Source of the DNA: an uncultured Chloroflexia bacterium
Lineage (GTDB): Bacteria; Chloroflexota; Limnocylindria; QHBO01
Assembly: GCA_963840145.1 (NCBI GenBank)
Contig: CAWIXR010000001.1
Coordinates: forward strand, 42,327 to 106,326
Length of the DNA: 64,000 nt
Reading direction: 5' to 3'
Shown here: positions 1 to 64,000 of the stretch, one piece after another
How positions within the stretch are numbered: the first letter of the stretch is position 1
How the letters are laid out: every line of letters starts with the position of its first letter
The notes under the pieces: model-generated
Database searches by the model: none
What the model saw: only the letters and a program-made list of their open reading frames with translations
Told to the model about the DNA's origin: nothing
Position numbers and translations under genes: made by a program

Positions 1-1076
1 ATCGCCATGGCGATCGCCTGGCGCACGGCCAGATCGGCCAGCGGCGACTCCTCGCCACCGTAAACTTCGGCCACACCGCTCTCCGCGCCGGCTGCGTTCT
101 CACGCGCGACCGGGTTGAGACCGAGGTAGAGGCCGTTGAACGACAGTCGCTCGACGAGGGTGAAGCCCTCGCTCTCGACCGTCTCATAGTCGGCCGGGTT
201 GACCAGGTCGAAGCCCTGGATGCTGCCGCCCTGGAGCGCCTGGAGGCGCGCCGCCGGGTCGGCGATCGGCCGGATGATCAGCCGATCGAGGTAGGCCGGG
301 TCACCCCAGTACTCCTCGTTCCGGATCAGCTGAGCGCTGTCGTCCGGGATGTAGTCCTCGAGGATGAACGGGCCCGTGCCACCCTGCACGACGTCGGTGT
401 CGAGCGTGCTCGTCTCCGACGAGTCCGCACCAGTCGACTCGAGAATCGCCGGGCTGATCATGCTGAACGGCGTCAGCGTGATGCCGAAGAGGAACGTCGG
501 GCTCGGCTCGCGGAGCGTGATCGTCACGGTCAGCTCATCGGTCGCCTCGACGCTGGTGATCAGGTTCTCGGGACCGAAGCCGTCCATCAGCGCACCGTAG
601 TAGTAGGCGCTGGCCTGGTCGGTCTCGTCGAGGTTCTGCATGCGGTCGAAGTTGATCTTGACCGCCTCGGCGTTGAATGGGGTTCCGTCGTGGAACGTCA
701 CGCCACTGCGAAGCGTGAAGACGTATTCCGTATCGCCGGGCTCACCGGTCCAGCTCTCGGCGAGCACGCCCTCGAGCTCGTTGGTGCTGCCGGGGGCGAG
801 GTCGACGAGCGGCTCGTAGACCTGCTGAAGGACCCGGAACGACTCACCGTCGCTGGTGAGTGCCGGGTCTAGGCTGGCTGCCAGGCGGGCGCCGGCAAAG
901 ACCAGCGTTCCTCCGGCTGTCGGCTCGCCCGTGCCGCCGTCGGTGGGCTCAGCGGCCGACCCTGTCGGCTCCGGCTCTTCCGACTCCTCCGCCGTCGGAC
1001 TGGCGCCCTGCTCTCCGCAGGCCGCCAGAACGAGCGCGAGGATCGACAACAGGGAGACCAATCTCCATGTACGCAT
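1..1076 (-). CDS. ABC transporter substrate-binding protein, family 5 (peptide/nickel type), lipoprotein; partial, C-terminus lies before window start
   Basis: Reverse-strand translation from the ATG at complement(1074-1076) gives MRTWRLVSLLSILALVLAACGEQ… (lipobox LAAC) followed by family-5 SBP-like sequence (…GTLVFAGARLAASLDPALTSDGESFRVLQQVYEPLVDL…). Frame stays open to position 1, which is why the ORF track does not list it. Confidence 0.8.
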   Translation of the reverse strand, partial: MRTWRLVSLLSILALVLAACGEQGASPTAEESEEPEPTGSAAEPTDGGTGEPTAGGTLVFAGARLAASLDPALTSDGESFRVLQQVYEPLVDLAPGSTNELEGVLAESWTGEPGDTEYVFTLRSGVTFHDGTPFNAEAVKINFDRMQNLDETDQASAYYYGALMDGFGPENLITSVEATDELTVTITLREPSPTFLFGITLTPFSMISPAILESTGADSSETSTLDTDVVQGGTGPFILEDYIPDDSAQLIRNEEYWGDPAYLDRLIIRPIADPAARLQALQGGSIQGFDLVNPADYETVESEGFTLVERLSFNGLYLGLNPVARENAAGAESGVAEVYGGEESPLADLAVRQAIAMA

Positions 1077-1204
1077 CCATGCTCCTCCAAGTGAATGGTT
1101 GACTCGGACCACCGCTCCTCACGCTCTGTCCGGCTGTCGGCCGGTGATCCGGGAGCTGATCCTCCGCTCAAAACGGTGCGCTAGTCTCGCACACTCCGGG
1201 AATA

Positions 1205-1945
1205 TCAGGAAGGTCCGCCGGCTGGCGGGTTGGCCGGCGGCGCCGGCTCATCGTCGGATGTGTCGGTGGAGCTCGACCCGCTCGACGCCGAGATCGTGGC
1301 CGCATCGACCGGCACCAGGCGCACGACCGACGGGCCGTGATCGACATCGTCGCCGGGGTCCGGCGCGGTCTCCACGACCTCGGTGGCGGGGGCGGCCAGC
1401 GCGGGAAAGGCCGGCGGCAGCTGCTCGGACGGGGTCGGGAACCAGACCACCGTCGGCCGGTCCTCGCGGACGAGGCCCGTTCCGGCGGCCGGCGCTCGCC
1501 CTTCCCAATGGCGGAGGCCCGCGCCGCGGTCGGCCGGGGCACTCGCGGTGATGACGCCGATGTCCGATGCCTCCGGGGACTGAAGCGGGCCGATCGGCAC
1601 CATCTCCAGGTTCAGGGCCAGCACGAGCGCGAGGCTGGCTCCGGCCATCGCGCTCCCCGCGCGCAGGAGGCCGGCCAGCCTGGCCGGCCACTGACGCGTG
1701 ACGCTCGGCTCCGGCTGGCGCATCCGGGCCAGCACGCCCTCCCAGGCGCTCGGGCTCGGCGTGGCGTCGCCGATGCGCTCGGCGAGGGCGGTCCGCAGCT
1801 GGCGGACGAGCCCGCGGTCGAGCCCGACCTCGTCACGGCAGCGCTGGCAGCCTGACAGGTGCTCGAGGTGCGGGGCCGAGCCGGCGTCGAAGTCGCCGAA
1901 TCGGACGAGCCAGAGCAGCTCGCGACGGATGCGCCGGCAGCTCAT
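1205..1945 (-). CDS. anti-sigma factor, zinc-binding (ZAS-type) N-terminus, TM segment, Pro-rich C-terminus
   Basis: Track ORF; HxxxCxxC motif (HLEHLSGCQRC). Hydrophobic stretch AGSAMAGASLALVLAL. ATGA start/stop overlap with the upstream sigma gene. Confidence 0.75.
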   Translation of the reverse strand: MSCRRIRRELLWLVRFGDFDAGSAPHLEHLSGCQRCRDEVGLDRGLVRQLRTALAERIGDATPSPSAWEGVLARMRQPEPSVTRQWPARLAGLLRAGSAMAGASLALVLALNLEMVPIGPLQSPEASDIGVITASAPADRGAGLRHWEGRAPAAGTGLVREDRPTVVWFPTPSEQLPPAFPALAAPATEVVETAPDPGDDVDHGPSVVRLVPVDAATISASSGSSSTDTSDDEPAPPANPPAGGPS

Positions 1946-2625
1946 CGGCTGATCCTGCGCATCGCGGGAGCCGGCTGCCGCACGGCGGTGACGGGGATGC
2001 GGCGCTCGACGGGCAGGCTCGCGCGCAGCGCCTTCAGCGCGTAGTGGAGGCGCGACTTCATCGTGCCCACGTTGCAGTCGGCGATCTCGGCGGACTCGGC
2101 GAGGGAGTAGCCGTGGAGGTAGTAGAGGATGACCGCGGTCTGCTGCTTCGGCGGCAGCGCGTCGATCCCGCGCTGGAGCACCTCCAGCACCTCGCGGGAC
2201 TCGACGATCTGGTCCGGGGGTGTGGTGATGTCGACCACCAGGTTCGTGATCAGGCTGGTGAGCGGCTCCGAGATCGCCTTGCGGCGGCTGACGCGGCTGT
2301 AGCAGAGGTTGATCGTCACGCGCTGGAGCCAGGGGAGCGGCGATCGCGCCGGATCGAGCCGCTCGCGGACGCGGTACGCCTTCACGAAGCAGTCCTGGAG
2401 GACCTCCTCGGCGAGGAACGGGTCGCGCGTGATCGCGAGCGCCGTCGCGTAGACCGGGCGCTTGAACGTGTTGAAGAACTCTTCGAACGCGTCGACGTCG
2501 CCGCTCTGCATCCGCTCGACGAGGTCGTCGGGCTGTCGCTGTTCCACAGGCACCTGTGCGGATCGTCCGCTGTGGGGGTTGCTCATACTACGTCGCCCCG
2601 TCCGTTTACGTTCAACCGACGCCAT
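1942..2625 (-). CDS. ECF-family RNA polymerase sigma-70 factor
   Basis: Region 2 (DAFEEFFNTFKRPVYATALAITRD…) and region 4 HTH (QQTAVILYYLHGYSLAESAEIADCNVGTMKSRLHYALKAL). True start may be an internal Met (MSNPH… or MQSGD…). Confidence 0.85.
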   Translation of the reverse strand: MASVERKRTGRRSMSNPHSGRSAQVPVEQRQPDDLVERMQSGDVDAFEEFFNTFKRPVYATALAITRDPFLAEEVLQDCFVKAYRVRERLDPARSPLPWLQRVTINLCYSRVSRRKAISEPLTSLITNLVVDITTPPDQIVESREVLEVLQRGIDALPPKQQTAVILYYLHGYSLAESAEIADCNVGTMKSRLHYALKALRASLPVERRIPVTAVRQPAPAMRRISR

Positions 2626-2648
2626 CCATACGCCGCCGGTTGCGCCGC

Positions 2649-4313
2649 TCAGGCGGTCGGCGCCTCCGGGGTCGGGGCGGATGACGGGGCCGCGGGCGCA
2701 TCGGCCTCGTCGCCGAACCGATGACGCAGGTCCGGCCGCCGAGCCGCCGCGGCCTCGTCGAGACGGCCGACCGGCGTGGTGACCGGCGCGCGCCGGATCG
2801 CGTCGGGGTCAGACGCCGCGATCGACGCGATCTCGCGCATCACGCCGACGAAGTGGTCGAGCGTCTCGAGGGTCTCCGTCTCCGTCGGCTCGACCATCAG
2901 CGCCTCGTCGACGATCAGCGGGAAGTAGACCGTCGGCGGATGGATGCCGTGGTCGAGGATGGCCTTGGCGATGTCCAGCGTCGTGATGCCGTGCTCGCGC
3001 TTCTGGCGGCGCCCACTGAAGACGACCTCGTGCTTGGAGAGGCGGTCGTAGGGCAGGTCATACACATCGTGAAGGCGCACGCGCAGGTAGTTCGCGGCGA
3101 GCACGGCGTCCTCGCTGACCGTCCGCAGGCCCGCGGAGCCGTTCGAGCGGATGTACGTGTAGGCGCGCACGAACATCCCGAAGTTGCCGTAGCAGCTGCG
3201 CACCTTGCCGATGCTCCTCGGCCGGTCCCAGTCGAGTGCGAAGCGCGCGCCATCGGTCGAGCGCAGCGCTCGCGCGTTGGCCAGCACCTCGGCGGCGTCG
3301 CCGGAGGCGAGCACCGGCATCGGTGCGGGGAGGTATGGCTCCAGGCGCTCTCCGACGCCCACCGGGCCGGCCCCGGGTCCCCCGCCGCCATGTGGCGTCG
3401 AGAAGGTCTTGTGCAGGTTGAAATGCATGACGTCGAAGCCCGCCTCGCCGGGGCGGAAGCGGCCGAGGATGGCGTTGAGATTGGCGCCGTCCATGTAGGC
3501 GATCGCGCCGGCTTCGTGGACGGCGGCGAGGACCTGGTCGATCTGATCCTCGAAGATTCCGAGCGTCGACGGATTCGTGATCATCAGCGCCGCCACGTCG
3601 GGCCCCAGCGCCTCGCGCAACGACCCGAGGTCGATCCCGCCGCGCTCGTTCGAGCGGATCGTGACCGTCTGGTAGCCGACCATCGTGGCCGTCGCGGGGT
3701 TCGTGCCGTGCGCGGAGTCCGGCACGAGCACCTTCGTCCGCTGCTCGGCCTCGCCGCGGTCGCGGTGGTAGGCGCGGGTCATCAGCATCCCGGTCAGCTC
3801 GCCGTGGGCGCCGGCCGCGGGCTGCAGGGAGACCGCTTCGAAGCCGCTGATCTCCTTCAGCAGCTCGGCGAGCAGCCACATCAGCTCCAGCGAGCCCTGG
3901 CTGAGCGCCTCCGGGTCCAGCGGATGCGAGTCGGCCAGCCCGGGAAGGCGCGCCGCCCACTCGTTGACCTTCGGGTTGTACTTCATCGTGCACGACCCGA
4001 GCGGATAGAAGTTCAGGTCGATCGCCTGGTTGAGGTGCGCGAGTCGGTTGTAGTGCCGCAGCAGCTCGAGCTCGCTCACCTCCGGGAGCCGCGGCGCATC
4101 CTTCCGAAGGACCGATGCCGGCAGCTGCGGCTGCCGGGAGGCGCGCTCGCGCGCGACGTCCGACGGTTGCGGGAAACGCACCGCCCGCCGCTCCGGACGA
4201 GATCGCTCGAAGATCAGCGGCTCGACGACCGTCAGCTCCTCGCCGGCGGTCGCGCCGGAGAAGGCGGCGCCGCGGCCGGAGGCATCGGCACGGGGCGGAT
4301 CGGCGACGCTCAC
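2649..4313 (-). CDS. gcvPB: glycine dehydrogenase (decarboxylating) subunit 2
   Basis: Full-length P-protein C-terminal subunit signature (…MHFNLHKTFSTPHGGGGPGAGPVGV…). 4-nt overlap with gcvPA. Confidence 0.92.
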   Translation of the reverse strand: MSVADPPRADASGRGAAFSGATAGEELTVVEPLIFERSRPERRAVRFPQPSDVARERASRQPQLPASVLRKDAPRLPEVSELELLRHYNRLAHLNQAIDLNFYPLGSCTMKYNPKVNEWAARLPGLADSHPLDPEALSQGSLELMWLLAELLKEISGFEAVSLQPAAGAHGELTGMLMTRAYHRDRGEAEQRTKVLVPDSAHGTNPATATMVGYQTVTIRSNERGGIDLGSLREALGPDVAALMITNPSTLGIFEDQIDQVLAAVHEAGAIAYMDGANLNAILGRFRPGEAGFDVMHFNLHKTFSTPHGGGGPGAGPVGVGERLEPYLPAPMPVLASGDAAEVLANARALRSTDGARFALDWDRPRSIGKVRSCYGNFGMFVRAYTYIRSNGSAGLRTVSEDAVLAANYLRVRLHDVYDLPYDRLSKHEVVFSGRRQKREHGITTLDIAKAILDHGIHPPTVYFPLIVDEALMVEPTETETLETLDHFVGVMREIASIAASDPDAIRRAPVTTPVGRLDEAAAARRPDLRHRFGDEADAPAAPSSAPTPEAPTA

Positions 4314-5653
4314 CTGGTCGCCTCCAGCGCCGATACCAGGCTGGCGATGTCGTCATCGGTGGTCAGCTCGGTCGTCGCAAGCAGCAGCGTGTCGCGCAGC
4401 GCCGGCTCGTCGCGTTCGGGGAGGTAGCCGGCGACGATCCCGCGCTCGGCGAGCACGGCGTGGCGACCGGCGGCATCGGGCACGCGCACGGTGACCTCCG
4501 CGAAGTAGGGACCGTCGAAGCGCGGCTCCCCCACGCCGGCATCGGTCAGGGCGCTCACGAGGTGACGGGCCTGGATCGTCGACAGCTCAGCGACCTCGCG
4601 CAGGCCCTGCGGACCGACCGCCGCGAGGTAGGCCGTTGCGGCGAGCGCCATCAACGCCTGGTTCGTGCAGATGTTGGATGCCGCCTTCTCGCGGCGGATG
4701 TGCTGCTCGCGGGCCTGGAGCGTGAGCACGTAGCCCTTGCGGCCGGCGGTGTCGCGGGTCGCGCCGACCAGGCGGCCGGGCATCTGCCGCACCGATGCCA
4801 TCCGCGCCGCCATCAGCCCGACGTACGGCCCGCCGAAGCTGGCCGGGATGCCGAGCGGCTGGCCCTCGGCGGCAACGAGGTCGGCGCCGTACGCCCCGGG
4901 CGGCTCCAGCAGCCCGAGGGAGGTCGGCTCGACGACCGCCACGAGCTGGGCGCCGGCGGCGTGTGCGGCGTCGGCAAGCTCGCGCATCGGCTCGAGCTGG
5001 CCGTAGAAGTTCGGCTGCGCGGCGACGAGGCACGCGACGTCGTCGCCGAGCGCCTCCGCGGCGGCCTCCGGCGTCGTCGTGCCGGTGCCGCCCTCGGCGA
5101 GGTCGATCGGGACGGTCACGACCTCGATCCCCGGCCCGGAGCAGTACGTCTCGAGCACGCGGCGGTAGTCGGGGTTGACGCCCGCCGACACGGCGATCCG
5201 CGAGCGACGGGTAAGCCGGCAGGCCATCAGCGCGGCCTCGGCGGTCGCGGTGGCACCGTCGTAATGCGAGGCGGTCGCGACCTCCATGCCGGTCAGCTCG
5301 CAGATCAGCGACTGGAACTCGTAGATGCTCTGGAGCGTGCCCTGCGACACCTCGGGCTGGTACGGCGTGTACGCCGTCGCGAACTCCGGGCGGCCGATGA
5401 CCTCGCCGACAACCGACGGGATCAGGTGACGGTAGACGCCCGCACCGAGGAAGCTGACCTCGGGAATCCGGTTGCGCCCCGCCAGCCGGGCCAGCTCGGC
5501 ACGCACCTCCTGCTCGGCGAGCGGCGGCGGCACGTCCCAGGCGCTCGCGCGCACGGAGGCCGGGATGTCGGCGAAGAGGTCCTCGACCGATCCGACGCCG
5601 ATCGCGCCGAGCATCTGCGCCCGGTCGGCATCGGTATGTGGCGAATAGGACAT
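4310..5653 (-). CDS. gcvPA: glycine dehydrogenase (decarboxylating) subunit 1
   Basis: N-terminal P-protein subunit (…AYTPYQPEVSQGTLQSIYEFQSLICELTGMEVA…). Confidence 0.92.
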   Translation of the reverse strand: MSYSPHTDADRAQMLGAIGVGSVEDLFADIPASVRASAWDVPPPLAEQEVRAELARLAGRNRIPEVSFLGAGVYRHLIPSVVGEVIGRPEFATAYTPYQPEVSQGTLQSIYEFQSLICELTGMEVATASHYDGATATAEAALMACRLTRRSRIAVSAGVNPDYRRVLETYCSGPGIEVVTVPIDLAEGGTGTTTPEAAAEALGDDVACLVAAQPNFYGQLEPMRELADAAHAAGAQLVAVVEPTSLGLLEPPGAYGADLVAAEGQPLGIPASFGGPYVGLMAARMASVRQMPGRLVGATRDTAGRKGYVLTLQAREQHIRREKAASNICTNQALMALAATAYLAAVGPQGLREVAELSTIQARHLVSALTDAGVGEPRFDGPYFAEVTVRVPDAAGRHAVLAERGIVAGYLPERDEPALRDTLLLATTELTTDDDIASLVSALEATR

Positions 5654-5666
5654 GGGAAGGCCGCCG

Positions 5667-6044
5667 TCAGGCGGTCTCGGCAGCGTAGCCGTCCGCGTCG
5701 AGCAGGACGTCGAGCTCGGACGTGTCCGTGAGCTCGACCTTCGCGATCCAGCCCTCGCCGAACGGGTCGGAGTTCATCAGCTCGGGGCTCTCGCGCAGCG
5801 CCTCGTTGATCTCGACCACCTCGCCGGAGATCGGCGCGTACAGGTCGCTGACGGCCTTCACGCTCTCGACGACGCCGAAGGTGGCGAACTGGCTGAGCGT
5901 GGCGCCGATCTCAGGCAGCTCGACGAAGACGATGTCGCCAAGCTCATCGGCCGCGAAGCTGGTGATGCCGATGGTCGCGCGCGAGCCCTCCTGGCGAACC
6001 CACTCGTGCTCCTTGGAGTAGGCAAGGTCGTCGGGGTAGGCCAT
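5667..6044 (-). CDS. gcvH: glycine cleavage system H protein
   Basis: 125-aa H-protein with lipoyl-lysine region (…VESVKAVSDLYAPISGEVVEIN…). Confidence 0.92.
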   Translation of the reverse strand: MAYPDDLAYSKEHEWVRQEGSRATIGITSFAADELGDIVFVELPEIGATLSQFATFGVVESVKAVSDLYAPISGEVVEINEALRESPELMNSDPFGEGWIAKVELTDTSELDVLLDADGYAAETA

Positions 6045-6080
6045 GCGCTTCGCTCGATCCTCCTGGGGCGTTTCGCCGGG

Positions 6081-7199
6081 TCAGTCGCGGGGGCGGCGAT
6101 AGAAGGGCAACTTTACCTGCTCGGCCCGGTAGGGGCGGTCGCGGACGACGACCTCGAATGCGTTGCCGATGCCGGCCATGTCCGCCTCGACGCGGGCCAT
6201 CGCAATCTTCGTACCCAGCGTCGGCGACAGCGTCCCGCTCGTCACGCGCCCGACCGACCGGCCATCGGCGTGGACCTCGTAGCCGGTTCGCGGAATCGCG
6301 TTGTCGACCATCTGGAGGCCGATGAGCTTGCGTGCCGGACCGCTCGCCTTCACCGCCTCGAGCGCAGCGCGACCGACAAAGTCGCCCTCCTTCTCGAGCT
6401 TCACGACCCGCCCGAGGGCGGCTTCGTACGGGTTCGTATCGAGGTCGAGCTCGTTGCCGTACAGCGGCATGCCCGCCTCGAGGCGCAGCGTGTCGCGCGA
6501 GCCGAGCCCGCACGGGCGCAGCCCCGTCAATTCGCCGGCCGTGGCGACCGCCTCCCACACCTCGCGTGCGCGATCGGCATCGCAGAACAGCTCGAATCCG
6601 TCTTCGCCGGTGTAGCCGGTGCGGGCAACCGTGCACGGCACCCCGGCGACCGAACCCTCCGCGGCGTGATAGTTCTCGAGGGTGTCGAGGTCGACATCGG
6701 TCAGGCCCGACAGGACCGATGCCGCCGCAGGTCCCTGCGGCGCGACCAGACCGACGTCGTCGCTGCGGTCCTCGACCACGACGTCGCGCTGCTCCAGCCC
6801 GCCGAGGTGCGCGACCACCCCGTCGCGGTTCGAGGCGTTGCAGACGACCATGAACCGATCCGCGCCGAGCCGGTAGAGGATCAGGTCGTCGATGATCCCG
6901 CCGTCAGGCTGGCAGAGCATCGAGTACTGCGCCTGGCCCTCGGAGAGCGTCGACGGGTCGCTGACGACCGCGTGCGAGAGGAAGTCCAGCGCGCCGCTAC
7001 CGCGCACCTCGATCTCGCCCATGTGCGACAGGTCGAAGAGGCCGACGGCAGAGCGAACGGTGCGGTGCTCGTCGATGATCGAGGCGTACTGGACCGGCAT
7101 CTCGTAGCCGGCGAACGGGACCATCCGCGCGCCCAGCTCCGCGTGGACGGCGTGGAGCGGAGTCCGGCGCAGCGGCGTCTCGGCCGGTGCGCCCGTCAC
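6081..7199 (-). CDS. gcvT: aminomethyltransferase (glycine cleavage T protein)
   Basis: 372 aa with T-protein motifs (…[14 protein letters not shown]…, …[11 protein letters not shown]…). GTG start overlaps the NUDIX stop. Confidence 0.92.
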
Positions 7200-7663
7200 G
7201 CGCGAGCCCCGGCGGTTACGGCATCCGGCCCGGGTCCGACGCCGAGCGCCACGGCGGCCTCCTCGACCACGGATCGCTCGGTGGCGTGGGTGAGCAGGGC
7301 CAGCGCCTCATGCAGGTCGACCCAGCGGACCTCGTCGAACTCGGCGTCGTGGTCCTCCGGGCTGCCGCCGACGGCCCGCATCAGATAGAAGTGGACGCTC
7401 TTGTTGAAGCGGGTCGTGCCGCGCACGAAGAAGTAGCGGATCGATCTCAGGCGGCTCTCGACCTCGACCTCGAGCCCGGTCTCCTCGCGCGTCTCGCGGA
7501 CGGCGGTCTCCTCGATCGTCTCGCCGGCATCGGGCGTGCCCTTCGGCAGCGCCCACAGCGGCGGGCTGCGCCGATGGGCGAGGGCGACCTGGATGCGCCC
7601 GTCGAGCTCGCGGTAGACGACGCCGCCTGCCGACGTGGCGCGCGCGGTTCGCAGGATCGGCAC
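7196..7663 (-). CDS. NUDIX hydrolase
   Basis: Nudix box [23 protein letters not shown] (GX5EX7REUXEEXGU pattern). Overlaps the gcvT start, so it is co-transcribed with gcv. Start is probably the GTG at about 7660-7663. Confidence 0.8.
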
Positions 7664-7998
7664 CCCGGGCCGCTACGCGCGGCGGGAGCGCGGCAACCCG
7701 AACGGCAGCGCGGGGCGACGGGCGGGCATGCGGGCGGCCCGGCCGACGGCGGGGAACCGGAAGCGGCTGGTCTCGGAGCGCAGCGCGTTGACGCTCACCA
7801 TCATCGGCCGCGGGCGACGCGGACGGTGGAAGACCGTCCGCGATCGGGCAAGTCCAAGCATCGACCGGTGCGCCGAACGACGGCTCGAACCGAAGTCGAT
7901 GGATGGATGGGAGACGAAGCGGGCCACCAGACTCACTCGCATGGGCGGCATTGTACGCCCGGTCGATGGGGGCGCAAGCAAATCCGCCGAAACCCTCG
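7664..7998 (-). promoter_or_regulatory. Long (~335 nt) structured non-coding leader/promoter region of the NUDIX-gcv operon. Candidate -35 TTGCGC / 16-nt spacer / -10 TACAAT (the -10 at complement 7949-7954).
   Basis: Every frame translates to Arg/Pro/Ser-rich junk. Hairpins are visible, e.g. GGACGGUCUUCCACCGUCC. No glycine-riboswitch core motifs (GGAGAG / CCGAAGG) found by eye. Confidence 0.3.
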
Positions 7999-9195
7999 TC
8001 AGCGCGCCATCGTGGCGCGGTAGATCCCCTCCATCTCGGCGACCCGAGTCGGCAGCGCGAAGCGATCGGCGTCGTCCCTCGCCCGCGCGGCCATGGCCGC
8101 CCGCTCCGCGGTGTCGGCGACCAGCGCCGCCAGCGCCTCGCCCAGACGCGCCGCGCGGGTCGTTGCCGGCTCGGCGGGGACGATCCGGCCGTCGACCCCG
8201 TCGCGCACCGAGTCGGCGACGCCTGGGCCGGCGACCGCCACGGCCGGCAGCCCCGCCGACAGCGCCTCAGCCAGGACGAGGCCCTGGGTCTCCGTCCGTG
8301 ACGCGAAGGCAAAGAGGTCCGATGCGCGGAGCCTCGCGAGGGCCTCGAGCCGCGGCAGAGCCCCGGTCAGGTGGACCCGGCCGCCGAAGTCCGCCGTGCG
8401 GCGCCGCAGCTGCTCCTCGGACGGGCCTCCACCGATGACGAGCAGCCGGGCCATCGGCTCTCGCCCGAAGACCGCCGCCGCCGCGTCGATGATGACCTCG
8501 ACGCTCTTCTCCGGCGCCAGCCTGCCCAGGGTGGCGATCACGATCGCATCGGCCGGCCAGCCGGCATCCGGCCGCGGGTCGACGGGTGCCAGTGCTCGGA
8601 TTCCGTCGACGTCGATCCCGGTCGGCACGACGTGCACCCGTTCCCGGCGGTCGGGTGCCAGGCGCCCGCGGATCTCTTCAGCCAGGTCGGCGGACGGCGC
8701 GACGATGGCCGCACAGCGGGCCCAGAAGCGCCGCAGGTAGGCATCGGTCAGTGCCGAGCCCGGCCCGGCCAGCGGACCGAGGTAGTGACCGTAGTCCGCG
8801 AAGCGGGTGTGGTGCGTGAAGACGAGGGGCGCGCCGGACGCCCGCGCCAGGTTCCGCGCGAGCAGCCCGGTGACGAACGGCGAGTGCGCGTGGACGACGT
8901 CAGGCTGCCATCGCGTCGCGTCGCGGAGCGCGCCGGCCCACGGGTTCGGCGATGGCATCCGGTACGCCGGCGGGACCAGTCGGGGCAGCTGGTACGAGGC
9001 GAGCCAGGCGATCTCGGGCTCCGGGCCCGGCGAGCCGACCGGCCGCGGCGAGTCGCCCGGCGCCGGCCGCGGGGCGAGAACCAGCACGTCGTGCCCGCGC
9101 GCGCCGAGGCCGCGGGCGAGCGCGTCGACCGAGACGGTCACGCCCGACACGTACGGGAGGTACGACTCGGTCGTCAACGCGACGCGCATCGGCAC
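7999..9195 (-). CDS. glycosyltransferase family 4 (GT-B fold; MshA/PimA-like)
   Basis: 398 aa with typical GT4 N- and C-terminal halves (…HAHSPFVTGLLA…, …FAFASRTETQGLVLAEALSAGLPAVAV…). Confidence 0.85.
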   Translation of the reverse strand: MPMRVALTTESYLPYVSGVTVSVDALARGLGARGHDVLVLAPRPAPGDSPRPVGSPGPEPEIAWLASYQLPRLVPPAYRMPSPNPWAGALRDATRWQPDVVHAHSPFVTGLLARNLARASGAPLVFTHHTRFADYGHYLGPLAGPGSALTDAYLRRFWARCAAIVAPSADLAEEIRGRLAPDRRERVHVVPTGIDVDGIRALAPVDPRPDAGWPADAIVIATLGRLAPEKSVEVIIDAAAAVFGREPMARLLVIGGGPSEEQLRRRTADFGGRVHLTGALPRLEALARLRASDLFAFASRTETQGLVLAEALSAGLPAVAVAGPGVADSVRDGVDGRIVPAEPATTRAARLGEALAALVADTAERAAMAARARDDADRFALPTRVAEMEGIYRATMAR

Positions 9196-9209
9196 AAGAG
9201 GGCGGGGAA

Positions 9210-9286
9210 TGGTGGGCGATACTGGATTCGAACCAGTGACCTCACGGATGTGAACCGTGCACTCTAACCAGCTGAGCTAATCGCCC
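9210..9286 (-). tRNA. tRNA-Val (anticodon CAC)
   Basis: Reverse complement folds as a cloverleaf: GGGCGAUUAGCUCAGCUGGUUAGAGUGCACGGUUCACAUCCGUGAGGUCACUGGUUCGAAUCCAGUAUCGCCCACCA. Anticodon loop UUCACAU; CCA is encoded. Confidence 0.9.
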
Positions 9287-9312
9287 ATTGGGGAGGCCGA
9301 GTATAGCCGCCC

Positions 9313-9561
9313 TCAGATCGGCGCGACGACCCGGACGATGGCGCTGATCAGCAGCATCGCGACGAGCGGCGCCCAGTCGATCCCGCTCGTCGGGGGCAGC
9401 ACGCGGCGGATCGGCGCCAGGATCGGCTCGGTGGCCTGGTAGATGAACGCGGTCAGCCCGCCGCCGCCCCGCGGGTTCGTCCAGCTCAGCAGGACGCGCG
9501 CGATGATGAGCAGCCAGAGGGCAATCGCCAGCAGCCAAACGAAGTTGGTGAGCACTGCCAT
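9313..9561 (-). CDS. YggT family membrane protein
   Basis: 82 aa, two hydrophobic helices. Sits in the dcw-distal position next to yggS. Confidence 0.8.
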   Translation of the reverse strand: MAVLTNFVWLLAIALWLLIIARVLLSWTNPRGGGGLTAFIYQATEPILAPIRRVLPPTSGIDWAPLVAMLLISAIVRVVAPI

Positions 9562-9582
9562 GAGTGCTGAGAATAGCAGCGA

Positions 9583-10272
9583 TCAGCCTCGTGGCCCGAA
9601 GAGCGCGGTGCCGATCCGGACGAGCGTGGCGCCCTCGGCGGCGGCCGCCTCGGCATCGGCGCTCATGCCCATCGACAGCTCCGGCAGGCCGATGCCGGAC
9701 GCCTGCTCAACGCGGTCGCGCAGCTCGCGGAGCGCCCGGAAGGACGCGCGCGCCTCCTCGTCGGTGACGTCCATCCGCCCGATCGTCATCAGGCCGACGA
9801 CGGGTTCACTCGACAGCGTCGGCGCCAGCCCGATGAGCTCGTTGGGCGTCATCCCCGCCTTCGCCGCCTCGCCGGTGACGTTGACCTGGAGCAGGAGCCG
9901 CGGTCGGTGCTCGTCATCGGCCACAAGGTGCTCGAGCAGCTTCGGGGAGTCGACCGAGTGGATGACCGCGAACGCGCGGGCCGCACGCCGCGCCTTGTTC
10001 GACTGCAGCCGGCCGACGAGGTGCCACTCGGCGTCGGGGAGCGCCGCGACCTTTGGCTCGGCCTCCTGGACTCGGCTCTCGCCGAGCATCGTCAGGCCCG
10101 CTGTAAACGCGGCCTGGGCGACCTCGACGGGCCAGCCCTTCGTGACCGCCACGATCCGCAGCCGGTCCGGGTCGTGGCCGTTCGCCTCGGCAACCGAGCG
10201 CAGGCGACGCAGTAGCCGCCCGTGGCGCTCGCGGATCTCGTCGACCTCGATGGGCGCGGTCGGATCCGTCAT
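9583..10272 (-). CDS. yggS: YggS family pyridoxal-phosphate homeostasis protein (YlmE)
   Basis: MTDPTAPIEVDEIRERHGRLLRRL…RIVAVTKGWPVEV…HLVGRLQSNKAR… The track ORF extends to 10395, but the conserved protein starts at MTDP. Confidence 0.85.
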   Translation of the reverse strand: MTDPTAPIEVDEIRERHGRLLRRLRSVAEANGHDPDRLRIVAVTKGWPVEVAQAAFTAGLTMLGESRVQEAEPKVAALPDAEWHLVGRLQSNKARRAARAFAVIHSVDSPKLLEHLVADDEHRPRLLLQVNVTGEAAKAGMTPNELIGLAPTLSSEPVVGLMTIGRMDVTDEEARASFRALRELRDRVEQASGIGLPELSMGMSADAEAAAAEGATLVRIGTALFGPRG

Positions 10273-10382
10273 CCGTGCGATCGTCCCACAGTTCAGCGTC
10301 GAGAGGCATCCACGCTGTCTTGCCGACAGGCGACTTCCCGTCGCCCGGGAGTTGCGACCAACGACTGCCCGTTGATGGCAGC

Positions 10383-10463
10383 TCTCCCGCAGCACGGGAC
10401 GTCACGCGCCTGATGTGGCTGCGTCGACCGTCAGGTTGCACGCATCTCCCGCAGCACGGGACG
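10383..10463. repeat. 19-bp perfect direct repeat tctcccgcagcacgggacg, two copies (10383-10401 and 10445-10463), in the ftsZ-yggS intergenic region
   Basis: Read directly. On the minus-strand RNA each copy forms the same hairpin, UCCCG-UGCUG-CGGGA. Confidence 0.6.
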
Positions 10464-10525
10464 CCGGGACCTCAGATTGCAGGCGGCAAGCCTCCGGCGG
10501 AACCTGGGCCCGGCATCGGCCTCGG

Positions 10526-11776
10526 TCAGTCGCTCTTGCGACGCAGGAAGCTCGGGATGTCGAGGTCCGACTCGTTGTAGGCCGGGCGCTGGTCGAGGCT
10601 GCCGGAGCTGACCGGCAGCGGCTTGCGCTCGGTGGGCTTGACCTCGGTCGCCTCGCGCTCCGTCGGCCGTGCGAACGGCGACTCGGTGCCGAGCTGCTCG
10701 GTCAGCGACTCCCGCTGCTCACGATCGCGCTCGATCTCGGCGAGGATCTCCCGGCTGCGCTCGTCAAGCGAGGTCTCGATCCCGATGCTCGCCTCGGTGC
10801 CGTACTTCGACGGCTTCGCCTTCTTGCTCGAGTCGAAGCCCGTGGCGATGACCGTGACCTTCACCTCGTCGCGCATCCTGTCGTCGATCACCGTGCCGAA
10901 GATGATGTTCGCCTCCGGATCGGCGGCTTCCTTGATCACCTCGGCCGCCTCGTTGACCTCGAACAGGCCGAGGTCCGAGCCACCGGTGACGTTGAAGAGG
11001 ATGCCGCGCGCGCCGGTGATGTTGACCTCCAGCAGCGGGCTCATGACGGCGGCGCGTGCCGCCTCGATGGCCCGGTTCTCACCGGTGCCGATGCCGATGC
11101 CCATCATCGAGCTGCCCGCCTCGCGCATGATCGTCTTCACGTCGGCGAAGTCGAGGTTGATGAGGCCGGGAACCGTGATCAGGTCGCTGATGCCCTGGAC
11201 GCCCTGGCGCAGGACGTCATCCACGACGCGGAACGCGTCGACGATCGAGGTCTTCTTGTCGACGACCTCGCGCAGGCGATCGTTCGGGATCGTGATCAGC
11301 GTGTCGACCTTCTCCTTGAGCAGCTCGGTGTACTGCTCGGCGACGAGCTTACGGCGCATGCCCTCGAAGCTGAACGGCTTCGTCACCACCGCGACGGTCA
11401 GCGAGCCGAGGTCCTTGGCGATCTCGGCGATGACCGGTGCGGCGCCGGATCCGGTGCCACCGCCCATGCCGGCGGTGATGAAGATCATGTCGGCGTCCTT
11501 GAGCGCCTCGTAGATCTTCTCGGAGTCCTCCTCGGCGGCGCGCTGCCCGACACCCGGATCGGCTCCGGCGCCCAGGCCGCGCGTCATCTTGTCGCCGATG
11601 CGGATCTTGTGCGGCGCGTCGCTCTGGAGCAGCGCCTGGGCATCGGTGTTCACGCTGATGAACTCGACGCCCATCATCTCGGCCCGGATCATTCGGTTGA
11701 CGGCGTTGCTCCCGCCGCCACCGACCCCGATGACCTTGATGAGTGCGAAGTTCTCGGAATCCGATCGGAGCGGCAT
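10526..11776 (-). CDS. ftsZ: cell division protein FtsZ
   Basis: GGGTGSG tubulin signature (…[23 protein letters not shown]…) and acidic C-terminal tail. SD GAGAGGA lies upstream of the ATG. Confidence 0.97.
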
Positions 11777-11866
11777 ATCGGGTGATCCTCTCGATGAGTG
11801 CTGGCAAACCCGAGGGCTCGACGGGTTTGACCGATTCTAACGATCGCCGTATGACGGCGTGGGACG

Positions 11867-11920
11867 TTTTCCACATCCGGGCACGGAGTTATCCACACTG
11901 CGGCATCTGAGCGTGGATAG
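11867..11920. promoter_or_regulatory. DnaA-box cluster in the ftsA-ftsZ spacer: TTTTCCACA (11867-11875), perfect TTATCCACA (11889-11897), and inverted weaker CTATCCACG (complement 11912-11920)
   Basis: Matches the E. coli TTWTNCACA consensus. Lies upstream of ftsZ. Confidence 0.45.
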
Positions 11921-11970
11921 ATCGGAACGGATGTCCACCGTGGCGAACGCACTCGCGATGGCACGCACTC

Positions 11971-13206
11971 CTAGCCGGGGAAGAGGTTTCGCACCCACTC
12001 GCCGACGCGCGAGAGCGGGTTCGTACCGTTGCCGGTGCCGTAGCCGATCGGCTCCTCGCCGAGGTGGTGGGCGCCCCACAGGAGGAGGCCGATCGGTGTC
12101 GCGAATGCCGGGTTGCCGATCTGGTCCATCAGCCCGCCGACGCCCTGCGGCGACCCGGCGCGCACCGGCATCTCGAGTGTGTCGCGGGCGAGGACGTCGA
12201 CGCCGCCGAGTCGCGCCCCGCCGCCGGTCAGAACGGCTCCGGCCGGCAGCATGCCCGCGTGCCCGGAGCGCTTCACCTCCTCGCGGATGAGGCTGAAGAT
12301 CTCCCCCATCCGCGCCTCGATGATCTCGGACAGCTTGCGGCGCTGGATCGTCTGCCCGGCCGCCTCGCCGAGCACCGCGACGTTGAGCAGCTCCTGGGGC
12401 TCGACCTCGGCGAGGTTGGCGGTGCCGTGCTTGATCTTGATCTCCTCGGCCAGGTTGAGCGACGTCCGCAGGCCGATCGCCACGTCGTTCGTGACGTTGA
12501 TCCCACCGACCGGCAGCACGGCGGTGTGGTAGACCGCGCCGTCGACGAAGATCGCGATGTCGGTCGTGCCGCCGCCGATATCGGCCACCAGCACGCCGAG
12601 CTCCTTCTCCGTATCGGTCAGGGTGGCCTCGGCCGCGGCCAGCGAGCTGATCACCATCTCGTCGATCTGGACGCCGGCGCCGGTGACGCACTTCGACAGG
12701 TTCTGGACCGATGTCGCCGCCCCGGCGACGATATGGGTCTCGACCTCGAGGCGCACGGCCGACATCCCGAGCGGGTCCTTGATCCCCTCCTGGCCGTCGA
12801 CGATGTAGCCGCGCGGCACGACGTGCAGGATCTCGCGGTTGGACGGCACCTGGACGGCCTTGGCCGCATCGGTCGCGCGGCCGACGTCCTCGCGGCTGAC
12901 CTCGCGCTTGTGCCCCGAGACCGCCACGACGCCGCGGGAGTTCTGCGAGCTGATGTGCGAGCCGCCGACGGCGACGAAGGCCGATGAGATCTTGTACCCG
13001 GAGAGGCGCTCGGCCTTCTCGACGCTCGAGGCGATCGAGTTCACGGTCTGGTCGATGTTGGCGACCATCCCCTTCTTCATCCCGACGGACGGCGCGATGC
13101 CATAGCCGATGACGTTGACGTCACCGGCCCGGCCGACCTCTCCGATGAGGGTCGTCACCTTCGTGGTGCCCGCGTCGATACCGACCAGGACAGCCTCGCG
13201 TTCCAA
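11971..13206 (-). CDS. ftsA: cell division protein FtsA
   Basis: Actin-fold motifs (…VGIDAGTTKV…, …DIGGGTTDIAIF…). Start proposed at the TTG preceded by GGGAGGT. The track's longer ORF begins at 13245. Confidence 0.9.
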   Translation of the reverse strand: MEREAVLVGIDAGTTKVTTLIGEVGRAGDVNVIGYGIAPSVGMKKGMVANIDQTVNSIASSVEKAERLSGYKISSAFVAVGGSHISSQNSRGVVAVSGHKREVSREDVGRATDAAKAVQVPSNREILHVVPRGYIVDGQEGIKDPLGMSAVRLEVETHIVAGAATSVQNLSKCVTGAGVQIDEMVISSLAAAEATLTDTEKELGVLVADIGGGTTDIAIFVDGAVYHTAVLPVGGINVTNDVAIGLRTSLNLAEEIKIKHGTANLAEVEPQELLNVAVLGEAAGQTIQRRKLSEIIEARMGEIFSLIREEVKRSGHAGMLPAGAVLTGGGARLGGVDVLARDTLEMPVRAGSPQGVGGLMDQIGNPAFATPIGLLLWGAHHLGEEPIGYGTGNGTNPLSRVGEWVRNLFPG

Positions 13207-13260
13207 GCTACCTCCCGCTCCGGGCGTGCTCGGCGAGCGCGCCATCGCTATGGGCCGAGC

Positions 13261-13584
13261 CTACAGGAAGTGACGCCGGATGAGGGCCACGTTCTGGAAG
13301 ATGCGCAGGCCGAACGCGAAGAGGGCGACGAGGTAGAGGTCGATGCCCAGCCGGTCGCCGACGAACGTCAGCGCCACCGCCACCAGGGTGTTGGTGATGA
13401 ACCCCGAGACGAAGATCCGGTTGTCGTAGTGGTCGTCCAGCTCGGAGCGGATGGCGCCGAGCACCGAGTCCAGGCCAGCGAGGATGGCCACCGCGGAGTA
13501 CCTCGCGAGGTCGGGGCTCACGTCCACGTTGAGCACCAGACCGAGCGCGATCCCGAGCGCAAGGCCAATCAGCGGAAGCCACAT
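13261..13584 (-). CDS. sbp: DUF1290 small basic membrane protein (Sbp/YlxX-like) between ftsQ and ftsA
   Basis: 107 aa starting MWLP…; hydrophobic. Conserved position between ftsQ and ftsA, as in Firmicutes. Confidence 0.75.
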   Translation of the reverse strand: MWLPLIGLALGIALGLVLNVDVSPDLARYSAVAILAGLDSVLGAIRSELDDHYDNRIFVSGFITNTLVAVALTFVGDRLGIDLYLVALFAFGLRIFQNVALIRRHFL

Positions 13585-13643
13585 CTGGGACGGTCCCGAT
13601 ACGAGGGTCTCGGCGCGTGATCGACGGCAGCCCGGCCATCACG

Positions 13644-14561
13644 TCATCCCTTGGCACGGAAATATACCTTTCCGGGGTTGCGCACATCGACCCAACCGAC
13701 CTCGTTCTCGGCGTGTGTGGCGAAGAGCGTGCGGACCGCGGTGATCTGCCGCTCGAGGCGCTCGTCGGCCTCGCCGGACGTCTCGCGCGGGTCGATGCCG
13801 TAGACGCCGAGCGCAACCTCCCAGGTCTGCTCGGTCGCGAACAGCCGGAAGCCGAACTCGTCGTCGAGCTGGACGGCCAGGCGCGTCTCGTCCGAACCGA
13901 GCAGGGCCGGGTCGAGGGCGGCGACGTCGAGGGCGGTCCGCAGCAGCGGCTCGGGGATCACGTCGCCCACCGACAGGAGGCTTGCGCTTGACCGATGGTC
14001 CCCGATCCTCGGCAGCTCCGTGAGGGCAGCGTCGGTTTCGCTGGCCCGTGGCTCGCGGGCGAAGATCGTGCCGTCGGCCGCGCCGAGGTACCGCCAGTCC
14101 GGGGTCACCCACAGGAACGCGGCGCTGTGCTCCACGACGGTCACCGACAGCCCACCGCCGATGCCCGCCGAGACCGATGCGCTCTCGACCGCCGGCAGAC
14201 GCTCGATCTCCGCTGCCAGCGCATCGGTGTCGACGGCCAGGAGGTTCATGCCGCGGTGCTCCGCGAGAGCCTGCCGCAGGTCGCGGTCGGGGGTGTAGCG
14301 CTCGCCCGCCCACGCCACGTCGGTGACGAGCAGCCACGGTCCGTACAGCAGCGCCACCAGCACCGCGGCGGCCGCGACCGCGCCGACCGCGCCGATCAGG
14401 CGGCGGATCGACGGCATGCGGGCGCCGACTCGACGCCGGAACGAGATGCCAGGCTGGCGCGCCATGCGGCCCGAGCCCCTCGACACGGCACGCGGCCGCG
14501 AGCGGCCGGTTGCCCGCGCGGCCCGCTGCTTCGTGACGCGTGGCTGCGGCTTCAGCTTCAT
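13644..14561 (-). CDS. ftsQ: cell division protein FtsQ/DivIB (POTRA domain)
   Basis: Basic N-terminus, one TM segment (AVGAVAAAAVLVALLYGPWLLV), then periplasmic POTRA-like region. In dcw-cluster position. Confidence 0.8.
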   Translation of the reverse strand: MKLKPQPRVTKQRAARATGRSRPRAVSRGSGRMARQPGISFRRRVGARMPSIRRLIGAVGAVAAAAVLVALLYGPWLLVTDVAWAGERYTPDRDLRQALAEHRGMNLLAVDTDALAAEIERLPAVESASVSAGIGGGLSVTVVEHSAAFLWVTPDWRYLGAADGTIFAREPRASETDAALTELPRIGDHRSSASLLSVGDVIPEPLLRTALDVAALDPALLGSDETRLAVQLDDEFGFRLFATEQTWEVALGVYGIDPRETSGEADERLERQITAVRTLFATHAENEVGWVDVRNPGKVYFRAKG

Positions 14562-15664
14562 CGGTCCCGCTCCATCGCCAGCTCGATCAGCCGAGCGATC
14601 AGCTCACTGAAGGAGAGGCCGGCCAGCTCGGCCTGCTTCGGGTACATGCTCGTGGCCGTGAAGCCCGGCAGCGTGTTCATCTCGGAGAGGTACGTCTCCT
14701 CGACGGTGACGAGGAAGTCGATCCGCGCCAGCCCGGCCGCGTCCACCGCGCGGTAGGCGGCCAGGGACAGCTCCTTCAGCCGAGCGGCGAGGTCGGGATC
14801 GACCCGTGCCCGCGGCTCGACGGTGGCGAGGCCGGCCACGTACTTGGCCTCGTAGTCGTAGAACTCGTGGCTCGAGCGCACCTCGCCGGGCTCGAAGACG
14901 ATCGGGTCGTCGTTGCCGAGCACCCCGCACTCCAGCTCGCGCGCGCCCTCGACGTAGGCCTCGACGATCACCTTGCTGTCGTAGGCGAACGCCTCGTCGA
15001 GCGCCGCCGGCAGCTCGCCGGGCTCGTGGACGAGGCTCATCCCGACGCTGCTGCCCAGGCGCGCCGGCTTCACGACCACCCGCGCCCCGAGCGTCTCGGC
15101 CACGGCGCGTGCGACGTGGTCCGGCTCGCGCTCCCAGGCGCGGCGCCGGAACCAGCACGACTCGACCACCGGCAGTCCGTGGCCGCGCATCAGGTCCTTG
15201 AAGACGACCTTGTCCATGGCCACGGCGCTGGCGAGCACGCCCGCGCCGGTGTACGGGATGCCGGCCAGCTCCAGGAAGCCCTGGAGCGTGCCATCCTCGC
15301 CGAACGGGCCGTGGACGACGAGGAATGCGACGTCGATCGCCTCGGCCAGGGAGCGGACCGCGGCACGGGCGGCGAGGCGCTCGTCGCCGGTCGTGGCCAG
15401 CGCGTGGCTGGCGTGGGTCCGCAGGCGGGCGACCTCCTCGGCCGGGCTCGCCGCGCCGACGAGGCCCGCCAGTGAGGCGCCGTCGCCGAGCTCGGGAGCG
15501 GGGCCGTCGGGGAGCATCCAGTGCCCGTCGCGATCGATGTAGACGAGGTACGGGTCGTACCGATCCCGGTCGATCGCGCGCAGCACCGCCTCGGCCGAGG
15601 CGACGCTCACCTCGTGCTCGGCCGATCGGCCGCCGGCGAAGACGCCGACCCGCAGGCGGCTCAT
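14558..15664 (-). CDS. ddl: D-alanine--D-alanine ligase
   Basis: [24 protein letters not shown]… and ATP-grasp motifs. The track ORF is longer (to 16180) but the upstream part is murB read in another frame. Confidence 0.92.
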   Translation of the reverse strand: MSRLRVGVFAGGRSAEHEVSVASAEAVLRAIDRDRYDPYLVYIDRDGHWMLPDGPAPELGDGASLAGLVGAASPAEEVARLRTHASHALATTGDERLAARAAVRSLAEAIDVAFLVVHGPFGEDGTLQGFLELAGIPYTGAGVLASAVAMDKVVFKDLMRGHGLPVVESCWFRRRAWEREPDHVARAVAETLGARVVVKPARLGSSVGMSLVHEPGELPAALDEAFAYDSKVIVEAYVEGARELECGVLGNDDPIVFEPGEVRSSHEFYDYEAKYVAGLATVEPRARVDPDLAARLKELSLAAYRAVDAAGLARIDFLVTVEETYLSEMNTLPGFTATSMYPKQAELAGLSFSELIARLIELAMERDR

Positions 15665-16598
15665 CGCTCGGCCTCCGGCCAGTCGCCGACGAACTCGATC
15701 TCGTAGCGCAGCTCGACGCCGAAGCGGCCGGCCACGGTGGCGCGCACGTGGTCGCCGATGGCGCGGACGTCGGCCGCGCGCCCGCCGCGATCGGTGACGA
15801 TGAAGTTCGCGTGCAGCTCGCTGACCCGCGCCGTGCCGAGGCGATGGCCCTTCAGCCCGGCCGCCTCGATCAGTCGCCCGGCGTGGTCGCCCGGCGGATT
15901 GCGGAAGACGCTGCCGGCGTTCTGGTCCGCGAGCGGCTGGGTTGCGCGCCGATGCGCCTGGTGGCCGTCGACGAGGCCGCGGATCGCGTCGGCGTTGCCG
16001 GGCTCCAGGCCGATCTTCGCGCCGCAGATGACCTCGTCGCCGTGCTTGAAGCGCGACTCGCGGTAGGCGAAGGCGCACTCGTCGGCGGCGAGGCGGCGAC
16101 GCTCGCCGTCCGCATTCAGGATGTCGACCTCGCGCACGACATGCGCCATCTCGCCGCCATGGGCGCCCGCATTCGCCCACACCGCCCCGCCGACCGTGCC
16201 CGGGATGCTGATCGCCCAGTCGAAGCCGGCCAAACCGGCGGCCGCGCAGCGCTTGGCCAGCGCCGTCATCGATGCGCCGGCGTCGGCGGTGAGAGTCGTC
16301 CCGTCGATGCTCGCCGAGTCCGCGCGGACGCGCACGACGAGGCCGCGGATACCGGCATCGGCCACGACGATGTCGCTGCCCTTGCCCAGCAGGAATGCCG
16401 GCACGCCGGCCTCCCGTGCCACGCGCAGCACGGCGACGAGCTCGTCGAGCGTCTCCGGCGCGGCCATTCGGTCCGCGGTGCCGCCGACGCGCAGCGTGGT
16501 GAGCGGTGCCAGGTCCGCGTCACGCTGAAGCTTGACGCCGCCCTCGACGGCGAGCGCATCGAGCCGGTCGAGGGCATCCGCCACGGCGGCGCTCATGC
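15661..16598 (-). CDS. murB: UDP-N-acetylenolpyruvoylglucosamine reductase
   Basis: FAD-binding MurB motifs (…[13 protein letters not shown]…, …[10 protein letters not shown]…). Overlaps both the ddl start and the murG stop. Confidence 0.9.
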
Positions 16599-17723
16599 GG
16601 CCGTCTCCGAGGGGAGCGGACGCCGCTCGGCGAGCGCCATCAGCTCGTCGGCCAGCGAGCGCGCCGCGTCCGGACGGCCGAGACGACGCGCGGCTTCGGC
16701 CATCGCGGCACGCCGGGCGTCGTCGCGCAGCGCGGACACCTCGGCGACAAGCCGTTCGGCGTCGAGAGCCTCGTCGGCGACCACCCGCGCCGCGCCCTCG
16801 TCGCCGAGGTAAGACGCGTTGTAGCGCTGGTGGGCGCCGGCGTACGGGTACGGCACGAGGATCGAGGCCACGCCGACCGCCGCCAGCTCCGCACAGGTCG
16901 ACGAGCCCGCACGGCCGACGACGAGGTCGGAGGCGACGAGCGCATCGGCCATGCGGTCGGTCATGAACGGCTCGGCGGTGTAACGCGAGCGCAGCTCGGC
17001 GGGCAGGCGCTGGCGGGCGGCGCCCGCATCGGCCATGCCGGCATCGCCCGCGAGGTGCAGGAGGTGCCAGTCGGTGAGCAGGCGCGGCAGCGCATCGGTC
17101 ACGGCGGCATTGAATCGAGTCACAGCCTGGGAGCCCCCGAAGACGAGAAGGAGGCGGTCGTCCCGGCCGAGGCCGAAGGAGCGGCGTGCGGCGTCGCGGT
17201 CGATCTCGGCGAAGGAGCGGATCGGGGTGCCGGACACGAACCCGTTGCCGGGGAAGGCATCCAGGGTCGGCGGGAAGCTGACCGCCACGCGGGTCGCGAA
17301 GCGGCCGATCGCGCGCGTCGCGCGTCCCGGCAGGACGTTGCCCTCCCAGACGAGCGTCGGAATGCCGCGCGCACGGGCGGCGAGGACGAGCGGGAGGGCC
17401 AGGTAGCCGCCGGTCGTGAACAGCGCGGCGGGTCGAAGGCGGCCGAGGAGCCACCACGCCTGCGGGACGCTGGCGGCAAGGCGCACCGGATCGGCCACCG
17501 TGTGCGGCGAGAGGCCGGCCGAGCGCAGCGAGCGCACGACGAGCTCGTGGTAGCGAAGCTCGCCGCGCATCGGGTGATCGGCCACGATTCGTCGTTCGAA
17601 GCCACGGACGCCACCCACGTAGTCGAGCTCAACGTCGCTTCGTGCGTCGCGGAGCGCTCGCGCGACGGCCAGCGCGGGGTACACGTGCCCGCCTGTCCCG
17701 CCGCCCGACACCAAACACCGCAT
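16593..17723 (-). CDS. murG: UDP-GlcNAc:undecaprenyl-PP-MurNAc-pentapeptide GlcNAc transferase
   Basis: MRCLVSGGGTGGHVYPALAVA… N-terminal G-loop typical of MurG. Confidence 0.92.
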   Translation of the reverse strand: MRCLVSGGGTGGHVYPALAVARALRDARSDVELDYVGGVRGFERRIVADHPMRGELRYHELVVRSLRSAGLSPHTVADPVRLAASVPQAWWLLGRLRPAALFTTGGYLALPLVLAARARGIPTLVWEGNVLPGRATRAIGRFATRVAVSFPPTLDAFPGNGFVSGTPIRSFAEIDRDAARRSFGLGRDDRLLLVFGGSQAVTRFNAAVTDALPRLLTDWHLLHLAGDAGMADAGAARQRLPAELRSRYTAEPFMTDRMADALVASDLVVGRAGSSTCAELAAVGVASILVPYPYAGAHQRYNASYLGDEGAARVVADEALDAERLVAEVSALRDDARRAAMAEAARRLGRPDAARSLADELMALAERRPLPSETAA

Positions 17724-18900
17724 CGAACAAGGATCCTGTCTGTGAGGTCTCGCGGCTGATCGACAGCAGGATGCCGACGGCCGCGAGGTTGATGGTCAGC
17801 GCCGATCCGCCGGCGCTGATGAACGGGAGCGGGATGCCCGTCACCGGCAGGAGCGCGGTGACGACCATCATGTTGATGCAGGCCTGGACCACGAGCCAGG
17901 TCGTGATGCCGCAGGCCACCAGGCCGGAAAACGTGTCCGGGGCACGGATCGCGATCCGGTAGCCCTGGACCGCGATGACCACGAACAGGGCCACCACCGT
18001 CAACGTGCCGACGAGGCCCCACTCCTCGCCGATGATCGCGAAGATGAAGTCGGTGGACGGCGCCGGCAGGTAGAGGAACTTCTGACGGCTCTCGCCGAGA
18101 CCGAGGCCGGTGAGCCCGCCCAGGCCGAGCGCGAGCAGTGCCTGGATCGTGTTGTAGCCGCTGCCCAGCGGGTCGCGGAAGGGGTCGAGGAAGGTCTGCA
18201 CCCGCTCGAGCTGGTAGCTCGTCGCGCTGATCATCAGCCACGCCGATGCCGCCACTCCCGCTGTGATGGCGCCCAGGTACAGCAGGTTGGCGCCGGCCAT
18301 GAAAAAGATGCTGACCGCCACGATCACGTACACGCCGGCCGTCCCGAGGTCGGGCTCGGCGGCGATGAGGAAGAAGCCCGGCGCGACGAGCATCGTGAAC
18401 GGGACGAGGCCGTTCCAGAACGAGCGGACGGCGCTGCCGCGCCGGTCGAGCCAGTGCGCGAGGTAGAGGATGACCGCCAGCTTCGCGAACTCGGCCGGCT
18501 GCAGCGTCCCGACGCCGGGGATGACGATCCAGCGTCGCGAGCCGTTGATCTCGGCGCCGATGCCCGGAATCAGCACGACGATCAGCAGGACGAGGGTGAT
18601 CACGTAGATCGGGATCGCCAGGTAGCGCAGGTGTCGGAAGTCGATCCTCATCGCCACCACCAGCCCGGTGAGGCCGATGCCGGCCCACACCAGCTGCTCG
18701 AGTCCCTGGGCCGCCGGATCGGCGCTGCTGATGTAGGAGCGCACGCTCGACGCCGAGTAGACCATCACGATGCCGATGGCGGTCAGCGCCATCACCGCCA
18801 GCAGAAGCGCGTAGGCCGGCTCGTGCCGCTCGCGGCGGACGCCGGTCTTTGCCCGCGTACCCCGGCGCGCCGCGGCGACCGGTAGCGTCGCGGCGGTCAT
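17629..18900 (-). CDS. ftsW: FtsW (SEDS-family peptidoglycan glycosyltransferase / lipid II flippase)
   Basis: Multi-TM SEDS protein (…QPAEFAKLAVILYLAHWL…, …PFISAGGSAL…). C-terminal basic tail overlaps the murG start. Confidence 0.9.
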   Translation of the reverse strand: MTAATLPVAAARRGTRAKTGVRRERHEPAYALLLAVMALTAIGIVMVYSASSVRSYISSADPAAQGLEQLVWAGIGLTGLVVAMRIDFRHLRYLAIPIYVITLVLLIVVLIPGIGAEINGSRRWIVIPGVGTLQPAEFAKLAVILYLAHWLDRRGSAVRSFWNGLVPFTMLVAPGFFLIAAEPDLGTAGVYVIVAVSIFFMAGANLLYLGAITAGVAASAWLMISATSYQLERVQTFLDPFRDPLGSGYNTIQALLALGLGGLTGLGLGESRQKFLYLPAPSTDFIFAIIGEEWGLVGTLTVVALFVVIAVQGYRIAIRAPDTFSGLVACGITTWLVVQACINMMVVTALLPVTGIPLPFISAGGSALTINLAAVGILLSISRETSQTGSLFDAVFGVGRRDRRARVPRAGRRASAPRRTKRR

Positions 18901-20327
18901 CGCCCGTCCTCCAGGCGCTCGACGGCGGCGCGGAACGCGTCGCCGCGTGCCGCGTAGTCGACGAACATGTCGAAGCTGGCTGCCGCCGGCGAGAGCAGCG
19001 CGACGTCGCCGGGCCGCGTCGCGTCGGCGGCCACCGTCACCGCCTCGTCCATCGACGCGGCGCGCCGCACGGGCACGCGGCTCCTCAGCAGGGCCTCCAG
19101 CTCGTCGGCCGTCTCCCCGATCAGCACGGCCGCCTTGCAGCGCGTCGCGATCGCGTCGGCGAAGGCGCCGTACTCGAGGCCCTTGTCCTTGCCGCCGGCG
19201 ATCAGCACGATCGGCGCGTCGAACGCCTCGAGCGCCGCGATGGCCGCCTGCGGGATCGTCGCCTGCGAGTCGTTGATCCAGCGCACGCCACCGTGCTCGG
19301 CGATCGTCTCGAGCCGGTGCGGGACGCCGGCGAAGGTTCGCGCGGCGACGCCGATCGCGGCGGCGGGGACGCCGACGAGGGTCGCGGCCAACGCCGCGCC
19401 GAGGACGTCGGCGAGCATGTGGCGCCCCGGCAGGCGCACCTGGTCCGCGGCGACGACCCGCTCCCCCGCCACGACGACCCAGCCGTCGTCGAGCCACGCC
19501 TCGGTCGGCCCGTGACCCGGCCGCTGCATGCCGTACCACGCCAGCGACGCCGGTGGCAGCCGCTCCCCGAGGTCGCGGCAGCCAGGGTCGTCGTGGTTGA
19601 GCACGACCCGTCCCGCCGGCGCGGTGAGCTCCGCCAGGAGCGCCTTGACGGCGCGGTACGCCTCCACCGTTCCGTGGCGGTCGAGGTGGTCCTCGGCGAC
19701 GTTCGTGTAGAGCGCGACGTCGACGCCGCGGCTGATCGTCGGCAGCTGGAGCTCACTCAGCTCCAGCACGACCCAGTCATCGGGTCCGAGCTCGAGGGAG
19801 CGCTCGACCAGCGGCGTCCCGATGTTGCCGCCCAGGACCGTCGAGATGCCGCCCGCCTCCAGCATCGCGGCCAGCAGCGAGGCGGTCGTGGTCTTGCCCT
19901 TCGTGCCGGTCACGCCCGCGAGTCGCGCATCGGTCAGGCGCAGGAAGAGGTCGACCTCGCTGATGACCTCCGCACCGCGCGCCTCGGCGGCGAGCAGCGC
20001 CTCGCGCAGCCAGGGGTCGGTCGTCGGGAAGCGGGCCGAGACCGATGGAGAGGTGACGAGCAGGTCGGCGTGCTCGAGCAGCGCGGCCGCCTCGGCCTCG
20101 CTCACGTCGAGGGCCAGGCGTACCGGGCGGGCCCCGAGCGCTGAGATGGCATCGGCCAGCTCGGAGGCCGGCCGCCGGTCGTAGGCGGCGACGACCGCGC
20201 CGGCATCCGCCAGGAAGCGGCAGGCGGCGATGCCGGAGCGAGCCAGGCCGAGCACGACGGTGCGCAGGCCGCGAAGGTCGTCGGCGGACCCGATCGGCGT
20301 CGATGGGGCAGTCATCATCGGTCCATC
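18897..20327 (-). CDS. murD: UDP-N-acetylmuramoylalanine--D-glutamate ligase
   Basis: Begins MMTAPSTPIG…; VLGLARSGIAACRFL Rossmann N-terminus and GVTGTKGKTTT P-loop. The track ORF extends further upstream in the same frame. Confidence 0.9.
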   Translation of the reverse strand, partial: DGPMMTAPSTPIGSADDLRGLRTVVLGLARSGIAACRFLADAGAVVAAYDRRPASELADAISALGARPVRLALDVSEAEAAALLEHADLLVTSPSVSARFPTTDPWLREALLAAEARGAEVISEVDLFLRLTDARLAGVTGTKGKTTTASLLAAMLEAGGISTVLGGNIGTPLVERSLELGPDDWVVLELSELQLPTISRGVDVALYTNVAEDHLDRHGTVEAYRAVKALLAELTAPAGRVVLNHDDPGCRDLGERLPPASLAWYGMQRPGHGPTEAWLDDGWVVVAGERVVAADQVRLPGRHMLADVLGAALAATLVGVPAAAIGVAARTFAGVPHRLETIAEHGGVRWINDSQATIPQAAIAALEAFDAPIVLIAGGKDKGLEYGAFADAIATRCKAAVLIGETADELEALLRSRVPVRRAASMDEAVTVAADATRPGDVALLSPAAASFDMFVDYAARGDAFRAAVERLEDGR

Positions 20328-21313
20328 TAGAGCTGCTGGTACGTGGCGAGGAAGAGGCTGAAGCCGAGCAGCCCGGCGAGCGCCGCGACGATCCAGAAGC
20401 GCAGCGTGATCTTCTCCTCCGCCCAGCCGATGAGCTCGAAGTGGTGGTGCAGCGGCGTCATGCGGAAGATGCGGCGCCCGCGGAAGCGGTAGCTGAGCAC
20501 CTGGATGACCACGCTCATGATCACGGCGAAGAAGACGATCCCGACGACCGCCAGGAGCGGCAGCTGGCCGTTCACGGTGGCGACGACTGCCAGCGTGGCG
20601 CCGAGGCTCAGCGACCCGGAGTCGCCCATGAAGATCTGGGCCGGGTGGACGTTGAACCAGAGGAAGCCCATCAGCGCACCGATGACGAGCGCGCAGAACA
20701 CCGCCAGCTCCGGGTGCGCGAGCTTGATGTCGGCGACCGGGACGAGGCTGATCAGCAGGTAGGCGACGAAGCTGAAGATGAGGACGCCGCCGGCGAGCCC
20801 GTCGAGGCCATCGGTCAGGTTCACCGCGTTGCTGGTGCCGACGATGACGAACGCGATGAAGCCGATGAGCAGGACCGGCGCCACCTCGATCTGGCCGACG
20901 AGCGGGATGTTCACGCCGGTCAGGTGGTAGTGGCTCCAGATGTAGACCGCGGCGAGGACCGCGACCCCGGTCTGCCACACGAGCTTCCAGCGGCCGCGCA
21001 TGCCGACGCCGCTGCGGACGTTCACGAAGTCGTCGATCGCGCCGAGGATGCCGACCCCGACCAATGTCAGCATCGGCGTCAGCGTGGCCGGACTCTCGAG
21101 TCGCAGGGCCATCGCCAGGAAGAGGACGACGACCACGACGAGCATGCCGCCCATCGTCGGCGTGCCGGCCTTGCCGTAGTGCGCCTCCGGCCCGTCGCTG
21201 CGGATCTGCTTTCCGTAGCCGAGGCGCTGGAGCAGGTTGATGTAGATCGGCGCCAGGATCACCAGGCCGACGAAGGCCAGCAGCAGCGCGACGACCATGT
21301 CGATGAGGTTCAC
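20327..21313 (-). CDS. mraY: phospho-N-acetylmuramoyl-pentapeptide transferase
   Basis: 328 aa, 10-TM MraY with the DD…D and HHH motifs (…TPLHHHFELIGW…). Confidence 0.95.
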   Translation of the reverse strand: MNLIDMVVALLLAFVGLVILAPIYINLLQRLGYGKQIRSDGPEAHYGKAGTPTMGGMLVVVVVLFLAMALRLESPATLTPMLTLVGVGILGAIDDFVNVRSGVGMRGRWKLVWQTGVAVLAAVYIWSHYHLTGVNIPLVGQIEVAPVLLIGFIAFVIVGTSNAVNLTDGLDGLAGGVLIFSFVAYLLISLVPVADIKLAHPELAVFCALVIGALMGFLWFNVHPAQIFMGDSGSLSLGATLAVVATVNGQLPLLAVVGIVFFAVIMSVVIQVLSYRFRGRRIFRMTPLHHHFELIGWAEEKITLRFWIVAALAGLLGFSLFLATYQQL

Positions 21314-22749
21314 GGCGCGCTCCCCCGCAGCAGGTCGACGGCCCGGTCGAGACCGATGCCACGCGAGCCCTTCAGCAGCACGACGTCCCCAACCCCGGGC
21401 GCGACCTCGCGCTCAAGGACCGCGACCGCCTCCTCGGCGTCCGCCGCGCTCGCGACCGGGATGGCATCGGCGCCCTCCGCGATCCAGGCGCCACGCGGCC
21501 CCACGGTGACGAGCATGTCCACGGCGGCCGCCGCCCTAGCGCCGATCTCGCGATGCAGCCGCTCCTCGTCCGGGCCAAGCTCGAGCATGTCGCCGAGCAC
21601 CGCGATCCGCCGGCGGCCGGCCGGCAGCGGAGTCTCGGCCAGGAAGTCGAGCGCGGCGGCGACGCTGACAGGCGACGCGTTGTAGGTGTCGTCGACGAGC
21701 GTCGCGCCGGAGGCGGCCTCGACGACCTGCATGCGATGGGCGGCCCGGCTGCCCGCCCCAAGCGCTTCCGCGGCGTCGTCGATCCCGATCCCCAGCCGCT
21801 CGGCGACGGCAAGGGCGGCCAGGGCATGCGGGACGAGGTGGCGGCCGGGGGTCCCGCTGCGCATTCGCCGCGTGGTCCACGGCGCGCGGACCGTGAATTC
21901 GGTGCCGGCCAGGCCGTGGCTGACGACGTCGGTTGCGCCGACGTCGGCCGACGGGCCGAGCCCGAACGTCCGCACCGCGGCCGGCGTCACCTGCGCCATG
22001 GCCGCGACGCGCGGGTCGTCCGCATTCAGCACGGCCAGGCCGTCGCGCGGCAGCGCGGCGGGGAGCTCGGCCTTGGCGGCCGCGATGCGCTCGATGCTGC
22101 CGGCGCGCTCGAGGTGCGTCGGGTGGACCGCAAGCACGACACCGACCTCCGGCCGGGCGATCTCCGCAAGCAGTGCGATCTCGCCGACGGTGTACATGCT
22201 CATCTCGAGCACGGCAGCCTCGTGGGACGGCTCGAGCCGCAGGAGCGTGATCGGCAGGCCGGTCTCCGAGTTGAGGTTGCCGTCGTTGCGCAGCGTGGTG
22301 AGGCCGCGCGACAGGACGTCGGCGGTGATCTCCTTGGCGATCGTCTTGCCCGTCGAACCGGTGATACCCACCACACGCACCGCGTGGCGAGACCGCCACC
22401 AAGCGGCGAGATCCTGGAGCGCGCGAAGCGCATCGGCCACGACGACCTGCGGGGCGGAGCGGAGGTCCTGCGGCAGGTCGATCGGCCGCTCGACGAGGGT
22501 GGCCGCGGCTCCGGCGCGGAGCGCATCGGCCACGAAGGCATGGCCGTCCGCGCGCTCACCTGGGAGCGCGACGAAGATGGAGCCGGGGGTGACGCGGCGC
22601 GAGTCGACCGACGCGCCGGTGATCGAGAACGAGGCCGCCGGAGCTGGCCCGTGCAGCCGGCCGCCGGTCGTGGCGAGCACGTCCTCGAGGCGGATGGTGG
22701 GAGGCACGCGCACCCCGCTGCGGACTTCGTTCGAGTCTAGCAAGGTCAC
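21310..22749 (-). CDS. murF: UDP-N-acetylmuramoyl-tripeptide--D-alanyl-D-alanine ligase
   Basis: GITGSTGKT P-loop and the MurF-specific NDGNLNSETGLP motif. Confidence 0.9.
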   Translation of the reverse strand: MTLLDSNEVRSGVRVPPTIRLEDVLATTGGRLHGPAPAASFSITGASVDSRRVTPGSIFVALPGERADGHAFVADALRAGAAATLVERPIDLPQDLRSAPQVVVADALRALQDLAAWWRSRHAVRVVGITGSTGKTIAKEITADVLSRGLTTLRNDGNLNSETGLPITLLRLEPSHEAAVLEMSMYTVGEIALLAEIARPEVGVVLAVHPTHLERAGSIERIAAAKAELPAALPRDGLAVLNADDPRVAAMAQVTPAAVRTFGLGPSADVGATDVVSHGLAGTEFTVRAPWTTRRMRSGTPGRHLVPHALAALAVAERLGIGIDDAAEALGAGSRAAHRMQVVEAASGATLVDDTYNASPVSVAAALDFLAETPLPAGRRRIAVLGDMLELGPDEERLHREIGARAAAAVDMLVTVGPRGAWIAEGADAIPVASAADAEEAVAVLEREVAPGVGDVVLLKGSRGIGLDRAVDLLRGSAP

Positions 22750-24536
22750 GGCTGTGCGACCGGCTCGGCGGGCCGGTCCGGCGGGATGGCGAGGTAGTCG
22801 AGCACCTGGGGCATGAGGCGGGCGTACACGTTCTCCGGGCGATCGGGCATGGTGCGTCCACCGGCGCCGGCCGGTCGATGGATGAGGACGAGCGTCACCA
22901 GCTTCCTGTCACCCGCCGGGAGGATGCCGACGAAGCTCGAGTCGACCCAGCCCTCGCGGTAGACCCAGCGCTCCACGAGCTGGCCGTCCGGGCCCTCGAC
23001 CATGATCGGTGCGGCGATCTGGGCGGTGCCCGTCTTGCCGGCCACGGTGTAGCCGGCCACCTGGGCGCCGGTCGCGATGCCGTCGTCGATCGCGTTCGTG
23101 AGCAGCTCGATCATCGTCTGGGCCGTCTCCTCCCGCATGATCCGCTCCGCGGGCGGCTGCGCGGCCTCATGGAACGTGCCATCCGGGTCGGTCCAGCCGG
23201 CGACCACGTGTGGGGTCACCAGCTCACCCCCGTTCGCGAAGGCCGCGTAGCCCGCGACGAGCTGGACGGCCGTCAGGCTCAGCCCCTGCCCGAACGAGTT
23301 CTGGGCGGCGGTCAGGTCGCCGCTGGCGTTCGCGCCGTCGGGGTCCCACACCACCCCGCTCGCCTCGCCGGCCAGCTCGATGCCGGTCTGCGCGCCGAAT
23401 CCGAAGCGCAGCAACGCCTCGTACAGCTCTCGGCGCCCGAGCTCGAGGCCGATCTTCGCGGCGCCGACGTTGTTCGATAGCGCCAGCACATCGGCCGCCG
23501 TGACGGGCCCGTGGCCGTACGGGCGGTCCCAGCGGTCGGCATTCTGGATGCGGATGACGCCGACGCGCAGGTTGTTGTCGTCGAGGAAGGTGTCATCGGT
23601 GTCGATCGCCCCGGCGTCGAGCGCGGCGGCCACGGTGAAGGCCTTCATCACCGATCCGGGCTCGTACTGCCGCGCAACCGCCGGGTTGCTGAACAGCTCG
23701 CCGTCGGTGACGGCGAAGTCGTTGGCGTCGTACGACGGGTAGCTGGCCATCGCCAGGATCGCGCCGGTCTCGGCGTCCATGATCACGCCGGTCGCGCCTG
23801 CCGCGCGATTCATCCGGTAGGTGTCCCAGATCTCCTGCTCGAGCATGTGCTGGACGCCGAGGTCGATCGTGAGGCTGAGGTCGGCGCCGTCGACCGGCTC
23901 GAGGAGCAGCGTCGCGGAGTCCGCGATCCTCCGGCCGATGACGTCCTCCTGCGCGCTCACCGCGCCAGGCGTCCCAGCCAGCAGCGCGTTCTCGCCGGCC
24001 TCGATCCCGTACTGGCCATGCCCGTCGACGTCGACGAAGCCGAGCAGCTGGGCCGCCAGCGTCGTGTCGTTGGCGACGCCCTGGACCGGGTAGACGCGCT
24101 GCGTCTCGGGCAGCAGGCCGATGCCGCGCAGGTCGAGCGAACGGATCCGCTCAGCCGCCTCTGGCGTGATGCGCCGCTTGAGCCAGACCCAGTCGCGCTC
24201 GCCGTCGAGGCTGGCGCGAAGCTGGGCCGAGGAGATGTCGAGGATCGGCGCGAGGATCCGCGCCGTCTTCCCCGGGTCGTCGATCAGCGGCGGGGTGGCG
24301 AAAACCGACTGCAGCTCGATCGAGGTGGCCAGCAGCGCCCCGTTGGCATCGGTGATCTCGCCACGCTCGGCCGGGATCTGCTCCTGCTGCGAGAGCTGGC
24401 CGAGCGCCATCGTCGACAGCCACGGCTGCTGGACGACCTGCCACCAGACGAGGCGCGCGCCGATCGCCGTCGCCACGAATGCGACGAGGATGAGGAGGAC
24501 CATGGCGCGGGCACGGCTGTCGGTCCTGGCGAGCAT
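22746..24536 (-). CDS. ftsI: penicillin-binding protein 2x / FtsI (peptidoglycan D,D-transpeptidase)
   Basis: N-terminal TM, PBP dimerisation domain, and transpeptidase motifs (SVMK…, SNN, KTGT). Confidence 0.9.
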   Translation of the reverse strand: MLARTDSRARAMVLLILVAFVATAIGARLVWWQVVQQPWLSTMALGQLSQQEQIPAERGEITDANGALLATSIELQSVFATPPLIDDPGKTARILAPILDISSAQLRASLDGERDWVWLKRRITPEAAERIRSLDLRGIGLLPETQRVYPVQGVANDTTLAAQLLGFVDVDGHGQYGIEAGENALLAGTPGAVSAQEDVIGRRIADSATLLLEPVDGADLSLTIDLGVQHMLEQEIWDTYRMNRAAGATGVIMDAETGAILAMASYPSYDANDFAVTDGELFSNPAVARQYEPGSVMKAFTVAAALDAGAIDTDDTFLDDNNLRVGVIRIQNADRWDRPYGHGPVTAADVLALSNNVGAAKIGLELGRRELYEALLRFGFGAQTGIELAGEASGVVWDPDGANASGDLTAAQNSFGQGLSLTAVQLVAGYAAFANGGELVTPHVVAGWTDPDGTFHEAAQPPAERIMREETAQTMIELLTNAIDDGIATGAQVAGYTVAGKTGTAQIAAPIMVEGPDGQLVERWVYREGWVDSSFVGILPAGDRKLVTLVLIHRPAGAGGRTMPDRPENVYARLMPQVLDYLAIPPDRPAEPVAQP

Positions 24537-24579
24537 GTCGGTCTCCGTGCTGCGGCCGCGTTCGGCCGCGTGAGATGGG

Positions 24580-24993
24580 TCAATCGGCGGACGTATCCGC
24601 GGGCTTGGCGAACGTGACGGCCGCGCCGTCGAGGTGCTGAAGGCCGAGCTGGAAGCGCGCGCGCCGGATGATCTCCGCCGGCGAGCGGGCCTGCGCGACC
24701 GCGGTGATCAGCTGCTGCTGCTCGGCGCGGCGATCGGCCAGGCTGAGGGCGAGGTTGTCGATCTCGTAGCCGCGTGCAGCGACGCCGGTCGATTGGCTGA
24801 GGTAGAAGATGGCGAGGGCGGCGGCGACCACGATCGCCACCAGGAACGGCCGAACGTCAACCGATGCGGCCAGCCGGATGCGGCCCGCGCGACGCGTTCG
24901 GCGCGCGGGGCGGCTGGCCTTGCGGCTTCGGACTCGCGACCGCCCGCCCAGAAACCACGGGCTCGTGGCGGGTCGGGCGCCCATGACGGCCAT
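24580..24993 (-). CDS. ftsL: cell division protein FtsL-like (basic N-terminus, single TM, coiled coil)
   Basis: Position between rsmH and ftsI. TM segment FLVAIVVAAALAIFYL followed by a heptad-like region. Confidence 0.65.
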   Translation of the reverse strand: MAVMGARPATSPWFLGGRSRVRSRKASRPARRTRRAGRIRLAASVDVRPFLVAIVVAAALAIFYLSQSTGVAARGYEIDNLALSLADRRAEQQQLITAVAQARSPAEIIRRARFQLGLQHLDGAAVTFAKPADTSAD

Positions 24994-25017
24994 TGCTCGG
25001 TACCCCTCGGTCGGTGA

Positions 25018-25230
25018 CTAGGCCGCGGTCGCGCGGCGGCGGGCCGAGATGGCGAAGGTGGTCGGCGCCTCGAAGTTGGCACCCTCCTCGATCTCGATGG
25101 CAGCGACCTGGTCGCTGAGCCAGTAGGCCTCCTCGCTCGCCGCGCGAAGGCGCCGCTCGCGAAGGTCGCGCTGCCGAGCCGAATACATCCGGCGGCGGCT
25201 GGCCTGGTGACGCGTACGTCCCTTGCTCAC
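25018..25230 (-). CDS. small hypothetical protein (70 aa) between rsmH and ftsL
   Basis: Track ORF with high GC3, consistent with coding. Basic N-terminus, acidic C-terminus. No recognisable family. Confidence 0.4.
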   Translation of the reverse strand: MSKGRTRHQASRRRMYSARQRDLRERRLRAASEEAYWLSDQVAAIEIEEGANFEAPTTFAISARRRATAA

Positions 25231-25259
25231 TCGGGTGACCCTCCTGCTCGTGCTCGCGC

Positions 25260-26219
25260 CTACGCGAGCTTCTCGGCGACGCGCAGCTTCGCGCTGCGCG
25301 CGCGGCGATTCCGCCGGACCTCGTCTGGGCCCGCGGTGACGACGCCCTTGGTGATCGCGCGCAGCTGCGCGCGGTGGCCGCAGGTGCAGACCGGCGGCAA
25401 CGGATCCTCGATGCAGTCGCGGCTCTCGCGAGCGACGAAGCGCTTGACGATCCGGTCCTCGAGGCTGTGATAGCTGATGACGGCCATCCGGCCGCCGGGT
25501 CGGAGCGCGGCGAGCGCGCCGGCCAGGCCCGACGAGAGGACCTCCACCTCGCGGTTGACCGCGATGCGCAGCGCCTGGAAGGTCCGGGTTGCCGGGTGGA
25601 TGCGGCCGGCATCGGCGCCGCCCGGGCGCGAGGGCGAGGCCGCGGCGACGACCGACGCCAGGTCGGCGGCGGTCACGAGCCGACCCTCCGCGCGCGCCGC
25701 CACGATCGCCTTCGCGATGCGGCCTGCACGGCGCTCTTCACCAAACGTCGCGAGGATTCCGGCGAGCTCTCGCTCCGAGGAGCGGTCGATGAGCTCGAGA
25801 GCCGATACACCACTGGTTTCATCGAATCTCATGTCCGGCGGCGCATCGGCCGCAAAGCTGAATCCCCGGCCGGGATCGGCAAGCTGGTAGCTGCTGAGGC
25901 CGAGGTCGAAGAGAACGCCGTCCAGTGGCGCCACGCCGGAGGCGATCGCCGCGTCGTAGATCGCCTCGAAGTTGGCGTGGCGCAGCACGACCCGGTCACC
26001 AAATGGGGCCAGCACGGAGGTCGCCTCCGCGATGGCCGCCCGGTCGGCATCGATGCCGAGCAGGCGGCCATGCGGAGACGTCGCCTCCAGAATCCGCTCG
26101 GCGTGCCCACCGCCGCCGACCGTGCAGTCCGCCACGGAGCTGCCAGGACCCAGCGCGAGCGAGGCAATGACCTCGTCGACCAGGACCGGCAGGTGCCCTT
26201 CTCCCATGGCGCGTCGCAC
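25260..26219 (-). CDS. rsmH: 16S rRNA (cytosine1402-N4)-methyltransferase
   Basis: HLPVLVDEV…DCTVGGGGHAERIL… SAM-binding motifs typical of MraW/RsmH. Confidence 0.92.
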   Translation of the reverse strand: MRRAMGEGHLPVLVDEVIASLALGPGSSVADCTVGGGGHAERILEATSPHGRLLGIDADRAAIAEATSVLAPFGDRVVLRHANFEAIYDAAIASGVAPLDGVLFDLGLSSYQLADPGRGFSFAADAPPDMRFDETSGVSALELIDRSSERELAGILATFGEERRAGRIAKAIVAARAEGRLVTAADLASVVAAASPSRPGGADAGRIHPATRTFQALRIAVNREVEVLSSGLAGALAALRPGGRMAVISYHSLEDRIVKRFVARESRDCIEDPLPPVCTCGHRAQLRAITKGVVTAGPDEVRRNRRARSAKLRVAEKLA

Positions 26220-26277
26220 CTCTGTTGTCGAACGGCGGGCCGACCGGCCCGGAGACGCATGAATGGCCGGGGCACCG

Positions 26278-26727
26278 TCAGATGCCCAGGTCGGCGAGGT
26301 GCTCGGCGAGCGCCTCCGGCTCGTTCTCGATCTGGGACCGATACGGTCCCCACCGCGTCGGCGCCCAGATCTCGAGTCGGTTCAGCGCGCCGACCACGAC
26401 CACCTCGCTCTCGGTCAGGCCGGCGTACTCGCGGAGATAGCTCGGGACGAGGACCCGCCCCTGGCGATCGAGCTCCACCTCGACCGCCCCCGAGCTCATG
26501 AAGCGGCCGAACTGTCGCGCGGCCGCGTTTGTCGTCGGCAGGCCCTGGATTCGGGCCGCCAGCTCTTCCCAGGTGTCCGACGGAAAGATCGCCAGGCAGC
26601 CATCCAGCCAGCGCGCCAGCGTGGCGCCCTGTGCCAGCCGCGGGCGGAAGCGGACCGGGACCGCCACTCGGCCCCGATCGTCCAGTGCGTGCCGGAACTC
26701 CCCGGTGAGGAAGGTCGCCCGCTCCAT
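26278..26727 (-). CDS. mraZ: transcriptional regulator MraZ
   Basis: 149 aa with the duplicated MraZ fold motifs (…DDRGRVAVP…, …DRQGRVLVP…). Confidence 0.92.
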   Translation of the reverse strand: MERATFLTGEFRHALDDRGRVAVPVRFRPRLAQGATLARWLDGCLAIFPSDTWEELAARIQGLPTTNAAARQFGRFMSSGAVEVELDRQGRVLVPSYLREYAGLTESEVVVVGALNRLEIWAPTRWGPYRSQIENEPEALAEHLADLGI

Positions 26728-26740
26728 CTGGCCTGTCTTT

Positions 26741-26770
26741 CACCACTAGTCCCCATTTGGCCCCATTTGG
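26741..26770 (-). promoter_or_regulatory. MraZ operator: three direct repeats with 10-bp phasing (ccaaaTGGGG / ccaaaTGGGG / actagTGGTG on the minus strand)
   Basis: Read directly. Lies between the predicted Pmra -10 and the mraZ start, as in E. coli, where MraZ binds TGGGN direct repeats. Confidence 0.6.
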
Positions 26771-26784
26771 AACCACAGGGCGCC

Positions 26785-26813
26785 ACTATACAGGTCGCAA
26801 GGTGCCCGTCAAG
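26785..26813 (-). promoter_or_regulatory. Pmra-like sigma-70 promoter: -35 TTGACG (complement 26808-26813), 17-nt spacer, -10 TATAGT (complement 26785-26790)
   Basis: Read directly on the minus strand: ccccTTGACGggcaccttgcgacctgTATAGTggcg. Confidence 0.55.
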
Positions 26814-26943
26814 GGGTTTTGCGCATCGGCGCATGGGAGATTTCGGCCAGGACGCCTGCGGGCGCCGCCCGACAGATCGGGCAAGTGGAGCGAGCGAGGC
26901 TTCCTGCGGGACTCCGCCCGATGGATCGGCCGAGAGCGCCGGT

Positions 26944-27903
26944 CTACGGAGCCGGGGTCGCCTCGGGAAACTCGGTCAGCTCGTCCTCGGAGAGGTAGGC
27001 GGAGCGTCGCTCCCCGTCGGAATTGAGGAAGACGGCACGGACCCGGAAGGGGCCGGAATCGGGATAGAGGTACGACCAGCCCTCGAGGCCGCCCTCCGCG
27101 GTCTCCCAGAACACCGGTTCGTCGGCGCCGCGGCGCGGGACGGCGCGCGCATACGAGAACCCGCCGAACGATGCGTCGCGCTGGCCGATGACCTCGCCGT
27201 CGTCGTTGAGCAGGTACAGCGTGTAGCCCTCCGGACCGACCGAGACCTCGTAGAACTCGAAGGTGTCGCCCGACTGGGGAGTCGGCTCCGGAGTGGGCGT
27301 GGCCGGGCCGGAGCCCGAGGCGCTCGTCGGTTCCGCGGTCGGCTCGACGGTGGCGGTCGGGGCGGAGGTGCTGGACGGCGTCGGCTCTGACGTCACCACC
27401 GGCGTCGGCGATGGCGAGCTCGACTCGACCGCCACGGGCGGGAAGAGCCCGCGACCCCAGATCAGGTATCCGACCGCGCCACCACCGATCAGCAGGAGGA
27501 GCAGCAGGAGGAGAATCGGGACAGCGCGGCGTCGCCGCCGCCTGGCGGGAACCGCTGCCGGGCGCGGCGGCTCGGCGAGCGGCGCGCGTGGACGGCGGAG
27601 CGCCTCGAGCTCCTCCGTCGGGATGACCAGCACGCCGCGCAGATAGCGTGGGCAGTTGCCGTACCCGCGCTCCTGGCAGACCCGCGTCTGCTGCTCGGCC
27701 GAAAGCGGCGCGGGATCGCCGAACGCGTAGCAGCGATGGTCGTCGCTGATGCCCTCGATGTATCCGGCGCGCTCCCCCGCCAGGCCGAGGAAGGGGCAGA
27801 CGTGCTCGGGGCGCTCCGCCAGCTGGGCGAACAGGGCGTGGCGCTCAGCCTCGCGAGCCGCCTCCGCGGCCGCCTCCTCCCGGCGCTTGCGTCGACCGAA
27901 CAC
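26944..27903 (-). CDS. membrane protein: N-terminal cytoplasmic Cys4 domain, single TM (poly-Leu), Pro/Ser/Thr-rich linker, ~130-aa extracytoplasmic domain
   Basis: Start chosen at the GTG preceded by AGGAGGTG. Cys motif: CPFLG…HRCYAFGD…CQERGYGNCPRY. TM segment AVPILLLLLLLLIGGGAVGYLIW. The longer track ORF (to 28299) would run into rnpB. Confidence 0.6.
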   Translation of the reverse strand: MFGRRKRREEAAAEAAREAERHALFAQLAERPEHVCPFLGLAGERAGYIEGISDDHRCYAFGDPAPLSAEQQTRVCQERGYGNCPRYLRGVLVIPTEELEALRRPRAPLAEPPRPAAVPARRRRRRAVPILLLLLLLLIGGGAVGYLIWGRGLFPPVAVESSSPSPTPVVTSEPTPSSTSAPTATVEPTAEPTSASGSGPATPTPEPTPQSGDTFEFYEVSVGPEGYTLYLLNDDGEVIGQRDASFGGFSYARAVPRRGADEPVFWETAEGGLEGWSYLYPDSGPFRVRAVFLNSDGERRSAYLSEDELTEFPEATPAP

Positions 27904-28338
27904 GGCACCTCCTGGCGTGGCAGCAGCACCGCGCACGCGGCAACTGAGCGTGAGTCTAGCGCGCCGGACCTCGCCGGCATCAGGGCGCAAGGCGGTGTCC
28001 GGCCGATGGTACGAACGCGCCATTGTTGACAGGACGCGACGGTCGGTAGCCTGCGCCACACGGAGTACCGACCACACGCGAGACGGGGCCACGCTGATGG
28101 CGCTGAACCCGATCGAGGGGAACGAAGCACGCCGACCGATCCCACGATCAGGTCGGATCCGGCGCTGCTCGGTGCGCCACGTGAGCATCCTCCCCGGCGA
28201 GCCGCCCTCGGTCCAGGTCGACTGCCTCCTCGGCGGCATCGAGCACCCGCTTCCGCTCGGCACGATGGACGAGGCGCGCCCGGTGTGCAACGCCTGCACG
28301 GCGAGATCGGTCTGGCGCGAGGACGAGGATTAGGCGAG

Positions 28339-28688
28339 GTCCCTGGAGAGCGGCCTGTAAGCCGAGTTCTGTCGTGAGCCGATGGATCGCCAATCGGTCA
28401 CGGACGGTCATCCATCTGTGCGACCTACCCGGGAGCTGAGCGAGCAACCTGCTGCGGCCGAAGCCGCCTTGCGCTCCCCTATTCGGTCTTGCTCCGGCTA
28501 GAGCTTGCCGCGTTTCACTCCCGCCGGCCCGGCCTCGTTGGCTGGGGGCGGGCATCGTCACTGTGGCGCTATTCCTCGCCTCACGGCGGACGGGCGTTAC
28601 CCGCTAGCCTGCTCTGAGGAGCTCGGACTTTCCTCGGACGCGGCCTTTCGACCGATGCGCCCGCGACCATCCGGCCGCCTCCAGGGAG
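28339..28688 (-). ncRNA. rnpB: RNase P RNA, bacterial type A
   Basis: Minus-strand RNA contains GAGGAAAGUCCGAGCUCC (P4 5' strand), GGGUAACGCCCG, GGGAGUGAAA, and ACAGAACUCGGCUUACAGG (P4 3' strand with compensatory CCGAG/CUCGG). P1 pairs CCCUGGAGGCGGCC…GGCCGCUCUCCAGGG. Confidence 0.9.
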
Positions 28689-28783
28689 AAACAGTGTACC
28701 CGACTCGAACATGCGTTCGACCTGGCTCCTGGCCGATGCGCCCGATGCGCAAGTGCGCCGCGTACGCGGCGCGAAGGACCAAC

Positions 28784-29203
28784 CTACCAGGGCGTCGCGC
28801 CATCTCCCGGCCCGTCGATGGCCACGTTGCTGAGCCGGTCGGCATCCTTGTTCAGCTCGCGCGGGACGTGGCCGACGGTATAGCCCTCGAGCTCGCGCAG
28901 CAACGACATCGTCGCCTCGTGGATCGGCTTCAGGTCTGGGTGCTTCACCTTATAGATACCGCTGATCTGGCGGGCGACGAGCTCGGAGTCCATCCGCAGG
29001 TCGACGTGCGTGGCGCCGAGCCGGCGTGCCTCCTCGAGCGCCAGCAGCACGGCGGTCCACTCCGCGACGTTGTTCGTGGCATGCCCGAGCGGCTCGGCGA
29101 TCTCCGCCACGGTCCGCCCGTCGGCGTCTCGCAGGATCGCGCCGGCGCCGGCAGGCCCGGGATTGCCGCGCGCCGCGCCATCGGTGTAGATCAGCAGCCT
29201 CAC
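28784..29203 (-). CDS. rnhA: ribonuclease HI
   Basis: VRLLIYTDGAARGNPGPAGAG…NNVAEWTAVLLALE…; catalytic D/E/D residues present. GTG start overlaps the sdhB TGA (GTGA). Confidence 0.88.
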   Translation of the reverse strand: MRLLIYTDGAARGNPGPAGAGAILRDADGRTVAEIAEPLGHATNNVAEWTAVLLALEEARRLGATHVDLRMDSELVARQISGIYKVKHPDLKPIHEATMSLLRELEGYTVGHVPRELNKDADRLSNVAIDGPGDGATPW

Positions 29204-29904
29204 GAGATGCCGGCGCCCCGGATCTCGTTCGTGACCTCGAGGATCGCGCGGGTGATCTTGATGTCGCGCGGGCAGGCCTCGACGCAATTGAACGTCGTGC
29301 GGCAACGCCACACGCCGTCGGGGTCGGCCATGATCTGCAGCCGCTCCTCGTGGGCGGTGTCGCGCGAATCGACGATGAACCGATGCGCGTTCACGATCGC
29401 CGCCGGCCCGACGTACTGCTGGTCGGACCAGAACACCGGGCAGCTCGTCGTGCACGCCGCGCACAGGATGCAGCGGCTGGTGTCCTCGTAGCGTTCGCGA
29501 TCGGCCTGCGACTGGCGGCGCTCCTTGCCGTCGGCGGGGATCTCGTCGTTGACGAGGTACGGCATCACCTGCTTGAACGAGTCCCAGAACGGCTCCATGT
29601 CGACGAGCAGGTCCTTGACGATGCCCATGCCGCGGATCGGCTCGACGGTGATCTTCGTCCCTGCGTCGCGCACGAGGAACTCGCAGGCGAGCCGGTTGCG
29701 GCCGTTGATCAGCATCGCGTCCGAGCCGCACACGCCGTGGGCGCAGGATCGGCGGAAGGTGAGCGTGCCGTCCTGGTACCACTTCACCTGGTGCAGGAGG
29801 TCGAGCACTCGGTCCGTCGGCTCGGCCTCGACCGCGTACTCCTCCCAGTGCGGCTCGCGGTCGAGCTCCGGGTTGTAGCGGAGAATCCGCAGCGTGACCT
29901 CCAT
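29200..29904 (-). CDS. sdhB: succinate dehydrogenase / fumarate reductase iron-sulfur subunit
   Basis: MEVTLRILRYNPE…; 2Fe-2S cluster cysteines (CAHGVCGSDAMLINGRNRLAC) and 4Fe-4S/3Fe-4S cysteines (CILCAACTTSCP…CVEACP). Confidence 0.92.
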   Translation of the reverse strand: MEVTLRILRYNPELDREPHWEEYAVEAEPTDRVLDLLHQVKWYQDGTLTFRRSCAHGVCGSDAMLINGRNRLACEFLVRDAGTKITVEPIRGMGIVKDLLVDMEPFWDSFKQVMPYLVNDEIPADGKERRQSQADRERYEDTSRCILCAACTTSCPVFWSDQQYVGPAAIVNAHRFIVDSRDTAHEERLQIMADPDGVWRCRTTFNCVEACPRDIKITRAILEVTNEIRGAGIS

Positions 29905-31697
29905 CAGTAGGTCCTCGCCTTCGGCTCGAACTTCGTAATCGTCACCGGCTTGTAGTCGAGGCCGATCTCCCCCGTCTGCGGCGAGCGCGTCACAAAGGTG
30001 TGCTTCAGCCACTGCTCGTCGTCGCGCTCGGGGAAGTCCTCGCGGGCGTGGCCGCCACGCGACTCCTTACGGGCCAGGGCCGAGGCCACGGTCGCCTCGG
30101 CGGTGTCGAGGAGGAACCCGAGCTCGAGGGCATCGGTCAGGTCCGTGTTGTAGCGGCAGCCGCGGTCGTCGACGCGCAGCGTCCGCGCCCGCTCCCGCAG
30201 CGACGCGACCTCGTCGCGCGCCTCGGTCAGCAGCCCCTCCGTGCGGTAGACGCCGCACTTCGTGAACATCGTCTCCTGGAGCTCGGTGCGGATGACGGCC
30301 GGCCGTTCGCCGTCGTGGCCAGCCAGCAGGCCGGAGACCAGCGCCTGGACCGATGCCTCCGCCTCGCGGTCGTCGGCGGGATCCGGCAACCCGGCCAGGT
30401 CAGCGGCCATCCGCTTCCCGGCGCGCCGCCCGAACACGAGGATGTCGAGCAGCGAGTTCGTCCCGAGTCGATTCGCGCCGTGAACGCTCACGCAGGCGAC
30501 CTCGCCCGCGGCGTACAGCCCGGGGATCGCCGTCCCGGCGGCGTCGGCCAGGGCGCGGCCGTCGATGTCGGTCGGGACGCCGCCCATCGCGTAGTGGGCG
30601 GTCGGCTGGATCGGCACGAGATCGGTCAGCGGCTCGAGGCCGAAGTAGGTCCGGATGAAGCCGCTCATGTCGGGGAGCTTCTTGTCGAGCACCTCGGCGC
30701 CGAGGTGGCGGACGTCGAGATGGACGTAGTCCTTGCCGCCGATCCCCCGCCCCTCGGCGACCTCCAGGTAGATGGAGCGCGAGACGACGTCGCGGGAGGC
30801 GAGGTCCTTCATCGTCGGGGCGTAGCGCTCCATGAATCGCTCGCCGGTGTCGTTGACGAGGAAGCCGCCCTCGCCACGCATCGCCTCACTGAGCAGGAAG
30901 CCGAGCTTGTACATGCCGGTCGGGTGGAACTGGAAGAACTCCATGTCCTCGAGCGGGAGGCCGCGGCGGTACGGGATCGCCATCCCGTCGCCGGTCAGGG
31001 TGTGCGCGTTCGAGGTGACCTTGAAGACCTTGCCGTAGCCGCCGGTCGCGAAGAGGACCGCCTTCGCGCGGAAGGCGTGGATCTCCGACGTCGCCAGCTG
31101 GAGGGCGAGCACCCCGCTCACCGGGCCGCCCAGGCCCTCGGGCAGGACCAGGTCGAGGACCTGGTACTCGTCGAAGAAGGCGACCTCGCGCCGGATGCAC
31201 TGCTGGAAGAGGGTCTGGAGAATCGCGTGCCCGGTGCGGTCGGCGGCGAAGCACGAGCGCCGAACCGGTCCCTCACCGTAGTTGCGGGTGTGTCCGCCGA
31301 ATCGGCGTTGGTTGATCAGCCCTTCGGGAGTGCGGTCGAACGGCAGGCCGAGGTGCTCGAGGTTGATGATCGTCTCGACCGCGTCCCGGCACATCACCTC
31401 GGCCGCGTCCTGGTCGACGAGGTAGTCACCGCCCTTGACGGTGTCGAACCAGTGCCACTCCCAGTGGTCCTCCTCGGTGTTGCCGAGCGCGGCGCACACC
31501 CCACCCTGCGCCGCCCCGGTGTGCGAACGAGACGGATAGAGCTTGGAGATCACACCGATGCGGGCCTCCGGCCCGAGCTCCTGCTTCAGCTCGAGCGCCG
31601 CGTACAGGCCGGCGCCCCCGGCGCCGACCACGACCGCGTCGAGATCGTGCACCCGGCTCGGCGGGATGACCGGGCTGCCGGTGGTGAAGAGGGTCAC
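29904..31697 (-). CDS. sdhA: succinate dehydrogenase flavoprotein subunit
   Basis: VVVGAGGAGLYAALE FAD-binding site, …RSHTGAAQGG… covalent FAD histidine region. GTG start overlaps the sdhD stop. Confidence 0.93.
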   Translation of the reverse strand: MTLFTTGSPVIPPSRVHDLDAVVVGAGGAGLYAALELKQELGPEARIGVISKLYPSRSHTGAAQGGVCAALGNTEEDHWEWHWFDTVKGGDYLVDQDAAEVMCRDAVETIINLEHLGLPFDRTPEGLINQRRFGGHTRNYGEGPVRRSCFAADRTGHAILQTLFQQCIRREVAFFDEYQVLDLVLPEGLGGPVSGVLALQLATSEIHAFRAKAVLFATGGYGKVFKVTSNAHTLTGDGMAIPYRRGLPLEDMEFFQFHPTGMYKLGFLLSEAMRGEGGFLVNDTGERFMERYAPTMKDLASRDVVSRSIYLEVAEGRGIGGKDYVHLDVRHLGAEVLDKKLPDMSGFIRTYFGLEPLTDLVPIQPTAHYAMGGVPTDIDGRALADAAGTAIPGLYAAGEVACVSVHGANRLGTNSLLDILVFGRRAGKRMAADLAGLPDPADDREAEASVQALVSGLLAGHDGERPAVIRTELQETMFTKCGVYRTEGLLTEARDEVASLRERARTLRVDDRGCRYNTDLTDALELGFLLDTAEATVASALARKESRGGHAREDFPERDDEQWLKHTFVTRSPQTGEIGLDYKPVTITKFEPKARTY

Positions 31698-32140
31698 GAG
31701 AACGGACCTGTCGGCGGCGCGGTGTTCGGGTCGAAGAAGACGATGACCGCCATGCCGAGGATCAGCCAGATCGCGCTGATCGCCAACAGGATCCCGACGA
31801 GGAGGCTTCGCAGCCCGCGGTGGGTCACGTAGTCGCCGATCACGACCCGCGTGCCGTTCGCGCCGTGGACGAACGCCAGCAGCAGCAGGAGGAAGTCGTA
31901 GATCCGCCAGAACGGCGTCCCCCATCGGCTCTGCACGAAGGCGAAGTTGATCTCGTTGCCGGTCAGCTCGACGAGCACGTGCATGATGAACATGTGGCCG
32001 AGGGCCAGGATCACCAGCGCCAGGCCCGAGAGGCGCATGAAGTACCACCAGAACCGCTCGCGGCCGGATGCCTCGGGACGCGGGCGCGCGGCGCGCGAGG
32101 GGTTCGCGTAGATGACGCGCGGGCGGCGGACGGCGGTCAT
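31694..32140 (-). CDS. sdhD: succinate dehydrogenase hydrophobic membrane anchor subunit
   Basis: 148 aa, three TM helices. Second gene of the sdhCDAB-order operon. Confidence 0.75.
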   Translation of the reverse strand: MTAVRRPRVIYANPSRAARPRPEASGRERFWWYFMRLSGLALVILALGHMFIMHVLVELTGNEINFAFVQSRWGTPFWRIYDFLLLLLAFVHGANGTRVVIGDYVTHRGLRSLLVGILLAISAIWLILGMAVIVFFDPNTAPPTGPFS

Positions 32141-32144
32141 CGGC

Positions 32145-32546
32145 TCAGCCCCATGGCATGAACGGGCGGGTCATGATGAAGGCCAGCGGGATCATCGCCA
32201 CGACCGTCGCGCCGATCACGCCGTAGGTCAGCGGCCGGTAGTAGACGGTCAGCCCCGGCCAGAAGTCCATGGCGATCACCCGCAGCCCGTTGAGCGCGTG
32301 GTAGACGAGAGCCGCCATCAGCACGACCTCGCCGAGCCGCGCGGGCAGGTTCTTGAAGATGCCGACCGCGGCGTCGTAGACCTCCGGACCGAAGAGGACC
32401 GTCGAGGTCTCGACGACATGCATGAACAGGTAGAAGAGCACGCCGAGCCCGCTGACGCGGTGGCCGAACCAGGCCAGCTCGGCCCATGACACGCGGTATC
32501 CGAAGACGGTGATCACGTCGGCGAAAACGATCCTCCCACGGGGCAC
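32145..32546 (-). CDS. sdhC: succinate dehydrogenase cytochrome b subunit
   Basis: 133 aa, three TM helices with a conserved His. First gene of the sdh operon. Confidence 0.75.
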   Translation of the reverse strand: MPRGRIVFADVITVFGYRVSWAELAWFGHRVSGLGVLFYLFMHVVETSTVLFGPEVYDAAVGIFKNLPARLGEVVLMAALVYHALNGLRVIAMDFWPGLTVYYRPLTYGVIGATVVAMIPLAFIMTRPFMPWG

Positions 32547-32583
32547 CGCCCATCAGGCGACACAGGCGAGCGGCCCCTCGATT

Positions 32584-33591
32584 CTATCGCGCCAACCGGG
32601 CCGCCACCGCCTCGGCGAACTCGCGGGTGCCTGCGGCCCCGCCCAGATCGTAGGTCACCGTCGTGCCCTCGGCGATCACGTCGCGAGTGGCCGTCTCGAC
32701 GGCGTCGGCCGCATCGGTTTCGCCGAGGTGGCGCAGCATCAGCGCGCCGGACAGGATCAGTGCGGTGGGGTTCGCCTTGTTCTGGCCCGCGTACTTCGGG
32801 GCCGATCCGTGGACGGGCTCGAAGACGGCCGCCTTCTCGCCGATGTTCGCCCCCGGCGCGACTCCCAGCCCGCCGACGAGCCCGGCCGCCAAGTCGCTGA
32901 CGATGTCGCCGTAGAGGTTCGGAAGGACGAGCACGTCGTAGAGCTCGGGCTTCTGGACGAGCTGCATGCACATGTTGTCGACGATGCGGTCCTCGAACTC
33001 GACTCTGCCCGCGTACTCCGTGGCGACCTGCTGGCAGCTCTCGAGGAAGAGGCCGTCCGACAGCTTCATGATGTTCGCCTTGTGCACCGCGGTGACCTTG
33101 CGCCGGCCGTTCTTGACGGCGTACTCGAAGGCGTAGCGCGCGATCCGCTGCGACGCAGCGCGGGTGATGATCTTGATGCTCTCGGCCGCGTCCGGTCCGA
33201 CACGGTGCTCGATCCCCGCGTACAGGTCCTCGGTGTTCTCGCGGACGATGATCAGGTCGACGTCCTCGTAGCGACTCTCGACGCCGGCCATCGTGCGCGC
33301 GGGCCGGACGTTGGCATACAGCTCGAGCGCCTGGCGCAGGCCGACGTTGACGGAGCGGAACCCGGAGCCGACGGGCGTCGTGATCGGTCCCTTCAGAGCG
33401 ATGCTGTTGGCGCGAATGGACTCGAGCACCCGCTCCGGCAGCGGCGTTCCCTCGCTGGCGATCGTCGCCTCGCCGGCCTCCTGGACATCCCACTCGAAGC
33501 CGATGCCGGTCGCCTCCAGCACCCTCCTGGCCGCCACGGCCAGCTCTGGACCGATCCCGTCCCCGGGGATCAGCGTGACGGTGTAGCTCAC
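32584..33591 (-). CDS. icd: isocitrate dehydrogenase, NAD-dependent type (isocitrate/isopropylmalate dehydrogenase family)
   Basis: [16 protein letters not shown]…, …[19 protein letters not shown]… Start taken at the GTG preceded by GAGGTGAT; the track ORF extends to 33663. TCA-cycle context argues for IDH rather than LeuB. Confidence 0.8.
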
Positions 33592-33696
33592 CGGGTGATC
33601 ACCTCGCGTGGGGCCGGTCAAAGCGCCGGCGTACGGTTCCCGAGTGTAGCGGTCCGTGGGCATTGGCCTGCGAGTCGCCGGGGTCGGCGACCCTGT

Positions 33697-33815
33697 GTTG
33701 CGCCGAGTGCAACCAAGTGCGAAGGAAAGGCCGCTCGTTCAACCTGGGTTGCGTCCGGTGCACCACGCGTCGAAGGAACGACCGTTCGCTCGGAATTGGT
33801 TGCACCGCATGCAAC
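33697..33815. promoter_or_regulatory. Three palindromic sites GTTGC-N7-GCAAC, 51 bp apart (33697-33713, 33748-33764, 33799-33815), each within a degenerate ~51-bp repeat unit, in the icd/sucC divergent promoter region. The third site lies next to a -10-like TAGAAT (33841-33846).
   Basis: Read directly: GTTGCgccgagtGCAAC, GTTGCgtccggtGCACC, GTTGCaccgcatGCAAC. Confidence 0.55.
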
Positions 33816-33886
33816 TCTCGGGGTCGGGCACGAACCCCGCTAGAATCGGGCTCCCCGAGTCATTCCGTTCAGAGGAGCCTGCCGGC

Positions 33887-35027
33887 GTGAAGCTCCAGGA
33901 GTATCGGTCCAAGGAGATCCTCGCCCGTCACGGCGTCCCGCTGACCGCCGGCGAGACGGCGACGACGCCGGCGGACGCGCGCGCCGCGGCCGAGCGGATC
34001 GGCGGCCCGGTGGTGATCAAGGCCCAGGTGCTCGTCGGCGGCCGCGGCAAGGCCGGCGGCGTGAAGGTCGCGCAGACGCCGGCCGAGGCGGAAGAGCGGG
34101 CGCGCGAGATCATCGGCCTCGACATCAAGGGCACGACCGTGAAGACCGTGCTCGTCGCGCCGGCGGCGAAGATCGCAAAGGAGTTCTACCTCGGGCCTGA
34201 TCCTCGACCGCGCGGCGAAGGCGATCACCGTGATCGCGAGCGCCGAGGGCGGCGTCGAGATCGAGGAGACGGCGCGGACGAACCCCGAGGCGATCCTGCG
34301 GCTGTCGCTGCACCCGCTCATCGGCCTCCAGGAGCACGAGGTGCGGCGCATCGGCTTCTTCCTGGGCATCCCGGCCGAGCTGCGCAAGGACTTCGCATCG
34401 ATGATGCGCGGGCTGTACCGGGCCTTCGTCGAGTCCGACGCCGACCTCGCCGAGATCAACCCGCTGGTCCTGACCGATGCGGGCCAGCTCGAGGCCCTCG
34501 ACGCGAAGATCGTGCTCGACGACTCGGCGCTCCCCCGCCACCCCGACCTGGAGGAAATGCGCGACCTCAACGAGGAGGAGCCATCCGAGATCGCGGCGCG
34601 CGAGGCGGGCATCAGCTTCATCAAGCTCGACGGGTCCATCGGCTGCATGGTCAACGGTGCCGGCCTGGCGATGACGACGATGGACCTCGTCAAGCTGGCC
34701 GGCGGCGAGCCCGCGAACTTCCTCGACATCGGCGGTGGCGCCAAGGCCGATCGGGTGGCCGCGGCCTTCAAGATCATCCTCGACGATCAGAACGTGAAGG
34801 CCATCCTCATCAACATCTTCGGCGGCATCACCCGCGGCGACGAGGTCGCCCGCGGCATCGTCGAGGCCCGCTCGAAGCTCACGCGCGATGTGCCGATGGT
34901 CGTCCGCATCGTCGGCACGAACGCCGAAGAGGCGAAGCCGATCCTCGCGAAGGCGAACCTCATCACCGCCGACTCGCTCGACGACGCGGCGGCCAAGGCG
35001 GTGGCTGCGGTCGGGGGTGCGGCGTGA
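33887..35027 (+). CDS. sucC: succinyl-CoA synthetase (ADP-forming) beta subunit, interrupted by a 1-nt frameshift in the GGG run at 34193-34195
   Basis: N-terminus [19 protein letters not shown]…AKEFYLG is in frame 2. The continuation [25 protein letters not shown]… through the C-terminus is in frame 0. Deleting one G restores a full-length SucC. GTG start is preceded by AGAGGAG. Confidence 0.85.
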
Positions 35028-35905
35028 GCATCCTCGTCAACCGCGACACCCGGCTGCTGGTCCAGGGCATCACCGGTCGCGAGGGCGAGTTCCACTCGAC
35101 GGCGATGCTCGAGTACGGCACGGACATCGTGGCCGGCGTGACGCCCGGCAAGGGCGGGCAGTCGGCGCTGGACGGTCGCGTGCCGGTGTTCGACACCGTG
35201 GCCGATGCGGTCGCCCAGACCGGCGCGAACGCCTCGTGCATCTTCGTCCCGGCGGCCTTCGCCCCCGACGCGATGCTCGAGGCGGCGGACGCGGGCGTCC
35301 CGCTGGTCGTCTGCATCACCGAGGGCGTCCCCGCGCTCGACATGCTCACCGTCTACCACGTGCTGCGCGCGAAGGGCGTGCGGCTGATCGGCCCGAACTG
35401 CCCGGGGCTGACCTCGGTCGGCGAGGCCAAGGTCGGGATCATCCCCGGCAACATCCACGCGCGCGGGCCGGTCGGCCTGGTGTCCCGTTCCGGGACGCTG
35501 ACCTACGAGGTCGTCCAGGCCATGACCGATGCGGGCATGGGCCAGACGACGACCCTCGGGATCGGCGGCGACCCGATCGTCGGCACGAGCTTCATCGACG
35601 CCCTCGACCTCTTCAACCAGGACCCCGAGACCGAGGCGATCGTGATGATCGGCGAGATCGGCGGCGAGGAGGAGGAGAAGGCGGCGGCCTTCGTTGCCCG
35701 CGAGGTGCGCAAGCCGATGGCCGCCTTCATCGCCGGCCGCACCGCCCCGCCCGGACGGCGGATGGGCCACGCCGGGGCGATCATCTCGACCACTGGCGGC
35801 GGGACCGCCGAGTCGAAGCGGGCCGCGCTCGAGGAGGCCGGCGTGCGCGTCGCCGACTCGCCTTCGCAGATCCCGCAGCTGCTGCGAGACGCCGGCGTCG
35901 GCTAG
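35024..35905 (+). CDS. sucD: succinyl-CoA synthetase alpha subunit
   Basis: [21 protein letters not shown]…, with the CoA-binding and phosphohistidine regions. GTGA overlap with the sucC stop. Confidence 0.93.
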
Positions 35906-35974
35906 GCGGTCGGGCTGCGCCCCGACTGGCGGATCCGCGCGGTCCGCGCCATCAGCAGCTCGAAACCGCATCCA

Positions 35975-36397
35975 TCAGGGCCGCTCCTGCACGTCGAGCA
36001 GCTCCCAGAGGACGCCGTTGAGCGAGCGCGGGTGGACGAAGGCGACCGTGCCATGGGCTCCGGGCCGCGGCTCGCGATCGATCAGCTCGGCCTCGGCGGC
36101 GGCCAGCGCCTCGAGCGAGGCCGGCAGGTCATCGGTCAGGAAGCAGACATGGTGGACGCCCTCGCCATGAGTGGCGAGGTAGCGGGCGACGCCGCCCTCG
36201 TCGTCGATCGGCTCGACCAGCTCGATCCGCGCCGACGGATCGGGGCCGGTCGGCAGGAAGACGAGGCGCACGCGCTGGGGAGCGAACGTCATCGGCGGCC
36301 CCTCTGGCTCGAGGCCGAATAGCTCCCGGTAGCGGGGCAGCGCCTCGTCGATCGAGCGGACGACGATCGCGACGTGATGGATCGGCCCGATGCTCAC
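35975..36397 (-). CDS. mce: methylmalonyl-CoA epimerase (VOC/glyoxalase fold)
   Basis: [28 protein letters not shown]…[12 protein letters not shown]… GTG start overlaps the mutase TGA stop. Confidence 0.75.
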
Positions 36398-37995
36398 GGG
36401 CGGTGCTCGCCCCACACGCCGCGCAGCGCGGTGGCGATCTCGCCGAGAGTGACGTCCGCCTCGACGGCGGTGCGGATGCGGGGCAGGACGTTCTCGGTGC
36501 CGGTCGCCGCGGAGGTCAGCGCGGCCAGGGCGGCGTCGGCGGCGGCCCGGTCGCGTCGCGCGCGGACGGCTCGCGTCCGCTCGACCTGCTGCTCCTCGAG
36601 CTCGGGGTCGATCGCCTGCGGGGCCGGGCGCTGCTCGTCACCCTCGTCGGCGAATGCGTTGACGCCGACGATGACCCGCTCCCCGGCCTCGATCGCCCGC
36701 TGTACCGCGTACGCCGCGTCGCCGATCGCATCGGGCTGGTAGCCGGCCTCCAGCGCGACGAGCGTGCCGCCGAGCTCGTCGATGTGCGCCAGCTCGGCGA
36801 CGGCGCCGGCGAAGATCGTCTCGGTCAGGGTCTCGACGTAGTACGAGCCCGCCAGCGGGTCGACGGTCGCTGCGACGCCGGCCTCGTGATACAGCACTTG
36901 TTGTGTTCGGAGGGCGAGGCGGGCAGTCGCCGGCGTGGGTAGGCCGAGCGCCTCGTCCAGGGCATTCGTGTGCAGCGACTGCGTCCCGCCGAGGACCGCG
37001 GCCAGCGCCTGGACGGTCGTGCGCACGACGTTGACGTCCGGCTGCTGCGCGGTGAGCGTCGAGCCGCCGGTCTGGACGTGGAATCGCATCGCCAGGCTCT
37101 TTGGATCCTTCGCCCCGAACCTGTCGCGGGCGACGGTCGCCCAGGTGCGCCGAGCGGCGCGAAACTTCGCGACCTCCTCGAGCAGGTCGCCGTGGGCGGC
37201 GAAGAAGAAGGAGAGGCGCGGCGCGAAGTCGTCGAAGGCCATCCCGGCGGCCAGCGCCGCATCGGCATAGGCGATCGCGTTGGCGACCGTGAAGGCAACC
37301 TCCTGGATCGCCGTGGATCCCGCCTCGCGCATGTGGTAGCCGCTGATGCTGATCGTGTTCCATGCCGGCAGCTCAGTGCGGCAGTAGGCGAAGGTGTCGG
37401 TCACCAGGCGCATCGAAGGGCCGGGCGGGAAGATGTAGGTGCCCCGCGCGATGTACTCCTTGAGGACGTCGTTCTGGATCGTCCCACGAAGCCGATGCGG
37501 GTCGACGCCGCGGCGGCGCGCCACCGTCTCGTACAGCATCAGCAGGATCGCGGCGGTGGCGTTGATCGTCATCGAGGTGGAGACCTCGCCCGGGTCGATC
37601 CCGTCGAGGAGCAGCTCCATGTCGTCGATCGAGTCGATCGGCACCCCGGTCCGCCCCACCTCGCCGACCGCCATCGGGTCGTCGGAGTCGTACCCCATCT
37701 GGGTCGGCAGGTCGAAGGCGACCGACAGGCCGGTCTGGCCGCTGGCGAGGAGGTAGCGGAAGCGGCGGTTCGTCTCCTCGGCCGAGCCGAAGCCGGCGTA
37801 CTGGCGCATCGTCCACGGCCGGCCCCGATAGCCGTCCGGCCGAATGCCGCGGGTATACGGGAACGCGCCGGGCTCTCCCAGCGCGGCCGCCGGATCGAAG
37901 TCGGTGAGGTCCGCCGGGCCATAGACCGGCTCGATCTCGATGCCGGACGCGGACCGATGCGGACGGCGCCGCTCCGGCGCGTCGGGCTCGCTCAT
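36394..37995 (-). CDS. methylmalonyl-CoA mutase large subunit, catalytic (TIM-barrel) domain only; no B12-binding domain
   Basis: …[61 protein letters not shown]… The 533-aa product ends before any B12-binding domain. Confidence 0.88.
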
Positions 37996-38017
37996 CGGCC
38001 TCCGATTGTAGCCGTGC

Positions 38018-38482
38018 CTATTCGAGCCGCAGCAGCCCCGCGCCCGTGGCGACGGTCTGGCCGGGGACGACCTCGACCTCGATGACGCGGCCGTCGCGCG
38101 GGGCGCGAACCTCGTTCTGCATCTTCATCGCCTCGATCGTGAGCAGTGGTTGGCCGTCGGTCACCTCGTCGCCGGCGGCCACCCCGACGGTAACGATCAG
38201 CCCGGGCAGGGTCGCGCGCACTTCGACCGGGCCGGAGTGGGTGCGCGCCTCGGTCTCGGCCTCGGCCAGGACCCGCTCCCGCCAGGAACGGACGGTGACG
38301 GGGATCCGACGGCCACGAAGAGTCACCGTCCAGTCAGTCCCCTGTCCTTCCACAAGGACAGGCAGCGAGCGCTCGCCGTCGGACAGGCGGGCCACGCCGT
38401 GGGCGCGGTCGATCCAGTCGAGCCGCCAGCCATCCGGCGTGGGAATTGGCTCACCGTCGACGCGAGTCTCGAGTTCGCTCAC
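38018..38482 (-). CDS. biotin carboxyl carrier / biotin-requiring subunit (separate gene)
   Basis: 154 aa. C-terminal biotinyl domain ends …[29 protein letters not shown]…. GTG start overlaps the TGA of the upstream biotin carboxylase (GTGA). Confidence 0.75.
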
Positions 38483-39999
38483 TCGCGCAGTCCCTCGCGC
38501 CGGCCGAGCTCGCCCCAGGCCGAGCCGCGTTCCGGGACGGCGGCCCAACCGGATCGGGCGCTGGCGCGTCGCGCGGTCGTCGCCGCGACGGCCGACAACG
38601 CGCGATCCTCGTCGGTGAGCGATGGACCGTTCCCCCATCGGTCGGCGATGAGGCCGGTGTCGTAATCGCCGGCGACGAATGCCGCGTCGTCGACGAGCCA
38701 GCGCAGGAATCCGGCATCGGTCTGGAGCCCGCCGATCTGCGTCTCGTCGAGCGCTCGGCGCAGGCGGTCGATGGCGCTCGGCCGGTCGTCGGCGTGGACC
38801 ATCAGCTTGGCAAGCAGCGGGTCGTACTCGGGCCGCAGGTCCGTATCGCCCTCGATGCCCGCGTCGACGCGCACGCCCGGCCCCGACGGCATCACCCAGG
38901 CACCGATGCGTCCGGCGGTCGGTCGGAAGCCGTCGTACGGATCCTCGGCGTAGAGGCGGACCTCGATTGCGTGCCCGCGGCGCGGGGCATCCAGCACCTC
39001 GGGCGTCAGCCGCTCTCCTGCCGCGATGCGAATCTGCCACGCGACAAGGTCGAGTCCGGTGGTGAGCTCGGTGACGCCGTGCTCGACCTGGAGGCGAGTG
39101 TTCATCTCGAGGAAGTAGTGGCTGCCGTCGGCGACGAGGAACTCGACGGTGGCCGCGTTGTGGAACTCGACGGTTCCGGCGACGCGGCGCGCGGAGTCGA
39201 ACAGGGCCTCGCGCAGCGCGTTGTCCACCGCCGGTGACGGGGACTCCTCGACGAGCTTCTGGTGGCGGCGCTGGACGGAGCAGTCGCGCTCCCCGAGGAC
39301 GGCGAGGTTTCCGTGCCGGTCGCCGAGCAGCTGGACCTCGACGTGCCGGGCGGGGGCGACGAGGCGCTCGACGTAGATCGTGCCGTCGCCGAACGCCGCC
39401 TCGGCCTCTCGGCGCGCGGCCTCCATCGCCGGCCGCAGTTCTTCCGCTCCATCGACGCGGCGCATGCCTCGGCCGCCGCCGCCCGCCGCGGCCTTCAGCA
39501 TCACCGGATAGCCGATGTCGCCGACCGCGTCGACGTCGTCCTCCAGCGCGACCGTCGTGCCCGGAACGATCGGGACCCCCGCCTCGGCTGCCGACCGGCG
39601 CGCGGCCAGCTTGTTGCCGAGGGCCTCGAGGGCGGACGGCGGCGGGCCGACGAAGGCGATGCCCGCCGACTCGACTGCGCGCGCGAACGCCGCATCCTCG
39701 CTGAGGAACCCGTAGCCGGGATGGATCGCTTCGGCGCCACTCCGTTTCGCCGCCGCGATCACGGCGTCGACCGACAGGTACGAATCGCGCGCGGCGGGCG
39801 GGCCGATCCGCTCCGACCGGTCCGCCAGCCGGACGTGCAGCGCGTCGGCATCGGCGTCGGAATGAATCGCGATCGGCGAGATGCCCAGCTCCCGGCACGC
39901 GCGAATCACGCGGATCGCGATCTCGCCACGGTTCGCGATCAGCAGCCGCCCAAACGGCGGTCCTGCGGTGTCCGTGCGCAAAGACGCCGGGTCGCTCAA
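38479..39999 (-). CDS. accC: biotin carboxylase (acyl-CoA carboxylase alpha, BC domain only)
   Basis: …RLLIANRGEIAIRVIRACRELGI…, ATP-grasp motifs, …LEMNTRLQVEHGVTE… TTG start overlaps the pccB TGA. The track ORF's extra N-terminus is pccB in the wrong frame. Confidence 0.9.
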   Translation of the reverse strand: MSDPASLRTDTAGPPFGRLLIANRGEIAIRVIRACRELGISPIAIHSDADADALHVRLADRSERIGPPAARDSYLSVDAVIAAAKRSGAEAIHPGYGFLSEDAAFARAVESAGIAFVGPPPSALEALGNKLAARRSAAEAGVPIVPGTTVALEDDVDAVGDIGYPVMLKAAAGGGGRGMRRVDGAEELRPAMEAARREAEAAFGDGTIYVERLVAPARHVEVQLLGDRHGNLAVLGERDCSVQRRHQKLVEESPSPAVDNALREALFDSARRVAGTVEFHNAATVEFLVADGSHYFLEMNTRLQVEHGVTELTTGLDLVAWQIRIAAGERLTPEVLDAPRRGHAIEVRLYAEDPYDGFRPTAGRIGAWVMPSGPGVRVDAGIEGDTDLRPEYDPLLAKLMVHADDRPSAIDRLRRALDETQIGGLQTDAGFLRWLVDDAAFVAGDYDTGLIADRWGNGPSLTDEDRALSAVAATTARRASARSGWAAVPERGSAWGELGRREGLRE

Positions 40000-41546
40000 A
40001 GCGGGATGTTGCCGTGCTTCTTCGGCGGCAGCGACTGGCGCTTGTTCTCCAGCATCGCCAGCGCACCGACAACTCGCGCGCGCGACTCGGACGGCTGGAT
40101 GACTTCGTCGACGTAGCCGCGCGCCGCGGCGATGTACGGATTCGCGAATCGTTCCTCGTACTCGGCGACGAGACGGGCGCGTTCCGCATCGGCGTCCTCG
40201 GCCTCGGCGATTCGGTCGCGGAAGATGATGTTCACCGCACCCTCGACGCCCATCACCGCGATCTCGGCCGTCGGCCAGGCAAAGTTCATGTCGCCGCGCA
40301 CATGCTTGCTGCTCATGACGTCGTACGCGCCGCCATACGCCTTGCGCGTGATGATCGTGACCTTTGGGACCGTCGCCTCGCAATAGGCGTACAGCAGCTT
40401 CGCGCCGTGCCGGATGATGCCGCGATGCTCCTGGTCGACGCCGGGCAGGAAGCCTGGCACGTCGACGAGTGTCAGCAGCGGCACGTTGAACGCGTCGCAG
40501 GTGCGAACGAATCGCGCGGCCTTGTCGGACGCGTCGATGTCGAGAACCCCGGCAAGCACCTCCGGCTGCTGCGCGACGATGCCCACGCTGCGGCCCTCGA
40601 TCCGCGCGAAGCCGCAGACGATGTTTCGCGCGAAGTGCTCATGGACTTCGGTGAACGAACCGCGGTCGACGATCCCGGCGATGACCGAGTGCATGTCGTA
40701 CGACTGCTTGGCGGAATCGGGGATCAACGCGTCGAGCGAGGCACCGTCATTCGATGGCGCCTCCCACTCCGCCCGCCGTGGCGTCAGGTCGACGTTGTTC
40801 TGCGGCAGGTAGCCGATCAACGTTCGCGCCAGCTCGAGCGCCTGCGGCTCACCCGGCGCGAGAAAGTGCGCGACGCCGCTTGACTCGTTGTGGACTCGCG
40901 CGCCGCCGAGCCCCTCGAAGTCGATCTCCTCGTGCGTCACCGTCTTCACCACGTTCGGCCCGGTGACGAACATGTAGCTCGTTCCCTCGACCATGACGAC
41001 GAGATCGGTGATGGCCGGCGAGTAGACCGCGCCGCCAGCGCATGGCCCCATCACCAGTGACAGCTGCGGTACGACACCGGACGCCAGGGTGTTGCGCAGG
41101 AAGATGTCGGCATAGCCGCCGAGGCTGACGACACCTTCCTGGATGCGCGCACCTCCGGAGTCGGAGAGGCCGATGATCGGCGCGCCGTTCTCCATCGCCA
41201 GGTCCATGACCTTGCAGATCTTCTCGGCGTGCGCCTCGGACAGCGAGCCGCCGAACACGGTGAAGTCCTGGCTGTACACAAAGACGAGCCGATCGTCGAT
41301 GCGACCGTAGCCGGTGACGACGCCGTCACCGAGATAGCGTTCCTCGTCGAGCCCGAACTCGCTGGCGCGATGCGTCACGAACGCATCGATTTCGGTGAAG
41401 CTGTCCTCGTCGAGCAGGAGGTCGAGCCGTTCGCGCGCCGAGAGCTTGCCGCGCGCGTGCTGCTGGTCGAGCCGTTTCGCTCCCCCACCCTGTCGCGCCT
41501 CCGTGCGCAATGTCGCCAGTCGCTGCAGCTTGTCGGCCGTCGACAC
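39996..41546 (-). CDS. pccB: propionyl-CoA carboxylase beta subunit / methylmalonyl-CoA carboxyltransferase
   Basis: Carboxyltransferase N- and C-halves (…GGARIQEG…, …RKAYGGAYDVM…). Start taken at the GTG preceded by AAGGAG. The track ORF's N-terminus (…VAQWLEQPAHNRTVAGSIPAG…) is actually a translated tRNA gene. Confidence 0.92.
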   Translation of the reverse strand: MSTADKLQRLATLRTEARQGGGAKRLDQQHARGKLSARERLDLLLDEDSFTEIDAFVTHRASEFGLDEERYLGDGVVTGYGRIDDRLVFVYSQDFTVFGGSLSEAHAEKICKVMDLAMENGAPIIGLSDSGGARIQEGVVSLGGYADIFLRNTLASGVVPQLSLVMGPCAGGAVYSPAITDLVVMVEGTSYMFVTGPNVVKTVTHEEIDFEGLGGARVHNESSGVAHFLAPGEPQALELARTLIGYLPQNNVDLTPRRAEWEAPSNDGASLDALIPDSAKQSYDMHSVIAGIVDRGSFTEVHEHFARNIVCGFARIEGRSVGIVAQQPEVLAGVLDIDASDKAARFVRTCDAFNVPLLTLVDVPGFLPGVDQEHRGIIRHGAKLLYAYCEATVPKVTIITRKAYGGAYDVMSSKHVRGDMNFAWPTAEIAVMGVEGAVNIIFRDRIAEAEDADAERARLVAEYEERFANPYIAAARGYVDEVIQPSESRARVVGALAMLENKRQSLPPKKHGNIPL

Positions 41547-41575
41547 GCAAGCACTCCTTCGCGTGATCGGTGGTG

Positions 41576-41648
41576 TGGGCCCGGCAGGAATCGAACCTGC
41601 GACCGTCCGGTTATGAGCCGGTTGCTCTAACCATTGAGCTACGGGCCC
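41576..41648 (-). tRNA. tRNA-Met (anticodon CAT); elongator-like, although an Ile-lysidine tRNA cannot be excluded
   Basis: Reverse complement: GGGCCCGUAGCUCAAUGGUUAGAGCAACCGGCUCAUAACCGGACGGUCGCAGGUUCGAUUCCUGCCGGGCCCA. G1-C72 is paired, so it is not an initiator. The 3' CCA is not encoded in register. Confidence 0.85.
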
Positions 41649-41720
41649 GCGAGCAAGACGGTGGACAAGTCCGAGTATAGACGGATGTCTTTGCACAACG
41701 ACATCGACATTTCTCCACGT

Positions 41721-41729
41721 TGTGGATAA
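41721..41729 (-). promoter_or_regulatory. Perfect DnaA box (TTATCCACA on the minus strand), 80 bp upstream of parA
   Basis: Read directly on the plus strand as tgtggataa. Confidence 0.4.
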
Positions 41730-41807
41730 CCCGGATGCCCGTTTCGGGGTCGAGCGCCTATCATCGGTTTCGTTCCTCCCGCCCCTGTCGCACGGAAGGT
41801 GTTGCGT

Positions 41808-42574
41808 TGACCAAGGTCATATCGATCGCGAATCAGAAGGGCGGTGTGGGCAAGACCACCTGCTCCATCAACCTGGGCGGCGCATTGGCGGAACGCGGTT
41901 ACCGCGTCCTCTGCGTCGACATGGATCCGCAGGCAAATCTCACCGTCGGCCTGGGCGTTTCCCTCTCGGACGTGCGCGTGTCGATGGCCGACGTCCTCTC
42001 CGACGATCGCGTTGGTCTTGACGAGATCGTCCGCGAGACCGAGACGCAGGGTCTGTGGGTCGCACCCGCAACGCTCGAGCTCGCGTCGACCGAGGTCGAG
42101 CTGTTCACCGCCATCGGCCGCGAGATGGTGCTTCGCGACGCGCTGGACGGCTGGGCGGACCGCCAATTCGACGTCGTCATCATCGACTGCCCGCCGACGC
42201 TCGGTCTGCTGACCATCAACTCGCTGGTGGCGTCGAACCGCGTGATCATCCCGGTGCAGACGCAGTACTACGCGATCAAGGGCCTGACCGCGCTCATCAA
42301 GGTCATCAACACGATCAAGATCAAGCTGAACCACGACCTCGAGGTGCTCGGCCTGCTGCCGACCTTCTTCGACGGCCGCACGGTGCTCGCCCGCGAGATG
42401 CTCGCCAACCTCAAGCAGCTCGGCGATCACCGGGTCTTCAACACGATGATCAAGCAGACGGTGAAGCTCGGCGAGGCGCCGCTCACCGGCAAGCCGGTCA
42501 CCGAGTACGCGACGAACTCATCGGCCGCCCGCGCATTCCGTGACCTGGCACAGGAGGTGATCGAGCTTGGGTAG
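41808..42574 (+). CDS. parA: chromosome partitioning ATPase ParA/Soj
   Basis: Starts at the TTG after GGAAGGTG; KGGVGKTT deviant Walker A. Confidence 0.9.
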
Positions 42575-43565
42575 CAAGGGTCCCGCATTCCGGGAGAACA
42601 TCCACCGACTCTTCGACGAGGCCCAGGCGACCGACCTCGCCCCGGGCATCGTGTCGCTCATCGAGTCACGCGGCACACACGCGCAGATCCGCGAGGTGCC
42701 GGTCAGCAAGATCCTGCCGAACCCGGCGCAGCCGCGGCTCTCCTACGACGAGGAATCGCTGACCGAGCTGGCCGACTCGATCAGAGAGCACGGCGTTCTC
42801 CAGCCGATCCTCGTGCGGCCCAGCGGCTCGAAGTTCGAGCTCATCGCCGGGGAGCGGCGCTGGCGCGCGTCGACAATGGCCGAGCGCGAGACGATCCCCG
42901 CAATCGTCGCCGAGTTCGACGACCAGACCGCGCTCGAGGTCAGCATCATCGAGAACCTCCAGCGCGAGGACGTCTCGCCGCTCGAGGAGGCGGTGATGTT
43001 CCGCAAGATGACCGAGACATTCGGCTATTCGCTGCGCCAGCTGGCGCAGAAGGTCGGCAAGGACAAGGGGTACATCGAGAACCGGCTGCGCCTTACCGAT
43101 GCGCCTGCCGACGTCCGCGAGCTCGTGTCCGTGCGCAAGGACACGATCAGCCACGCCTACGAGCTGATGAAGATCGGCGACGAGCGAAAGCGTCGACGGC
43201 TCGAGAAGCGGATCATCGCCGGCGAACTGTCGCTGGCCAAGCTACGGCTGATCACCGGCACGACCGGCCATCCCGAGGAAGAGAACGGTCACGCCGAGCA
43301 CAAGCCGCGACGACGGGCGAAGACCGCGGCCGGGCGCGCGGCCGAGGTGCGGGCCGCGGACGATGCGCTGATGGGCGCTCGCTCGAAGCTCGCCGAGGGC
43401 ATCGATGACCTCGTCGACATCCTCCGCCAGCCGGAGCTCATGGAGCAGATTCCCGAGGTCAACCGGGCGAACTTCGCGAAGCACCTCACGATCACGAAGC
43501 TCAAGATCGAGAACGCGATCGCGATCATCCGCGCCGGGACGCCCGCATCAGCCGAGGGCGAGTGA
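42567..43565 (+). CDS. parB: chromosome partitioning protein ParB/Spo0J
   Basis: ParB N-terminal domain (…LQPILVRPSGSKFELIAGERRWRAS…) and HTH region. Start overlaps the parA stop. Confidence 0.9.
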   Translation: MGSKGPAFRENIHRLFDEAQATDLAPGIVSLIESRGTHAQIREVPVSKILPNPAQPRLSYDEESLTELADSIREHGVLQPILVRPSGSKFELIAGERRWRASTMAERETIPAIVAEFDDQTALEVSIIENLQREDVSPLEEAVMFRKMTETFGYSLRQLAQKVGKDKGYIENRLRLTDAPADVRELVSVRKDTISHAYELMKIGDERKRRRLEKRIIAGELSLAKLRLITGTTGHPEEENGHAEHKPRRRAKTAAGRAAEVRAADDALMGARSKLAEGIDDLVDILRQPELMEQIPEVNRANFAKHLTITKLKIENAIAIIRAGTPASAEGE

Positions 43566-43578
43566 CCGGCCCCGCCGG

Positions 43579-43935
43579 TCAGGCGACGTAACTCATCACC
43601 TCGCGGTTCGCGACGAGAAAGTCGATCAGCTTCTCCTGCGCCCTCGGATCGATGCGGCGCAGGCCGGCGATCGCCTTCGGCAGCTCGAAGATCGGTGCCG
43701 CCAGGTTCCCGGCGGTGTCGATCCCGACGACGTGGTCCGGTCCCCCGCCGACGAGGAAGGCGCGCTGGAATCCGCGCTCGTCGAGCCCGGTCGCCCGGCG
43801 GAACGAGGCGATCGCGGTCCCGACACCCAGGCGCTTGGCGTAGTCCATGAACAGGTCTGCCGCCCAGGCATCGACCTGGGTGGCATCCTGGGCGGTCACC
43901 ATCTCGCGGTAGCTGGACTCGTCGACCTCGCTCAT
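43579..43935 (-). CDS. hypothetical protein (118 aa)
   Basis: Track ORF with high GC3 and a non-junk amino-acid composition. No recognisable family. Confidence 0.5.
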   Translation of the reverse strand: MSEVDESSYREMVTAQDATQVDAWAADLFMDYAKRLGVGTAIASFRRATGLDERGFQRAFLVGGGPDHVVGIDTAGNLAAPIFELPKAIAGLRRIDPRAQEKLIDFLVANREVMSYVA

Positions 43936-44013
43936 CGCGACCGATTCTAGCGAGCAGCGGACGCGCCGCGGGAGGCCGCGCGACCGCCCGGCGCTGCGTT
44001 ATCCTCGCCGCGG

Positions 44014-44583
44014 ATGATGGACCAGCGTACGGACCCGCGGACCGACGACACGCTCGTCTTCGAGTTGCTCCGCACCGAGCGCGGGGCGTCCCGCCCAGAG
44101 GTCGTCGGCCGCGCGGTCTTCCGCGGCGGGCAGTCGACCGTCGAGGCCGATGAGGCCGTCAAGGTCGCCGTCGAGGAGCAGCTCGAGCGGGCCTTCGTCG
44201 ACCGCGTCCGGGCCGACGAGCGTCCGCGCGGGTATCGGCGCACCGGCAGCGGCATCGTCGACCTGCTCGTGCCCGGGATGCCGGAGCACTTCATCGCCCG
44301 GATGCGTGGGCTCTGGCTCAGCTACCCCGACGGGTCGGTCATCACCGCCCGCAGCGCGACCGCCGGCGCCTCCACCGCCGTGGCCCTGCCAGAGTCGACG
44401 GACGTCGGCCCGCCGGTGACAGATGCCCGCACCCGCCGGGCGACGCTCGGCGCGGCCGACAGGACTCTCGGTACCCGGCCGCTGGTCCTCAGCCACCCAC
44501 CGGAGACCGGGATCCGGCCCTCGGGTGAGGCCACCATCGGCGTCGCCCCCGTAAGCCGGACCGACTGCGGCTGGCTGGTCTGA
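44014..44583 (+). CDS. hypothetical protein (189 aa)
   Basis: Track ORF with high GC3. No recognisable family. Confidence 0.5.
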   Translation: MMDQRTDPRTDDTLVFELLRTERGASRPEVVGRAVFRGGQSTVEADEAVKVAVEEQLERAFVDRVRADERPRGYRRTGSGIVDLLVPGMPEHFIARMRGLWLSYPDGSVITARSATAGASTAVALPESTDVGPPVTDARTRRATLGAADRTLGTRPLVLSHPPETGIRPSGEATIGVAPVSRTDCGWLV

Positions 44584-44602
44584 GCATGGGTATCATCGGG
44601 TC

Positions 44603-44812
44603 ATGAATCTTCTGGCGCGGCTGGCAATCCCGGTCCTCATCCTGATCACCGCGGTCGTGTACTGGTTCCTGAGCTACGAGGTGGCTGGCACGGTGCTGCT
44701 CCTCATCTTCTCGATCGCCATGGGGGTGATGATCTGGGTGCTCGGACCGACCTTCAACGACGTCGGCCCGACCGCCCCCGTTGACCCCGACTGGCACGAG
44801 CGACGCGGGTGA
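44603..44812 (+). CDS. small two-TM membrane protein (69 aa)
   Basis: Two hydrophobic helices (LAIPVLILITAVVYWFL; VLLLIFSIAMGVMIWVL). High GC3. Confidence 0.5.
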   Translation: MNLLARLAIPVLILITAVVYWFLSYEVAGTVLLLIFSIAMGVMIWVLGPTFNDVGPTAPVDPDWHERRG

Positions 44813-44836
44813 CGACGGTCCGGCGGGCACGGAAAG

Positions 44837-44888
44837 GCCGGACACTGCGGCTGCCCTGGCGGCGTGAGCCGCCAACGCAGTGTCCGGC
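44837..44888 (+). terminator. Long bipartite hairpin: 13-bp perfect outer stem (GCCGGACACUGCG…CGCAGUGUCCGGC) enclosing an inner GGCGGC-GUGA-GCCGCC stem-loop. No U-tract follows.
   Basis: Read directly. Lies between the small membrane protein gene and the MOSC gene. Confidence 0.3.
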
Positions 44889-44981
44889 ACAAAGGTACTA
44901 ACGGAGGATGGGCCATAGCGTTAGTCCTGCCTCGACGATTGGCGGGCGACCGGGCCCATCGGATCAGCTGGAGGGCTGGAG

Positions 44982-45422
44982 ATGACGGTCGTCGCCATTC
45001 ACCTCGGCGCCGAGCACGGCGCGCCGGTCGAGCCGGTGCCATCGGTCCGGGCCCGGGCGGGCATGGGCCTCGAGGGCGACCGGCACTTCTTCCCCGATGG
45101 CGACGCGGAGCCCGGTGAGGCGCTGACCCTGGTCGAGGAGGAGGTCGTCGGCGAGGTCGGCCTGCCGCAGGGCGGCACCCGCCGCCAGGTCACCGTCCGT
45201 GGCGTGCGCCTGAACGAGCTCGTCGGCCGCCGCTTCCGGGTCGGCGAGGTCGAGTGCTACGGCGTCAAGATCTGCGAGCCGTGCCTGACCCTCGAGCGGA
45301 ACACCCGCCCAGGGATCATCAAGGACCTCGTGCACCGAGCCGGCATCAACGCCGACATCCTCAACGACGGGGCGATCTCCGTCGGCGACGAGATCATCAC
45401 GCTCGACTCTTCTGGCCGATGA
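44982..45422 (+). CDS. MOSC domain-containing protein
   Basis: 146 aa; …GLEGDRHF…, …CYGVKICEPC… are typical of MOSC beta-barrel proteins. Confidence 0.8.
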   Translation: MTVVAIHLGAEHGAPVEPVPSVRARAGMGLEGDRHFFPDGDAEPGEALTLVEEEVVGEVGLPQGGTRRQVTVRGVRLNELVGRRFRVGEVECYGVKICEPCLTLERNTRPGIIKDLVHRAGINADILNDGAISVGDEIITLDSSGR

Positions 45423-45771
45423 CGACCTCGTTGCCGTCGGGATCCAGCACCCGCGCCGTGCGTTCGCCCCACGGCTGCTCCGCGGGCTCCTCGGTGATCG
45501 CCCCGCCGGCCACCCGGATGCGCTCGACGAGGGCGTCGCAGTCATCGGCGTAGACCCAGAGGCTCACGGCGCGCGGCCGCGCGACGTCCACGAGGCCCGC
45601 GTCGAGGGCGATCCCGAGGTGCGAGGCGCCGAGGTCGACGCCGACGTAGACGGGCGCGCCGTCGTCACCGGGGAATGAGAACGTCAGCGTTCCGCCGAGC
45701 AGGTCGCGGTAGAAGCCAAGCGCCCGCTCGAGGTCTCGGGTGGCGACGATCGGGAAGAGCTCGCTGATCAC
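45397..45771 (-). CDS. VOC family protein (glyoxalase / bleomycin-resistance fold)
   Basis: 124 aa. 3' end overlaps the convergent MOSC gene by about 26 nt. Confidence 0.75.
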   Translation of the reverse strand: MISELFPIVATRDLERALGFYRDLLGGTLTFSFPGDDGAPVYVGVDLGASHLGIALDAGLVDVARPRAVSLWVYADDCDALVERIRVAGGAITEEPAEQPWGERTARVLDPDGNEVVIGQKSRA

Positions 45772-46280
45772 GGTCCGTCGAAGCGGAACCGCGTCGGGTC
45801 CCGGGTGATGTCCGTCCAGGCGATGACCTTGCGGAGCCGGATGGCGATCGCCCCGTTGCGCCGGTAGAAGGCGGCCGTCATGCCGTACTCGGGGAACTTC
45901 GCGTTCGACGCGGCAGCCAGCCGCTCGCCGAGCGCGGTGTCCACGGAGCCGAGGACCTCGGCATCGCCCTCGATCAGCACGACGTCATCGGTGCCGTCGA
46001 GGTGGATCGAGACCGCGGGATTGGCCTTCACGTCGTGGACCCAGCGCGTCTCGCCGCTGCCGCCGACAAAGATCGCCCCGTCGAGATAGAGCCCGTCGAT
46101 CGGGCGGACGCGGGGCCGCCCATCGGCGCCGACCGCCGTCAGCCAGTAGACGCGGTCGGTCGCGAGGCGCTCCTCGACGTGGCTCCACTCGACGAACGCG
46201 GTCGCGCGGCTCATGCCGTAGGAGCCGGGAATCCCCGGGCGGTCGACGCGTGGCGCCGCGAGCGATGGAGTGTCGGTCAT
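45768..46280 (-). CDS. pyridoxamine 5'-phosphate oxidase-like FMN-binding protein
   Basis: 170 aa; PPOX-like split-barrel signature (…VYWLTAVGADGRPRVRPI…). Confidence 0.7.
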   Translation of the reverse strand: MTDTPSLAAPRVDRPGIPGSYGMSRATAFVEWSHVEERLATDRVYWLTAVGADGRPRVRPIDGLYLDGAIFVGGSGETRWVHDVKANPAVSIHLDGTDDVVLIEGDAEVLGSVDTALGERLAAASNAKFPEYGMTAAFYRRNGAIAIRLRKVIAWTDITRDPTRFRFDGP

Positions 46281-46308
46281 CAGTCAATCTCGCCGGGTTC
46301 GGCGAAGG

Positions 46309-46384
46309 TGGCTCCGGCGGTAGGACTCGAACCTACGACCAAGTGATTAACAGTCACCCGCTCTACCAACTGAGCTACGCCGGA
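46309..46384 (-). tRNA. tRNA-Asn (anticodon GTT)
   Basis: Reverse complement: UCCGGCGUAGCUCAGUUGGUAGAGCGGGUGACUGUUAAUCACUUGGUCGUAGGUUCGAGUCCUACCGCCGGAGCCA. CCA is encoded. Confidence 0.9.
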
Positions 46385-46753
46385 ACGCGCGCGAACCGAC
46401 GATCAGGCGTGACCGTGGGTCGGCCGGCCGATGATACCGTCGCCTCCGAGGACCGGTCAAAACGGAGAATGTCCCGTGGTGCCCTCGCGCACTCGCGTCT
46501 GAGTCCTATTGACGCGCGTCCTGTATCGGTTCAACAATTACTGGTCCATAAAGGCTAGGGACTTCCGACCCGAACGTCCCATGATTCCTCTGATCCGAGA
46601 CGGAGGAGAAGAGCCTAGCTGCCGGCTCGCGGCGGGTTCTCTCATCGATCTCAGTGCCACTGTCCGTGCCCATTCGCGGTGCCACACCGCCGGGGTGTCA
46701 ACCGGCAGGTTGGAGCGGCTGTCGCTCCGTGCAACGCGAAGGGGGGTGATGGG

Positions 46754-48274
46754 ATGTCCGTCAGGGTAGACGAAGCCCCACAAGAGGGCATCACCGACGA
46801 GGTCGCGACGCCGCTCTCCGGCGAGGCGCGGGGGCGCGCGTCTCCCAGATGGTTCGGGGCTGCGCGCAGCACCCGCACGAGGATCCTGGCCTCCTACGTC
46901 GTCCTTCTCGCTCTATCCGTCATCATCGGCCTGGTCGGTCTCCGCGAGGTCCTGCTGATCAGCCTCAACGACCGCGTCCAGGAGGACCTCGAGCAGGAGG
47001 TCACCGAGCTCGACCGGCTCGCGACCGAAGGCAACGACCCGCAGACCGGCCAGCCCTTCGACAGCCTGGAGCGCGTCTTCGAGGTCTTCCTCTTCCGCAA
47101 CCTGCCTGGCAACGGTGAGGCACTGCTGACGTTCGTCGAGGGCCAGCAAACCGATCGCAACGTCGAGCAGTTCCCGCTCGAGACCTTTCCTGCGGAGCGG
47201 CTGGCCGAGTGGGAAAGCCTGAGCGAGCCCAGCGGTGGCATCAGCCGCGTCGTCGTCGACAGCTACGGCACCGAGATCGGCGACGTCCACTACCACGCGG
47301 CGCGCGTCCGGCTCGGCGACGAGGTCGGCTCGTTCGTCGTCGCCATCCTCCCGGCCAGCGAGCTCGTCGTCATCGAGGAGCTTCAGACCTATGGTCTGCT
47401 GGCAGCGCTCGGCGTCCTCCTCATCAGCTCGATCGCGGCCTACTTCCTGGCTGGGCGGGTCCTGCGGCCGGTGCAGGAGCTGACCGATACCGCACGCTCG
47501 ATCTCCCAGTCCGACCTGACCCGGCGGATCAGCGCGAGCGGGGGTGACGAGGCCTCCGAGATGGCGCGAAGCTTCAACGCGATGCTCGACCGGCTCGAGG
47601 CCGTGATGCGCAGCCAGCGCGAGTTCGTCCACGACGCCAGCCATGAGCTGCGCGACCCGCTCACGATCATCGGCGGCCACCTCGAGCTCCTCAGCGAGGA
47701 GCCGGAGGAACGCGACGCGACGATCGCGCTGGTCGTCGATGAGCTCGACCGAATGGCCCGCATCGTCGACGACCTCCAGCTCCTGGCCGATGCCCAGCAG
47801 CCCGACTTCCTGCGCCCGACGTGGATCGACATGGAGCCGTTCACCAACGAGTTGATCGCCAAGGCCGCGGCGATGGCGCCCCGGACGTGGGAGCTGGACG
47901 GCGCAGCCGATGCCGAGGCGTTCGTCGACCGCCACCGCCTCACCGAGGCAGTCATGAACCTGGTCCACAACGCCGTGCAGCACACCGTCGGGCACGACAC
48001 GATCGCCATCGGCTCGTCGGTGGCCGGCGGCGAGATCCGGCTCTGGGTCCGCGACACCGGCTTCGGCATTGCCGAGTCCGACCAGGCCCGGGTCTTCGAT
48101 CGGTTCCGGCGCGGGCGCAGCGCCCACCGGCGCTACCGCGGCAGCGGCCTCGGCCTGGCGATCGTGCGGACGATCGCCGAGTCCCACAATGGCCACATCG
48201 AGCTGATCAGCAAGCTCGGCGAGGGGTCGACGTTCACGATGGTGCTGCCGGCCCGGGCGGGAGGCGCGAGGTGA
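46754..48274 (+). CDS. two-component sensor histidine kinase (TM sensor, HAMP, HisKA, HATPase_c)
   Basis: MSVRVDEAPQEG… preceded by GAAGGGGGGTGAT. H-box HELRDPLT; N/G-box region …RDTGFGIAESDQARVFDRF…GSGLGLAIV…. Confidence 0.88.
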   Translation: MSVRVDEAPQEGITDEVATPLSGEARGRASPRWFGAARSTRTRILASYVVLLALSVIIGLVGLREVLLISLNDRVQEDLEQEVTELDRLATEGNDPQTGQPFDSLERVFEVFLFRNLPGNGEALLTFVEGQQTDRNVEQFPLETFPAERLAEWESLSEPSGGISRVVVDSYGTEIGDVHYHAARVRLGDEVGSFVVAILPASELVVIEELQTYGLLAALGVLLISSIAAYFLAGRVLRPVQELTDTARSISQSDLTRRISASGGDEASEMARSFNAMLDRLEAVMRSQREFVHDASHELRDPLTIIGGHLELLSEEPEERDATIALVVDELDRMARIVDDLQLLADAQQPDFLRPTWIDMEPFTNELIAKAAAMAPRTWELDGAADAEAFVDRHRLTEAVMNLVHNAVQHTVGHDTIAIGSSVAGGEIRLWVRDTGFGIAESDQARVFDRFRRGRSAHRRYRGSGLGLAIVRTIAESHNGHIELISKLGEGSTFTMVLPARAGGAR

Positions 48275-48930
48275 CGCGCATCCTGATCGCCGAGGACGAC
48301 GGCCTGATCAGCTCGTTCATCGACAAGGGCCTGCGGGCCAGCGGCTTCTCGACGCTGATCGCCAGCGACGGCGAGGAGGCCGAGCAGTACGGGATGACCG
48401 ACGAGTTCGACCTCATCATCCTGGACATGGGCCTCCCCGAGCGCGACGGCCTCCAGGTCCTGAAGTCGCTGCGCGCGCGCGGTAAGCAGATGCCGATCCT
48501 CATCCTCACCGGGCGGCCCGAGCGCGACGTCGTGACCTGCCTCGACGCCGGCGCCGACGACTACATGCGCAAGCCCTTCCGTTTCGAGGAGCTGCTTGCC
48601 CGCGTCCGTACCAGGCTGCGCGACCGCGGCTCGCGAGAGTCGTCGGCCCTGACGGTCGGACAGGTGCACCTCGACCTTCGGACCCGCCGCGTGACGATCG
48701 ACGACCGCGTGGTCGACCTGACCGCCCGCGAGTTCAGCCTGCTCGAGACGCTCCTCCGGCATCCGGACCAGGTTCTGAGCCGGGAGCAGCTGCTATCCCA
48801 GGTGTGGGGCTACTTCTTCGACCCCACCTCGAACCTCGTCAACGTTTACGTCAACGCGCTGCGGCGGAAGCTCGGCGCCGACGTCATCGAGACGGTCCGC
48901 GGCGCGGGGTATCGGCTGCCGAAGCGCTGA
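48271..48930 (+). CDS. OmpR/PhoB-family response regulator
   Basis: VTRILIAEDDGLI…DLIILDMGLPERDG… receiver domain, then a winged-helix domain (…LTAREFSLLETLL…GYRL). GTG start overlaps the HK TGA. Confidence 0.92.
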   Translation: MTRILIAEDDGLISSFIDKGLRASGFSTLIASDGEEAEQYGMTDEFDLIILDMGLPERDGLQVLKSLRARGKQMPILILTGRPERDVVTCLDAGADDYMRKPFRFEELLARVRTRLRDRGSRESSALTVGQVHLDLRTRRVTIDDRVVDLTAREFSLLETLLRHPDQVLSREQLLSQVWGYFFDPTSNLVNVYVNALRRKLGADVIETVRGAGYRLPKR

Positions 48931-49118
48931 TCGGTCCGATCGCGGACGGTGCGCGGACGCACCGTGCCGGAGTTCAATTGTAAGGACGTTCTCACGAAAC
49001 CCTTACCGCTGACTGATGGCGCCCTTACCGAATCCTGATCGCTGACCACGAATGTCAGCGTGTGCTGAAATCATCCTCACCCCGACCCGTCCAGCTGCCG
49101 GACGTCACGCGCATCGGC

Positions 49119-52100
49119 GTGATCGTCCGGGAGCTCCTCCGCCGTGCAGGAACGTCCCCTACCGCGGCACTGGAGGTCGGGGCTGATTCGAGCTGCCTGC
49201 TTTCCGATTGCGGGCGCCCGCTGACTTCGGCTGACGACAGCTACTGCAGCCGAGCCTGTCTGCGGCGCGCGGGTCGCATCGCGCAGGCCGCCGAGCTGGC
49301 GGGACAGAGCTGCGCCAGGGACGGCTGCGAGAACCTCTTCGACGCCCGCACGAGCGGTCACCGCTTCTGCAGCAGCGCGTGTGGGATCGAGGCCCGCCGG
49401 ACCGATCGGGCACCATGGACCCACGGCCTGACGGCCGCCCCCACTCGCCTTCCCGCCAACATCCCAGCCCCCGGCCTCGTCGCCGGGGGCGTTGCACGTC
49501 TCGGCCGCGGCGCGACGCAGGTCGGTGCCGCGATCGCCGCGGGGACGGCCGCCATTGCGCGGCCCATCCGATCGGGCGTCTCGCGCGCCGGCACCGTCCT
49601 CGTTGCGGCCACGCGTCCGGTCCGGGCCGGGGTCAGTCGCGCACTGGGCCCGATTGCCCGGCGCCTCGAGCCGGTGGTGAGCCCGGTGCGCCGGTGGCTC
49701 GGAGCCCTGTACGCCAGGACGGCGCCGGCCAGGGCCGTCATCGGCCGACCACTCAGCCTTGCATGGCGCCGCACACCGCGGCGCGTTCGTGTGCCTGGCG
49801 CCCTTCTCGTCGCGACCGCATCGGTCATGGTGCTCGTGCTCTCCTTCGCGGCCGCGTCGGACTTCACCGTCAACGACACGAGCGACCGCGTCGACGCGGT
49901 CGTCGGCAATGGCGTCTGCGACGTCAACACCAGCACGTCCGGCAGCCAGTGCACCCTGCGCGCCGCCATCCAGGAGGCGAATGCGCACCCCGGCCACGAC
50001 AAGATCACGATCGAGCCGGGCCTCTACCAGCTCGCGATCCCGCCGATCAACGAGAACGCCGCGAACGTCGGCGACTTCGAGCTCCTCGACACGGTGACCA
50101 TCGAGAAGCAATGGTTCACCCTCGGCGACGTCATCATCGACGGCGGCAATCCCCTGCCGAGCGCGCCGGTCATCGCCCGCGGCATCGACCGCCTCTTCGA
50201 GGTCCACCCCGGCGCCGGTGACGTCACCATGCGCGACGTCACCCTCCAGAACGGCTTCAGCCCCGAAGAGGGCGGCGCGATCCAGAACTGGTCGCTCGGC
50301 AAGCTGACCCTCGACGGCGTGACAGTCCGCGACAACTTCGCCGAGAAGGCCGGCGGCGGCCTCAACCATGGCGACCTCAACGACTACGAGTGGGCCACCG
50401 ATCCGCCGAACCTCGACCTGCTGCCCCACGGGCGCGTCGAGGTCATCGACTCGTTCTTCACCGGCAACGGCTCGGCCGGCGGCAGCGGTGCCGCCATCAA
50501 CAACGTGTCGGGCGGCACGATCACGATCACCGGCAGCACGTTCACCCTGAACCCCGGCGCGATCATGCCGGACCCGCTCGACCCTGAGGAGTTCCTCCTC
50601 GTCGACCCGGCCGACTACCCGCTCGACGCCAGCACGATCGCCAACCAGGCCCGCTGGGAGAAGGTCGGCACGCTGCGGATCAGCAACTCGACGATCTCGC
50701 TGAACGCGGCCGAGGGCAACGGCGCCGGCATCCTCAACGAGGGCGACAGCATCGTCGAGCTCGCGAACGTCGTCCTGACCCAGAACCGCACCGGCGCCAG
50801 CGGCGGCGGCCTCTACACCGAGGGCGGCAAGGTCACGATCACCGGCGGCACGGTCTCAAAGAACCAGGCGGCGAACGGCGGCGGCCTCTACGGCGGCGGC
50901 CATGTCTCGCAGTTCGGCCTCCGCGGGACGTTCACGTTGTCGGGCGTCCAGGTCGCCGACAATATCGCCGAGAACGGCGGCGGCCTGTACAACGACGGCG
51001 ACGCCCACATGGTCGTGACCAACACGACCTTCGCGCGCAACCACTCGTCCGACCACGGCGGCGCGCTCGTCAGCGATGGCCGCGCCAGCCTTCTGCTCAG
51101 CCACGTCACGGTCACGGCCAACACCTCGAACGGCGAGGGCGGCGGCATCTGGCTGCACAGCGAGCGGATGCAGACGATCGCCGACTCGACGGTCACGCTC
51201 AACAGGGCGGGCGTCCCGGTCGTCGAGGAGGACGGCACGCTGAGCGACGACATCGCCGGCGGTGGCGGCATCCACACCGATGGCGGCCCGACGACGATCC
51301 TGCGCACCCTCATCGACAGCAACGAGGCGAATGATGAGGGCGGCGGACTCAGCCTCAACAACGCGGGCGACCTCCTGATCGCGGACAGCACGATCTCGAA
51401 CAACCGGGCATTCGACGGCGGCGGCATGGAGAACAGCGCTCGGGAGGTGACCTTCGAGCGGCTCACGGTCACCGGCAACCGTGCGGCCTCGGCCGGCGGC
51501 GGCATCCACAACACCTCGAGCGGCGAGTTCTTCATCCTCGACACGACGGTCCGCGGCAACACCGCCCAGATCGGCGGCGGGCTTGCCAACGCGCCGGACA
51601 ACAGGATCACGATCCGCGGCTCGCTCTTCCTCAATAACACGGCGCGCCTGGGGACGCCCGGCGAGGACGGCGAGCTGCCCGAGGAGGCCGGCTACGGCGG
51701 CGGCATCATGAGCTACGCCGACGGCGACTCGCTCATCGAGAACACCACGATCTCCGGCAACAAGGCCGCGGTGGCCGGCGGCGGCCTGTTCCACGACGCC
51801 GACGGCGAGCTGCGCATCGTGCACACCACGGTCTGGCGCAACTCGGCGCCGGCCGGCGGCGGCATCGGCGTCAAGGAATCCGACTTCGTGCCCGACATCC
51901 CGCCGAAGACGAACGAGGCCGTCGTCCTGAAGAACTCGATCGTCGGCGGCAGCATCCGCGGCGGCAACTGCGACTGGTACATCCGGTCGGAGGGCGGCAA
52001 CCTCGAGAGTGGCGGCGTCAACACCTGCTTCCTGGCCGTCACCCACGAGACGGCGCAGAGCCCGATTGAGCTCGGCGTCCGCGACCGCCGCGGCGACCCG

Positions 52101-55100
52101 AAGCTGCTGGCCATCGCCGACAACGGCGGGCCGACCCTGACCCACGCGCTCCTGTACGGCAGCCTCGCCATCGACTCGAGCCCCGAGCCGTGCTCGGTCG
52201 ACGACCAGCGCGGCGTCGAGCGCCCCGCGCCGAACGACACGGTCCATGACGAGATGAACCGATGCGACGCCGGCGCCTACGAGTTCGTCGGTCCGCCGCC
52301 GCCGTACGACAACGTCGCCCCCGAGACGATCTTCAACTACCCCGAGGACGGTCCTGTCCAGGATTCCCTCGAGACGATGGCGTTCACCTTCCGCGGCGAG
52401 GATCCCGCGGTCGACGCGAACAACGTCCCGGTCAACTTCACCTCGCCCGATGAGCTGAACTTCGAGTGCCGCTTCCTCGAGATCGAGCTGACCGAGGAGC
52501 CCGAGCCCGTTCCGCCGTGGGAGCCGACGCCGCCCGAGGAGATGTGGAACGGCTGCTCGAGCCCGTGGTCCGTGCCGCTGACCGAGGAAGGTCTCTTCCG
52601 CCTGGAGATCCGGGCGATCGACCGCGCCGACAACATGGACGAGACGCCGGTCAGCGTGATCATCAGCGACGTCGGCCTGGAGCCGCCCGACACCCAGATC
52701 GTCGAGGCGCCCGGCCTGACCCCCGGCACCGTCGTGCCGCCCGCTCCGGCGGAGACGCCGCAGACCAACAGCCGCGCCGCACTGTTCAGCTTCCGCGCGG
52801 TGAGCGACTTCACCCCGTCGCAGTTCGCCGAGTACGAGTGCCGCCTCGACAGCCGCGACCCGGAGCAGTGGCTCGAATGCTTCAACCCCGTGATGTACTC
52901 CGACCTGACCACGGGCCTGCACACCTTCGAGGTGCGCGCCATCGGCACCGAGCTCGGCGGCCCCGATCCGACGCCGGCCCGGTACACCTGGCGCGTCGGC
53001 CCGGATCCGGCCGGCGGAGTGCCGTTCAGCTGCGATGAGGCGAACATCACCCTGACGCCCAACGCCGACGGCTGGGCGGACCAGGTCAACCCGCTCGAGA
53101 ACTACAAGTTCGAGACGGAGCTCGACGTCCGGTCCGAGGCCAATGTGCCCGAGTCCGGCCCGACCGAGCACCGGAACGCGCGGGCCTTCATCCGCTTCGC
53201 GCTCCAGGCTGACACCGACTGCGAGCTGCAGTCGGCCACGCTGCGCATGTTCTCCGAGGGCCACACCGAGGGACGAACCCTCGTCGCGGTTCCGCTCGCC
53301 GGGCCGTTCAAGGAGAGCACGCTCACCTGGGTCAGCGCGCCGCTCGAGGTCCCGGGCGCCGTCCCGGCGCCGGTCCCCGCGGGCGAGGGCTATCGCGACT
53401 TCGACGTCACCGACCACGTGAGGGACATCCTCGCCGGCACACTGGTGAACCATGGCTGGCTCATCCGCGACGCGGTGGAGTCCGATCCCGAGGGCGGCGA
53501 CCAGACCTTCGCGTCACGCGAGCTGCCACAGGATCCGCCGGAGATCACCCTGCCTGAGCTCGAGCTGCGCTTCGCGCCGGTCGCAAGCCCGCCGCCGGCC
53601 GAGCGTGACCAGACGCTCGTCGACAAGTACGTCGAGTGCGGTGAGGTCATCACCGAGAGCGTTCGGCTCCTGGGCGACGTGACCGGCTGCCTCACCGAGG
53701 GCATCGCCATCGGCGCCCCGAACATCATCCTCGACCTGAACGGCAAGATCGTCTCGAGCGGCTTCATCCTTGAGCCGGGCGAGGAGGACAACCTCACGCC
53801 GGGCATCCGCAGCGGATACCCGAACGTCGAGATCCGCAACGGCACCGTCACGAACTTCGGCTACGGCATCCTGCTCGGTCCTGGGTCGGTGCACAGCGAA
53901 GTCCACCACATGACCCTGACCCGCAACGCCCTGACCGGCCTGCAGCTGTTCGACGCCGATAACGGGCGCCTCGGCAACACGGTCCGCGACAGCACGTTCG
54001 ACTCGAACGGCGAGACGGGCCTGCAGCTGATGAGCGGCACCGAGGGCAGCCTCATCGAGAACAACTTCTTCATCAGCAACGGGATGTCGATCCACCTCTT
54101 CGACTCCCACCGCAACACGATCCGCAACAACACGATCAGCGGGATCATCCTCGACCCGACCCTCGACTCCGACGCCGGAATCGTGGTCGAGAACGGCTCG
54201 CGCGATAACGTCCTGATCGACAACGACGTCAGCGAAACCGGTGACGCCGGCATTGTCATCCACCAGGGCTCGCACGGGAACACCGTCGTCGGCGGCATCC
54301 TCGTCCGGAACGGCGACGCCGGCGTGATCGTCCAGGATTCGGACCGCATCACGGTCGACGGCGTCCTCGCCCACCAGCAGTCGGACGGCGGCGTCGTGCT
54401 GTCGAACTCGAGCAACAGCGTCGTCAAGAACAGCGACCTGGGCTACAACCCCTCCGGCGTCGACGCATCGGGCGTGAACAACCTGCTCGTCTACAACAAC
54501 GACGTGTCGCACTCGCTCCAGGCCGGCATCGAGCTCGGCGAGGGTGTGAACATGGTCGTCACCTGCAACACGGCCAACCTGAGCGGCGGCAGCGGCATCT
54601 CGATCGAGGGCGCCACGTTCGACTCGCTGGGCGTCGCCGTCGGCGGCGCCCTGGTCACGGGCAACACGGCCAACGAGAACGCCGAGTCCGGCCTCTCGAT
54701 CGCCGTCGGCCGCCACCGGGTCGGTGGTCCGGTCATCTGCCCGGGTGGCGAGGTCATCGGCAACAACGCGAACAACAACGCCGGCTACGGCATCGACGCC
54801 GGCGAGGACCCCGTTCCGGGCGAGCCGCTCGACCCGAACCGCAACATCGACGGCGGCGGGAACCGCGCGAGCGGCAACCACGCCGACGTCGGCGTGGCCG
54901 TCGGCCTGCCGGACGCCATCCAGTGCGTGGGCGTGGTCTGCGCCGCCGGCGACGACGTGCCGATGACGCCTGAGGACCTCACCGCGCCCGAGACGATCCT
55001 TCTCGCCGGCCCGGTCGGCTCGATCCTTCCGCTGCCCGCGGGCGTTTCCACGAACAGCGAGCGCGCCGTCTTCGAGTTCACCGGCAACGACGGCCCGCAG

Positions 55101-58100
55101 GGCGACGCCCCCACCGCGCTCATCTTCGAGTGCCGCGTGGACGCGCCGCCGGATCCGGTGATCATCGAGGAGCCTGAGCTCGAGCCGCCCGATCCGGGCG
55201 AGCCGCCGGAGCTGCCCGAGCCGCCCGAGGGCGAGTTCTGGGTCGCGTGCTCCAGCCCGCTCACCTACCTGGCCCTCGAGTCCTCGATGACGCACACCTT
55301 CGAGGTGCGAGCCGTCGACCAGGCCGGGAACTTCGACCTGACCCCGATCACGTACACGTGGACGATCGAGGCTGGCGTCGAGGAGGACGGCAGCGAGGAG
55401 TGCCTGCTCGGCGAGCCGATCAGCGACACGTGCTCCGTCCTCGGGCAGGCGCCCGACACGCGGATCAGCGCCGCCCCGGGCGAGCTGATCACCGATGAGG
55501 CCGGCACCCGCTACGACACCACGAACCGCTCGGCCACGTTCCGGTTCACCGGCAGCGACAACGTCACCGCCGGGTACAACCTGGCCTACGAGTGCCGCAC
55601 CTGGTACAGCGAGCTCAACGACGCGCTCACGCCGGCGGACATCCCCTCCGACGTCGACTTCGTCCCGTGCGAGTCGCCGAAGCAGTACATCGAGCTTCCA
55701 TACGGCGGCCACATCTTCGAAGTGCGCGCGACCGATCGCGGCGGCAACACCGACGCGGAGCCTGCCTGGCACGCCTGGTGGGTCCATCCCCCGCCGCCCG
55801 ACACGACGCCTCCGGACACGGAGATCCAGTCGGGTCCCGATCCGATCACCGTGCGGACGAACGCCACGTTCACCTTCACGGGAAGCGACAACCAGACGCC
55901 GACCGGCGACCTGCTCTTCGAGTGCCGCCTCGACGGCGCGATGGATCCGCTCGCCCCGGCCGTGCCGCTATGGACCCTGTGCACCTCCGGTCACGTCGTC
56001 AACGGCCTCACCCCGGGCGATCACGTCCTGCAGGTCCGCGCCAAGGACCAGAGCGGCAACGTGGACGACGTCAACGGGCTGGTCGACGCCACCGTGACCC
56101 CTGGGGAGATGGATCCCAGCGACGGCGTGCCCGCCGCCTACACCTGGACGGTCGGCCCGACGCCGATCGCAAGGACGGTCTTCTGCGGCCAGAAGATCAC
56201 GATCAGCATCGTGCTCAACAACAACCTGGGCGATTGCATCGGCCATGGCCTGATCATCGGTGCCAACAACATCACGATCGACCTGAACGGCAAGACGATC
56301 GACGGCAAGTCGATCGGTGCGGCCATCCTGAACAACGGCTACGACTCGGTCACGATCCGCAACGGCCGACTCACCGACTTCGACTACGGCGTCATGCTCA
56401 ACAACGGCGCCCAGAACAACATCGTCGAGGGAATCACCGTCGACCTCGCCCAGGAAGCCGGCATCAGCCTCGGCCACGGCACCTTCCCGGAGGATCCGAC
56501 ACTGGCACCCAGTGAGCCCGTGCCCGGATACCAGTCCGGCGTCGACAACACGATCCTGCGTGGCAACACCATCGTCTCGAACAAGCGCGGCGTGTGGCTG
56601 GTGAACGGTGCCCGCGACAACGTCGTGCGCGGCAACCTCATCGGCGCCACGAGTGGCCCGGCCGTGTTCATCGAGCGCGCCACGGCCACCCTCGTCGAGA
56701 GCAACGACATCCAGGTCTCCAGCGACGCCGGCGTCCTGCTTGAGGGCGCGACCAACAACGTCATCCGCAACAACACGATCGCCGAGGCCGGCACCGGCGT
56801 CGAGATCAGCGACACGACGTCCGGGCCGACGGTCGGCATCGAGTCGAGCGACAACGTCGTCCAGGGCAACCACATCAGCGAGACGAGCGGTGCCGCCGTG
56901 GATATCGTCCACTCGCGCCGCAACCAGATCCTCGACAACGTCGGCACGCTGACGAACTCCGACGCGATCGAGCTGTTCTACGGGTTCGACAACGTGATCA
57001 AGGGCAACGACGTCCGTGGCAACAAGGGCGGCATCAGCCTGAAGAACTCGACCGGCAACACGATCGAGGCCAACAACACCAGCAACTCGGATGGGACGGG
57101 AATCTCGCTCGAGTCGCAGTCGTTCGCCAACGTGATCGTCAACAACATCTCGAACAACAACGTCGGCGGCGGCATCTACATCGGTGACGAGACGCCGGCC
57201 GGCCAGGGAACCCTCGTCCAAGGCAACACCACGAACGGGAACAAGGAAGCCGGCATCAAGGCAACGAAGCCGGCCCACATCTTCAAGGACAACGTCTCGT
57301 TCGACAACGACAGCTGGGGCATCTACGTCGGCGACCCGTCGAACGGGCGCGCCAACATCGACGGCGGCGGCAACCGCGCGCAGGGCAACCTCGGCCCACT
57401 CGGCATCGACCTGAAGCCGCAGCAGTGCTACAACATCACCTGCCTCGGCGGCGAGGGCGGCGGCGACGGGATCCCGCCGAACACGAACATCCTCGAGGGA
57501 CCGATCCAGCCTGTCAGCAGCGAGAGCCTCGCCACCTTCCGCTTCAGCGGCGCCGACAACGCCAGCCCGGTTACCTTCGAGTGCCGCTTTGACAGCGCCC
57601 TCGAGACCGCCTGGGAGGCCTGCGCCAGCCCGAAGACCTACACGAACCTCGTCAACGACACGTACACCTTCGAGGTGCGCGCCGTCGACTTCTCCGGCAA
57701 CACCGATGAGACGCCCGCCAGCTACACGTTCGCCGTGGAGCTTGGCGACTTCGAGGCCTTCATCGACGCGAGCCCGGACAGGGCGACCGTCGAGACGAGC
57801 GCGACCTTCGAGTTCTCGTCCAACCGCCAGAGCGGTGTCACCTTCCAGTGCCTGCTCGTCGACCCGCTGACCGTCCTCACGACGGCGACGTGGGCTGCAG
57901 CGCCTGTCTGCACCTCACCGATCAGCTACACCGATCTCGCGGTCGGCGGCCACGAGTTCTGGCTGCGCGCGACCGGTCCGTCGGACGCCTACAGCACGAA
58001 GATGTACGCCTGGACCATCGGTCCTGCGCCCGTCCCGGCCGAGGTCTCGTGCGGCCAGGTCCTCATGCAGAGCACGCGCGTGCTCAACGACCTCGTCGAC

Positions 58101-61100
58101 TGCGGCGGCTACGCCCTGATCGTCGGCGCGCCCGGCATCACGATCGACCTCGACGGGCACGTCCTCGACGGCCTCGGGCTCGACGCCGGCGTCCTGAACA
58201 ACGGGCATGACGACGTCACGATCAAGAACGGGCTCATCACCCAGTTCCTGTACGGCGTCCAGCTCAACGCGGGCACCGCGCGCAACGTCGTGCACTCGCT
58301 GCGGCTCGAGGCGAACGAGGAGGCGGCGATCGCCCTCTCCGACGCCGACCAGGGCGCCGACGGCAACCTGATCCGCGACAACTCGATCGTCGGCAACGAG
58401 GTCGGCATCGCCCTCTACACCGGGACGCGGCACGCCGTGATCCGCAACAACGACCTGGGCGCCAACCAGGGCGAGGGCGGCATCTATCTCGAGTTCGCCA
58501 GCGACAACCTCATCGAGCACAACGAGATCTCGATGAGCGGCGGCGGCGGCATCTTCATGATCGGCGGCGGCAACAACGTCGTCACCGACAACGTGCTCAA
58601 GGAGAACGGCGGCTACGGGATCGTGGCCGGCGAGGAGCTGCTGCCCTCCAACAACAACCTCATCCAGCGCAACGAGGTCGAGGGCGGCCAGGGCGGCGTC
58701 CTCGTCGGCGGCAACAACAACACCGTCATCAACAACTCGATCACCGGCGTGACGGGCCCCGGCGTCGCCGTCGAGCTCGCCAACAACACCCTGGTCAAGG
58801 GCAACGACTTCATGGGCAGCGCCGGCGGCGTCTCGGTCGGCGAGGCGAACGGCACGACGATCGTCGCCAACAACGCCAGCGGCACGCTGGGCGCGGGCAT
58901 CGAGATCGGCGAGCTGTCGCTCGACACGATCGTCCGCGACAACACGGCCAGCGGTAACGGCGGCGCCGGCATCGAGATCACCGAGTCCTCCGTCCTCGAT
59001 CGCGGCTCGCTCGTCGAGAACAACACGGCCGACGCCAACGGCGGCGACGGCATCTACGTCGAGGGCGCCGGTCACCGCGTCGTGAACAACGAGGCCAAGC
59101 TGAACGGCGGATGGGGCATCTACTCCGTCGGCGCCGTCGATGGCGGAGGCAACCTCGCCGCGGGCAACATGGAGCCCGAGCAGTGCTTCGGCATCGTCTG
59201 CGAGCTCGGCACGGTCCCCGGCGCTCCGGAGACCTGGATCATCGCCAAGCCGGCCGACTGGAACGCGGGCGTCGAGGGCGTCCAGAGCCCGAGCCGCAAC
59301 GTCAGCTTCACGTACATGGCCTCGGACGACTTCTCGCCGATCACCGACATCGTCTTCGAGTGCCGTCTCGACAACGACAACCCGCTCGCGTGGGAGGACT
59401 GCGAGTACCCCGCCGAGTACCTGAACCTCGGTCCGGGCACCCACAAGTTCGAGGTCCGCGCGATCGACATGCTGGGCCAGGGCCTGGCCGATCCCACGCC
59501 GGCCGTGTTCGAGTGGGCGTACGAGCCGCTGCCGAGCGGCGTCGCGCCCGAGGTGACGATCGACGTCACCCCGGTCGACACCGACCCGCTGAAGCCCGGC
59601 GTGCAGACGTGGATGGTCGACTCGATCTTCACCTTCTCCGCGAACGAGCCCGACGTCACCTTCCAGTGCAAGGTCGACGCGAACGGCTACGAGCCGTGCG
59701 GGTTCGAGGCGGCGCAGTTCATGAACCAGGGCGCCTTCGAGTGGGGCCTGAACGAGACCGAGGTCGGGAACCACACCTTCTTCGTCCGCGCCATCGACTT
59801 CGAGGGCAACGTCAGCGCGCCTGAGACCTTCGTCTGGGAGCTGCTCGGCGTCAACGTCGTCTTCACGAGCGGCCCGGGCTTCACCCCGGCCACCGGCGGC
59901 CCGGCGGGCGACCCCGCCACCGGCGGCATGACCTCCAGCACCTCGGCGATGATCGAGTTCGAGGCCAACGTCGGCGACGCGACCTTCTGGTGCCGGTTCG
60001 ACAGCATCGATCCGGGCGGGTACTTCCCGTGCGAGTCGCCGTTCCTGGCCGGGCCGGCCTTCGCCGCCCAGACGGAGTTCCCGGAGCCGCTGCTGGCCGG
60101 CGACCACACCCTCGAGGTGTACGGCGAGTCCGAGCTCTACGGCTCGGCGGCCGAGCTCGAGCCCGCGATCTACGAGTGGGAGGTCGTCGACCCGGTTGAC
60201 GGCAGCCCGCCCAACACGACGATCGAGCGCGCCCCGGCGGGCCAGGTCACCAACCCGGACAACACGCTGAGCTCCACGACGTTCGAGTTCGTCGGTCTCG
60301 ACGACCTCACGCCGGACTTCCTGCTCCTGTTCGAGTGCCAGGTCACCAACGGCACCGAGCTGCCCAACGAGCTCGAGTGGATCGAGTGCACGAGCCCGTT
60401 CAACCTGCTCGACGTCTACTCGTACGCCGATCCGCAGATGGCAATCGGCGTGGAGCACACCTTCTGGGTGCGCGCCGTCGATACCTTCGAGCCGGAGTTC
60501 CCGGATCCGACGCAGCCCGAGTTCGAGGGCAACCCCGATCCGACCCCGGACTTCCACACCTGGACGCCGATCGCCGACACGCGCGGCCCGATCACCACGA
60601 TCTCCGCCGGACCGGCGAATGGCGCCACCGTCGGTGAGGAGGTCGAGCCGTACATGTTCTTCGGCCTCGACGACGCGACCCCGCTGCACCTGCTCACGTT
60701 CGAGTGCCAGGCCTACGTCACGGCGGCCGGCCCCGACCCGCAGGGCTGGGAGACGTGCGAGACCACGGTCGACAGCGGCTGGGAGCTCAGCGTGCCTGAG
60801 CCGGGCGCCTACACCGTCGCGATCCGCGCCACCGACATGGCCAACAACGTGGGCATCGCCGCCACGCGACTCGTGACCGTCGCGGCCGCCCCCGTCGTGA
60901 CCTTCATCACCGGCCCGGCCGGCCGGCTCGATCCGGTCTCCGGCGAGCCCGACGGCGCCAGCCAGACCGAGAACGCGGTCTTCACCTTCACCTCAGACCA
61001 GCCCGGCTCGACGTTCGAGTGCTCCTTCGAGGGCGACTTCCTGCCCTGCGGCGGCCTCAGCGACCCGGCGACGGGCGCGGCATGGGTCGTCGAGACCGGC

Positions 61101-64000
61101 GAGAACGAGTTCATCGTTCGCGCGACGAACCCGCAGGGCATCGTCGGCGAGGAGGCGGTCTACGCCTGGCTGACCGAGCTCGGTCCCGACGTCGTCGAGC
61201 CCAACTCGAGCTTCACGTTCGGGCCCGAGAGCGGCACGCTGTTGCAGGAGGCGACCTTCGTCTTCAGCGGCACCGACAACCGGACGCCGGCGGGCGACCT
61301 GAGCTTCGAGTGCGCGCTCGACTCCACGACCGCGTGGAACTCGTGCACCTCGCCCGAGATGTTCAGCGACCTGACCCGCGGCTCCCACACGCTCCGCCTG
61401 CGCGCGGTCGACGCGGCCGGCAACATCGAGTCCACCCCGGATACGTACACCTGGGTCGTGGCACCGCCGCCGGTGGCGACGATCCTGTCCGGGCCTGGCG
61501 TCGACATCGAAGAGACGCAGGACCGCGACGCCACGTTCACGTTCAGCTCGGACGTGCCCGGCTCGACCTTCCATTGCTGGCTCGACGGCAAGTACAACCC
61601 CGGCACGCCTGGCGGCGTCCTGGGCACCGAGCCGCTGCCGTGCACCTCTCCGATCACCTACGAGAACCTCGGCTACGGCGAGCACCTGTTCGCGGTCATC
61701 GCAATCGATCCGTTCGGCAACATGGGCCTGGAGTGGGAGGATGCCGAGTTCATCGTGACCCCGCCGGATGCCCGGATCCTCTCCGCGCCGGCAAGCGGCA
61801 CGACCACGACCGCGGTGTTCGAGTTCACCAGCGAACCGTTCGAGGCCGATTCGGTCTTCTACTGCTCGCTCGACGATCGGCCCTTCGGCCTCTGCACGGC
61901 CGAGCCGGTCGCCGGCCAGCCGGGCGTCTACCGCAAGACGTACACGAACCTGCACCCGGGTGAGCACGTCTTCCAGGTCCAGACCCTCTTCACCGGCCTC
62001 GACTGGATGGGTCTGCCCTTCGAGTTCGAGCCGATCCCCGCGATGCACACCTGGACGGTGCAGGACTTCACCGATCCGGACACGGCCATCGACTTCGGCC
62101 CACCGGCCACGACGCTCAGCACGAGCGCCTACCTGATGGTCAGCTCCGACGACCCGACCGCGACGATCGAGTGCGAGCTGACCGGTCCCACGGGCACCGA
62201 GTCCGGCGAGTGCGAGCCCGGCGTGGTGACCGAGTTCACCGACCTCGTGCCAGGCGACTACACGTTCAGCGCGGTCGCCACCGACCTCTCCGGCAACGTC
62301 GACGAGACCCCAGCGACCCATTCGTGGACGATCCAGGTCGCCGGCGCCCCGAACACCAACGTCGGCGAGAACGTGATCGTCACGATCGGGAACGTCAGCG
62401 TCTCCTTCTTCAGCGTCGACACGGCCGGCACCACGATCGCCGATCGCATCTTCGCGGGCCCGCCGCTGCCCGAGGGCTACGCCGGCGCCAGCACGCACAT
62501 CTACGACATCCAGACCTCGGCCGAGTACTCGGAGCCGATCAACATCTGCATCAGCTACGACCCGGCCGACTTCGAGGGTGCACAGTCTCTGCGCCTGCTC
62601 CAGTTCGATAGCGAGCTGTGGATCGACGTCACGACCCTCCACAACCCGTTCGTGTCGCCGGCCCGCATCTGCAGCAACATCGCCGAGGACTTCGGGCTCT
62701 TCGCGATCGCGATCGCCTCGACCGGCTCGGCGCCGGAAACCTCGATCTTCTCCGGTCCGGAGGGTCCGCTCGGGCCTGAGGGCGTGCCCACCTCGACCAG
62801 CGGCTCGGCGACGTTCGAGTTCTGGACCGATCAGCCCAACGCGATCACGCAGTGCTCGCTCGACGGCGATCCGTGGTTCTACTGCGAGTCGCCGCTGACC
62901 GTCGGCCCGCTCGAGGAGGGCGGCCACGAGTTCTGGGTCCAGGCGATCAACGAGTTCGGCTGGATGGACCTGACGCCTGCCATCTTCGAGTGGGAGGTTC
63001 TCGGGCCCGACGTCACCCCGCCGACGACGATCATCACCGGCGGCCCGCCGGAGGGCTCGTCCACCCCGAACTTCATCAGCATGTTCACCTTCAGCGGCGC
63101 CGATGACATGACGCCGTCCCTCGAGCTCGACTTCGAGTGCACGCTCGACGGCGTGAACCTGGGCGGCTGCGATCCGCTCCTCGAAGAGATCGAGGTGGAG
63201 ACCCCTGGCCCGCACCAGCTCATCGTTCAGGCGATCGATGCCGCGGACAACATGGACCCGGTCGGCGCCATCCGGAACTGGACCGTCATCGACATGTCAG
63301 GTCCCGACACGGAGATCATCCTCGGTCCTGAGGAGGAGACGACCGAGACGAGCGCCACGTTCGAGTTCGAGGGCTTCGAGCTCCTGAACGACCTGCCCGT
63401 CAACGAGTTCGAGTGCGCCCTGGACGACGGCGAGTTCACGCCGTGCACCACCCCGCACGTCATCCCCGGCCCGCTGGGCGGCGGCGTGCACGTCTTCCAC
63501 GTTCGCGCGGTCGATCCCGACGGCAACCGCGACATCTCGCCGGCCTTCTACGAGTGGCTGATCCTCGGCCCCGAGGACACCACGCCGCCGGAGACCTTCA
63601 TCCACGTGTTCCCGGATCAGGCCAACTCCGGCCCGGACGTCATCTTCGGCTTCGCCAGCAATGAGCCGGTCGAGAGCTTCGAGTGCGCGTACGGCGACGG
63701 CCCGCCGCCGGCAGAGATGCCGACGCAGTGGGAAGAGTGCGATGTCGTCTGGGTGCTCGAGGCGCTCGATTCCGGCCCGCACTGGCTGTGGGTCCGTGCC
63801 CTCGACGTCGCCGAGATCCCGAATGTCGATCCGACGCCCGCCGGCGCAAGCCGTGGCTTCCCGGCCGGCAGCGTCGACACCGCACCGTTCGTGTGGGTCA
63901 CGACCGGCGAGCCCGAGACCTTCATCGACGATGGTCCGGACGACCCGACGGGCGCCTACACCGCGACCTTCCACTTCCACTCCGACCAGGCCGACGCGAC
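49119..64000 (+). CDS. Giant multi-modular surface protein, partial (frame 0 open from the stop at 49014-49016 to beyond the window end; >4,900 aa here). The start is uncertain: in-frame GTGs at 49062, 49119 or 49791.
   Basis: No frame-0 stop anywhere from 49017 to 64000; frame continuity checked at 49863, 52461, 55125 and 63408. Consistent sense-strand homology-like motifs throughout. The ORF track omits it because it has no stop in the window. Confidence 0.8.
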   Translation, partial: MIVRELLRRAGTSPTAALEVGADSSCLLSDCGRPLTSADDSYCSRACLRRAGRIAQAAELAGQSCARDGCENLFDARTSGHRFCSSACGIEARRTDRAPWTHGLTAAPTRLPANIPAPGLVAGGVARLGRGATQVGAAIAAGTAAIARPIRSGVSRAGTVLVAATRPVRAGVSRALGPIARRLEPVVSPVRRWLGALYARTAPARAVIGRPLSLAWRRTPRRVRVPGALLVATASVMVLVLSFAAASDFTVNDTSDRVDAVVGNGVCDVNTSTSGSQCTLRAAIQEANAHPGHDKITIEPGLYQLAIPPINENAANVGDFELLDTVTIEKQWFTLGDVIIDGGNPLPSAPVIARGIDRLFEVHPGAGDVTMRDVTLQNGFSPEEGGAIQNWSLGKLTLDGVTVRDNFAEKAGGGLNHGDLNDYEWATDPPNLDLLPHGRVEVIDSFFTGNGSAGGSGAAINNVSGGTITITGSTFTLNPGAIMPDPLDPEEFLLVDPADYPLDASTIANQARWEKVGTLRISNSTISLNAAEGNGAGILNEGDSIVELANVVLTQNRTGASGGGLYTEGGKVTITGGTVSKNQAANGGGLYGGGHVSQFGLRGTFTLSGVQVADNIAENGGGLYNDGDAHMVVTNTTFARNHSSDHGGALVSDGRASLLLSHVTVTANTSNGEGGGIWLHSERMQTIADSTVTLNRAGVPVVEEDGTLSDDIAGGGGIHTDGGPTTILRTLIDSNEANDEGGGLSLNNAGDLLIADSTISNNRAFDGGGMENSAREVTFERLTVTGNRAASAGGGIHNTSSGEFFILDTTVRGNTAQIGGGLANAPDNRITIRGSLFLNNTARLGTPGEDGELPEEAGYGGGIMSYADGDSLIENTTISGNKAAVAGGGLFHDADGELRIVHTTVWRNSAPAGGGIGVKESDFVPDIPPKTNEAVVLKNSIVGGSIRGGNCDWYIRSEGGNLESGGVNTCFLAVTHETAQSPIELGVRDRRGDPKLLAIADNGGPTLTHALLYGSLAIDSSPEPCSVDDQRGVERPAPNDTVHDEMNRCDAGAYEFVGPPPPYDNVAPETIFNYPEDGPVQDSLETMAFTFRGEDPAVDANNVPVNFTSPDELNFECRFLEIELTEEPEPVPPWEPTPPEEMWNGCSSPWSVPLTEEGLFRLEIRAIDRADNMDETPVSVIISDVGLEPPDTQIVEAPGLTPGTVVPPAPAETPQTNSRAALFSFRAVSDFTPSQFAEYECRLDSRDPEQWLECFNPVMYSDLTTGLHTFEVRAIGTELGGPDPTPARYTWRVGPDPAGGVPFSCDEANITLTPNADGWADQVNPLENYKFETELDVRSEANVPESGPTEHRNARAFIRFALQADTDCELQSATLRMFSEGHTEGRTLVAVPLAGPFKESTLTWVSAPLEVPGAVPAPVPAGEGYRDFDVTDHVRDILAGTLVNHGWLIRDAVESDPEGGDQTFASRELPQDPPEITLPELELRFAPVASPPPAERDQTLVDKYVECGEVITESVRLLGDVTGCLTEGIAIGAPNIILDLNGKIVSSGFILEPGEEDNLTPGIRSGYPNVEIRNGTVTNFGYGILLGPGSVHSEVHHMTLTRNALTGLQLFDADNGRLGNTVRDSTFDSNGETGLQLMSGTEGSLIENNFFISNGMSIHLFDSHRNTIRNNTISGIILDPTLDSDAGIVVENGSRDNVLIDNDVSETGDAGIVIHQGSHGNTVVGGILVRNGDAGVIVQDSDRITVDGVLAHQQSDGGVVLSNSSNSVVKNSDLGYNPSGVDASGVNNLLVYNNDVSHSLQAGIELGEGVNMVVTCNTANLSGGSGISIEGATFDSLGVAVGGALVTGNTANENAESGLSIAVGRHRVGGPVICPGGEVIGNNANNNAGYGIDAGEDPVPGEPLDPNRNIDGGGNRASGNHADVGVAVGLPDAIQCVGVVCAAGDDVPMTPEDLTAPETILLAGPVGSILPLPAGVSTNSERAVFEFTGNDGPQGDAPTALIFECRVDAPPDPVIIEEPELEPPDPGEPPELPEPPEGEFWVACSSPLTYLALESSMTHTFEVRAVDQAGNFDLTPITYTWTIEAGVEEDGSEECLLGEPISDTCSVLGQAPDTRISAAPGELITDEAGTRYDTTNRSATFRFTGSDNVTAGYNLAYECRTWYSELNDALTPADIPSDVDFVPCESPKQYIELPYGGHIFEVRATDRGGNTDAEPAWHAWWVHPPPPDTTPPDTEIQSGPDPITVRTNATFTFTGSDNQTPTGDLLFECRLDGAMDPLAPAVPLWTLCTSGHVVNGLTPGDHVLQVRAKDQSGNVDDVNGLVDATVTPGEMDPSDGVPAAYTWTVGPTPIARTVFCGQKITISIVLNNNLGDCIGHGLIIGANNITIDLNGKTIDGKSIGAAILNNGYDSVTIRNGRLTDFDYGVMLNNGAQNNIVEGITVDLAQEAGISLGHGTFPEDPTLAPSEPVPGYQSGVDNTILRGNTIVSNKRGVWLVNGARDNVVRGNLIGATSGPAVFIERATATLVESNDIQVSSDAGVLLEGATNNVIRNNTIAEAGTGVEISDTTSGPTVGIESSDNVVQGNHISETSGAAVDIVHSRRNQILDNVGTLTNSDAIELFYGFDNVIKGNDVRGNKGGISLKNSTGNTIEANNTSNSDGTGISLESQSFANVIVNNISNNNVGGGIYIGDETPAGQGTLVQGNTTNGNKEAGIKATKPAHIFKDNVSFDNDSWGIYVGDPSNGRANIDGGGNRAQGNLGPLGIDLKPQQCYNITCLGGEGGGDGIPPNTNILEGPIQPVSSESLATFRFSGADNASPVTFECRFDSALETAWEACASPKTYTNLVNDTYTFEVRAVDFSGNTDETPASYTFAVELGDFEAFIDASPDRATVETSATFEFSSNRQSGVTFQCLLVDPLTVLTTATWAAAPVCTSPISYTDLAVGGHEFWLRATGPSDAYSTKMYAWTIGPAPVPAEVSCGQVLMQSTRVLNDLVDCGGYALIVGAPGITIDLDGHVLDGLGLDAGVLNNGHDDVTIKNGLITQFLYGVQLNAGTARNVVHSLRLEANEEAAIALSDADQGADGNLIRDNSIVGNEVGIALYTGTRHAVIRNNDLGANQGEGGIYLEFASDNLIEHNEISMSGGGGIFMIGGGNNVVTDNVLKENGGYGIVAGEELLPSNNNLIQRNEVEGGQGGVLVGGNNNTVINNSITGVTGPGVAVELANNTLVKGNDFMGSAGGVSVGEANGTTIVANNASGTLGAGIEIGELSLDTIVRDNTASGNGGAGIEITESSVLDRGSLVENNTADANGGDGIYVEGAGHRVVNNEAKLNGGWGIYSVGAVDGGGNLAAGNMEPEQCFGIVCELGTVPGAPETWIIAKPADWNAGVEGVQSPSRNVSFTYMASDDFSPITDIVFECRLDNDNPLAWEDCEYPAEYLNLGPGTHKFEVRAIDMLGQGLADPTPAVFEWAYEPLPSGVAPEVTIDVTPVDTDPLKPGVQTWMVDSIFTFSANEPDVTFQCKVDANGYEPCGFEAAQFMNQGAFEWGLNETEVGNHTFFVRAIDFEGNVSAPETFVWELLGVNVVFTSGPGFTPATGGPAGDPATGGMTSSTSAMIEFEANVGDATFWCRFDSIDPGGYFPCESPFLAGPAFAAQTEFPEPLLAGDHTLEVYGESELYGSAAELEPAIYEWEVVDPVDGSPPNTTIERAPAGQVTNPDNTLSSTTFEFVGLDDLTPDFLLLFECQVTNGTELPNELEWIECTSPFNLLDVYSYADPQMAIGVEHTFWVRAVDTFEPEFPDPTQPEFEGNPDPTPDFHTWTPIADTRGPITTISAGPANGATVGEEVEPYMFFGLDDATPLHLLTFECQAYVTAAGPDPQGWETCETTVDSGWELSVPEPGAYTVAIRATDMANNVGIAATRLVTVAAAPVVTFITGPAGRLDPVSGEPDGASQTENAVFTFTSDQPGSTFECSFEGDFLPCGGLSDPATGAAWVVETGENEFIVRATNPQGIVGEEAVYAWLTELGPDVVEPNSSFTFGPESGTLLQEATFVFSGTDNRTPAGDLSFECALDSTTAWNSCTSPEMFSDLTRGSHTLRLRAVDAAGNIESTPDTYTWVVAPPPVATILSGPGVDIEETQDRDATFTFSSDVPGSTFHCWLDGKYNPGTPGGVLGTEPLPCTSPITYENLGYGEHLFAVIAIDPFGNMGLEWEDAEFIVTPPDARILSAPASGTTTTAVFEFTSEPFEADSVFYCSLDDRPFGLCTAEPVAGQPGVYRKTYTNLHPGEHVFQVQTLFTGLDWMGLPFEFEPIPAMHTWTVQDFTDPDTAIDFGPPATTLSTSAYLMVSSDDPTATIECELTGPTGTESGECEPGVVTEFTDLVPGDYTFSAVATDLSGNVDETPATHSWTIQVAGAPNTNVGENVIVTIGNVSVSFFSVDTAGTTIADRIFAGPPLPEGYAGASTHIYDIQTSAEYSEPINICISYDPADFEGAQSLRLLQFDSELWIDVTTLHNPFVSPARICSNIAEDFGLFAIAIASTGSAPETSIFSGPEGPLGPEGVPTSTSGSATFEFWTDQPNAITQCSLDGDPWFYCESPLTVGPLEEGGHEFWVQAINEFGWMDLTPAIFEWEVLGPDVTPPTTIITGGPPEGSSTPNFISMFTFSGADDMTPSLELDFECTLDGVNLGGCDPLLEEIEVETPGPHQLIVQAIDAADNMDPVGAIRNWTVIDMSGPDTEIILGPEEETTETSATFEFEGFELLNDLPVNEFECALDDGEFTPCTTPHVIPGPLGGGVHVFHVRAVDPDGNRDISPAFYEWLILGPEDTTPPETFIHVFPDQANSGPDVIFGFASNEPVESFECAYGDGPPPAEMPTQWEECDVVWVLEALDSGPHWLWVRALDVAEIPNVDPTPAGASRGFPAGSVDTAPFVWVTTGEPETFIDDGPDDPTGAYTATFHFHSDQADA
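49209..49380 (+). other. Giant protein N-terminal cytoplasmic module: two YacG-like zinc-ribbon repeats (C-x4-C…YCSRAC and C-x3-C…FCSSAC)
   Basis: Frame-0 translation: …CLLSDCGRPLTSADDSYCSRACLRRAGRIAQAAELAGQSCARDGCENLFDARTSGHRFCSSACGIEARR…. Confidence 0.5.
49791..49862 (+). other. Giant protein single TM / signal-anchor segment, preceded by a ~130-aa Ala/Arg/Gly-rich low-complexity linker (49440-49790)
   Basis: …WRRTPRRVRVPGALLVATASVMVLVLSFAAASDFTVNDTS…. Confidence 0.55.
49863..52290 (+). other. Giant protein module 1: ~800-aa right-handed beta-helix with Pmp-like GGG(L/I) repeats. It has choice-of-anchor-Q-like boundaries (N-terminal G-x-C-T-L-R-A-A-I-x-E-A-N; C-terminal DQRGVERP…CDAGAYEF).
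   Basis: About 14 GGGL/GGGI turns (AGGGLNHGD, GGGLYTEGG, NGGGLYGGG, GGGIWLHS, GGGGIHTDG, GGGLSLNN, GGGMENS, GGGIHNTS, GGGLANAP, GGGIMSYA, GGGLFHDA, GGGIGVKE…). Confidence 0.65.
53630..54960 (+). other. Giant protein NosD-like parallel beta-helix block A (PbH1 repeats)
   Basis: Entry motif VECGEVITESVRLLGDVTGC…IILDLNGKIV…NVEIRNGTVTNFGYGILL. Exit cap NIDGGGNRASGNHADVGVAV…IQCVGVVCA. Confidence 0.65.
56180..57470 (+). other. Giant protein NosD-like parallel beta-helix block B
   Basis: VFCGQKITISIVLNNNLGDCIGHGLIIGANNITIDLNGKTIDG…VTIRNGRLTDFDYGVML. Exit cap NIDGGGNRAQGNLGPLGIDLKPQQCYNITCLGG. Confidence 0.65.
58040..59215 (+). other. Giant protein NosD-like parallel beta-helix block C
   Basis: VSCGQVLMQSTRVLNDLVDCGGYALIVGAPGITIDLDGHVLDG…VTIKNGLITQFLYGVQL. 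Exit cap VDGGGNLAAGNMEPEQCFGIVCELG. Confidence 0.65.
59220..64000 (+). repeat. Tandem array (>14 copies here; further copies at 52330-53010, 54960-56150 and 57470-58020) of an ~85-aa two-cysteine module with signature (A/V)(T/V)FxF(S/T)x(S/N)D…(F/L)EC(R/x)(L/V)D…(W/F)xxC(T/S)SP…LxxGxHxFxVRA(I/V)DxAGNxDxTPAxYxWxV
   Basis: Protein-level repeats read in frame 0. Examples: ATFRFSGADNASPVTFECRFDSALETAWEACASPKTYTNLVNDTYTFEVRAVDFSGNTDETPASYTF (57510-57740) and ATFEFEGFELLNDLPVNEFECALDDGEFTPCTTPHVIPGPLGGGVHVFHVRAVDPDGNRDISPAFYEWLI (63350-63570). Confidence 0.7.

Follow-up and report, generated by a model that had tools for sequence, protein, structure and literature searches.

A dcw cluster without murE and murC in a high-GC bacterium assigned to the Candidatus Limnocylindria (Chloroflexota)

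Introduction

Why does a dcw cluster whose core runs in canonical order contain neither murE nor murC, and what kind of bacterium carries it together with ftsA and sbp in DNA of about 70% GC? Both questions are raised by a stretch of 64,000 nucleotides, referred to here as the window. Here we name its dcw genes with curated models, compare the locus with its closest relatives and weigh the possible explanations for the two missing ligase genes.

Results

The minus strand between positions 10526 and 26812 holds a promoter followed by mraZ-rsmH-orf70-ftsL-ftsI-murF-mraY-murD-ftsW-murG-murB-ddl-ftsQ-sbp(DUF1290)-ftsA-ftsZ, and beyond ftsZ the same strand continues with yggS-yggT-tRNA-Val. Reading frames were chosen by their third-position GC (the GC content of the window is 65-74% per 2-kb block), and gene identities come from the curated HMMs of NCBIfam and Pfam, with scores mostly above the curated cutoffs. 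The gene order of the original prediction was borne out by this naming. The core is collinear on one strand and in canonical order as in E. coli, only without murE and murC, and its promoter-proximal end is formed by mraZ (26278-26727, minus strand, as for all genes below; TIGR00242, 118 bits, cutoff 98) and rsmH, also called mraW (25260-26219; TIGR00006, 301 bits).

Family assignment shows that the products include enzymes for the late steps, cytoplasmic as well as membrane-bound, in the synthesis of peptidoglycan precursors. These are MurF (21310-22749; TIGR01143, 396 bits, cutoff 289), MraY (20327-21313; TIGR00445, 275 bits), MurD (18897-20318; equivalog model TIGR01087, 356 bits, cutoff 212), MurG (16593-17723; TIGR01133, 234 bits, slightly under the cutoff of 250), MurB (15661-16596; NF010480, 318 bits, cutoff 259) and Ddl (14558-15664; NF002528, 387 bits, cutoff 262). 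By the same means the divisome core is represented by FtsL, FtsI, FtsW, FtsQ, FtsA and FtsZ. The class B penicillin-binding protein FtsI (22746-24536) matches SpoVD, PBP2 and FtsI models (best E=1e-106), FtsW (17629-18900) scores 373 bits with TIGR02614 (cutoff 337.5), and FtsZ (10526-11776) 428 bits with TIGR00065. In the related locus L082, the FtsI homologue contains PBP_dimer and Transpeptidase domains and the MurG homologue Glyco_transf_28 domains. The assignments of FtsL and FtsQ are weak. The FtsL-like bitopic protein (24580-24993), which has a basic N-terminus, a single transmembrane helix and a coiled-coil region, reaches 30 bits with FtsL_Actino, below the cutoff of 55; its location is that of ftsL. 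The ftsQ/divIB-like gene (13644-14561) matches POTRA_1 (35.9 bits, cutoff 23) and, weakly, the FtsQ model.

The mur genes had been described as joined by overlaps of 1-4 nt. This is true of six junctions with 4-nt start/stop overlaps (ftsI/murF, murF/mraY, murD/ftsW, murG/murB, murB/ddl and ddl/ftsQ), but not of mraY/murD, which has an 8-nt spacer, or of ftsW/murG, where the overlap extends up to about 95 nt with the longest murG ORF. The overlaps at ftsI/murF and murG/murB therefore leave neither space for murE or murC nor a decayed remnant of them. We also searched every six-frame ORF of the 64-kb window that is 80 aa or longer by phmmer, using the MurD and MurF of the window and E. coli MurE, MurC, MurD and MurF as queries; just the murD and murF genes were matched, and no MurE or MurC was found. 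The murE model gives only 96 bits on MurF, and the murC model only 88 bits on MurD. Of the four-ligase set (MurC, MurD, MurE, MurF), the cluster contains MurD and MurF alone; the full set is unnecessary for dcw membership, as many lineages have clusters without some of the ligases.

The same comparison was extended to the best 80 MurD loci, which come from MAGs assembled independently in many projects and range in MurD identity from 86% down to 49%. Neither murE nor murC is present in any of the 80 clusters, and probing of about 20 kb around each with E. coli MurE and MurC revealed no MurE-like or MurC-like ORF. These probes cross-detect MurD and MurF, which shows that they work, and the identity between Mur ligases across phyla is about 30-38%. 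Elsewhere, a high-GC MurC motif pattern (DDY[AG]HHPTE) had no match in a viral contig collection, and no Chloroflexota replicon that could serve as a nearer MurE/MurC seed was found in a plasmid collection. The junctions are equally tight in the relatives, with a median ftsI-to-murF distance of -4 nt (n=59) and a median murG-to-murB distance of -1 nt (maximum 116 nt, n=53). In this class, the cluster does not include murE and murC and the junctions are seamless, in line with the clean absence that the original prediction had noted in the window.

The gene order is common to the 80 loci, which include the complete long-read chromosomes OY969424.1 and OY969885.1, and recurs on an independently gene-called 973-kb contig (L082). 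The other Candidatus Limnocylindria MAGs (L001-L080, L082) share content and order with the window, orf70 and sbp included, as well as the promoter and repeats described below. Minor variants occur in few of them: some loci have 0.6-1.9 kb inserted between ftsA and ftsZ, sbp was not detected in five Limnocylindrales-type loci, and in L071 murF is gone from the ftsI-mraY junction, with a divergent murF and ddl pair following murB. Because all 80 related loci share it, the arrangement goes back to the ancestor of the class and is no product of faulty assembly.

Upstream of mraZ lies a sigma-70-type promoter (26785-26812, minus strand; TTGACG, 16-nt spacer, TATAGT) that matches at 10 of 12 positions. 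It is the sole promoter-like site within 9000-28500 and is kept in relatives across the class. Between its -10 hexamer and the mraZ start, four MraZ-box-like direct repeats of the GTGG/TGGG type (26742-26776, minus strand; GTGGT, TGGGG, TGGGG, GTGGT) can be read from the sequence with an exact 10-nt period, and they are kept in relatives in which the neighbouring sequence has diverged. Known MraZ operators are repeats of TGGGN, and at the sequence level we regard those found here as a putative MraZ operator. Terminator-like sites are no more frequent than expected by chance. Together with the 4-nt overlaps and the single promoter-like site, this suggests co-transcription as one operon, which the MraZ-controlled promoter upstream of mraZ would drive.

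Sbp, a small membrane protein of 107 aa (13261-13584) that starts with MWLP, scores 121 bits with PF06947 against a gathering cutoff of 24.4, and both its length of about 100 aa and its position directly upstream of ftsA are those of an sbp gene. At every divergence level it is the best-conserved protein of the cluster, with median identities of 97, 93, 87 and 74%. The sbp stop codon lies 15 nt ahead of the ATG of ftsA (11971-13245; TIGR01174, 421 bits); an alternative start, TTG 13206, has a GGGAGG Shine-Dalgarno sequence and may be the one used. The C-terminus of FtsA (..RVGEWVRNLFPG) looks like an amphipathic tail and FtsZ carries a C-terminal peptide, both consistent with tethering of the Z-ring via FtsA, which is presumably how the ring is anchored.

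What takes the place of the genes that flank ftsZ in lineages using SepF? The yggS gene (ylmE; 9583-10395; TIGR00044, 150 bits) follows ftsZ with no ylmD in between, in agreement with the original prediction; its HMM alignment starts only at residue 64, and its true start is likely ATG 10272. Only 21 nt separate yggS from yggT (ylmG; 9313-9561; PF02325, 65 bits), with no sepF between them, and no Pfam match to SepF or DivIVA was obtained among the window ORFs scanned. The tRNA-Val gene follows at 9210-9286. The predicted combination of FtsA and Sbp with no SepF at its canonical site is therefore what the models find, and the locus differs from one with SepF-based Z-ring anchoring of the actinobacterial or cyanobacterial kind, in which sepF lies between ylmE and ylmG and ftsA is absent.

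The ftsA-ftsZ spacer contains a pair of DnaA-box-like 9-mers, TTTTCCACA and TTATCCACA (11867-11897, plus strand), just upstream of a -10-like hexamer, TAGAAT. Of the 29 relatives with a spacer of 100-500 nt, 23 have at least one such site and about 17 have both; these sites upstream of ftsZ are putatively functional. A second promoter inside the cluster probably serves ftsZ. As a further candidate element, a stem-loop in the leader of ftsZ (AAACCCG...CGGGTTT) was rejected, its stability not exceeding that of shuffled sequence (z = -0.7).

Between rsmH and ftsL, orf70 (25018-25230; 70 aa) is preceded by a GGAGGG Shine-Dalgarno sequence and has no family match in Pfam or NCBIfam. It encodes a long basic helix, an acidic segment and a C-terminal ..TAA/SAA. 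The AlphaFold2 model is essentially one long helix, with residues 3-38 helical at a pLDDT of 82-96. The gene occupies the same position in 47 relatives and is annotated as a gene in L082; across the 48 sequences that include the window copy, changes fall mostly at third positions and the median dN/dS is 0.35. There are 458 homologues, each of about 70 aa, and those named by NCBI belong to Limnocylindrales or Chloroflexota; among 1.84 billion proteins, however, just 33 representative clusters match. The gene is thus conserved but restricted to the lineage.

The organism had been predicted to belong to a high-GC lineage outside the classical Actinobacteria, for example a Chloroflexi-like one, and its closest relatives are indeed MAGs that bear the labels Candidatus Limnocylindria, Chloroflexota or Chloroflexia, the highest MurD identity being 86%. 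Among the 80 best MurD loci, about 74 carry one of the labels Limnocylindria, Limnocylindrales, Chloroflexota and Chloroflexia. The window GC of about 70% agrees with the class median of 68.9% reported for Candidatus Limnocylindria together with a genome size of 2.39 Mb (PMC10608941). Neither an rRNA operon nor a cluster of ribosomal-protein genes lies in the window; an RNase P RNA is present at 28341-28682 and is of class A, as had been predicted. From these relationships we assign the window to the Chloroflexota, class Candidatus Limnocylindria, an uncultured class of soil and freshwater.

Discussion

The comparison with known dcw clusters shows a mixture of features. In Escherichia coli K-12 the order is mraZ-rsmH-ftsL-ftsI-murE-murF-mraY-murD-ftsW-murG-murC-ddlB-ftsQ-ftsA-ftsZ-lpxC. 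The common genes are collinear with those of the window, mraZ is first, ftsQAZ is distal and gene overlaps are tight in both; in E. coli, however, the cluster includes murE and murC but neither murB nor sbp, whereas in the window murB, sbp and orf70 are present and the two ligase genes are missing. The Bacillus subtilis cluster reads mraZ-mraW-ftsL-pbpB-spoVD-murE-mraY-murD-spoVE-murG-murB-divIB-ylxW-ylxX-sbp-ftsA-ftsZ. It shares with the window the backbone order, murB inside the cluster, sbp directly upstream of ftsA-ftsZ, the presence of FtsA and a murC located elsewhere. On the other hand, B. subtilis keeps murE inside and murF and ddl elsewhere, the reverse of the situation in the window, which also lacks a spoVD duplicate and ylxW/ylxX, has the additional 70-aa gene between rsmH and ftsL, and continues downstream with yggS-yggT without ylmD, sepF or divIVA. 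In Actinobacteria such as Mycobacterium and Streptomyces, the cluster runs ...ftsI-murE-murF-mraY-murD-ftsW-murG-murC-ftsQ-ftsZ-ylmD-ylmE-sepF-ylmG-divIVA. Both have high GC, begin with mraZ-rsmH-ftsL-ftsI and carry ylmE (yggS) as well as ylmG (yggT) downstream of ftsZ, but the window is the opposite on three counts, as Actinobacteria have murE and murC inside, no ftsA or sbp, and sepF between ylmE and ylmG.

We consider it highly probable that the locus is the canonical dcw operon of Limnocylindria, a lineage-typical gene-order variant in which murE and murC have moved elsewhere in the chromosome. Both genes would have been relocated before the radiation of the class and would still supply the MurC and MurE steps. 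Relocation is the most likely course on pathway logic, since MurD and MurF score well above their NCBIfam cutoffs and their substrates, the products of MurC and MurE, should therefore exist. It also agrees with the literature, in which the history of the dcw cluster is one of losing or delocalizing genes, with murC, murB and ddlB frequently outside it and dcw sub-clusters already reconstructed for the Chloroflexi ancestor (PMC8871954). Gene order in dcw is not kept in Gram-positive or non-rod species (PMC10214165), and variation of this kind is usual in bacteria other than rod-shaped Gram-negative ones (PMC8871954, PMC10214165).

Could the whole class instead have dispensed with canonical MurC and MurE, filling stem peptide positions 1 and 3 through non-orthologous enzymes or salvage while keeping MurD and MurF? 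The lack of any MurC or MurE homologue in the 64-kb window and in about 20 kb around the cluster of 80 relatives would fit, but these 20-64 kb make up only about 1-3% of a genome of 2.4 Mb, and a lack of the genes there carries little weight. The canonical MurD and MurF need the products of MurC and MurE, and we know of no bacterium that has MurD and MurF yet is without MurC and MurE. A KOFAM survey moreover states in general terms that the peptidoglycan machinery of the lineage resembles that of its sister phyla, and we regard such a loss as very improbable.

Even less credence can be given to an error in assembly or binning, or to a deletion peculiar to the strain behind this one genome. Although the exact FtsZ sequence has no identical record, the junctions are in-frame 4-nt overlaps, and the identical arrangement in 80 MAGs that many projects assembled independently, closed chromosomes included, refutes this explanation. 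Just as improbable is that MurE or MurC hides as a fused or extra domain in a neighbour, for instance as a bifunctional MurE-MurF or MurC-Ddl. Mur chimeras are known in other phyla (PMC10214165), and the bifunctional MurE/MurF model NF008896 does match the MurF of the window; the match, however, spans the MurF half alone (509-957 of 965) and stays at 390 bits, far below the cutoff of 1023. Likewise, the model for MurC-Ddl, NF011171, matches Ddl in its Ddl half alone. No product has some 450 residues to spare: the HMMs cover residues 48-474 of the 479 in MurF and 21-467 of the 473 in MurD, while FtsI (596 aa), MurG (376 aa), MurB (311 aa) and Ddl (368 aa) are of normal length. Product lengths and HMM coordinates thus refute hidden fusions, which the original prediction had also thought unlikely. 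We infer that relocation of murE and murC, and neither loss of function nor artefact, accounts for the arrangement.

A cluster lacking murE and murC is a lineage-typical variant that comes as no surprise and does not overturn current understanding. The main value of the analysis lies in placing the sequence in the Chloroflexota, class Candidatus Limnocylindria. For the evolution of the dcw cluster there is one more data point: a deep Terrabacteria lineage has a nearly complete Firmicutes-like cluster, with murB, ddl, sbp and ftsA inside, minus murE and murC, and the usually adjacent murE-murF pair is split by the absence of murE. The class-restricted orf70 between rsmH and ftsL might conceivably encode a new regulator of division or the cell wall, and this operon member, together with the very strong conservation of Sbp, could interest cell-division researchers if the lineage becomes tractable.

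Organization of the dcw cluster

GC content is ~70% all along the window, and since DNA of this composition holds spurious ORFs in every frame, we used third-position GC to pick out the coding frames, and position together with Shine-Dalgarno-like motifs to set the start codons; genes were named from NCBIfam and Pfam. [quoted passage not shown] A class A RNase P RNA is located at 28341-28682. Every item in the gene list of the original prediction proved right, and Shine-Dalgarno usage is canonical as it had stated, with a GGAGG-like motif lying 5-10 nt before the start codon in most genes. By its sequence, the locus reads as a co-directional, tightly coupled and complete-looking dcw operon.

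Upstream of mraZ lies another conserved gene (26944-28299, minus strand; ORF of up to 451 aa), which most relatives carry at the corresponding position and which matches neither Pfam nor NCBIfam. Its product combines a Cys-containing motif (..HRCYAFGDP..RVCQERGYGNCPRYL..) with a single transmembrane helix, a linker rich in Pro, Thr and Ser, and a domain at the C-terminus; its homologue in L082, a dcw locus from a relative, gives a faint SLH match.

A cluster without murE and murC

It had been predicted that the cluster lacks murE and murC and that nothing has decayed in place, and the family models bear this out. The ligase encoded downstream of ftsI is MurF (TIGR01143, 396 bits vs. a cutoff of 289; MurE model, 96 bits), and the one downstream of mraY is MurD (356 bits vs. 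a cutoff of 212; MurC model, 88 bits). Overlaps of 4 nt at ftsI/murF, murF/mraY, murD/ftsW, murG/murB, murB/ddl and ddl/ftsQ leave no room for a decayed remnant. The further claim that all mur genes overlap holds for these six junctions, but mraY and murD are separated by an 8-nt spacer; the ftsW/murG overlap possibly reaches ~95 nt. When every six-frame ORF of 80 aa or more from the window was searched by phmmer with its own MurD and MurF, and with E. coli MurE, MurC, MurD and MurF, only the murD and murF genes were returned. The E. coli probes are genuine sequences from the K-12 dcw region, and because those for MurE and MurC cross-match MurD and MurF (E=1e-9 to 1e-10), a true MurE or MurC would be seen.

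Could the missing ligases be hidden as fused domains in neighbouring genes, or have been lost in assembly? Models of bifunctional MurE-MurF and MurC-Ddl proteins do align here, but by their MurF and Ddl halves only, and all neighbouring products are of ordinary length; hidden fusions are therefore excluded, in line with the original prediction. Against an assembly artefact stand the relatives. A MurD scan over one genome per GTDB species yielded 80 loci, onto all of which the proteins of the window were mapped, and the order from mraZ to yggT, orf70 and sbp included, is retained over the full span of MurD identities, 86% to 49%. Between ftsI and murF the median distance is -4 nt (n=59); between murG and murB it is -1 nt, and the largest value is 116 nt (n=53). 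Within ~10 kb on each side no ORF in the 80 loci matches MurE or MurC best. The same arrangement without murE and murC is found on a 973-kb contig with independent gene calls. Since order and junctions are kept across the loci, an artefact is excluded, and the cluster's lack of the two ligase genes is ancestral to the class.

Only one real variant occurs, in a Limnocylindrales MAG (L071), where murF is missing between ftsI and mraY. In that locus murB is followed (14724-18164) by genes for an alpha/beta hydrolase, for a MurF-like ligase that is divergent (206 bits, under the cutoff; the ORF reaches up to 595 aa) and for a Ddl that is likewise divergent, at 27% identity; this looks like replacement by a murF-ddl pair of foreign origin. 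Within the cluster, conservation is highest in Sbp at each divergence level, with median identities of 97, 93, 87 and 74% compared to 97, 90, 84 and 67% for FtsZ; sbp was undetected by tblastn in five Limnocylindrales-type loci (L069, L070, L071, L073, L077).

Lineage

Nearly all of the 80 loci come from MAGs labelled Candidatus Limnocylindria (a class of Chloroflexota in NCBI), Limnocylindrales, Chloroflexota or "uncultured Chloroflexia"; the top MurD relative is 86% identical, and two loci are on closed chromosomes. For Candidatus Limnocylindria, the published medians are 2.39 Mb for genome size and 68.9% for GC (PMC10608941), and the GC of the window agrees with the latter. Both lines support the proposed Chloroflexi-like, non-actinobacterial origin. 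Five MAGs with a Limnocylindria-type dcw locus (L004, L007, L019, L033, L061) are recorded as Binatia, Steroidobacteraceae, Angelobacter or Zixiibacteriota, labels that probably reflect mis-binned contigs or wrong taxonomy.

The 70-aa gene between rsmH and ftsL

Several features mark orf70 as a real gene: a GGAGGG Shine-Dalgarno sequence precedes it, it is found at the same position in 47 relatives, and its homologue in L082 is annotated as a gene. With a median dN/dS of 0.35 and most differences falling at third codon positions, it is under purifying selection. No Pfam or NCBIfam family covers it. Its 458 homologues are ~70 aa throughout, among the matches listed, where the few named ones are hypothetical proteins of Limnocylindrales or Chloroflexota. 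Among 1.84 billion protein representatives, an exhaustive profile search found only 33, so the family is narrow; orf70 is class-restricted. In the AlphaFold2 model, one long helix rich in arginine (residues 3-38, pLDDT 82-96) is followed by a short acidic helix and then by a disordered tail that ends in a conserved Ala-Ala. From its operon position, one may speculate about a role related to division or RsmH.

Predicted promoters and Z-ring anchoring

Within 19.5 kb a single site resembles a sigma-70 promoter, TTGACG-16-TATAGT (26812-26785); downstream of it, four GTGGT/TGGGG boxes recur with a strict periodicity of 10 nt (26742-26776). Promoter and boxes are kept across the class, with divergent flanks. 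Known MraZ operators are laid out in this way, and by analogy MraZ would autoregulate the dcw operon.

FtsA is encoded, with an amphipathic-looking C-terminal tail, and FtsZ ends in the usual DIPSFLRR peptide; judged from the locus alone, FtsZ would be anchored by FtsA rather than SepF. The ftsA-ftsZ spacer (11867-11897) contains two DnaA-box-like 9-mers, TGTGGATAA (a perfect match) and TGTGGAAAA, 21-22 nt apart, at a position also occupied in the relatives' loci L001-L065. A third, inverted copy (cTATCCACg) lies upstream of the pair and a TAGAAT -10-like hexamer downstream of it. Of 29 relatives, 23 have at least one such site and ~17 have both. This spacer may be an internal ftsZ promoter, regulated by DnaA or another factor.

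Elsewhere in the window, gene strand switches from minus to plus at ~41.6 kb, adjoining tRNA-Met and parA-parB (41681-43565); a perfect DnaA box is located at 41721-41729, and GC skew changes sign at ~38-42 kb. The region 38000-46500 may be origin-proximal, only ~15 kb from the dcw operon; no dnaA gene lies within the window. A giant ORF (49017-64000, plus strand; more than 4994 codons, GC3 0.94) runs past the window end. Over its first 1500 residues it matches models for NosD (beta-helix), CBM96 and Chlamydia PMP repeats, and these matches suggest a giant protein of the surface or adhesin type.

Discussion

MurD and MurF score well above their curated family cutoffs, and the products of MurC and MurE are therefore needed as their substrates. 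A KOFAM survey describes the peptidoglycan machinery of the lineage as resembling that of sister phyla (bioRxiv 10.1101/2021.08.23.457424), and dcw evolution has been characterized as "gene loss or gene delocalization", with a cluster already divided into sub-clusters in the Chloroflexi ancestor and murC often outside (PMC8871954). Outside rod-shaped Gram-negative bacteria, moreover, dcw gene order is unconserved (PMC10214165). On these grounds we infer that the genes for MurC and MurE are located elsewhere in the genome.

Of the textbook layouts, that of Bacillus subtilis comes nearest: like the window, it has murB within the cluster, sbp upstream of ftsA and murC elsewhere. It differs in keeping murE and placing murF and ddl outside, the reverse of the lineage described here. 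The actinobacterial layout, with murE and murC inside, neither ftsA nor sbp, and sepF between ylmE and ylmG, is opposite to the window on all diagnostic points. The E. coli cluster contains murE and murC and lacks murB and sbp. The significance of the arrangement is modest: a well-known cluster is present in a variant form typical of its lineage, and MAGs of this uncultured class have already been released.

Follow-up and report, generated by a model that had tools for sequence, protein, structure and literature searches.

Paired DnaA-box words beside a candidate ftsZ promoter, and again upstream of parAB, in one clade of Limnocylindria

Does the spacer between ftsA and ftsZ in this uncultured Limnocylindria bacterium connect transcription of a division gene to the initiator of chromosome replication? 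The question was raised by an initial annotation of the window (the whole stretch of 64 kb analyzed here), which listed three DnaA-box words in this spacer, two of them in the same orientation and 22 bp apart, and a third, inverted one. The words are present in the sequence at 11867–11875, 11889–11897 and 11912–11920 as listed, and Pfam matches established the genes on both sides of the spacer, which comprises 194 bp (11777–11970). A DnaA box is a 9-mer with the consensus TTWTNCACA, in which positions 3 and 5 are degenerate and the others fixed. The genes and the box-like words considered below, including a fourth word, are as follows.

10526–11776, minus strand: ftsZ coding sequence (Pfam Tubulin, FtsZ_C)
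11971–13245, minus strand: ftsA coding sequence (Pfam FtsA, SHS2_FTSA)
11889–11897, plus strand: box 1, strong, TTATCCACA (TGTGGATAA on the gene strand), matching TTWTNCACA at 9/9 positions
11867–11875, plus strand: box 2, strong, TTTTCCACA (TGTGGAAAA on the gene strand), matching TTWTNCACA at 9/9 positions
11912–11920, minus strand: box 3, weak and inverted, CGTGGATAG on the forward strand with reverse complement CTATCCACG, matching TTNTCCACA at 7/9 positions
11931–11939, plus strand: box 4, weak, ATGTCCACC (GGTGGACAT on the gene strand, containing GTGGACA), matching TTNTCCACA at 7/9 positions

Seen along the direction of transcription, towards ftsZ, the strong boxes read TGTGGATAA ... TGTGGAAAA, as ftsA and ftsZ are both minus-strand genes. 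They share one orientation, with 22 bp from start to start, and form direct repeats without a palindrome. ParB binding at parS was rejected as an explanation for the ftsZ boxes, since they are direct repeats and no canonical parS (TGTTNCACGTGAAACA, a 16-bp palindrome) was found in the window at up to three mismatches. In the same division cluster, ftsQ and ftsA are separated by a gene for a DUF1290 small membrane protein (13261–13584, minus strand), which is also conserved among relatives; the arrangement is familiar from Bacillota division clusters.

The strict consensus is rare in this DNA. In a window of ~70% GC, TTWTNCACA was found three times in 64 kb, compared to 0.11 expected occurrences, and a count of three was reached in 1 of 100 shuffles. 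Two of these three strict boxes are the pair in the ftsZ spacer, and the third is located upstream of parA. When one mismatch was allowed, 13 matches were obtained versus 11.6 expected, indicating no global excess in the window; five of the 13 are located in intergenic DNA, which makes up ~10% of the window, and every one of these belongs to the ftsZ or the parA cluster, while the eight matches inside coding sequence look like background. In the Limnocylindria group, 34 ftsZ loci with a total of 367.5 kb contained TTNTCCACA eight times, and all eight occurrences were the strong pair in the four closest genomes. The strong box pair in the ftsZ spacer is not a chance occurrence, and, apart from the parA promoter, the strict word is essentially confined to this pair across hundreds of kilobases of the lineage.

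We compared the spacer to those of 13 close relatives (Ca. Limnocylindria) with FtsZ sequences 83–93% identical to that of the window, four of them available as genomes and nine retrieved via protein search and contig look-up. Similarity of FtsZ assigns the window to a Candidatus Limnocylindria bacterium, with 83–92% identity to the best genome matches, and long contigs among the close relatives include ENA ERZ25039494 contig_5172 (557 kb) and JGI Ga0208612_1000009 (214 kb). The initial annotation would have been contradicted by unconserved boxes at background frequency. We found the opposite: on top of the excess described above, both strong boxes were present in 13/13 relatives, in a spacer that has otherwise diverged. 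Box 1 reads TT[A/G]TCCACA and box 2 reads TT[T/C/A]TCCACA among these relatives, such that position 3 alone varies (A/G in box 1; T/C/A in box 2), which is a degenerate position of the DnaA consensus, and positions 1, 2, 4, and 6–9 are invariant, matching the DnaA-box pattern. The conserved sequence runs one or two bases past the 9-mer (TGTGGATAA[C/G]T). The distance between boxes 1 and 2 was 22 bp in 13 of the 14 sequences, the window included, and 24 bp in the remaining one (L162).

Column identity across the 14 sequences was highest in box 1 (0.98), followed by a TAGAAT element (0.95), box 2 (0.89), a CC[G/C]ACG hexamer (0.88), the box 4 core (0.81), and box 3 (0.57). The remaining 73 spacer columns had an identity of 0.35, which suggests little or no constraint outside the listed elements. 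The TAGAAT element and the hexamer are probably parts of a promoter for ftsZ, and they are listed here together with a leader hairpin and with the mraZ promoter of the same window.

11834–11839, minus strand: TAGAAT, putative −10 element of an ftsZ-proximal promoter, identified by phylogenetic footprinting
11858–11863, minus strand: CCCACG, weak −35-like hexamer, 18 nt upstream of the −10
11805–11829, minus strand: leader hairpin where the ftsZ mRNA is predicted to begin, CAAACCCG, 9-nt loop, CGGGTTTG, a perfect 8-bp inverted repeat
26741–26812, minus strand: mraZ promoter and repeats; TTGACG, 16 nt, TATAGT, near-consensus

A sigma-70 consensus promoter scan of the spacer gave no match, nor did a terminator scan, and the assignment of an ftsZ-proximal promoter, anticipated for this spacer by the initial annotation, therefore draws entirely on conservation. 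We consider it likely that TAGAAT is an active −10: its context TCGnTAGAATCGG was kept in 12/13 relatives, and box 2 was separated from it by 36–38 bp in 14/14 sequences. Transcription of ftsZ is predicted to start near 11827, which would place the center of box 1 at approximately −66 and that of box 2 at approximately −44. The putative −35 hexamer takes the form CC[G/C]ACG in most relatives, CCGACG being the commonest, and CCAGCG in two; the end of box 2 is separated from it by a gap of 3 bp in the window and 3–5 bp in relatives. As a −35, CCCACG is poor in comparison to the TTGACG of the mraZ promoter. Downstream of these elements, the leader hairpin has an invariant stem and a variable loop among relatives, with compensatory changes absent, and it may represent a 5′-terminal stabilizing element.

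Upstream of the strong pair, the array continues with weaker words. The initial annotation had counted two to three boxes, of which the two strong ones and a weak third were borne out, with box 3 matching at 7/9 positions and conserved in its core only; a fourth, box 4, had been overlooked. The conserved part of box 3, centered at approximately −89, is limited to a TCCA(C) core located 19–21 bp from box 1. Box 4, centered at approximately −108, is oriented like boxes 1 and 2, and its GTGGA core was detected in the window and in 12/13 relatives, with L164 lacking this core. The distance from the box 4 core to box 1 was 40–42 bp, except for 52 bp in L169 and L170, that is, one extra helical turn, and this 10-bp insertion between boxes 4 and 1 preserves the helical phase. 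Altogether, four box-like words are placed within ~75 bp, spaced by ~20–22 bp on one helical face. A spacing of 21–22 bp exceeds the 11 bp at which arrayed DnaA protomers are in direct contact, a point against a role for DnaA here.

Four box-like words within ~75 bp of one helical face could also be read as the chromosomal replication origin, or as part of it, which the initial annotation had judged unlikely. We find this reading hardly credible. The spacer has no AT-rich unwinding element (58% GC across 11860–11940), the lowest-GC stretches of the window are located elsewhere, and no DnaA-trio-like repeats were seen by inspection. The skew is flat around 10–14 kb, without a switch, all flanking genes are encoded by the minus strand, and neither a dnaA nor a dnaN signature was detected in the window. 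Moreover, the conserved geometry is tied to the promoter.

Two rearranged loci among the close relatives indicate to which gene the boxes belong. In L163 (2514–3001), a CheB/CheR fusion gene is located upstream of ftsZ and separates it from ftsA, and in L168 (1598–3001), three genes on the opposite strand, including a response regulator, are located between ftsA and ftsZ. The module of boxes and promoter was retained in both. Given that it is still found beside ftsZ in L163 and L168, the module is part of the ftsZ promoter, as opposed to the ftsA 3′ end.

The same two loci bear on the suggestion that pairing between inverted words, of box 1 with box 3 and of box 3 with box 4, creates RNA hairpins in a transcript reading through from ftsA into ftsZ, with a role in processing, attenuation or stability. 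Boxes 1 and 3 do constitute a 10-nt inverted repeat in the window, and the spacer RNA folded somewhat better than shuffled sequences (z = −2.36), a level reached by 3 of 200 shuffles. However, complementarity in relatives was reduced to 5-nt cores, box 2 is unpaired and yet invariant, and the words were retained in L163 and L168 without ftsA upstream. Neither a terminator-like site nor a matching Rfam family was found in the spacer, and the same words occur at parA in another arrangement. We thus regard a role as RNA hairpins as very improbable.

The boxes have a phylogenetic limit. Among 29 more distant loci of the Limnocylindria group, with FtsZ 62–79% identical, no box was found within 350 nt upstream of ftsZ, but most of these loci had a −10-like TATACT or TAGACT ~100–130 nt upstream of ftsZ. 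In 46 loci from other phyla, mostly Bacillota, a single box match upstream of ftsZ was obtained in total, corresponding to the chance rate. Given that the boxes are missing outside the clade while a −10 is kept in most of the distant Limnocylindria-group loci, they represent a clade-specific addition to an older ftsZ-proximal promoter, and because distant loci have this −10 without boxes, the boxes are dispensable for ftsZ expression in general.

The third strict box of the window is part of a second cluster, located ahead of the chromosome segregation genes parA and parB (41807–43565, plus strand).

41660–41729, no strand assigned: second box cluster, between a tRNA-Met gene (41575–41648, minus strand) and parA (41807–42574, plus strand)
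41660–41668, minus strand: word 1, TTGTCCACC
41689–41697, plus strand: word 2, CTTTGCACA
41711–41719, plus strand: word 3, TTCTCCACG
41721–41729, minus strand: word 4, strict, TTATCCACA, reading TGTGGATAA towards parA

A metagenome scan with ParB retrieved 80 relatives (72–95% identical; loci L081–L160), and TGTGGA[T/C]AA was present at the same place in every parAB locus with enough upstream DNA. This one position accounted for 51 of the 52 strict matches in 445.5 kb of parAB loci. Across 46 distinct relatives, words 1, 2 and 4 (GGTGGACAA, CTTTGCACA and TGTGGA[T/C]AA) were invariant except at position 3, word 3 (TTCTCCACG) was kept in 34, and the spacings within the cluster were fixed at 29 bp and 22 bp. 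The last box was followed by a conserved putative −10 (TATCAT) at 38 bp in the window and at 37–39 bp in 46/46 distinct relatives. The parA and ftsZ boxes therefore have in common both their orientation and their distance to the −10, which is 36–39 bp overall. In addition, CTTTGCACA exploits the free position 5 of the DnaA consensus; given that this word is invariant with position 5 changed, a plain reader of a TCCAC core would not explain it.

The second cluster could be a DnaA-regulated promoter region of parAB (and of tRNA-Met), or an origin unlinked from dnaA. It coincides with the 80-mer of lowest GC content in the window (48.8%), and the genes on either side point away from it; a long AT-rich element was not found at this cluster. 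Cumulative GC skew peaks near 38–40 kb, with positive skew before the peak and negative skew after it, opposite to the usual origin pattern. Where the skew changes sign, near 40–46 kb, the genes also change orientation, and to the left as well as to the right the coding strand is rich in C. Because the sign change tracks gene orientation, skew cannot separate replication from coding effects here. A search for dnaA signature peptides in 1.42 Mb of sequence found none. As for the usual partner site of ParB, the parAB loci of the 80 relatives yielded one parS match at up to four mismatches, with four mismatches, in L149, though ParA and ParB are intact. Further to the right, the window ends within one open reading frame (49017–64000, plus strand) that spans 4,990 codons or more; its first 1,500 residues match CBM96 and NosD/PMP-type beta-helix repeats, which suggests a giant surface or secreted protein.

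Which protein would read these words? The conserved words at both promoters conform to the DnaA consensus in 6/6 cases, down to its two degenerate positions, which speaks against another lineage-specific DNA-binding cell-cycle regulator that recognizes TGTGGAWAA words at ftsZ and parAB, and whose sites would resemble DnaA boxes by coincidence or for competition with DnaA. Such competition is known from other phyla, where Spo0A, CtrA, AdpA and MtrA compete with DnaA at origins. Another regulator would account well for the clade specificity of the boxes: none precedes ftsZ in the 29 more distant loci of the group, and the 46 loci of other phyla have no more than chance predicts, whereas DnaA is universal. 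It would also fit the conservation of one or two bases beyond the 9-mer, and the ~21–22 bp spacing with a fixed −10 distance is typical of ordinary activators. On the other hand, no transcription-factor gene was consistently linked to the ftsZ or parAB locus, and MraZ, which is encoded in the division cluster, has a different operator in the window. We therefore view a regulator other than DnaA as unlikely, if well worth keeping in mind.

MraZ itself was rejected as the reader of the ftsZ boxes. MraZ operators consist of at least three direct TGGGN/GTGGN repeats with a period of ~10 bp, and the mraZ leader of the window has GTGGT, TGGGG, TGGGG and GTGGT at ~26741–26776, with a 10–11 bp period, downstream of the mraZ promoter. 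These repeats look like a classical MraZ operator, in contrast to the ftsZ array of 9-mers 22 bp apart with one of them inverted.

If DnaA is the reader, it could still act on replication instead of transcription. DnaA-box clusters in Bacillus, as well as datA and DARS in E. coli, are sites of DnaA storage or recharging, and the ftsZ array might be a site of this kind near the origin, its main role being in the control of initiation and its influence on ftsZ transcription small or absent. The intergenic location of the array and its mixture of strong and weak boxes would suit such a site. So would its position ~30 kb from parAB, which is normally origin-proximal, a linkage repeated in a 214-kb contig of a relative. 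The head-to-head boxes in the parA cluster are furthermore reminiscent of DARS cores. Yet storage or recharging gives no reason for a fixed distance of 36–38 bp and a fixed orientation to the −10, nor for the array to follow ftsZ through rearrangements, and the high-affinity boxes number two only. We consider this an improbable function for the ftsZ array.

A broader scenario combines both clusters. The tRNA-Met/parA cluster would be an origin, or a regulatory core, unlinked from dnaA, and DnaA would also assemble at the ftsZ array, at a distance of 30 kb, both buffering the availability of the initiator and gating ftsZ transcription. Together they would form a compact circuit of replication, segregation and division that evolved independently of the alphaproteobacterial one. 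We put this forward as a speculative and rather doubtful extension.

The reading we favor, to which we assign a probability of roughly 60%, is that the boxes are DnaA-binding sites that modulate, and probably activate, an ftsZ promoter with a weak −35. We infer DnaA as the reader protein from the match to its consensus and from which positions are conserved. Activation seems preferable to repression because the boxes are located upstream of the core promoter and not over it, and because the −35 is poor; repression via the spreading of a DnaA oligomer is also conceivable. DnaA would occupy the two strong boxes and maybe extend cooperatively onto the weak phased ones, and, bound beside the −35, it would help RNA polymerase use the poor ftsZ promoter. 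Transcription of ftsZ would then follow the level or the nucleotide state of DnaA, and, with the same module placed before parAB 30 kb away, a single input linked to replication would act on both division and segregation genes. This arrangement suggests that replication, segregation and division may be wired together in this lineage, a coupling known from a few model bacteria.

The proposal of the initial annotation that the boxes may couple replication initiation to ftsZ transcription is thus supported as far as sequence analysis can go, and to the same extent the ftsZ promoter would join a known type, the DnaA-box-controlled cell-cycle promoters, with the parAB site strengthening the case. 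The coupling of replication to division and segregation is largely unknown outside model phyla. To our knowledge, no cell-cycle transcription circuit has been described in Chloroflexota, nor any DnaA-box-controlled cell-cycle promoter in this phylum. If our reading is correct, a DnaA regulon would have evolved independently in a soil lineage that is abundant and uncultured. The clade boundary allows a natural comparison between ftsZ promoters that have boxes and those that lack them.

Among known systems, the ftsZ promoter of Caulobacter crescentus is a close parallel; it is bound and activated by DnaA (Hottes et al., 2005; Fernandez-Fernandez et al., 2011, reviewed in PMC8203912). Both cases have DnaA-box words in the ftsZ promoter region and would couple transcription of division genes to the initiator, with further genes sharing this input, gcrA, mipZ and podJ in Caulobacter and apparently parAB here. 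Unlike in Caulobacter, the organism belongs to Chloroflexota and not to Alphaproteobacteria, the array has two full-consensus boxes at a fixed distance of 22 bp plus two weak phased ones, and the feature is limited to one clade within the Limnocylindria group.

Escherichia coli provides a cautionary case. Its three DnaA boxes upstream of ftsZ, within ftsQA, are irrelevant to ftsZ transcription (Masters, 1989; Garrido, 1993; Smith, 1996, reviewed in PMC8203912), and the presence of boxes is therefore no proof of control. As in ftsQA, the boxes described here are located upstream of ftsZ in the division cluster and invite the same hypothesis of replication–division coupling. In contrast to the E. 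coli boxes, which are inside coding sequence, they are intergenic, placed beside a footprinted −10, and selected across diverged relatives.

In Pseudomonas aeruginosa, DnaA bound at oriCII regulates the gidAB-parAB operon (PMC13438810). The second cluster (41660–41729) likewise places DnaA boxes before the promoter of an operon containing parAB, except that parA is here preceded by a tRNA-Met gene and not by gidAB. The promoter of ftsL in Bacillus subtilis is also bound by DnaA (PMC8203912). Finally, E. coli nrdAB is activated by DnaA from high-affinity upstream boxes and repressed when DnaA-ATP is high (reviewed in PMC8203912). Our locus concerns another gene in another organism and has a different box spacing, but in both cases high-affinity boxes directly precede the core promoter and weaker sites are close by, which makes the dose-dependent control of nrdAB a plausible model for ftsZ in this clade.

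Follow-up and report, generated by a model that had tools for sequence, protein, structure and literature searches.

The mraZ locus and its gene neighborhood

The region of interest is a 216-bp intergenic stretch at positions 26728 to 26943 of a 64-kb window, by which we mean the whole stretch of DNA that was analyzed (64,000 nucleotides from an uncultured soil bacterium). The minus-strand end of this stretch adjoins the ATG codon of mraZ at position 26727. The mraZ gene (26278 to 26727, minus strand) encodes a 149-aa protein, the presumed box-binding repressor, which matched Pfam family PF02381 (3e-31) and scored above the cutoff of the NCBIfam equivalog model TIGR00242 (117.9 bits; cutoff of 98.35). 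The nearest MraZ proteins and loci belong to MAGs named Candidatus Limnocylindria or Chloroflexota, and the local DNA has a G+C content of ~70%.

Codirectional dcw genes, identified from the open reading frame (ORF) list and family scans, follow mraZ on the minus strand (21310 to 26219) and are presumed to be driven by the mraZ promoter. These are rsmH, also named mraW (26219 to 25260; Pfam, 3e-98), an ftsL-like gene (24993 to 24580), and a gene for a class B penicillin-binding protein (PBP; 24536 to 22746), the latter two assigned by family scan, followed by a large ORF (22749 to 21310) taken from the ORF list and considered a mur ligase by its position in the gene order. Since mraZ, rsmH, the ftsL-like gene, and the PBP gene occur in this order on one strand, the locus can be identified as the head of a dcw cluster. 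Gene order also suggests that the dcw genes after mraZ are cotranscribed with it.

Two neighboring genes lack a Pfam assignment. A 70-aa ORF (MSKGRTRHQASRRRMYSARQRDL...) on the minus strand at 25018 to 25230 takes up most of the 266 nt that separate rsmH from the ftsL-like gene. It was matched by tblastn at the same position in 73 of the 80 Limnocylindria loci described below, with 67 to 96% identity among the best 40 matches, and a Pfam search with it returned no match even at an E value of ≤1. This ORF possibly encodes an unannotated small protein of the dcw cluster. The gene 5′ of mraZ (26944 to 28299, minus strand) runs in the same direction as mraZ and is syntenic in 66 of the 80 loci. 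Conservation of its product begins mostly at residue ~104 to 130, so the true start is probably internal, at M103. In the predicted protein, a segment rich in Cys (CPFLG...HRCYA...CQERGYGNCPRY) occurs along with a hydrophobic stretch and a linker rich in Pro and Thr. The protein matched no Pfam family, and its match to the divisome protein SepX/GlpR in NCBIfam was below threshold (E = 0.006; 16.6 bits versus a cutoff of 150).

Just past the stop codon of this upstream gene, the intergenic region holds two copies of a 26-nt element (26860 to 26885 and 26909 to 26934) that are 77% identical and 49 nt apart, each with a short hairpin of the form CCCGAT-nnn-TCGGG. The elements have no T-run, fold no better than shuffled sequences (z = −0.92), and represent a motif with no significant enrichment in the window. 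They were rejected as part of the regulatory element described below, being unconserved even in loci where MraZ is 95 to 99% identical, and may represent a lineage-specific terminator-like or REP-like element.

Promoter elements and phased repeats upstream of mraZ

A scan of positions 26000 to 28400 for sigma-70-like consensus sequences returned a single match, TTGACG-16-TATAGT, which agrees with the consensus at 10 of 12 bases; shuffles of the same interval gave a mean expectation of 0.1 matches. The match comprises a −35 hexamer (TTGACG; 26812 to 26807), a 16-nt spacer (26806 to 26791), and a −10 hexamer (TATAGT; 26790 to 26785), all on the minus strand, and thereby has the form of a sigma-70 promoter, i.e., hexamers near TTGACA and TATAAT placed 16 to 18 nt apart. 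A preliminary description of this DNA had named the same two hexamers, and the minus-strand sequence that it quoted is present at the positions it gave. Its 17-nt spacer was a miscount, as both the sequence and the scan give 16 nt.

An A-tract (AAAA; 26817 to 26820, minus strand) lies 4 nt 5′ of the −35 hexamer and is a possible proximal UP-element-like contact for the alpha subunit of RNA polymerase. Based on the usual distance between −10 and +1, transcription is predicted to start within 26776 to 26780 (minus strand), 5 to 9 nt 3′ of the −10 hexamer, which would give mraZ a leader of ~49 to 53 nt. Near the end of this predicted leader, a putative weak Shine-Dalgarno-like sequence (GACAGG; 26732 to 26737, minus strand) can be read with its AGG end 4 nt 5′ of the ATG; the CAGG portion is moderately conserved, occurring in about 57 to 61 of 78 Limnocylindria loci.

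Five TGG triplets with an exact 10-bp period extend from 26785 to 26743 on the minus strand. A search of the 64-kb window for TGG-N7 repeated five times returned this one match, with 0.00 expected (none in 100 shuffles), while a search for three copies of TGGKK-N5 returned two overlapping matches that together amount to four boxes (0.01 expected by chance). The paired pattern RTGGKK-N4-RTGGKK was found in the window solely at the array upstream of mraZ (0.2 expected), and these pattern searches found no further MraZ-box pairs or triples elsewhere in the 64 kb.

All five boxes are on the minus strand. The first two bases of box 1 (GTGGCG; 26786 to 26781), which is a candidate fifth MraZ box, are also the final two of the −10 hexamer. 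Starting 8 nt beyond that hexamer, box 2 (GTGGTT; 26776 to 26771) covers the predicted transcription start. Boxes 3 and 4 (both ATGGGG; 26766 to 26761 and 26756 to 26751) each fall within a copy of CCAAATGGGG, and box 5 (GTGGTG; 26746 to 26741) was recovered both by pattern search and from the alignment of loci. The array ends 13 nt from the mraZ ATG and, relative to the predicted promoter, begins at the 3′ end of the −10 hexamer and reaches about +35. Three 10-bp-phased repeats, confined between +1 and the mraZ start, had been proposed originally. Those repeats are real (26770 to 26741, reading CCAAATGGGG, CCAAATGGGG, and ACTAGTGGTG, the first two being an exact 10-bp tandem), but they are the last three members of a longer array of four or five boxes, and the proposed boundary does not hold, with box 1 overlapping the −10 hexamer and box 2 located at the predicted start.

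The box core is the canonical GTGG in three of the five boxes and departs from it as ATGG in the other two (boxes 3 and 4), and the triplet TG(T/G), which is contacted by MraZ in a cryo-electron microscopy (cryo-EM) structure (PMC12957436), is present in all five. The array thus combines at least three direct repeats with a GTG(G/T) or TGGGN core at a 10-bp period, as in MraZ operators, and, also as in those operators, it lies directly 5′ of mraZ, the first dcw gene. We describe it as four boxes, probably five, with the core R-TGG-K-K.

Two further candidate boxes were rejected. The sequence GATGGAG at the start codon would be a sixth box, but its TGG is one base out of phase, at offset +64 rather than +65, and the ATG together with a Glu/Asp codon accounts for the conservation seen there. 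A box 5′ of the −10 hexamer would require a T at offset −5, where C or G is found. A third exact copy of CCAAATGGGG occurs at 25999 to 26008 on the plus strand, inside rsmH and thus on the opposite strand, where it is isolated. With up to one mismatch allowed, this 10-mer had four matches versus 1.39 expected, a number reached in 5 of 100 shuffles, and the copy within rsmH is probably a chance match.

Conservation of the promoter and repeats across Limnocylindria

A single scan of species-representative genomes yielded 80 loci from close relatives within Limnocylindria, with MraZ proteins 79 to 99% identical to that of the window. The DNA 5′ of each mraZ was extracted and anchored on the −10 hexamer, and the 78 loci with enough upstream sequence were used for comparison. 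Of the 80 loci, 79 contained a single instance of the five-fold TGG-N7 pattern, in each case immediately upstream of mraZ; the remaining locus, L011, is truncated and has 18 nt of upstream sequence. The same five-fold pattern is absent from Escherichia coli.

Comparison with orthologous mraZ upstream regions, a check named in the preliminary description, bore out both promoter and repeats. The −35 hexamer TTGACG, the 16-nt length of the spacer, and TGG triplets at +5, +15, +25, +35, and +45 from the start of the −10 hexamer were found in all 78 loci. The −10 hexamer itself varies within TAnnnT: T1, A2, and T6 are invariant (78/78), with TATAGT in 65 loci and TAGAAT, TATGAT, TACAAT, or TAATAT in the others. 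At columns −29 to −27, between 72 and 78 of the 78 loci keep the A-tract; column −30 is A in 63 and otherwise G. Within the spacer, the central 7 nt vary freely between conserved flanks, GG after the −35 hexamer and G..CCTG before the −10 hexamer. The latter motif (G at 26796 and CCTG at 26794 to 26791; offsets −6 to −1) is almost invariant in the 78 species and is out of phase with the MraZ boxes. An extended −10 element (TGn) was rejected as its explanation: the conserved TG abuts the hexamer with no intervening base, and the promoter scan reported no TG motif.

Conservation within the boxes is similarly strict. The base 5′ of each TGG is always a purine. TGGCG of box 1 and TGGGG of box 4 are invariant (78/78 each), as are TGGG of box 3, with its last G in 77 of 78 loci, and the TGG of boxes 2 and 5 (78/78 each), the G preceding that of box 2 being present in 76 of 78. 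Mean pairwise identity was 0.948 for the promoter hexamers and 0.925 for the boxes, compared to 0.660 for the 4 nt between boxes, 0.609 for four-fold degenerate codon sites of mraZ, 0.377 for the 7-nt spacer center, and 0.313 for the 60 nt upstream of the A-tract. The invariance of these elements against a diverged background is a clear mark of purifying selection, one that covers the hexamers, the length of the spacer, and the phased triplets.

A variant form of the region was seen in a subclade of eight loci (L066, L067, L069, L070, L072, L073, L075, and L076), whose MraZ proteins are ~80 to 83% identical to that of the window. Here the leader is 13 nt longer and includes an extra conserved sequence, (A/T)GTGCAGG(G/A)C, after box 5 that is absent from the window, and the boxes read GTGGTG / ATGGGG / (G/A)TGGGG / (G/A)TGGG(G/A).

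The same data bear on whether the promoter-like hexamers and G-rich repeats might be functionless, i.e., a chance resemblance within GC-rich intergenic DNA. All that speaks for this reading is the general caution that a consensus match is not in itself evidence of function. However, the expectations of 0.1 for the promoter and of 0.01 and 0.00 for the two multibox patterns, together with elements that are invariant in 78 species where neutral sites are ~61% and flanking DNA ~31 to 38% identical, leave chance a vanishingly small probability.

Boxes 2 to 5 lie inside the predicted 5′ untranslated region, and it could be argued that the repeats act in the transcript, as part of a structured leader (riboswitch-like, attenuator, or small RNA-binding) controlling mraZ translation or stability. 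The minimum-free-energy fold does pair box 2 (GGUUCC) with box 3 (GGGGCC), and long regulatory leaders upstream of dcw clusters exist, an example being UpsM of Rhodobacter sphaeroides (PMC5089854). However, the leader folds no better than expected (z = −0.01; 92 of 200 shuffles fold at least as well), and the consensus fold of 28 diverse sequences reached −0.76 kcal/mol with four pairs and no compensatory change. A search of Rfam returned no family even at an E value of ≤1. Strict 10-bp phasing and a box located on the untranscribed −10 hexamer also suit a DNA site rather than RNA. With single-sequence folding, covariation folding, and Rfam all negative, a structured RNA leader was rejected, and we consider its involvement very improbable.

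A G-quadruplex formed by the G-runs of the coding strand, modulating transcription alone or together with MraZ, likewise appears improbable. Such a structure has been reported downstream of the Staphylococcus aureus PmraZ promoter, with conservation in other bacteria also claimed (PMC11796246), and the G4Hunter peak of 1.32 here exceeds the lenient threshold of 1.2 and falls in the top 0.4% of 25-nt windows within this 70% GC sequence. However, the region has no four tracts of three or more Gs and would allow at most a two-quartet geometry with loops of up to 8 to 9 nt, and the loose pattern describing such a geometry (tracts of at least two Gs; loops of 1 to 9 nt) has 841 matches in the window. 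More than two consecutive Gs occur in just two of the five boxes, and a G-quadruplex leaves unexplained the invariant T before GG, the purine before that T, and the exact 10-bp period.

MraZ as the predicted reader of the array

Operators for MraZ at Pmra are known from Proteobacteria, Firmicutes, Mollicutes, and Actinobacteria as arrays of three or four boxes, three being typical and four occurring in Mycoplasma and Burkholderia. Eraso et al. reportedly described, in 2014, the E. coli Pmra promoter with three MraZ boxes, and E. coli MraZ is annotated as an autorepressor. Read directly, the E. coli K-12 sequence is TTGACA ... TAAACT, 7 nt, GTGGG-aaatt-GTGGG-gcaaa-GTGGG, and 18 nt to the ATG. 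This is the same layout as in the window, in agreement with the preliminary description: direct GTGG-type repeats with a 10-bp period, the first of them 7 to 8 nt after the −10 hexamer, and a short leader before the ATG. Boxes 2 to 4 of the window match the positions of the three E. coli boxes relative to the −10 hexamer, the first box lying 7 nt after it in E. coli and box 2 lying 8 nt after it in the window. In comparison, the promoter spacer is 18 nt in E. coli and 16 nt in the window, as read from both sequences. E. coli also has three GTGGG boxes, with a phased fourth position that reads GGGGT, whereas the window has four clear boxes plus one that merges with the −10 hexamer; boxes 1 and 5 are additional, and the two central boxes are ATGGGG rather than GTGGG.

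The MraZ box has been defined as three to four copies of GTG(G/T) with 6-nt spacers, and cryo-EM of Mycoplasma genitalium MraZ shows the “cradle” of each subunit contacting T-G-T/G via Lys13, Arg15, and Arg86 (PMC12957436). Like the array described here, that operator has more than three boxes at a 10-bp period, with the first boxes overlapping the transcription start (predicted in the window). The contacted TG(T/G) corresponds to the invariant TGG, and A-rich bases precede the core in both (AAATGG in window boxes 3 and 4; AAAGTG in Mycoplasma). The Mycoplasma boxes differ in being AAAGTGT/G in an AT-rich genome, whereas in the window TG is always followed by G and the flanks are GC rich. A fifth phased triplet overlapping the −10 hexamer also sets the window apart.

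We aligned the window MraZ with the M. genitalium chains of PDB entries 9qlr and 9qlg. D16xxxR20, D87xxxR91, and R18 align with D11, R15, D82, R86, and K13, such that the contacts K13, R15, and R86 correspond to R18, R20, and R91, with the lysine replaced by arginine. The aspartates orienting the contact arginines have D16 and D87 as their counterparts. The window MraZ therefore has the two DXXXR motifs and the third basic residue expected at the DNA contacts of an operator-binding MraZ.

Two other systems show the same architecture with experimental support. In Bacillus subtilis, three GTGG[A/T]G sites with 4-nt spacers are required for repression, the triple repeat is found at the mra promoter alone, and repression needs both DXXXR arginines (White et al. 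2022; bioRxiv 10.1101/2022.02.09.479790). The arrangement of hexamers separated by 4 nt is identical in the window, where box 5 (GTGGTG) fits the B. subtilis consensus exactly; unlike in B. subtilis, there are four or five repeats rather than three, and boxes 1 to 4 depart from GTGGWG at one to three positions. The Burkholderia cenocepacia promoter PmraBc carries four 7-nt repeats with 3-nt spacers, which lie 3′ of the −10 hexamer and extend over the transcription start, and the fragment bearing them was bound by purified MraZ when analyzed by electrophoretic mobility shift assay (EMSA) (PMC7761207). The window shares with PmraBc a 10-bp array of four repeats placed 3′ of the −10 hexamer and overlapping the (predicted) start. 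The leader is ~100 nt in B. cenocepacia, a member of a different phylum, versus a predicted ~50 nt here, and MraZ binding was demonstrated there by EMSA, whereas the window array is known from its sequence.

Conservation alone does not name the protein that reads the repeats, and it is possible that the promoter is genuine while the array serves another regulator, for example, an OmpR-family response regulator such as MtrA. Such a regulator would bind direct repeats ~10 to 11 bp apart, as MtrA does at actinobacterial mraZ promoters, one instance being the mraZ promoter region of Dietzia, which it binds (PMC9602371). However, the core, period, and placement of the boxes fit the MraZ box as experimentally defined in four phyla, and the array adjoins a gene for MraZ with intact contact residues. 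No such array was found at any other place in the window or across 270 kb of related loci, and five tandem half-sites would be atypical for a dimeric response regulator. We give another repeat-binding regulator a slim chance and regard it as much less parsimonious than MraZ. The case for MraZ as the reader rests on the match of the window to the published box definitions, to the E. coli layout, and to the contact residues.

We therefore interpret the region as a Pmra promoter with an MraZ operator that would autoregulate the head of the dcw cluster, an interpretation to which we assign a probability of roughly 0.87. Each computational test able to tell this reading, first put forward in the preliminary description, from chance or from its rivals came out in its favor. 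A housekeeping sigma factor would recognize TTGACG-16-TATAGT, possibly aided by the upstream A-tract, and transcription would start ~5 to 9 nt after the −10 hexamer, producing a leader of ~50 nt. Exact 10-bp spacing places the boxes in successive major grooves along a single face of the helix. Each box could be read by the β-sheet cradle of one MraZ subunit via R18, R20, and R91, with neighboring subunits of an opened MraZ ring binding cooperatively. The bound array would cover the −10 hexamer, the start site, and early transcribed DNA, and MraZ occupancy might block polymerase binding, open-complex formation, or promoter escape. The expected outcome would be that mraZ, rsmH, ftsL, ftsI, and the genes that follow come under negative feedback. 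The sign of this regulation is not guaranteed, since Mycoplasma gallisepticum MraZ, according to work cited in PMC12957436, acts as an activator when overexpressed.

The number of boxes affects how this mechanism would operate. Box 1 could be either a fifth MraZ box or a conserved promoter discriminator: its TGGCG follows TATAG immediately, shows no variation among the loci, and keeps the phase of the other boxes, yet it lies in the discriminator, where promoter selection would also act. A true five-box operator with its first box fused to the −10 hexamer (TATAGTGGCG) is a tentative proposal that we rate at somewhat under even odds. If it is correct, one face of ~46 bp would be occupied by five or more subunits from an opened MraZ ring, and MraZ would compete directly with sigma for the −10 element. 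The array would then be the longest MraZ operator described and would imply that the oligomer forms a larger arc than the one of four subunits seen by cryo-EM.

Taken as a whole, this is a well-conserved but ordinary feature that specialists would predict for the DNA upstream of mraZ, possibly with one box more than in any described case. Its main value lies in a very clean phylogenetic footprint across 80 species. The invariant positions are exactly the TG(G/T) contacted in the 2026 cryo-EM structure and so provide independent evolutionary support for that recognition model. The predicted MraZ autoregulatory switch is thereby extended, base by base, to Candidatus Limnocylindria, an uncultured class of Chloroflexota that is unstudied for division control.

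Follow-up and report, generated by a model that had tools for sequence, protein, structure and literature searches.

Why do three evenly spaced palindromes lie between two divergent operons of central metabolism, and do they form a conserved control site? In the present study, this question was addressed in a window of 64,000 nucleotides (the whole stretch of DNA that was analysed; 70% G+C) from a MAG of 'Candidatus Limnocylindria' (Chloroflexota), whose SucC is 78-93% identical to that of 80 GTDB Limnocylindria species representatives. On one side of the array is idh, a gene of the NAD-type IDH family on the minus strand (32584-33591, start GTG at 33591), with sdhCDAB downstream of it. On the other side is sucC, which diverges from idh with its GTG at 33887 and is followed by sucD, so the setting between divergent idh-sdhCDAB and sucCD had been described correctly. 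Further out, a glyoxalase gene, methylmalonyl-CoA mutase, propionyl-CoA carboxylase subunits and parAB are located 3' of sucCD, and the RNase P RNA and the dcw cluster are located upstream of sdh.

The three 17-mers of the form GTTGC-N7-GCAAC were found exactly where the original prediction had placed them. The first palindrome (A1), GTTGCgccgagtGCAAC at 33697-33713, has perfect 5+5 arms and a 7-nt centre; the second (A2), GTTGCgtccggtGCACC at 33748-33764, carries one arm mismatch and is the symmetry centre of the whole module; and in the third (A3), GTTGCaccgcatGCAAC at 33799-33815, the arms are again perfect. The start-to-start distances from A1 to A2 and from A2 to A3 are 51 and 51 bp, and the predicted period is therefore exact. 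Only about 0.25 exact copies of the motif are expected per 619 kb of related DNA (~0.03 per 64 kb), hence the two exact copies of the window, 102 bp from each other, are far beyond chance. When up to one mismatch was allowed, the scan of the window gave 5 matches against 1.36 expected; the matches outside the array, at 4166 and 11705, are at the level of chance for a 64-kb window, and no further site beyond chance was seen there. The same intergenic region is present, save two single-base indels, in an independent ENA contig (L081/L271), thus the array is no assembly artefact. A literature search for the motif string found no mention of it. The additional proposal that all three sites lie on one face of the DNA is valid only as an approximation, because 51 bp corresponds to 4.86 and not 5 helical turns (at 10.5 bp per turn); each step is rotated by ~51 degrees, and the outer sites stand ~100 degrees apart.

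The array does not encode protein. Its GC3 is 0.54-0.74 in all six frames, compared with 0.82-0.94 in the genes of the window. A coding repeat, in which 51 bp would be 17 codons, was ruled out since these GC3 values are too low in the six frames. The two open reading frames that overlap the array, 33599-33814 on the minus strand and 33663-33890 on the plus strand, do exist, and by the same measure they are non-coding and had rightly been called spurious.

To see what is conserved at this locus, the intergenic regions of Limnocylindria were aligned. Their elements follow a constant order, namely the idh Shine-Dalgarno sequence, an 18-nt hairpin, the idh -10 box, an unconserved spacer and the sucC -10 box, and 3' of the latter there is a leader of 40-80 nt with an AGGAG Shine-Dalgarno sequence. 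The proposed sucC -10 box, TAGAAT at 33841-33846 (plus strand), 40 nt before the GTG, aligns with a TACAAT/TAGAAT box conserved across Limnocylindria (TACAAT in relatives) and is thereby confirmed. The third site had been said to abut this box, which is overstated, as the distance is 25 bp. The idh -10 box, TACACT at 33643-33648 on the minus strand (TAGACT in many relatives), is conserved in 66 of 68 loci, and its context CTA[C/G]ACT corresponds to window positions 33649-33643, minus strand. The hairpin of the idh leader, GCCGGCGCUUUGACCGGC at 33613-33630 (minus strand), is conserved and covarying; it is located outside the array and is the truly conserved element of the idh-sucC intergenic region. 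The aligned promoters of the Limnocylindria lineage share no conserved -35 element. Since the two conserved -10 boxes face outwards, the array lies 5' of both inferred transcription starts, which are at about 33853 on the plus strand (sucC) and about 33636 on the minus strand (idh). The centre of A3 is ~46 bp 5' of the inferred sucC start, and with it the site centres are at about -46, -97 and -148 from that start, and at -67, -118 and -169 from that of idh.

The array itself is not among the conserved elements. The original prediction had read it as a phased operator array of a LysR-like regulator that would define a central-carbon regulon, and one of the two outcomes that it had named as refuting was a lack of conservation in orthologous intergenic regions. 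We found idh upstream of sucC in 74 of 80 loci, in about 50 of which the intergenic region is merely 97-220 bp, and in none of the 80 GTDB species does GTTGC-N7-GCAAC, even with one mismatch, occur at the position of the array. Within 450 bp upstream of sucC, a one-mismatch match was obtained among the 80 species in L007 alone, at -280; it is inside the idh gene body (the intergenic region there has 152 bp) and at chance level. The palindrome is also missing from the six closest loci, whose IDH is 93-96% identical at the protein level. In 619 kb of relatives' DNA there are 0 copies of GTTGC-N7-GCAAC and 0 of TTGC-N7-GCAA, and blastn and nhmmer detected nothing similar to the module, either in the fetched loci (~2 Mb) or elsewhere in the window. 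The array is present solely in the contig L081/L271 of the same species, which has 97.3% DNA identity to the window over 21 kb. As the repeats are not conserved in the orthologous intergenic regions, the regulon-operator reading fails this test set by the original prediction itself, and it is not supported.

Between the window and L081 there are zero substitutions in the array, and both share three sites without a difference in copy number. These two strains are compared here within a tract of low divergence: the two sequences are nearly identical over ~5 kb (33.57-38.8 kb), the array being at the edge of this stretch, and the DNA around it carries ~4-14 mismatches per 300 bp and in some intervals more. 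For this reason, the zero substitutions are uninformative, and purifying selection on the array was ruled out as a conclusion from them.

The array occupies the sole freely variable part of the idh-sucC region, between the back-to-back -10-type promoters. In 39 loci the spacer between the two -10 boxes ranges from 12 to 308 nt, and lengths of 29-33 nt are the commonest. In the window it has 191 nt (33650-33840) and holds the entire array, and the segment 33650-33834 is species-specific, with no counterpart in any relative. Elsewhere the same spacer is filled by unrelated repeats, such as 8 bp in L067 (4 copies listed), 16 bp in L048 (4-5 copies) and a 20-bp duplication in L075, or by long palindromes (L071, L047 and L014). 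An array that occurs in one species within freely varying DNA therefore looks like a young repeat and not like a conserved switch.

The comparison with the nearest relatives further showed what takes the place of the array in them. In the search for IDH homologues, the best matches were at 100% (P0001) and 99% (L081/L271, the same species with the identical array), and the next closest loci were L082, L083, L281 and L282 (95-96% IDH), followed by L001 and L004. All six of the latter loci lack the palindrome and carry between sucC and idh a gene for a 543-aa protein with MFS_1 and cNMP_binding domains. The window is nested within this MFS-bearing clade, both in a neighbour-joining tree of idh and in the nearest-neighbour lists of idh and sucC, and its homology to the MFS-bearing relatives ends exactly at the two -10 boxes. 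Where these relatives have the MFS gene, the window has its repeat. The parsimonious explanation is that the species of the window lost a segment of ~1.7 kb with the MFS gene and has ~180 bp of novel, repeat-built DNA instead; this is an inference, because the presence of the MFS gene is patchy over the wider tree. The array is not a remnant of the lost gene, since no similarity between them was found, and a foreign origin of the sucC flank was ruled out, as both flanks have the same nearest relatives.

The internal structure of the segment was examined in the next place. The original prediction had embedded each palindrome in a degenerate repeat unit of ~51 bp. This describes the first two units well, which are alike at 32 of 51 positions (63%); unit 3 has the palindrome alone in common with the others (its spacer matches at 13 of 34 positions). 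The 34-nt spacers 1 and 2 match at 19 of 34 positions in direct comparison (P = 5e-4), and the agreement is still better, at 22 of 34 (P = 8e-6), when spacer 2 is reverse-complemented. Read head to tail, the segment holds 2.3 units of 51 bp, a unit length within the 40-100 bp of the tandem-repeat criterion, and Tandem Repeats Finder did not call the 51-bp repeat, which is below its threshold. Each spacer also contains a dyad of its own. The first (B1, 33721-33740), with GAAgGAaaGG and CCgcTCgTTC as its two halves, was read from the sequence and also came up as a direct repeat; its centre at 33730.5 is the exact midpoint of A1 and A2, and the self-complementarity of its spacer is 20/34. The second (B2, 33772-33791), likewise read from the sequence, includes GAACG-ac-CGTTC and is centred at 33781.5, the midpoint of A2 and A3. 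The segment is thus a string of dyads, one per ~25.5 bp. Together they form a long imperfect inverted repeat at 33707-33805, with 46-nt arms that are 72% complementary and 7 nt between them, and this inverted repeat has the best score in the 64-kb window. In nhmmer the module matches itself on the reverse strand with E = 5.8e-8, and its folding z-scores are -2.45 (DNA, plus strand) and -3.57 (RNA, minus strand). Both ends of the module bear small G+C hairpins, at 33681-33693 and at 33820-33838. On either side of the array there is one copy of the 9-bp direct repeat CGGGGTCGG, both in the plus orientation; the left copy (33679-33687) belongs to the small palindrome GGGTCGgCGACCC (33681-33693), and the right copy (33819-33827) overlaps the hairpin GGGGT-N9-ACCCC (33820-33838).

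On balance, the array is probably a repeat module of ~180 bp, palindromic and non-coding, which is young, confined to one species and situated in a hypervariable promoter spacer; we do not regard it as a conserved operator. In this best reading, its origin may be either local or mobile. The following course of events is proposed. The ancestor of the clade would have had the MFS/cNMP-binding gene between sucC and idh, and this gene would have gone in the species of the window. A hairpin-bearing unit of ~51 bp, composed of two half-periods of 25.5 bp (the GTTGC-N7-GCAAC dyad and the GAA..TTC dyad), may then have been duplicated in direct and/or inverted order, if replication slipped or switched templates at quasi-palindromes, or through a small insertion. 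The outcome would be three equally spaced palindromes together with one long imperfect hairpin. In such a course the equal spacing of 51 bp follows from the repeat unit, hence selection for helical phasing is not needed to account for it. At the DNA level, the module keeps the -10 boxes 191 bp apart, compared with ~30 bp in most relatives, and it places DNA that is prone to form cruciforms or hairpins 5' of the two promoters; a dedicated regulator would not be required. We infer both the mechanism of duplication and the absence of a regulatory function.

One property of the array would suit a protein-binding site. Identity is significantly higher in the palindrome arms than in the loops and spacers: in the inverted alignment 14 of 15 arm positions match, against 24 of 41 others (Fisher P = 0.012), and between sites 1 and 3 the corresponding counts are 10 of 10 and 17 of 41 (P = 7e-4), which fits sequence-specific recognition of the arms. 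A newly born operator was considered, in which a dimeric HTH regulator encoded elsewhere in the genome, with the Lrp/AsnC type as the best geometric fit, binds the three boxes cooperatively, wraps or loops ~120 bp and co-regulates idh-sdhCDAB and sucCD, the site having been multiplied by unit duplication. The three equally spaced dyads within ~119 bp, with a divergent promoter on either side and the module just upstream of both core promoters, are suitable for such a role, and the lack of a conserved -35 element in the lineage leaves room for upstream activators. However, the array is conserved in none of more than 80 related species, a second site is absent from the window and from 619 kb of relatives, and a candidate regulator gene is absent from the 64 kb. 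Altogether, we consider this operator rather doubtful, yet worth keeping in mind.

The candidate regulators were sought in the annotation. Among the ~50 ORFs annotated in the window or at the locus, no LysR, GntR, IclR, TetR, MarR or Lrp genes and no HTH_1 or LysR_substrate matches were present; the regulators found in the 64 kb comprise an ECF sigma factor, MraZ, ParB and an OmpR-type response regulator. In Bacillus, TCA genes are under the control of LysR-type regulators (LTTRs), CcpC for example, and the window resembles LTTR operators in its divergent promoter region and in the T-N11-A motif that can be read in GTTGC-N7-GCAAC. The T-N11-A geometry claimed by the original prediction is formally present (T3 and A15, 11 nt between them), but it discriminates poorly, as every 5-N7-5 palindrome in which these two places are T and A has it too, and the other hallmarks of LTTRs are missing. 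The RBS/ABS pair that LTTR operators have near -65/-35, about 2-3 turns apart, is absent, the window having three equal sites 51 bp apart, and the divergent genes are idh and sucC and not an LTTR gene, with no LysR-family gene in the 64 kb.

A closer likeness was found in an archaeal system. Ss-LrpB of Sulfolobus solfataricus, a member of the Lrp/AsnC family, binds three regularly spaced 15-bp boxes, TTGCAAAATTTGCAA, which have the form TTGC-N7-GCAA (PMC1802622). Three of its dimers wrap ~100 bp, and it activates a 2-oxoacid oxidoreductase operon (PMC1802622, PMC2995911, PMC4046817). The window array likewise has three similar, regularly spaced palindromic boxes in one control region; they share the half-site core and spacing (TTGC-N7-GCA(A/C) in the window, at a 51-bp period), so that the geometry of the Ss-LrpB operator recurs three times (PMC1802622), and the Ss-LrpB target also includes an oxidoreductase operon of central metabolism. 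This likeness may nevertheless be a coincidence, because it emerged after a comparison with many known motifs. The box centres of the window (gccgagt, gtccggt and accgcat) are G+C-rich, with 2-3 A/T of 7, whereas the Lrp box is A+T in its centre and an Lrp-type regulator needs this weak centre for bending (PMC1802622). The spacing of 51 bp, 4.86 turns, is non-integral, in contrast to the 2-3 turns reported for the family (PMC2995911). Ss-LrpB is autoregulating, but no lrp-like gene adjoins the window array, and the scanned ORFs of the window contain no AsnC/Lrp domain. The window also differs in being part of a high-GC bacterial genome and in its unconserved array. The more detailed version, in which a unit duplication after the loss of the MFS gene made three TTGC-N7-GCAA boxes and an Lrp/AsnC-like or other HTH dimer wraps ~120 bp and so couples idh-sdh and sucCD in one species, is in our view unlikely.

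The young repeat module could also have arrived from elsewhere. A MITE- or REPIN-like insertion, that is, a non-autonomous long-hairpin element of ~131-140 bp between the promoters that duplicated a 9-bp target, CGGGGTCGG, would agree with the long imperfect palindrome of the segment, with its species-specific presence in a spacer prone to insertions, and with the direct repeat that flanks the array at 33679-33687 and 33819-33827. The pair could possibly be a target-site duplication. By itself, however, a 9-bp repeat is not significant, as the chance of some such repeat in 190 bp of this base composition is estimated at ~0.2-0.3. When the 140 bp of 33688-33827 were removed as in an empty site, the leftover spacer was still unlike that of any relative. 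The 64-kb window and ~2 Mb of other loci yielded no further copy, not even a diverged one, the module has no plasmid or phage similarity, a GTAG-type REP head flanks none of the three hairpins, and no transposase, RAYT or Y1/HUH gene was seen among the window ORFs scanned. We hold such an insertion to be improbable. As a class, REP, BIME, REPIN and MITE elements resemble the module as short extragenic palindrome arrays with conserved arms, variable loops, a long-hairpin fold and lineage-specific occurrence. Unlike the elements of this class, the module is known at a single locus in the DNA covered here, is placed between divergent promoters and not downstream of genes, and has neither the GTAG head nor a RAYT or transposase gene seen in the window. 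With MIRU-like VNTRs the module has in common a tandem unit of ~51 bp, the intergenic position and the high-GC genome. It departs from them in that its units are 63% identical and present in 2.3 copies, it is not between co-directional genes of an operon, and the two strains compared show no difference in copy number.

The strong folding of the segment raises the question of whether it works as RNA. In this case a transcript of the array, be it a small RNA or a long leader that includes it, would act through its hairpins, for which the minus-strand RNA fold (z = -3.57) could speak. Low folding energy, though, is a trivial outcome of a DNA palindrome. The array is upstream of both inferred starts, with the -10 boxes pointing away, and no promoter-like or terminator-like consensus was seen inside the region. 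Rfam gave two sub-threshold chance matches in 33400-34000 and none at the gathering score in the intergenic region. There are no homologues, and therefore no covariation to examine. Such a structured RNA appears very improbable to us.

The three dyads were also compared with sites of an enhancer-binding protein, which would serve a sigma-54 promoter of the -24/-12 type, GGGCACG-N4-CCGCT at 33826-33841. This candidate matches TGGCACG-N4-TTGCW at 9 of 12 positions with the correct GG-N10-GC spacing, and the dyads are ~45-150 bp upstream of it. But GG-N10-GC is common in DNA of 70% G+C, and the candidate overlaps the conserved sigma-70-type -10 box TAGAAT, the -24/-12-like match itself being unconserved. 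In addition, no rpoN or AAA+ activator gene is present in the window, and the proximal site at about -46 is too near for a typical enhancer site. A sigma-54 system at this place is hardly credible.

Several other known kinds of repeats and sites were considered and rejected. A CRISPR array was ruled out, since the 17-bp repeats have variable centres, the spacers are alike and no cas gene is in the window. A parS or centromere site for the ParAB encoded 8-10 kb off does not apply, as there is no parS-like site and the palindrome length and half-site differ. Nor is it a replication origin, with no DnaA box near the array and the GC-skew change ~5 kb distant. The attC and lox-type recombination sites, considered from the sequence, did not fit.

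Pattern scans for palindrome arrays at 51 bp were also run on metagenome and viral contigs, and their matches at first suggested a widespread class. When GCAMC was allowed, the scans returned mostly collagen-like GGTGCA coding repeats, in which 51 bp is a period of 17 codons. True double or triple palindromes occur in L135, L140, L114, L249, L206 and others, with the 51-bp distance in L135, L140, L114 and L249, and those of L135 and L249 (metagenomes) are unrelated 51-bp tandem arrays with the same palindrome. In viral contigs, exact pairs at 51 bp were found at 3 loci, compared with 2 for the shuffled arms GCTTG/CAAGC and 7 for the same arms at 46 bp, and in nhmmer none of the metagenome or viral palindrome loci resembled the module of the window. 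A general class was thus rejected, because the control patterns match as often and no locus resembles the module; these unrelated sequences are background.

These results show that a striking periodic palindrome array between operons of central metabolism can be a repeat that is confined to one species and sited in a hypervariable spacer, and that phylogenetic footprinting should come before any regulon is inferred from such an array. As it stands, the array is of little importance for regulation. Should it prove to bind a protein, it would document with unusual clarity how an operator is born by duplication, and if a newly born operator were indeed present, the birth of a cis-regulatory module through repeat amplification would have been caught in the act. 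The comparison has also given a usable map of the conserved idh/sucC control region of Limnocylindria, with back-to-back -10 boxes, no conserved -35 element and a covarying idh-leader hairpin, and it has dated a small structural change in which a gene was replaced by a repeat.

In the present study, comparison of the Limnocylindria loci showed that the spacer between the two back-to-back -10 boxes (idh, 33643-33648, minus strand; sucC, TAGAAT, 33841-33846, plus strand), in which the palindrome array lies, is a hotspot of indels and repeats across the class. The contents of this spacer differ by lineage and include unrelated tandem repeats and long palindromes, as found in the compared loci L067 (1408-1451), L048 (3453-3537), L075, L071 (3793-3912), L047 (3866-3919) and L014 (3686-3822). 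Some of the long spacers fold unusually well, with z values of -3.7 and -4.3. In the closest relatives of the window, a 543-aa protein consisting of an MFS transporter fused to a cyclic-nucleotide-binding domain is encoded between sucC and idh (L082, 1290-2921; L083, 1284-2924; L281 and L282, 793-2424; also L001, L004, L016 and others). This fusion gene was found at that place in about 17 of 74 loci, and it is absent between sucC and idh in the species of the window.

Exact GTTGC-N7-GCAAC palindromes were also found in non-coding arrays of unrelated metagenomic or viral contigs. These include L140 (3072-3700; about 5.5 units of 112 bp with two different palindromes), L114 (34-275; a 164-bp unit with three palindrome types), and L135 (527-645) and L249 (13131-13250), both with 51-bp tandem units. 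In the pattern scans, control patterns were as frequent as these exact arrays, and the arrays of the unrelated contigs are therefore probably a mere background of hairpin-bearing tandem repeats.

The window was further compared with the same-species contig L271. A tract of about 5 kb (window ~33570-38800), which spans the intergenic region, sucCD, the glyoxalase gene and mcm, is nearly identical between them, against a divergence of about 3% between these strains elsewhere. On its left the tract ends at the idh start, adjoining the array. This pattern suggests that the repeat-bearing allele was taken in by recent recombination or by a local sweep. Within the tract, sucC of the window is frameshifted by one extra base at 34192 (beside the run GGGCC, 34193-34197); the same-species contig (L081/L271) is without this base and its sucC is intact, with 379 aa. 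The most likely source of the extra base is an indel error in the long-read assembly; several genes are split in L271 as well.

A sigma-54-like match, GGGCACG-N4-CCGCT (33826-33841), agrees with the -24/-12 consensus at 9 of 12 positions and has the correct GG-N10-GC spacing. Since this match coincides in part with the conserved sigma-70-type -10 and has no conserved counterpart in the compared relatives, it is probably due to chance.

Several other features were observed in the window. It carries a class A RNase P RNA (28341-28682, minus strand) and three tRNA genes, Val-CAC (9210-9286), Met-CAT (41575-41648) and Asn-GTT (46309-46384). Because the tRNA-Met gene falls within the 5' extension of a long ORF (39996-41696), the true start of this ORF must lie further downstream. 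The sign of the GC skew changes near 38-42 kb, and perfect DnaA boxes TTATCCACA are present at 11889 (plus strand; within the region 11867-11897) and at 41721-41729 (minus strand), the latter directly at the parA start. Although parAB is present (41720-43565), no parS-like site was found in the window with up to four mismatches allowed. On the minus strand, the region 50856-63215 holds four long ORFs (865, 757, 924 and 740 aa) without any Pfam match and an 81-bp tandem repeat (51715-51863), and its highest-GC3 frames are fragmented into many short pieces. There are two readings of these ORFs: repeat proteins of an unusual kind, or a stretch ridden with frameshifts.

The idh -10 box is followed, at a distance of about 13 nt, by an 18-nt hairpin GCCGGCGCUUUGACCGGC (33613-33630, minus-strand sense) that is conserved at the corresponding position in 66 of the 68 Limnocylindria loci aligned. 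Base pairing of the 5-bp stem is kept in 97.4% of the alignment cells, with covariation at the innermost pair (GC 51, AU 12, GU 3), and the 8-nt loop, CGC(U/G)(U/G)UGA, is almost invariant. Judged from this alignment, the truly conserved cis-element of the idh-sucC intergenic region is the leader hairpin, which probably serves in the control of idh-sdh, either as an RNA element of the leader or as a site for a protein.

Follow-up and report, generated by a model that had tools for sequence, protein, structure and literature searches.

A probable one-base consensus error splits sucC in a Limnocylindria soil MAG

As written, sucC in the window (the whole 64-kb stretch of DNA that was analysed) is not one uninterrupted open reading frame; after codon 103 the gene passes into another frame, within 34190-34197. 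The surplus base in this interval is very probably a consensus error in a MAG assembled from long reads, probably Nanopore-only and of the Flye/Medaka type. The organism most likely carries an ordinary and intact sucCD operon with a 379-aa beta subunit. An artefact is favoured because none of 81 related loci shares the lesion of this assembly, because a contig of the same species (L081) encodes the exact repaired protein, because similar lesions are confined to the long-read-only assemblies of the clade, and because sucC shows no decay, its Shine-Dalgarno sequence, start and GTGA coupling being intact. The locus is thus probably not a novel feature.

Reading frames of the sucC locus and the repaired protein

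A preliminary description of this DNA had reported sucC as split by one surplus base, and this was confirmed by two-frame translation and by a split tblastn match. The features of the locus are as follows.

33871-33877, + strand: Shine-Dalgarno sequence AGAGGAG, 9 nt 5' of the sucC GTG start (read from the sequence)
33887-34195, + strand: N-terminal segment of sucC, 103 codons ending AKEFYLG, with the first half of ATP-grasp_2 (translation, tblastn, Pfam)
34190-34197, + strand: octamer CTCGGGCC with one surplus base (alignment to relatives and L081)
34196-35027, + strand: C-terminal segment of sucC, in the +1 frame to TGA, with the remaining ATP-grasp_2 and Ligase_CoA (translation, Pfam, tblastn)
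34230-35027, + strand: 265-aa ORF from the first in-frame GTG, a truncated 'SucC' (ORF list)
35024-35905, + strand: sucD (alpha subunit), 293 aa, intact (Pfam CoA_binding and Ligase_CoA)
33887-35905, + strand: frame 2, open between the sucC start and the sucD stop and giving a 672-aa chimera (ORF list, translation)

Translation from GTG 33887 yielded SucC as far as AKEFYLG, followed by Arg/Pro/Gly-rich junk. This N-terminal part had been given as 102 codons, where 103 are present with the start included. The frame of 34146 carries the remainder of SucC to the stop at 35025-35027. Translation bore out the earlier statement that the rest of the gene runs in another frame to the C-terminus and is GTGA-coupled to sucD, and the signals said to be intact are so: the Shine-Dalgarno sequence listed above, and the start GTG of sucD (35024), which shares bases with the sucC TGA. 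In tblastn against the window, residues 1-103 of the repaired SucC matched 33887-34195 (frame 2) and residues 103-379 matched 34194-35024 (frame 3). A coding-potential scan gave a strong coding signal on either side of the break; the frame-2 score collapsed over 34192-35021, where the score of the other frame was 246. A second copy of sucC or sucD was found nowhere within the 64-kb window (tblastn).

The N-terminal frame remains open through to the sucD stop at 35905 because the region is ~70% GC, and other long alternative-frame ORFs were listed in the same region. The resulting 672-aa chimera is composed of SucC(1-103), 277 junk residues and SucD, and had no exact match in the public protein collection.

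Removal of one base gave a SucC of 379 aa, as a textbook SucC had been predicted to result. Pfam matched ATP-grasp_2 to residues 2-194 (profile positions 1-201, single stretch, E 1e-64) and Ligase_CoA to residues 254-371 (E 3e-29). Since ATP-grasp_2 matches as one stretch across repaired residues 2-194, the break lies inside this domain. Among the 120 proteins listed, the repaired SucC was 87-92% identical to SucC of 376-394 aa from Limnocylindria/Chloroflexota soil MAGs. An exact-sequence look-up located the repaired 379-aa protein verbatim on an independent ENA contig, L081. The product of the 265-aa ORF and the SucD of the window are also public verbatim (NCBI, ENA), each on a single contig, presumably the one from which the window comes. 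The repaired gene shares both domains and the GTGA overlap with the known ADP-forming succinate-CoA ligase beta subunit of translationally coupled sucCD operons; unlike an ordinary SucC gene, the gene of the window is split, as written, over two frames.

The identity of the surplus base was examined at the break point. Positions 34180-34199 read GGAGTTCTACCTCGGGCCTG, with GGG at 34193-34195, and the wider stretch around the break, which includes this GGG, is AAGGAGTTCTACCTCGGGCCTGATCCTCGACCGC. Leu102-Gly103-Leu104 was restored equally well by deleting C34192, any G of 34193-34195, or either C of 34196-34197. In the alignment, relatives carry CTC-GGG-CTS or CTC-GGC-CTS at this point, and L081, from the same species, carries CTG-GGC-CTG. 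When L081, the nearest sequence, is taken as reference, C34192 is the base in surplus; it stands in T[C]G, outside any homopolymer. The sequence does not place the surplus base within the GGG run, and 'extra G' is one of three equivalent descriptions. The preliminary description had given a homopolymer sequencing or assembly error as the most likely cause of the split, beside an authentic frameshift, a pseudogene or +1 recoding. An error is supported by the unique lesion, the intact L081 and the long-read-only lesion pattern; the GGG homopolymer mechanism is not established, the comparison with L081 pointing to C34192 in T[C]G.

Related loci and sequencing technology

From sequence comparison, the host of the window is a soil MAG of the Limnocylindria (Chloroflexota). 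Eighty related loci were retained from one-genome-per-species GTDB contigs, and L081 was added to give 81. SucC was encoded in one continuous frame in 80/80 of the related genome loci, and the tblastn screen found a split sucC in 0/81. L081 (ENA ERZ25039541 contig_29634, 129 kb) is collinear with the window over 23878-44930. It is 97.4% identical over 19.7 kb and therefore belongs to the same species but to a different strain, and so its intact sucC is no proof for the strain of the window. With C34192 set aside, sucC of the window and of L081 differ by 1-2 synonymous changes (SNP at codon 119) and 0 non-synonymous changes. The two SucD proteins are not identical.

Divergence between the window and L081 was mosaic. 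It amounted to ~0.3% in a 5.5-kb block at ~33,500-39,000 and to 2-9% in the flanks. The near-identical block (~99.7%) holds sucCD, the methylmalonyl-CoA epimerase and mutase, and BCCP. This pattern suggests recent recombination, or a segment shared between co-existing strains.

Eight proteins of the window (repaired SucC, SucD, Icd, SdhC, SdhD, SdhA, epimerase and mutase) were compared with all loci, and genes were scored as broken where they gave frame-split HSP pairs. Frame-split core genes occurred in 5/22 Nanopore-only loci (named 'MFD...contig_N'), with 10 breaks in ~37,000 aa compared, and in 0/58 short-read loci (k141/k127/NODE; ~91,000 aa), a difference with Fisher p = 0.0011. The genes split in the MFD loci were icd, sdhA, sdhD, mce, mcm or sucD. 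Real pseudogenes would not be expected to sort by sequencing platform. The break in sucD of one of these loci (L070) is GCT[C]GGT, and the lesion in sucC of the window is CCT[C]GGG.

Compared with the window, L081 contains ~26 isolated single-base insertions, nearly all of G or C. Some 18 are not in homopolymers, and three have the T[C]G context. The insertions occur at ~1 per 700 bp in the SNP-rich parts of L081 and are confined to its SNP-rich flanks; the near-identical block at 33,700-39,000 is free of them. The insertions coincide with sdhA, biotin carboxylase, carboxyltransferase and rsmH being called as fragments in L081; the copies in the window are single ORFs. Single G/C insertions outside homopolymers were seen to break core genes in the long-read-only assemblies L081, L043, L056, L070, L016 and L002. 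The core genes fragmented in such assemblies include sdhA, icd, sdhD, sucD, rsmH and carboxylase subunits.

MFD MAGs were produced from Nanopore reads only, using Flye with --meta --nano-hq and one round of Medaka, without short-read polishing (PMC12313526). When the MFD catalogue was screened by its authors for errors of Nanopore origin, coding density proved to be reduced in 73 genomes (0.5%) (PMC12313526). Indels in the Nanopore consensus are known to produce frameshifted gene calls (PMC9262707). We infer that the window also comes from a Nanopore-only assembly, from the contig size, the NCBI and ENA source pattern that it has in common with MFD MAGs, and the Flye-style names of its nearest relatives. 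The presumed source contig, of 408,795 bp, has a size that appears typical of long-read soil assemblies. The sucC lesion resembles the consensus indel errors of Nanopore-only assemblies, known from fragmented gene calls and IDEEL-type tests, in being a single-base split of a highly conserved gene in one assembly, and such lesions are over-represented in the long-read-only MAGs of the clade. It departs from the classic Nanopore error, which affects long homopolymers, in that the run concerned is no longer than a 3-mer and its surplus C, relative to L081, stands in T[C]G.

A mechanism that would give such a lesion is the merging of two alleles. Where reads come from mixed strains, both alleles of a wobble SNP might be kept as adjacent bases at the consensus or polishing step, leaving a one-base insertion. 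The assembled 10-mer CTCGGGCCTG is what would result exactly from keeping both alleles of CT(C/G)GGCCTG (Leu102) or of CTCGG(G/C)CTG (Gly103). Both wobble SNPs (Leu102 C/G and Gly103 G/C) occur among relatives. The idea fits the data because the L081 insertions lie in SNP-rich flanks and because at 32150 L081 has CAG[CG]CC, which merges two alleles, the C of the window and the G of another related locus (L015). If the surplus base is an artefact, the reads should be a mixture of CTCGGCCTG, CTGGGCCTG and CTCGGGCTG, and few or none should contain CTCGGGCCTG. A search of JGI metagenome contigs for the exact pattern AAGGAGTTCTACCTCGGN{1,2}CTGATCCTCGACCG, which covers the shifted and the unshifted version, returned 0 matches for either.

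The coding-potential scan showed no other clear frame break in the 64 kb of the window, over ~55 genes including a giant ORF of 15 kb. Breaks that had been flagged at 38305/38572, 17629/17746, 1921/1981 and 25018-25260 were judged on inspection to be normal genes that adjoin or overlap; for the biotin carboxylase/BCCP pair, the gene boundary is the same in L081 as in the window. The window is otherwise clean and its error rate is therefore low, so that, before the other evidence is weighed, one genuine mutation is nearly as likely as one remaining error.

Alternative explanations

The alternative that survives best is that the base is a genuine and very recent one-base insertion, making sucC a nascent pseudogene or a segregating loss-of-function allele. 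We consider this unlikely. The conversion of succinyl-CoA to succinate would then be lost or carried out by another enzyme. The base is present in the sequence as given, the rest of the window has no frame breaks and the assembly is thus not generally error-ridden, and a second sucC/sucD copy is absent within the 64-kb window. In addition, sucCD is dispensable in some bacteria, in which knock-outs are viable. Against this, the gene bears no secondary lesions, its differences from L081, as given above, being 0 non-synonymous and 1-2 synonymous, and all sucC signals are intact. Marks of decay (extra lesions, an excess of non-synonymous changes, lost signals) are absent from sucC, although a very recent lesion would leave none either. 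The lesion is missing from 81/81 related loci, and real frameshifts in such genes are rare, as judged by the absence of split core genes from the short-read loci of the clade. Its form is also that of the technology-linked insertions in the sister assemblies.

Taken more broadly, a real surplus base would mean either a freshly inactivated sucC in the population or its rescue by low-level +1 slippage at GGG-CCU, and there is a small chance that one of these applies. A soil aerobe would in that case run its TCA cycle without a canonical succinyl-CoA synthetase, and the loss of sucC would adjoin an intact cluster for methylmalonyl-CoA mutase, epimerase and carboxylase that feeds succinyl-CoA.

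Programmed +1 frameshifting is highly improbable. Under this explanation the tRNA-Gly slips from GGG to GGC with the rare CCU in the A site, and full-length SucC is made. A shift at the break would indeed yield normal SucC. CCU, the codon next after GGG, is rare here (4.7% of Pro codons), and an SD-like AAGGAG lies upstream at 34178-34183. As in prfB-type frameshifting, a +1 shift would be needed; the SD-like element and the rare A-site codon lie near the site. The shift is not conserved, however, all orthologues examined being in frame, one of them with 99.9% identical sucC DNA, and the site has no in-frame stop. AAGGAG itself represents the codons of the conserved Lys-Glu in AKE[FY]YLG and is also present in unshifted orthologues. 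In prfB, the stimulator is spaced by 3 nt; here AAGGAG is spaced by 6 nt from CUC and 9 nt from GGG, which does not match. Re-pairing from GGG to GGC would leave a C:C wobble mismatch. In its lack of a conserved shift and of an in-frame stop, its wrong SD spacing and its poor re-pairing, sucC of the window is unlike prfB. Rfam gave no recoding or riboswitch element in the window at the gathering threshold, or in 33560-34300 at E<=1.

The weakest alternative, that the 672-aa SucC N-terminus-linker-SucD or separate SucC fragments are real and functional products, can appeal to the open frame 2 and to GTG 34230, which could begin the 265-aa C-terminal fragment, but is next to negligible: the 277-residue 'linker' is out-of-frame Arg/Pro/Gly-rich sequence over which the frame-2 coding score collapses, long open alternative frames are common at ~70% GC, the break cuts ATP-grasp_2 in mid-domain, and no relative has this architecture. 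A SucC-SucD fusion gene of 672 aa was accordingly rejected on coding potential, as a by-product of the ~70% GC.

Consequences and other features of the window

With a consensus error as the preferred explanation, the biological interest of the locus is small and its practical value is one of caution. The public gene call is the truncated 265-aa SucC, and in automated metabolic reconstructions this MAG could appear to lack succinyl-CoA synthetase or to have an incomplete one. Most of the frameshifts left in high-GC Limnocylindria MAGs of the long-read-only kind are single G/C insertions not located in homopolymers; these frameshifts are concentrated at sites of difference between co-occurring strains. 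Polishing that targets homopolymers would not cure insertions of this kind.

A cluster for the route from propionate to succinyl-CoA follows sucCD directly on its 3' side, on the opposite strand (35975-41471, - strand). Its genes are those of methylmalonyl-CoA epimerase (Glyoxalase family), the mutase (533 aa), a BCCP-like biotinyl protein, biotin carboxylase and carboxyltransferase. The domain assignments of this cluster were taken from the gene table of L081.

The divergent intergenic region between icd and sucC contains, at 33697-33815, three copies of the palindrome GTTGC-N7-GCAAC at an exact spacing of 51 bp (33697, 33748 and 33799). The copies are embedded in two imperfect inverted arms of 46 nt. 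Allowing up to one mismatch, the motif has five matches in the window, three of them in this region, where 1.36 are expected by chance in all. The exact motif recurs in L081 and in 0/80 of the other relatives, and has no Rfam match. A regulator acting on the two divergent promoters, of icd and of sucCD, may use these copies as operators.

RNA genes were found as follows.

28341-28682, - strand: RNase P RNA class A, 160 bits
9213-9286, - strand: tRNA gene
41576-41648, - strand: tRNA gene
46312-46384, - strand: tRNA gene

The alignment of the window with L081 is rich in indels at ~28385-28803, an interval that takes in the greater part of the RNase P gene and the adjoining sequence. On the - strand, 14500-26800 holds mraZ and rsmH followed by genes of the sizes of PBP and mur/ftsW genes, each of them read as one ORF in the window. 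The gene order suggests a dcw-type cluster for cell division and the cell wall; MraZ and RsmH are named through Pfam labels of L081 and the remainder from gene sizes. The giant ORF begins at 49017 on the + strand and runs past the end of the window at 64000, with at least 4,994 aa uninterrupted over 15 kb. It contains nine right-handed beta-helix stretches, six NosD stretches and a CBM96 carbohydrate-binding module, with weaker matches to Y_Y_Y and Big_13, and probably encodes a huge secreted or surface protein.
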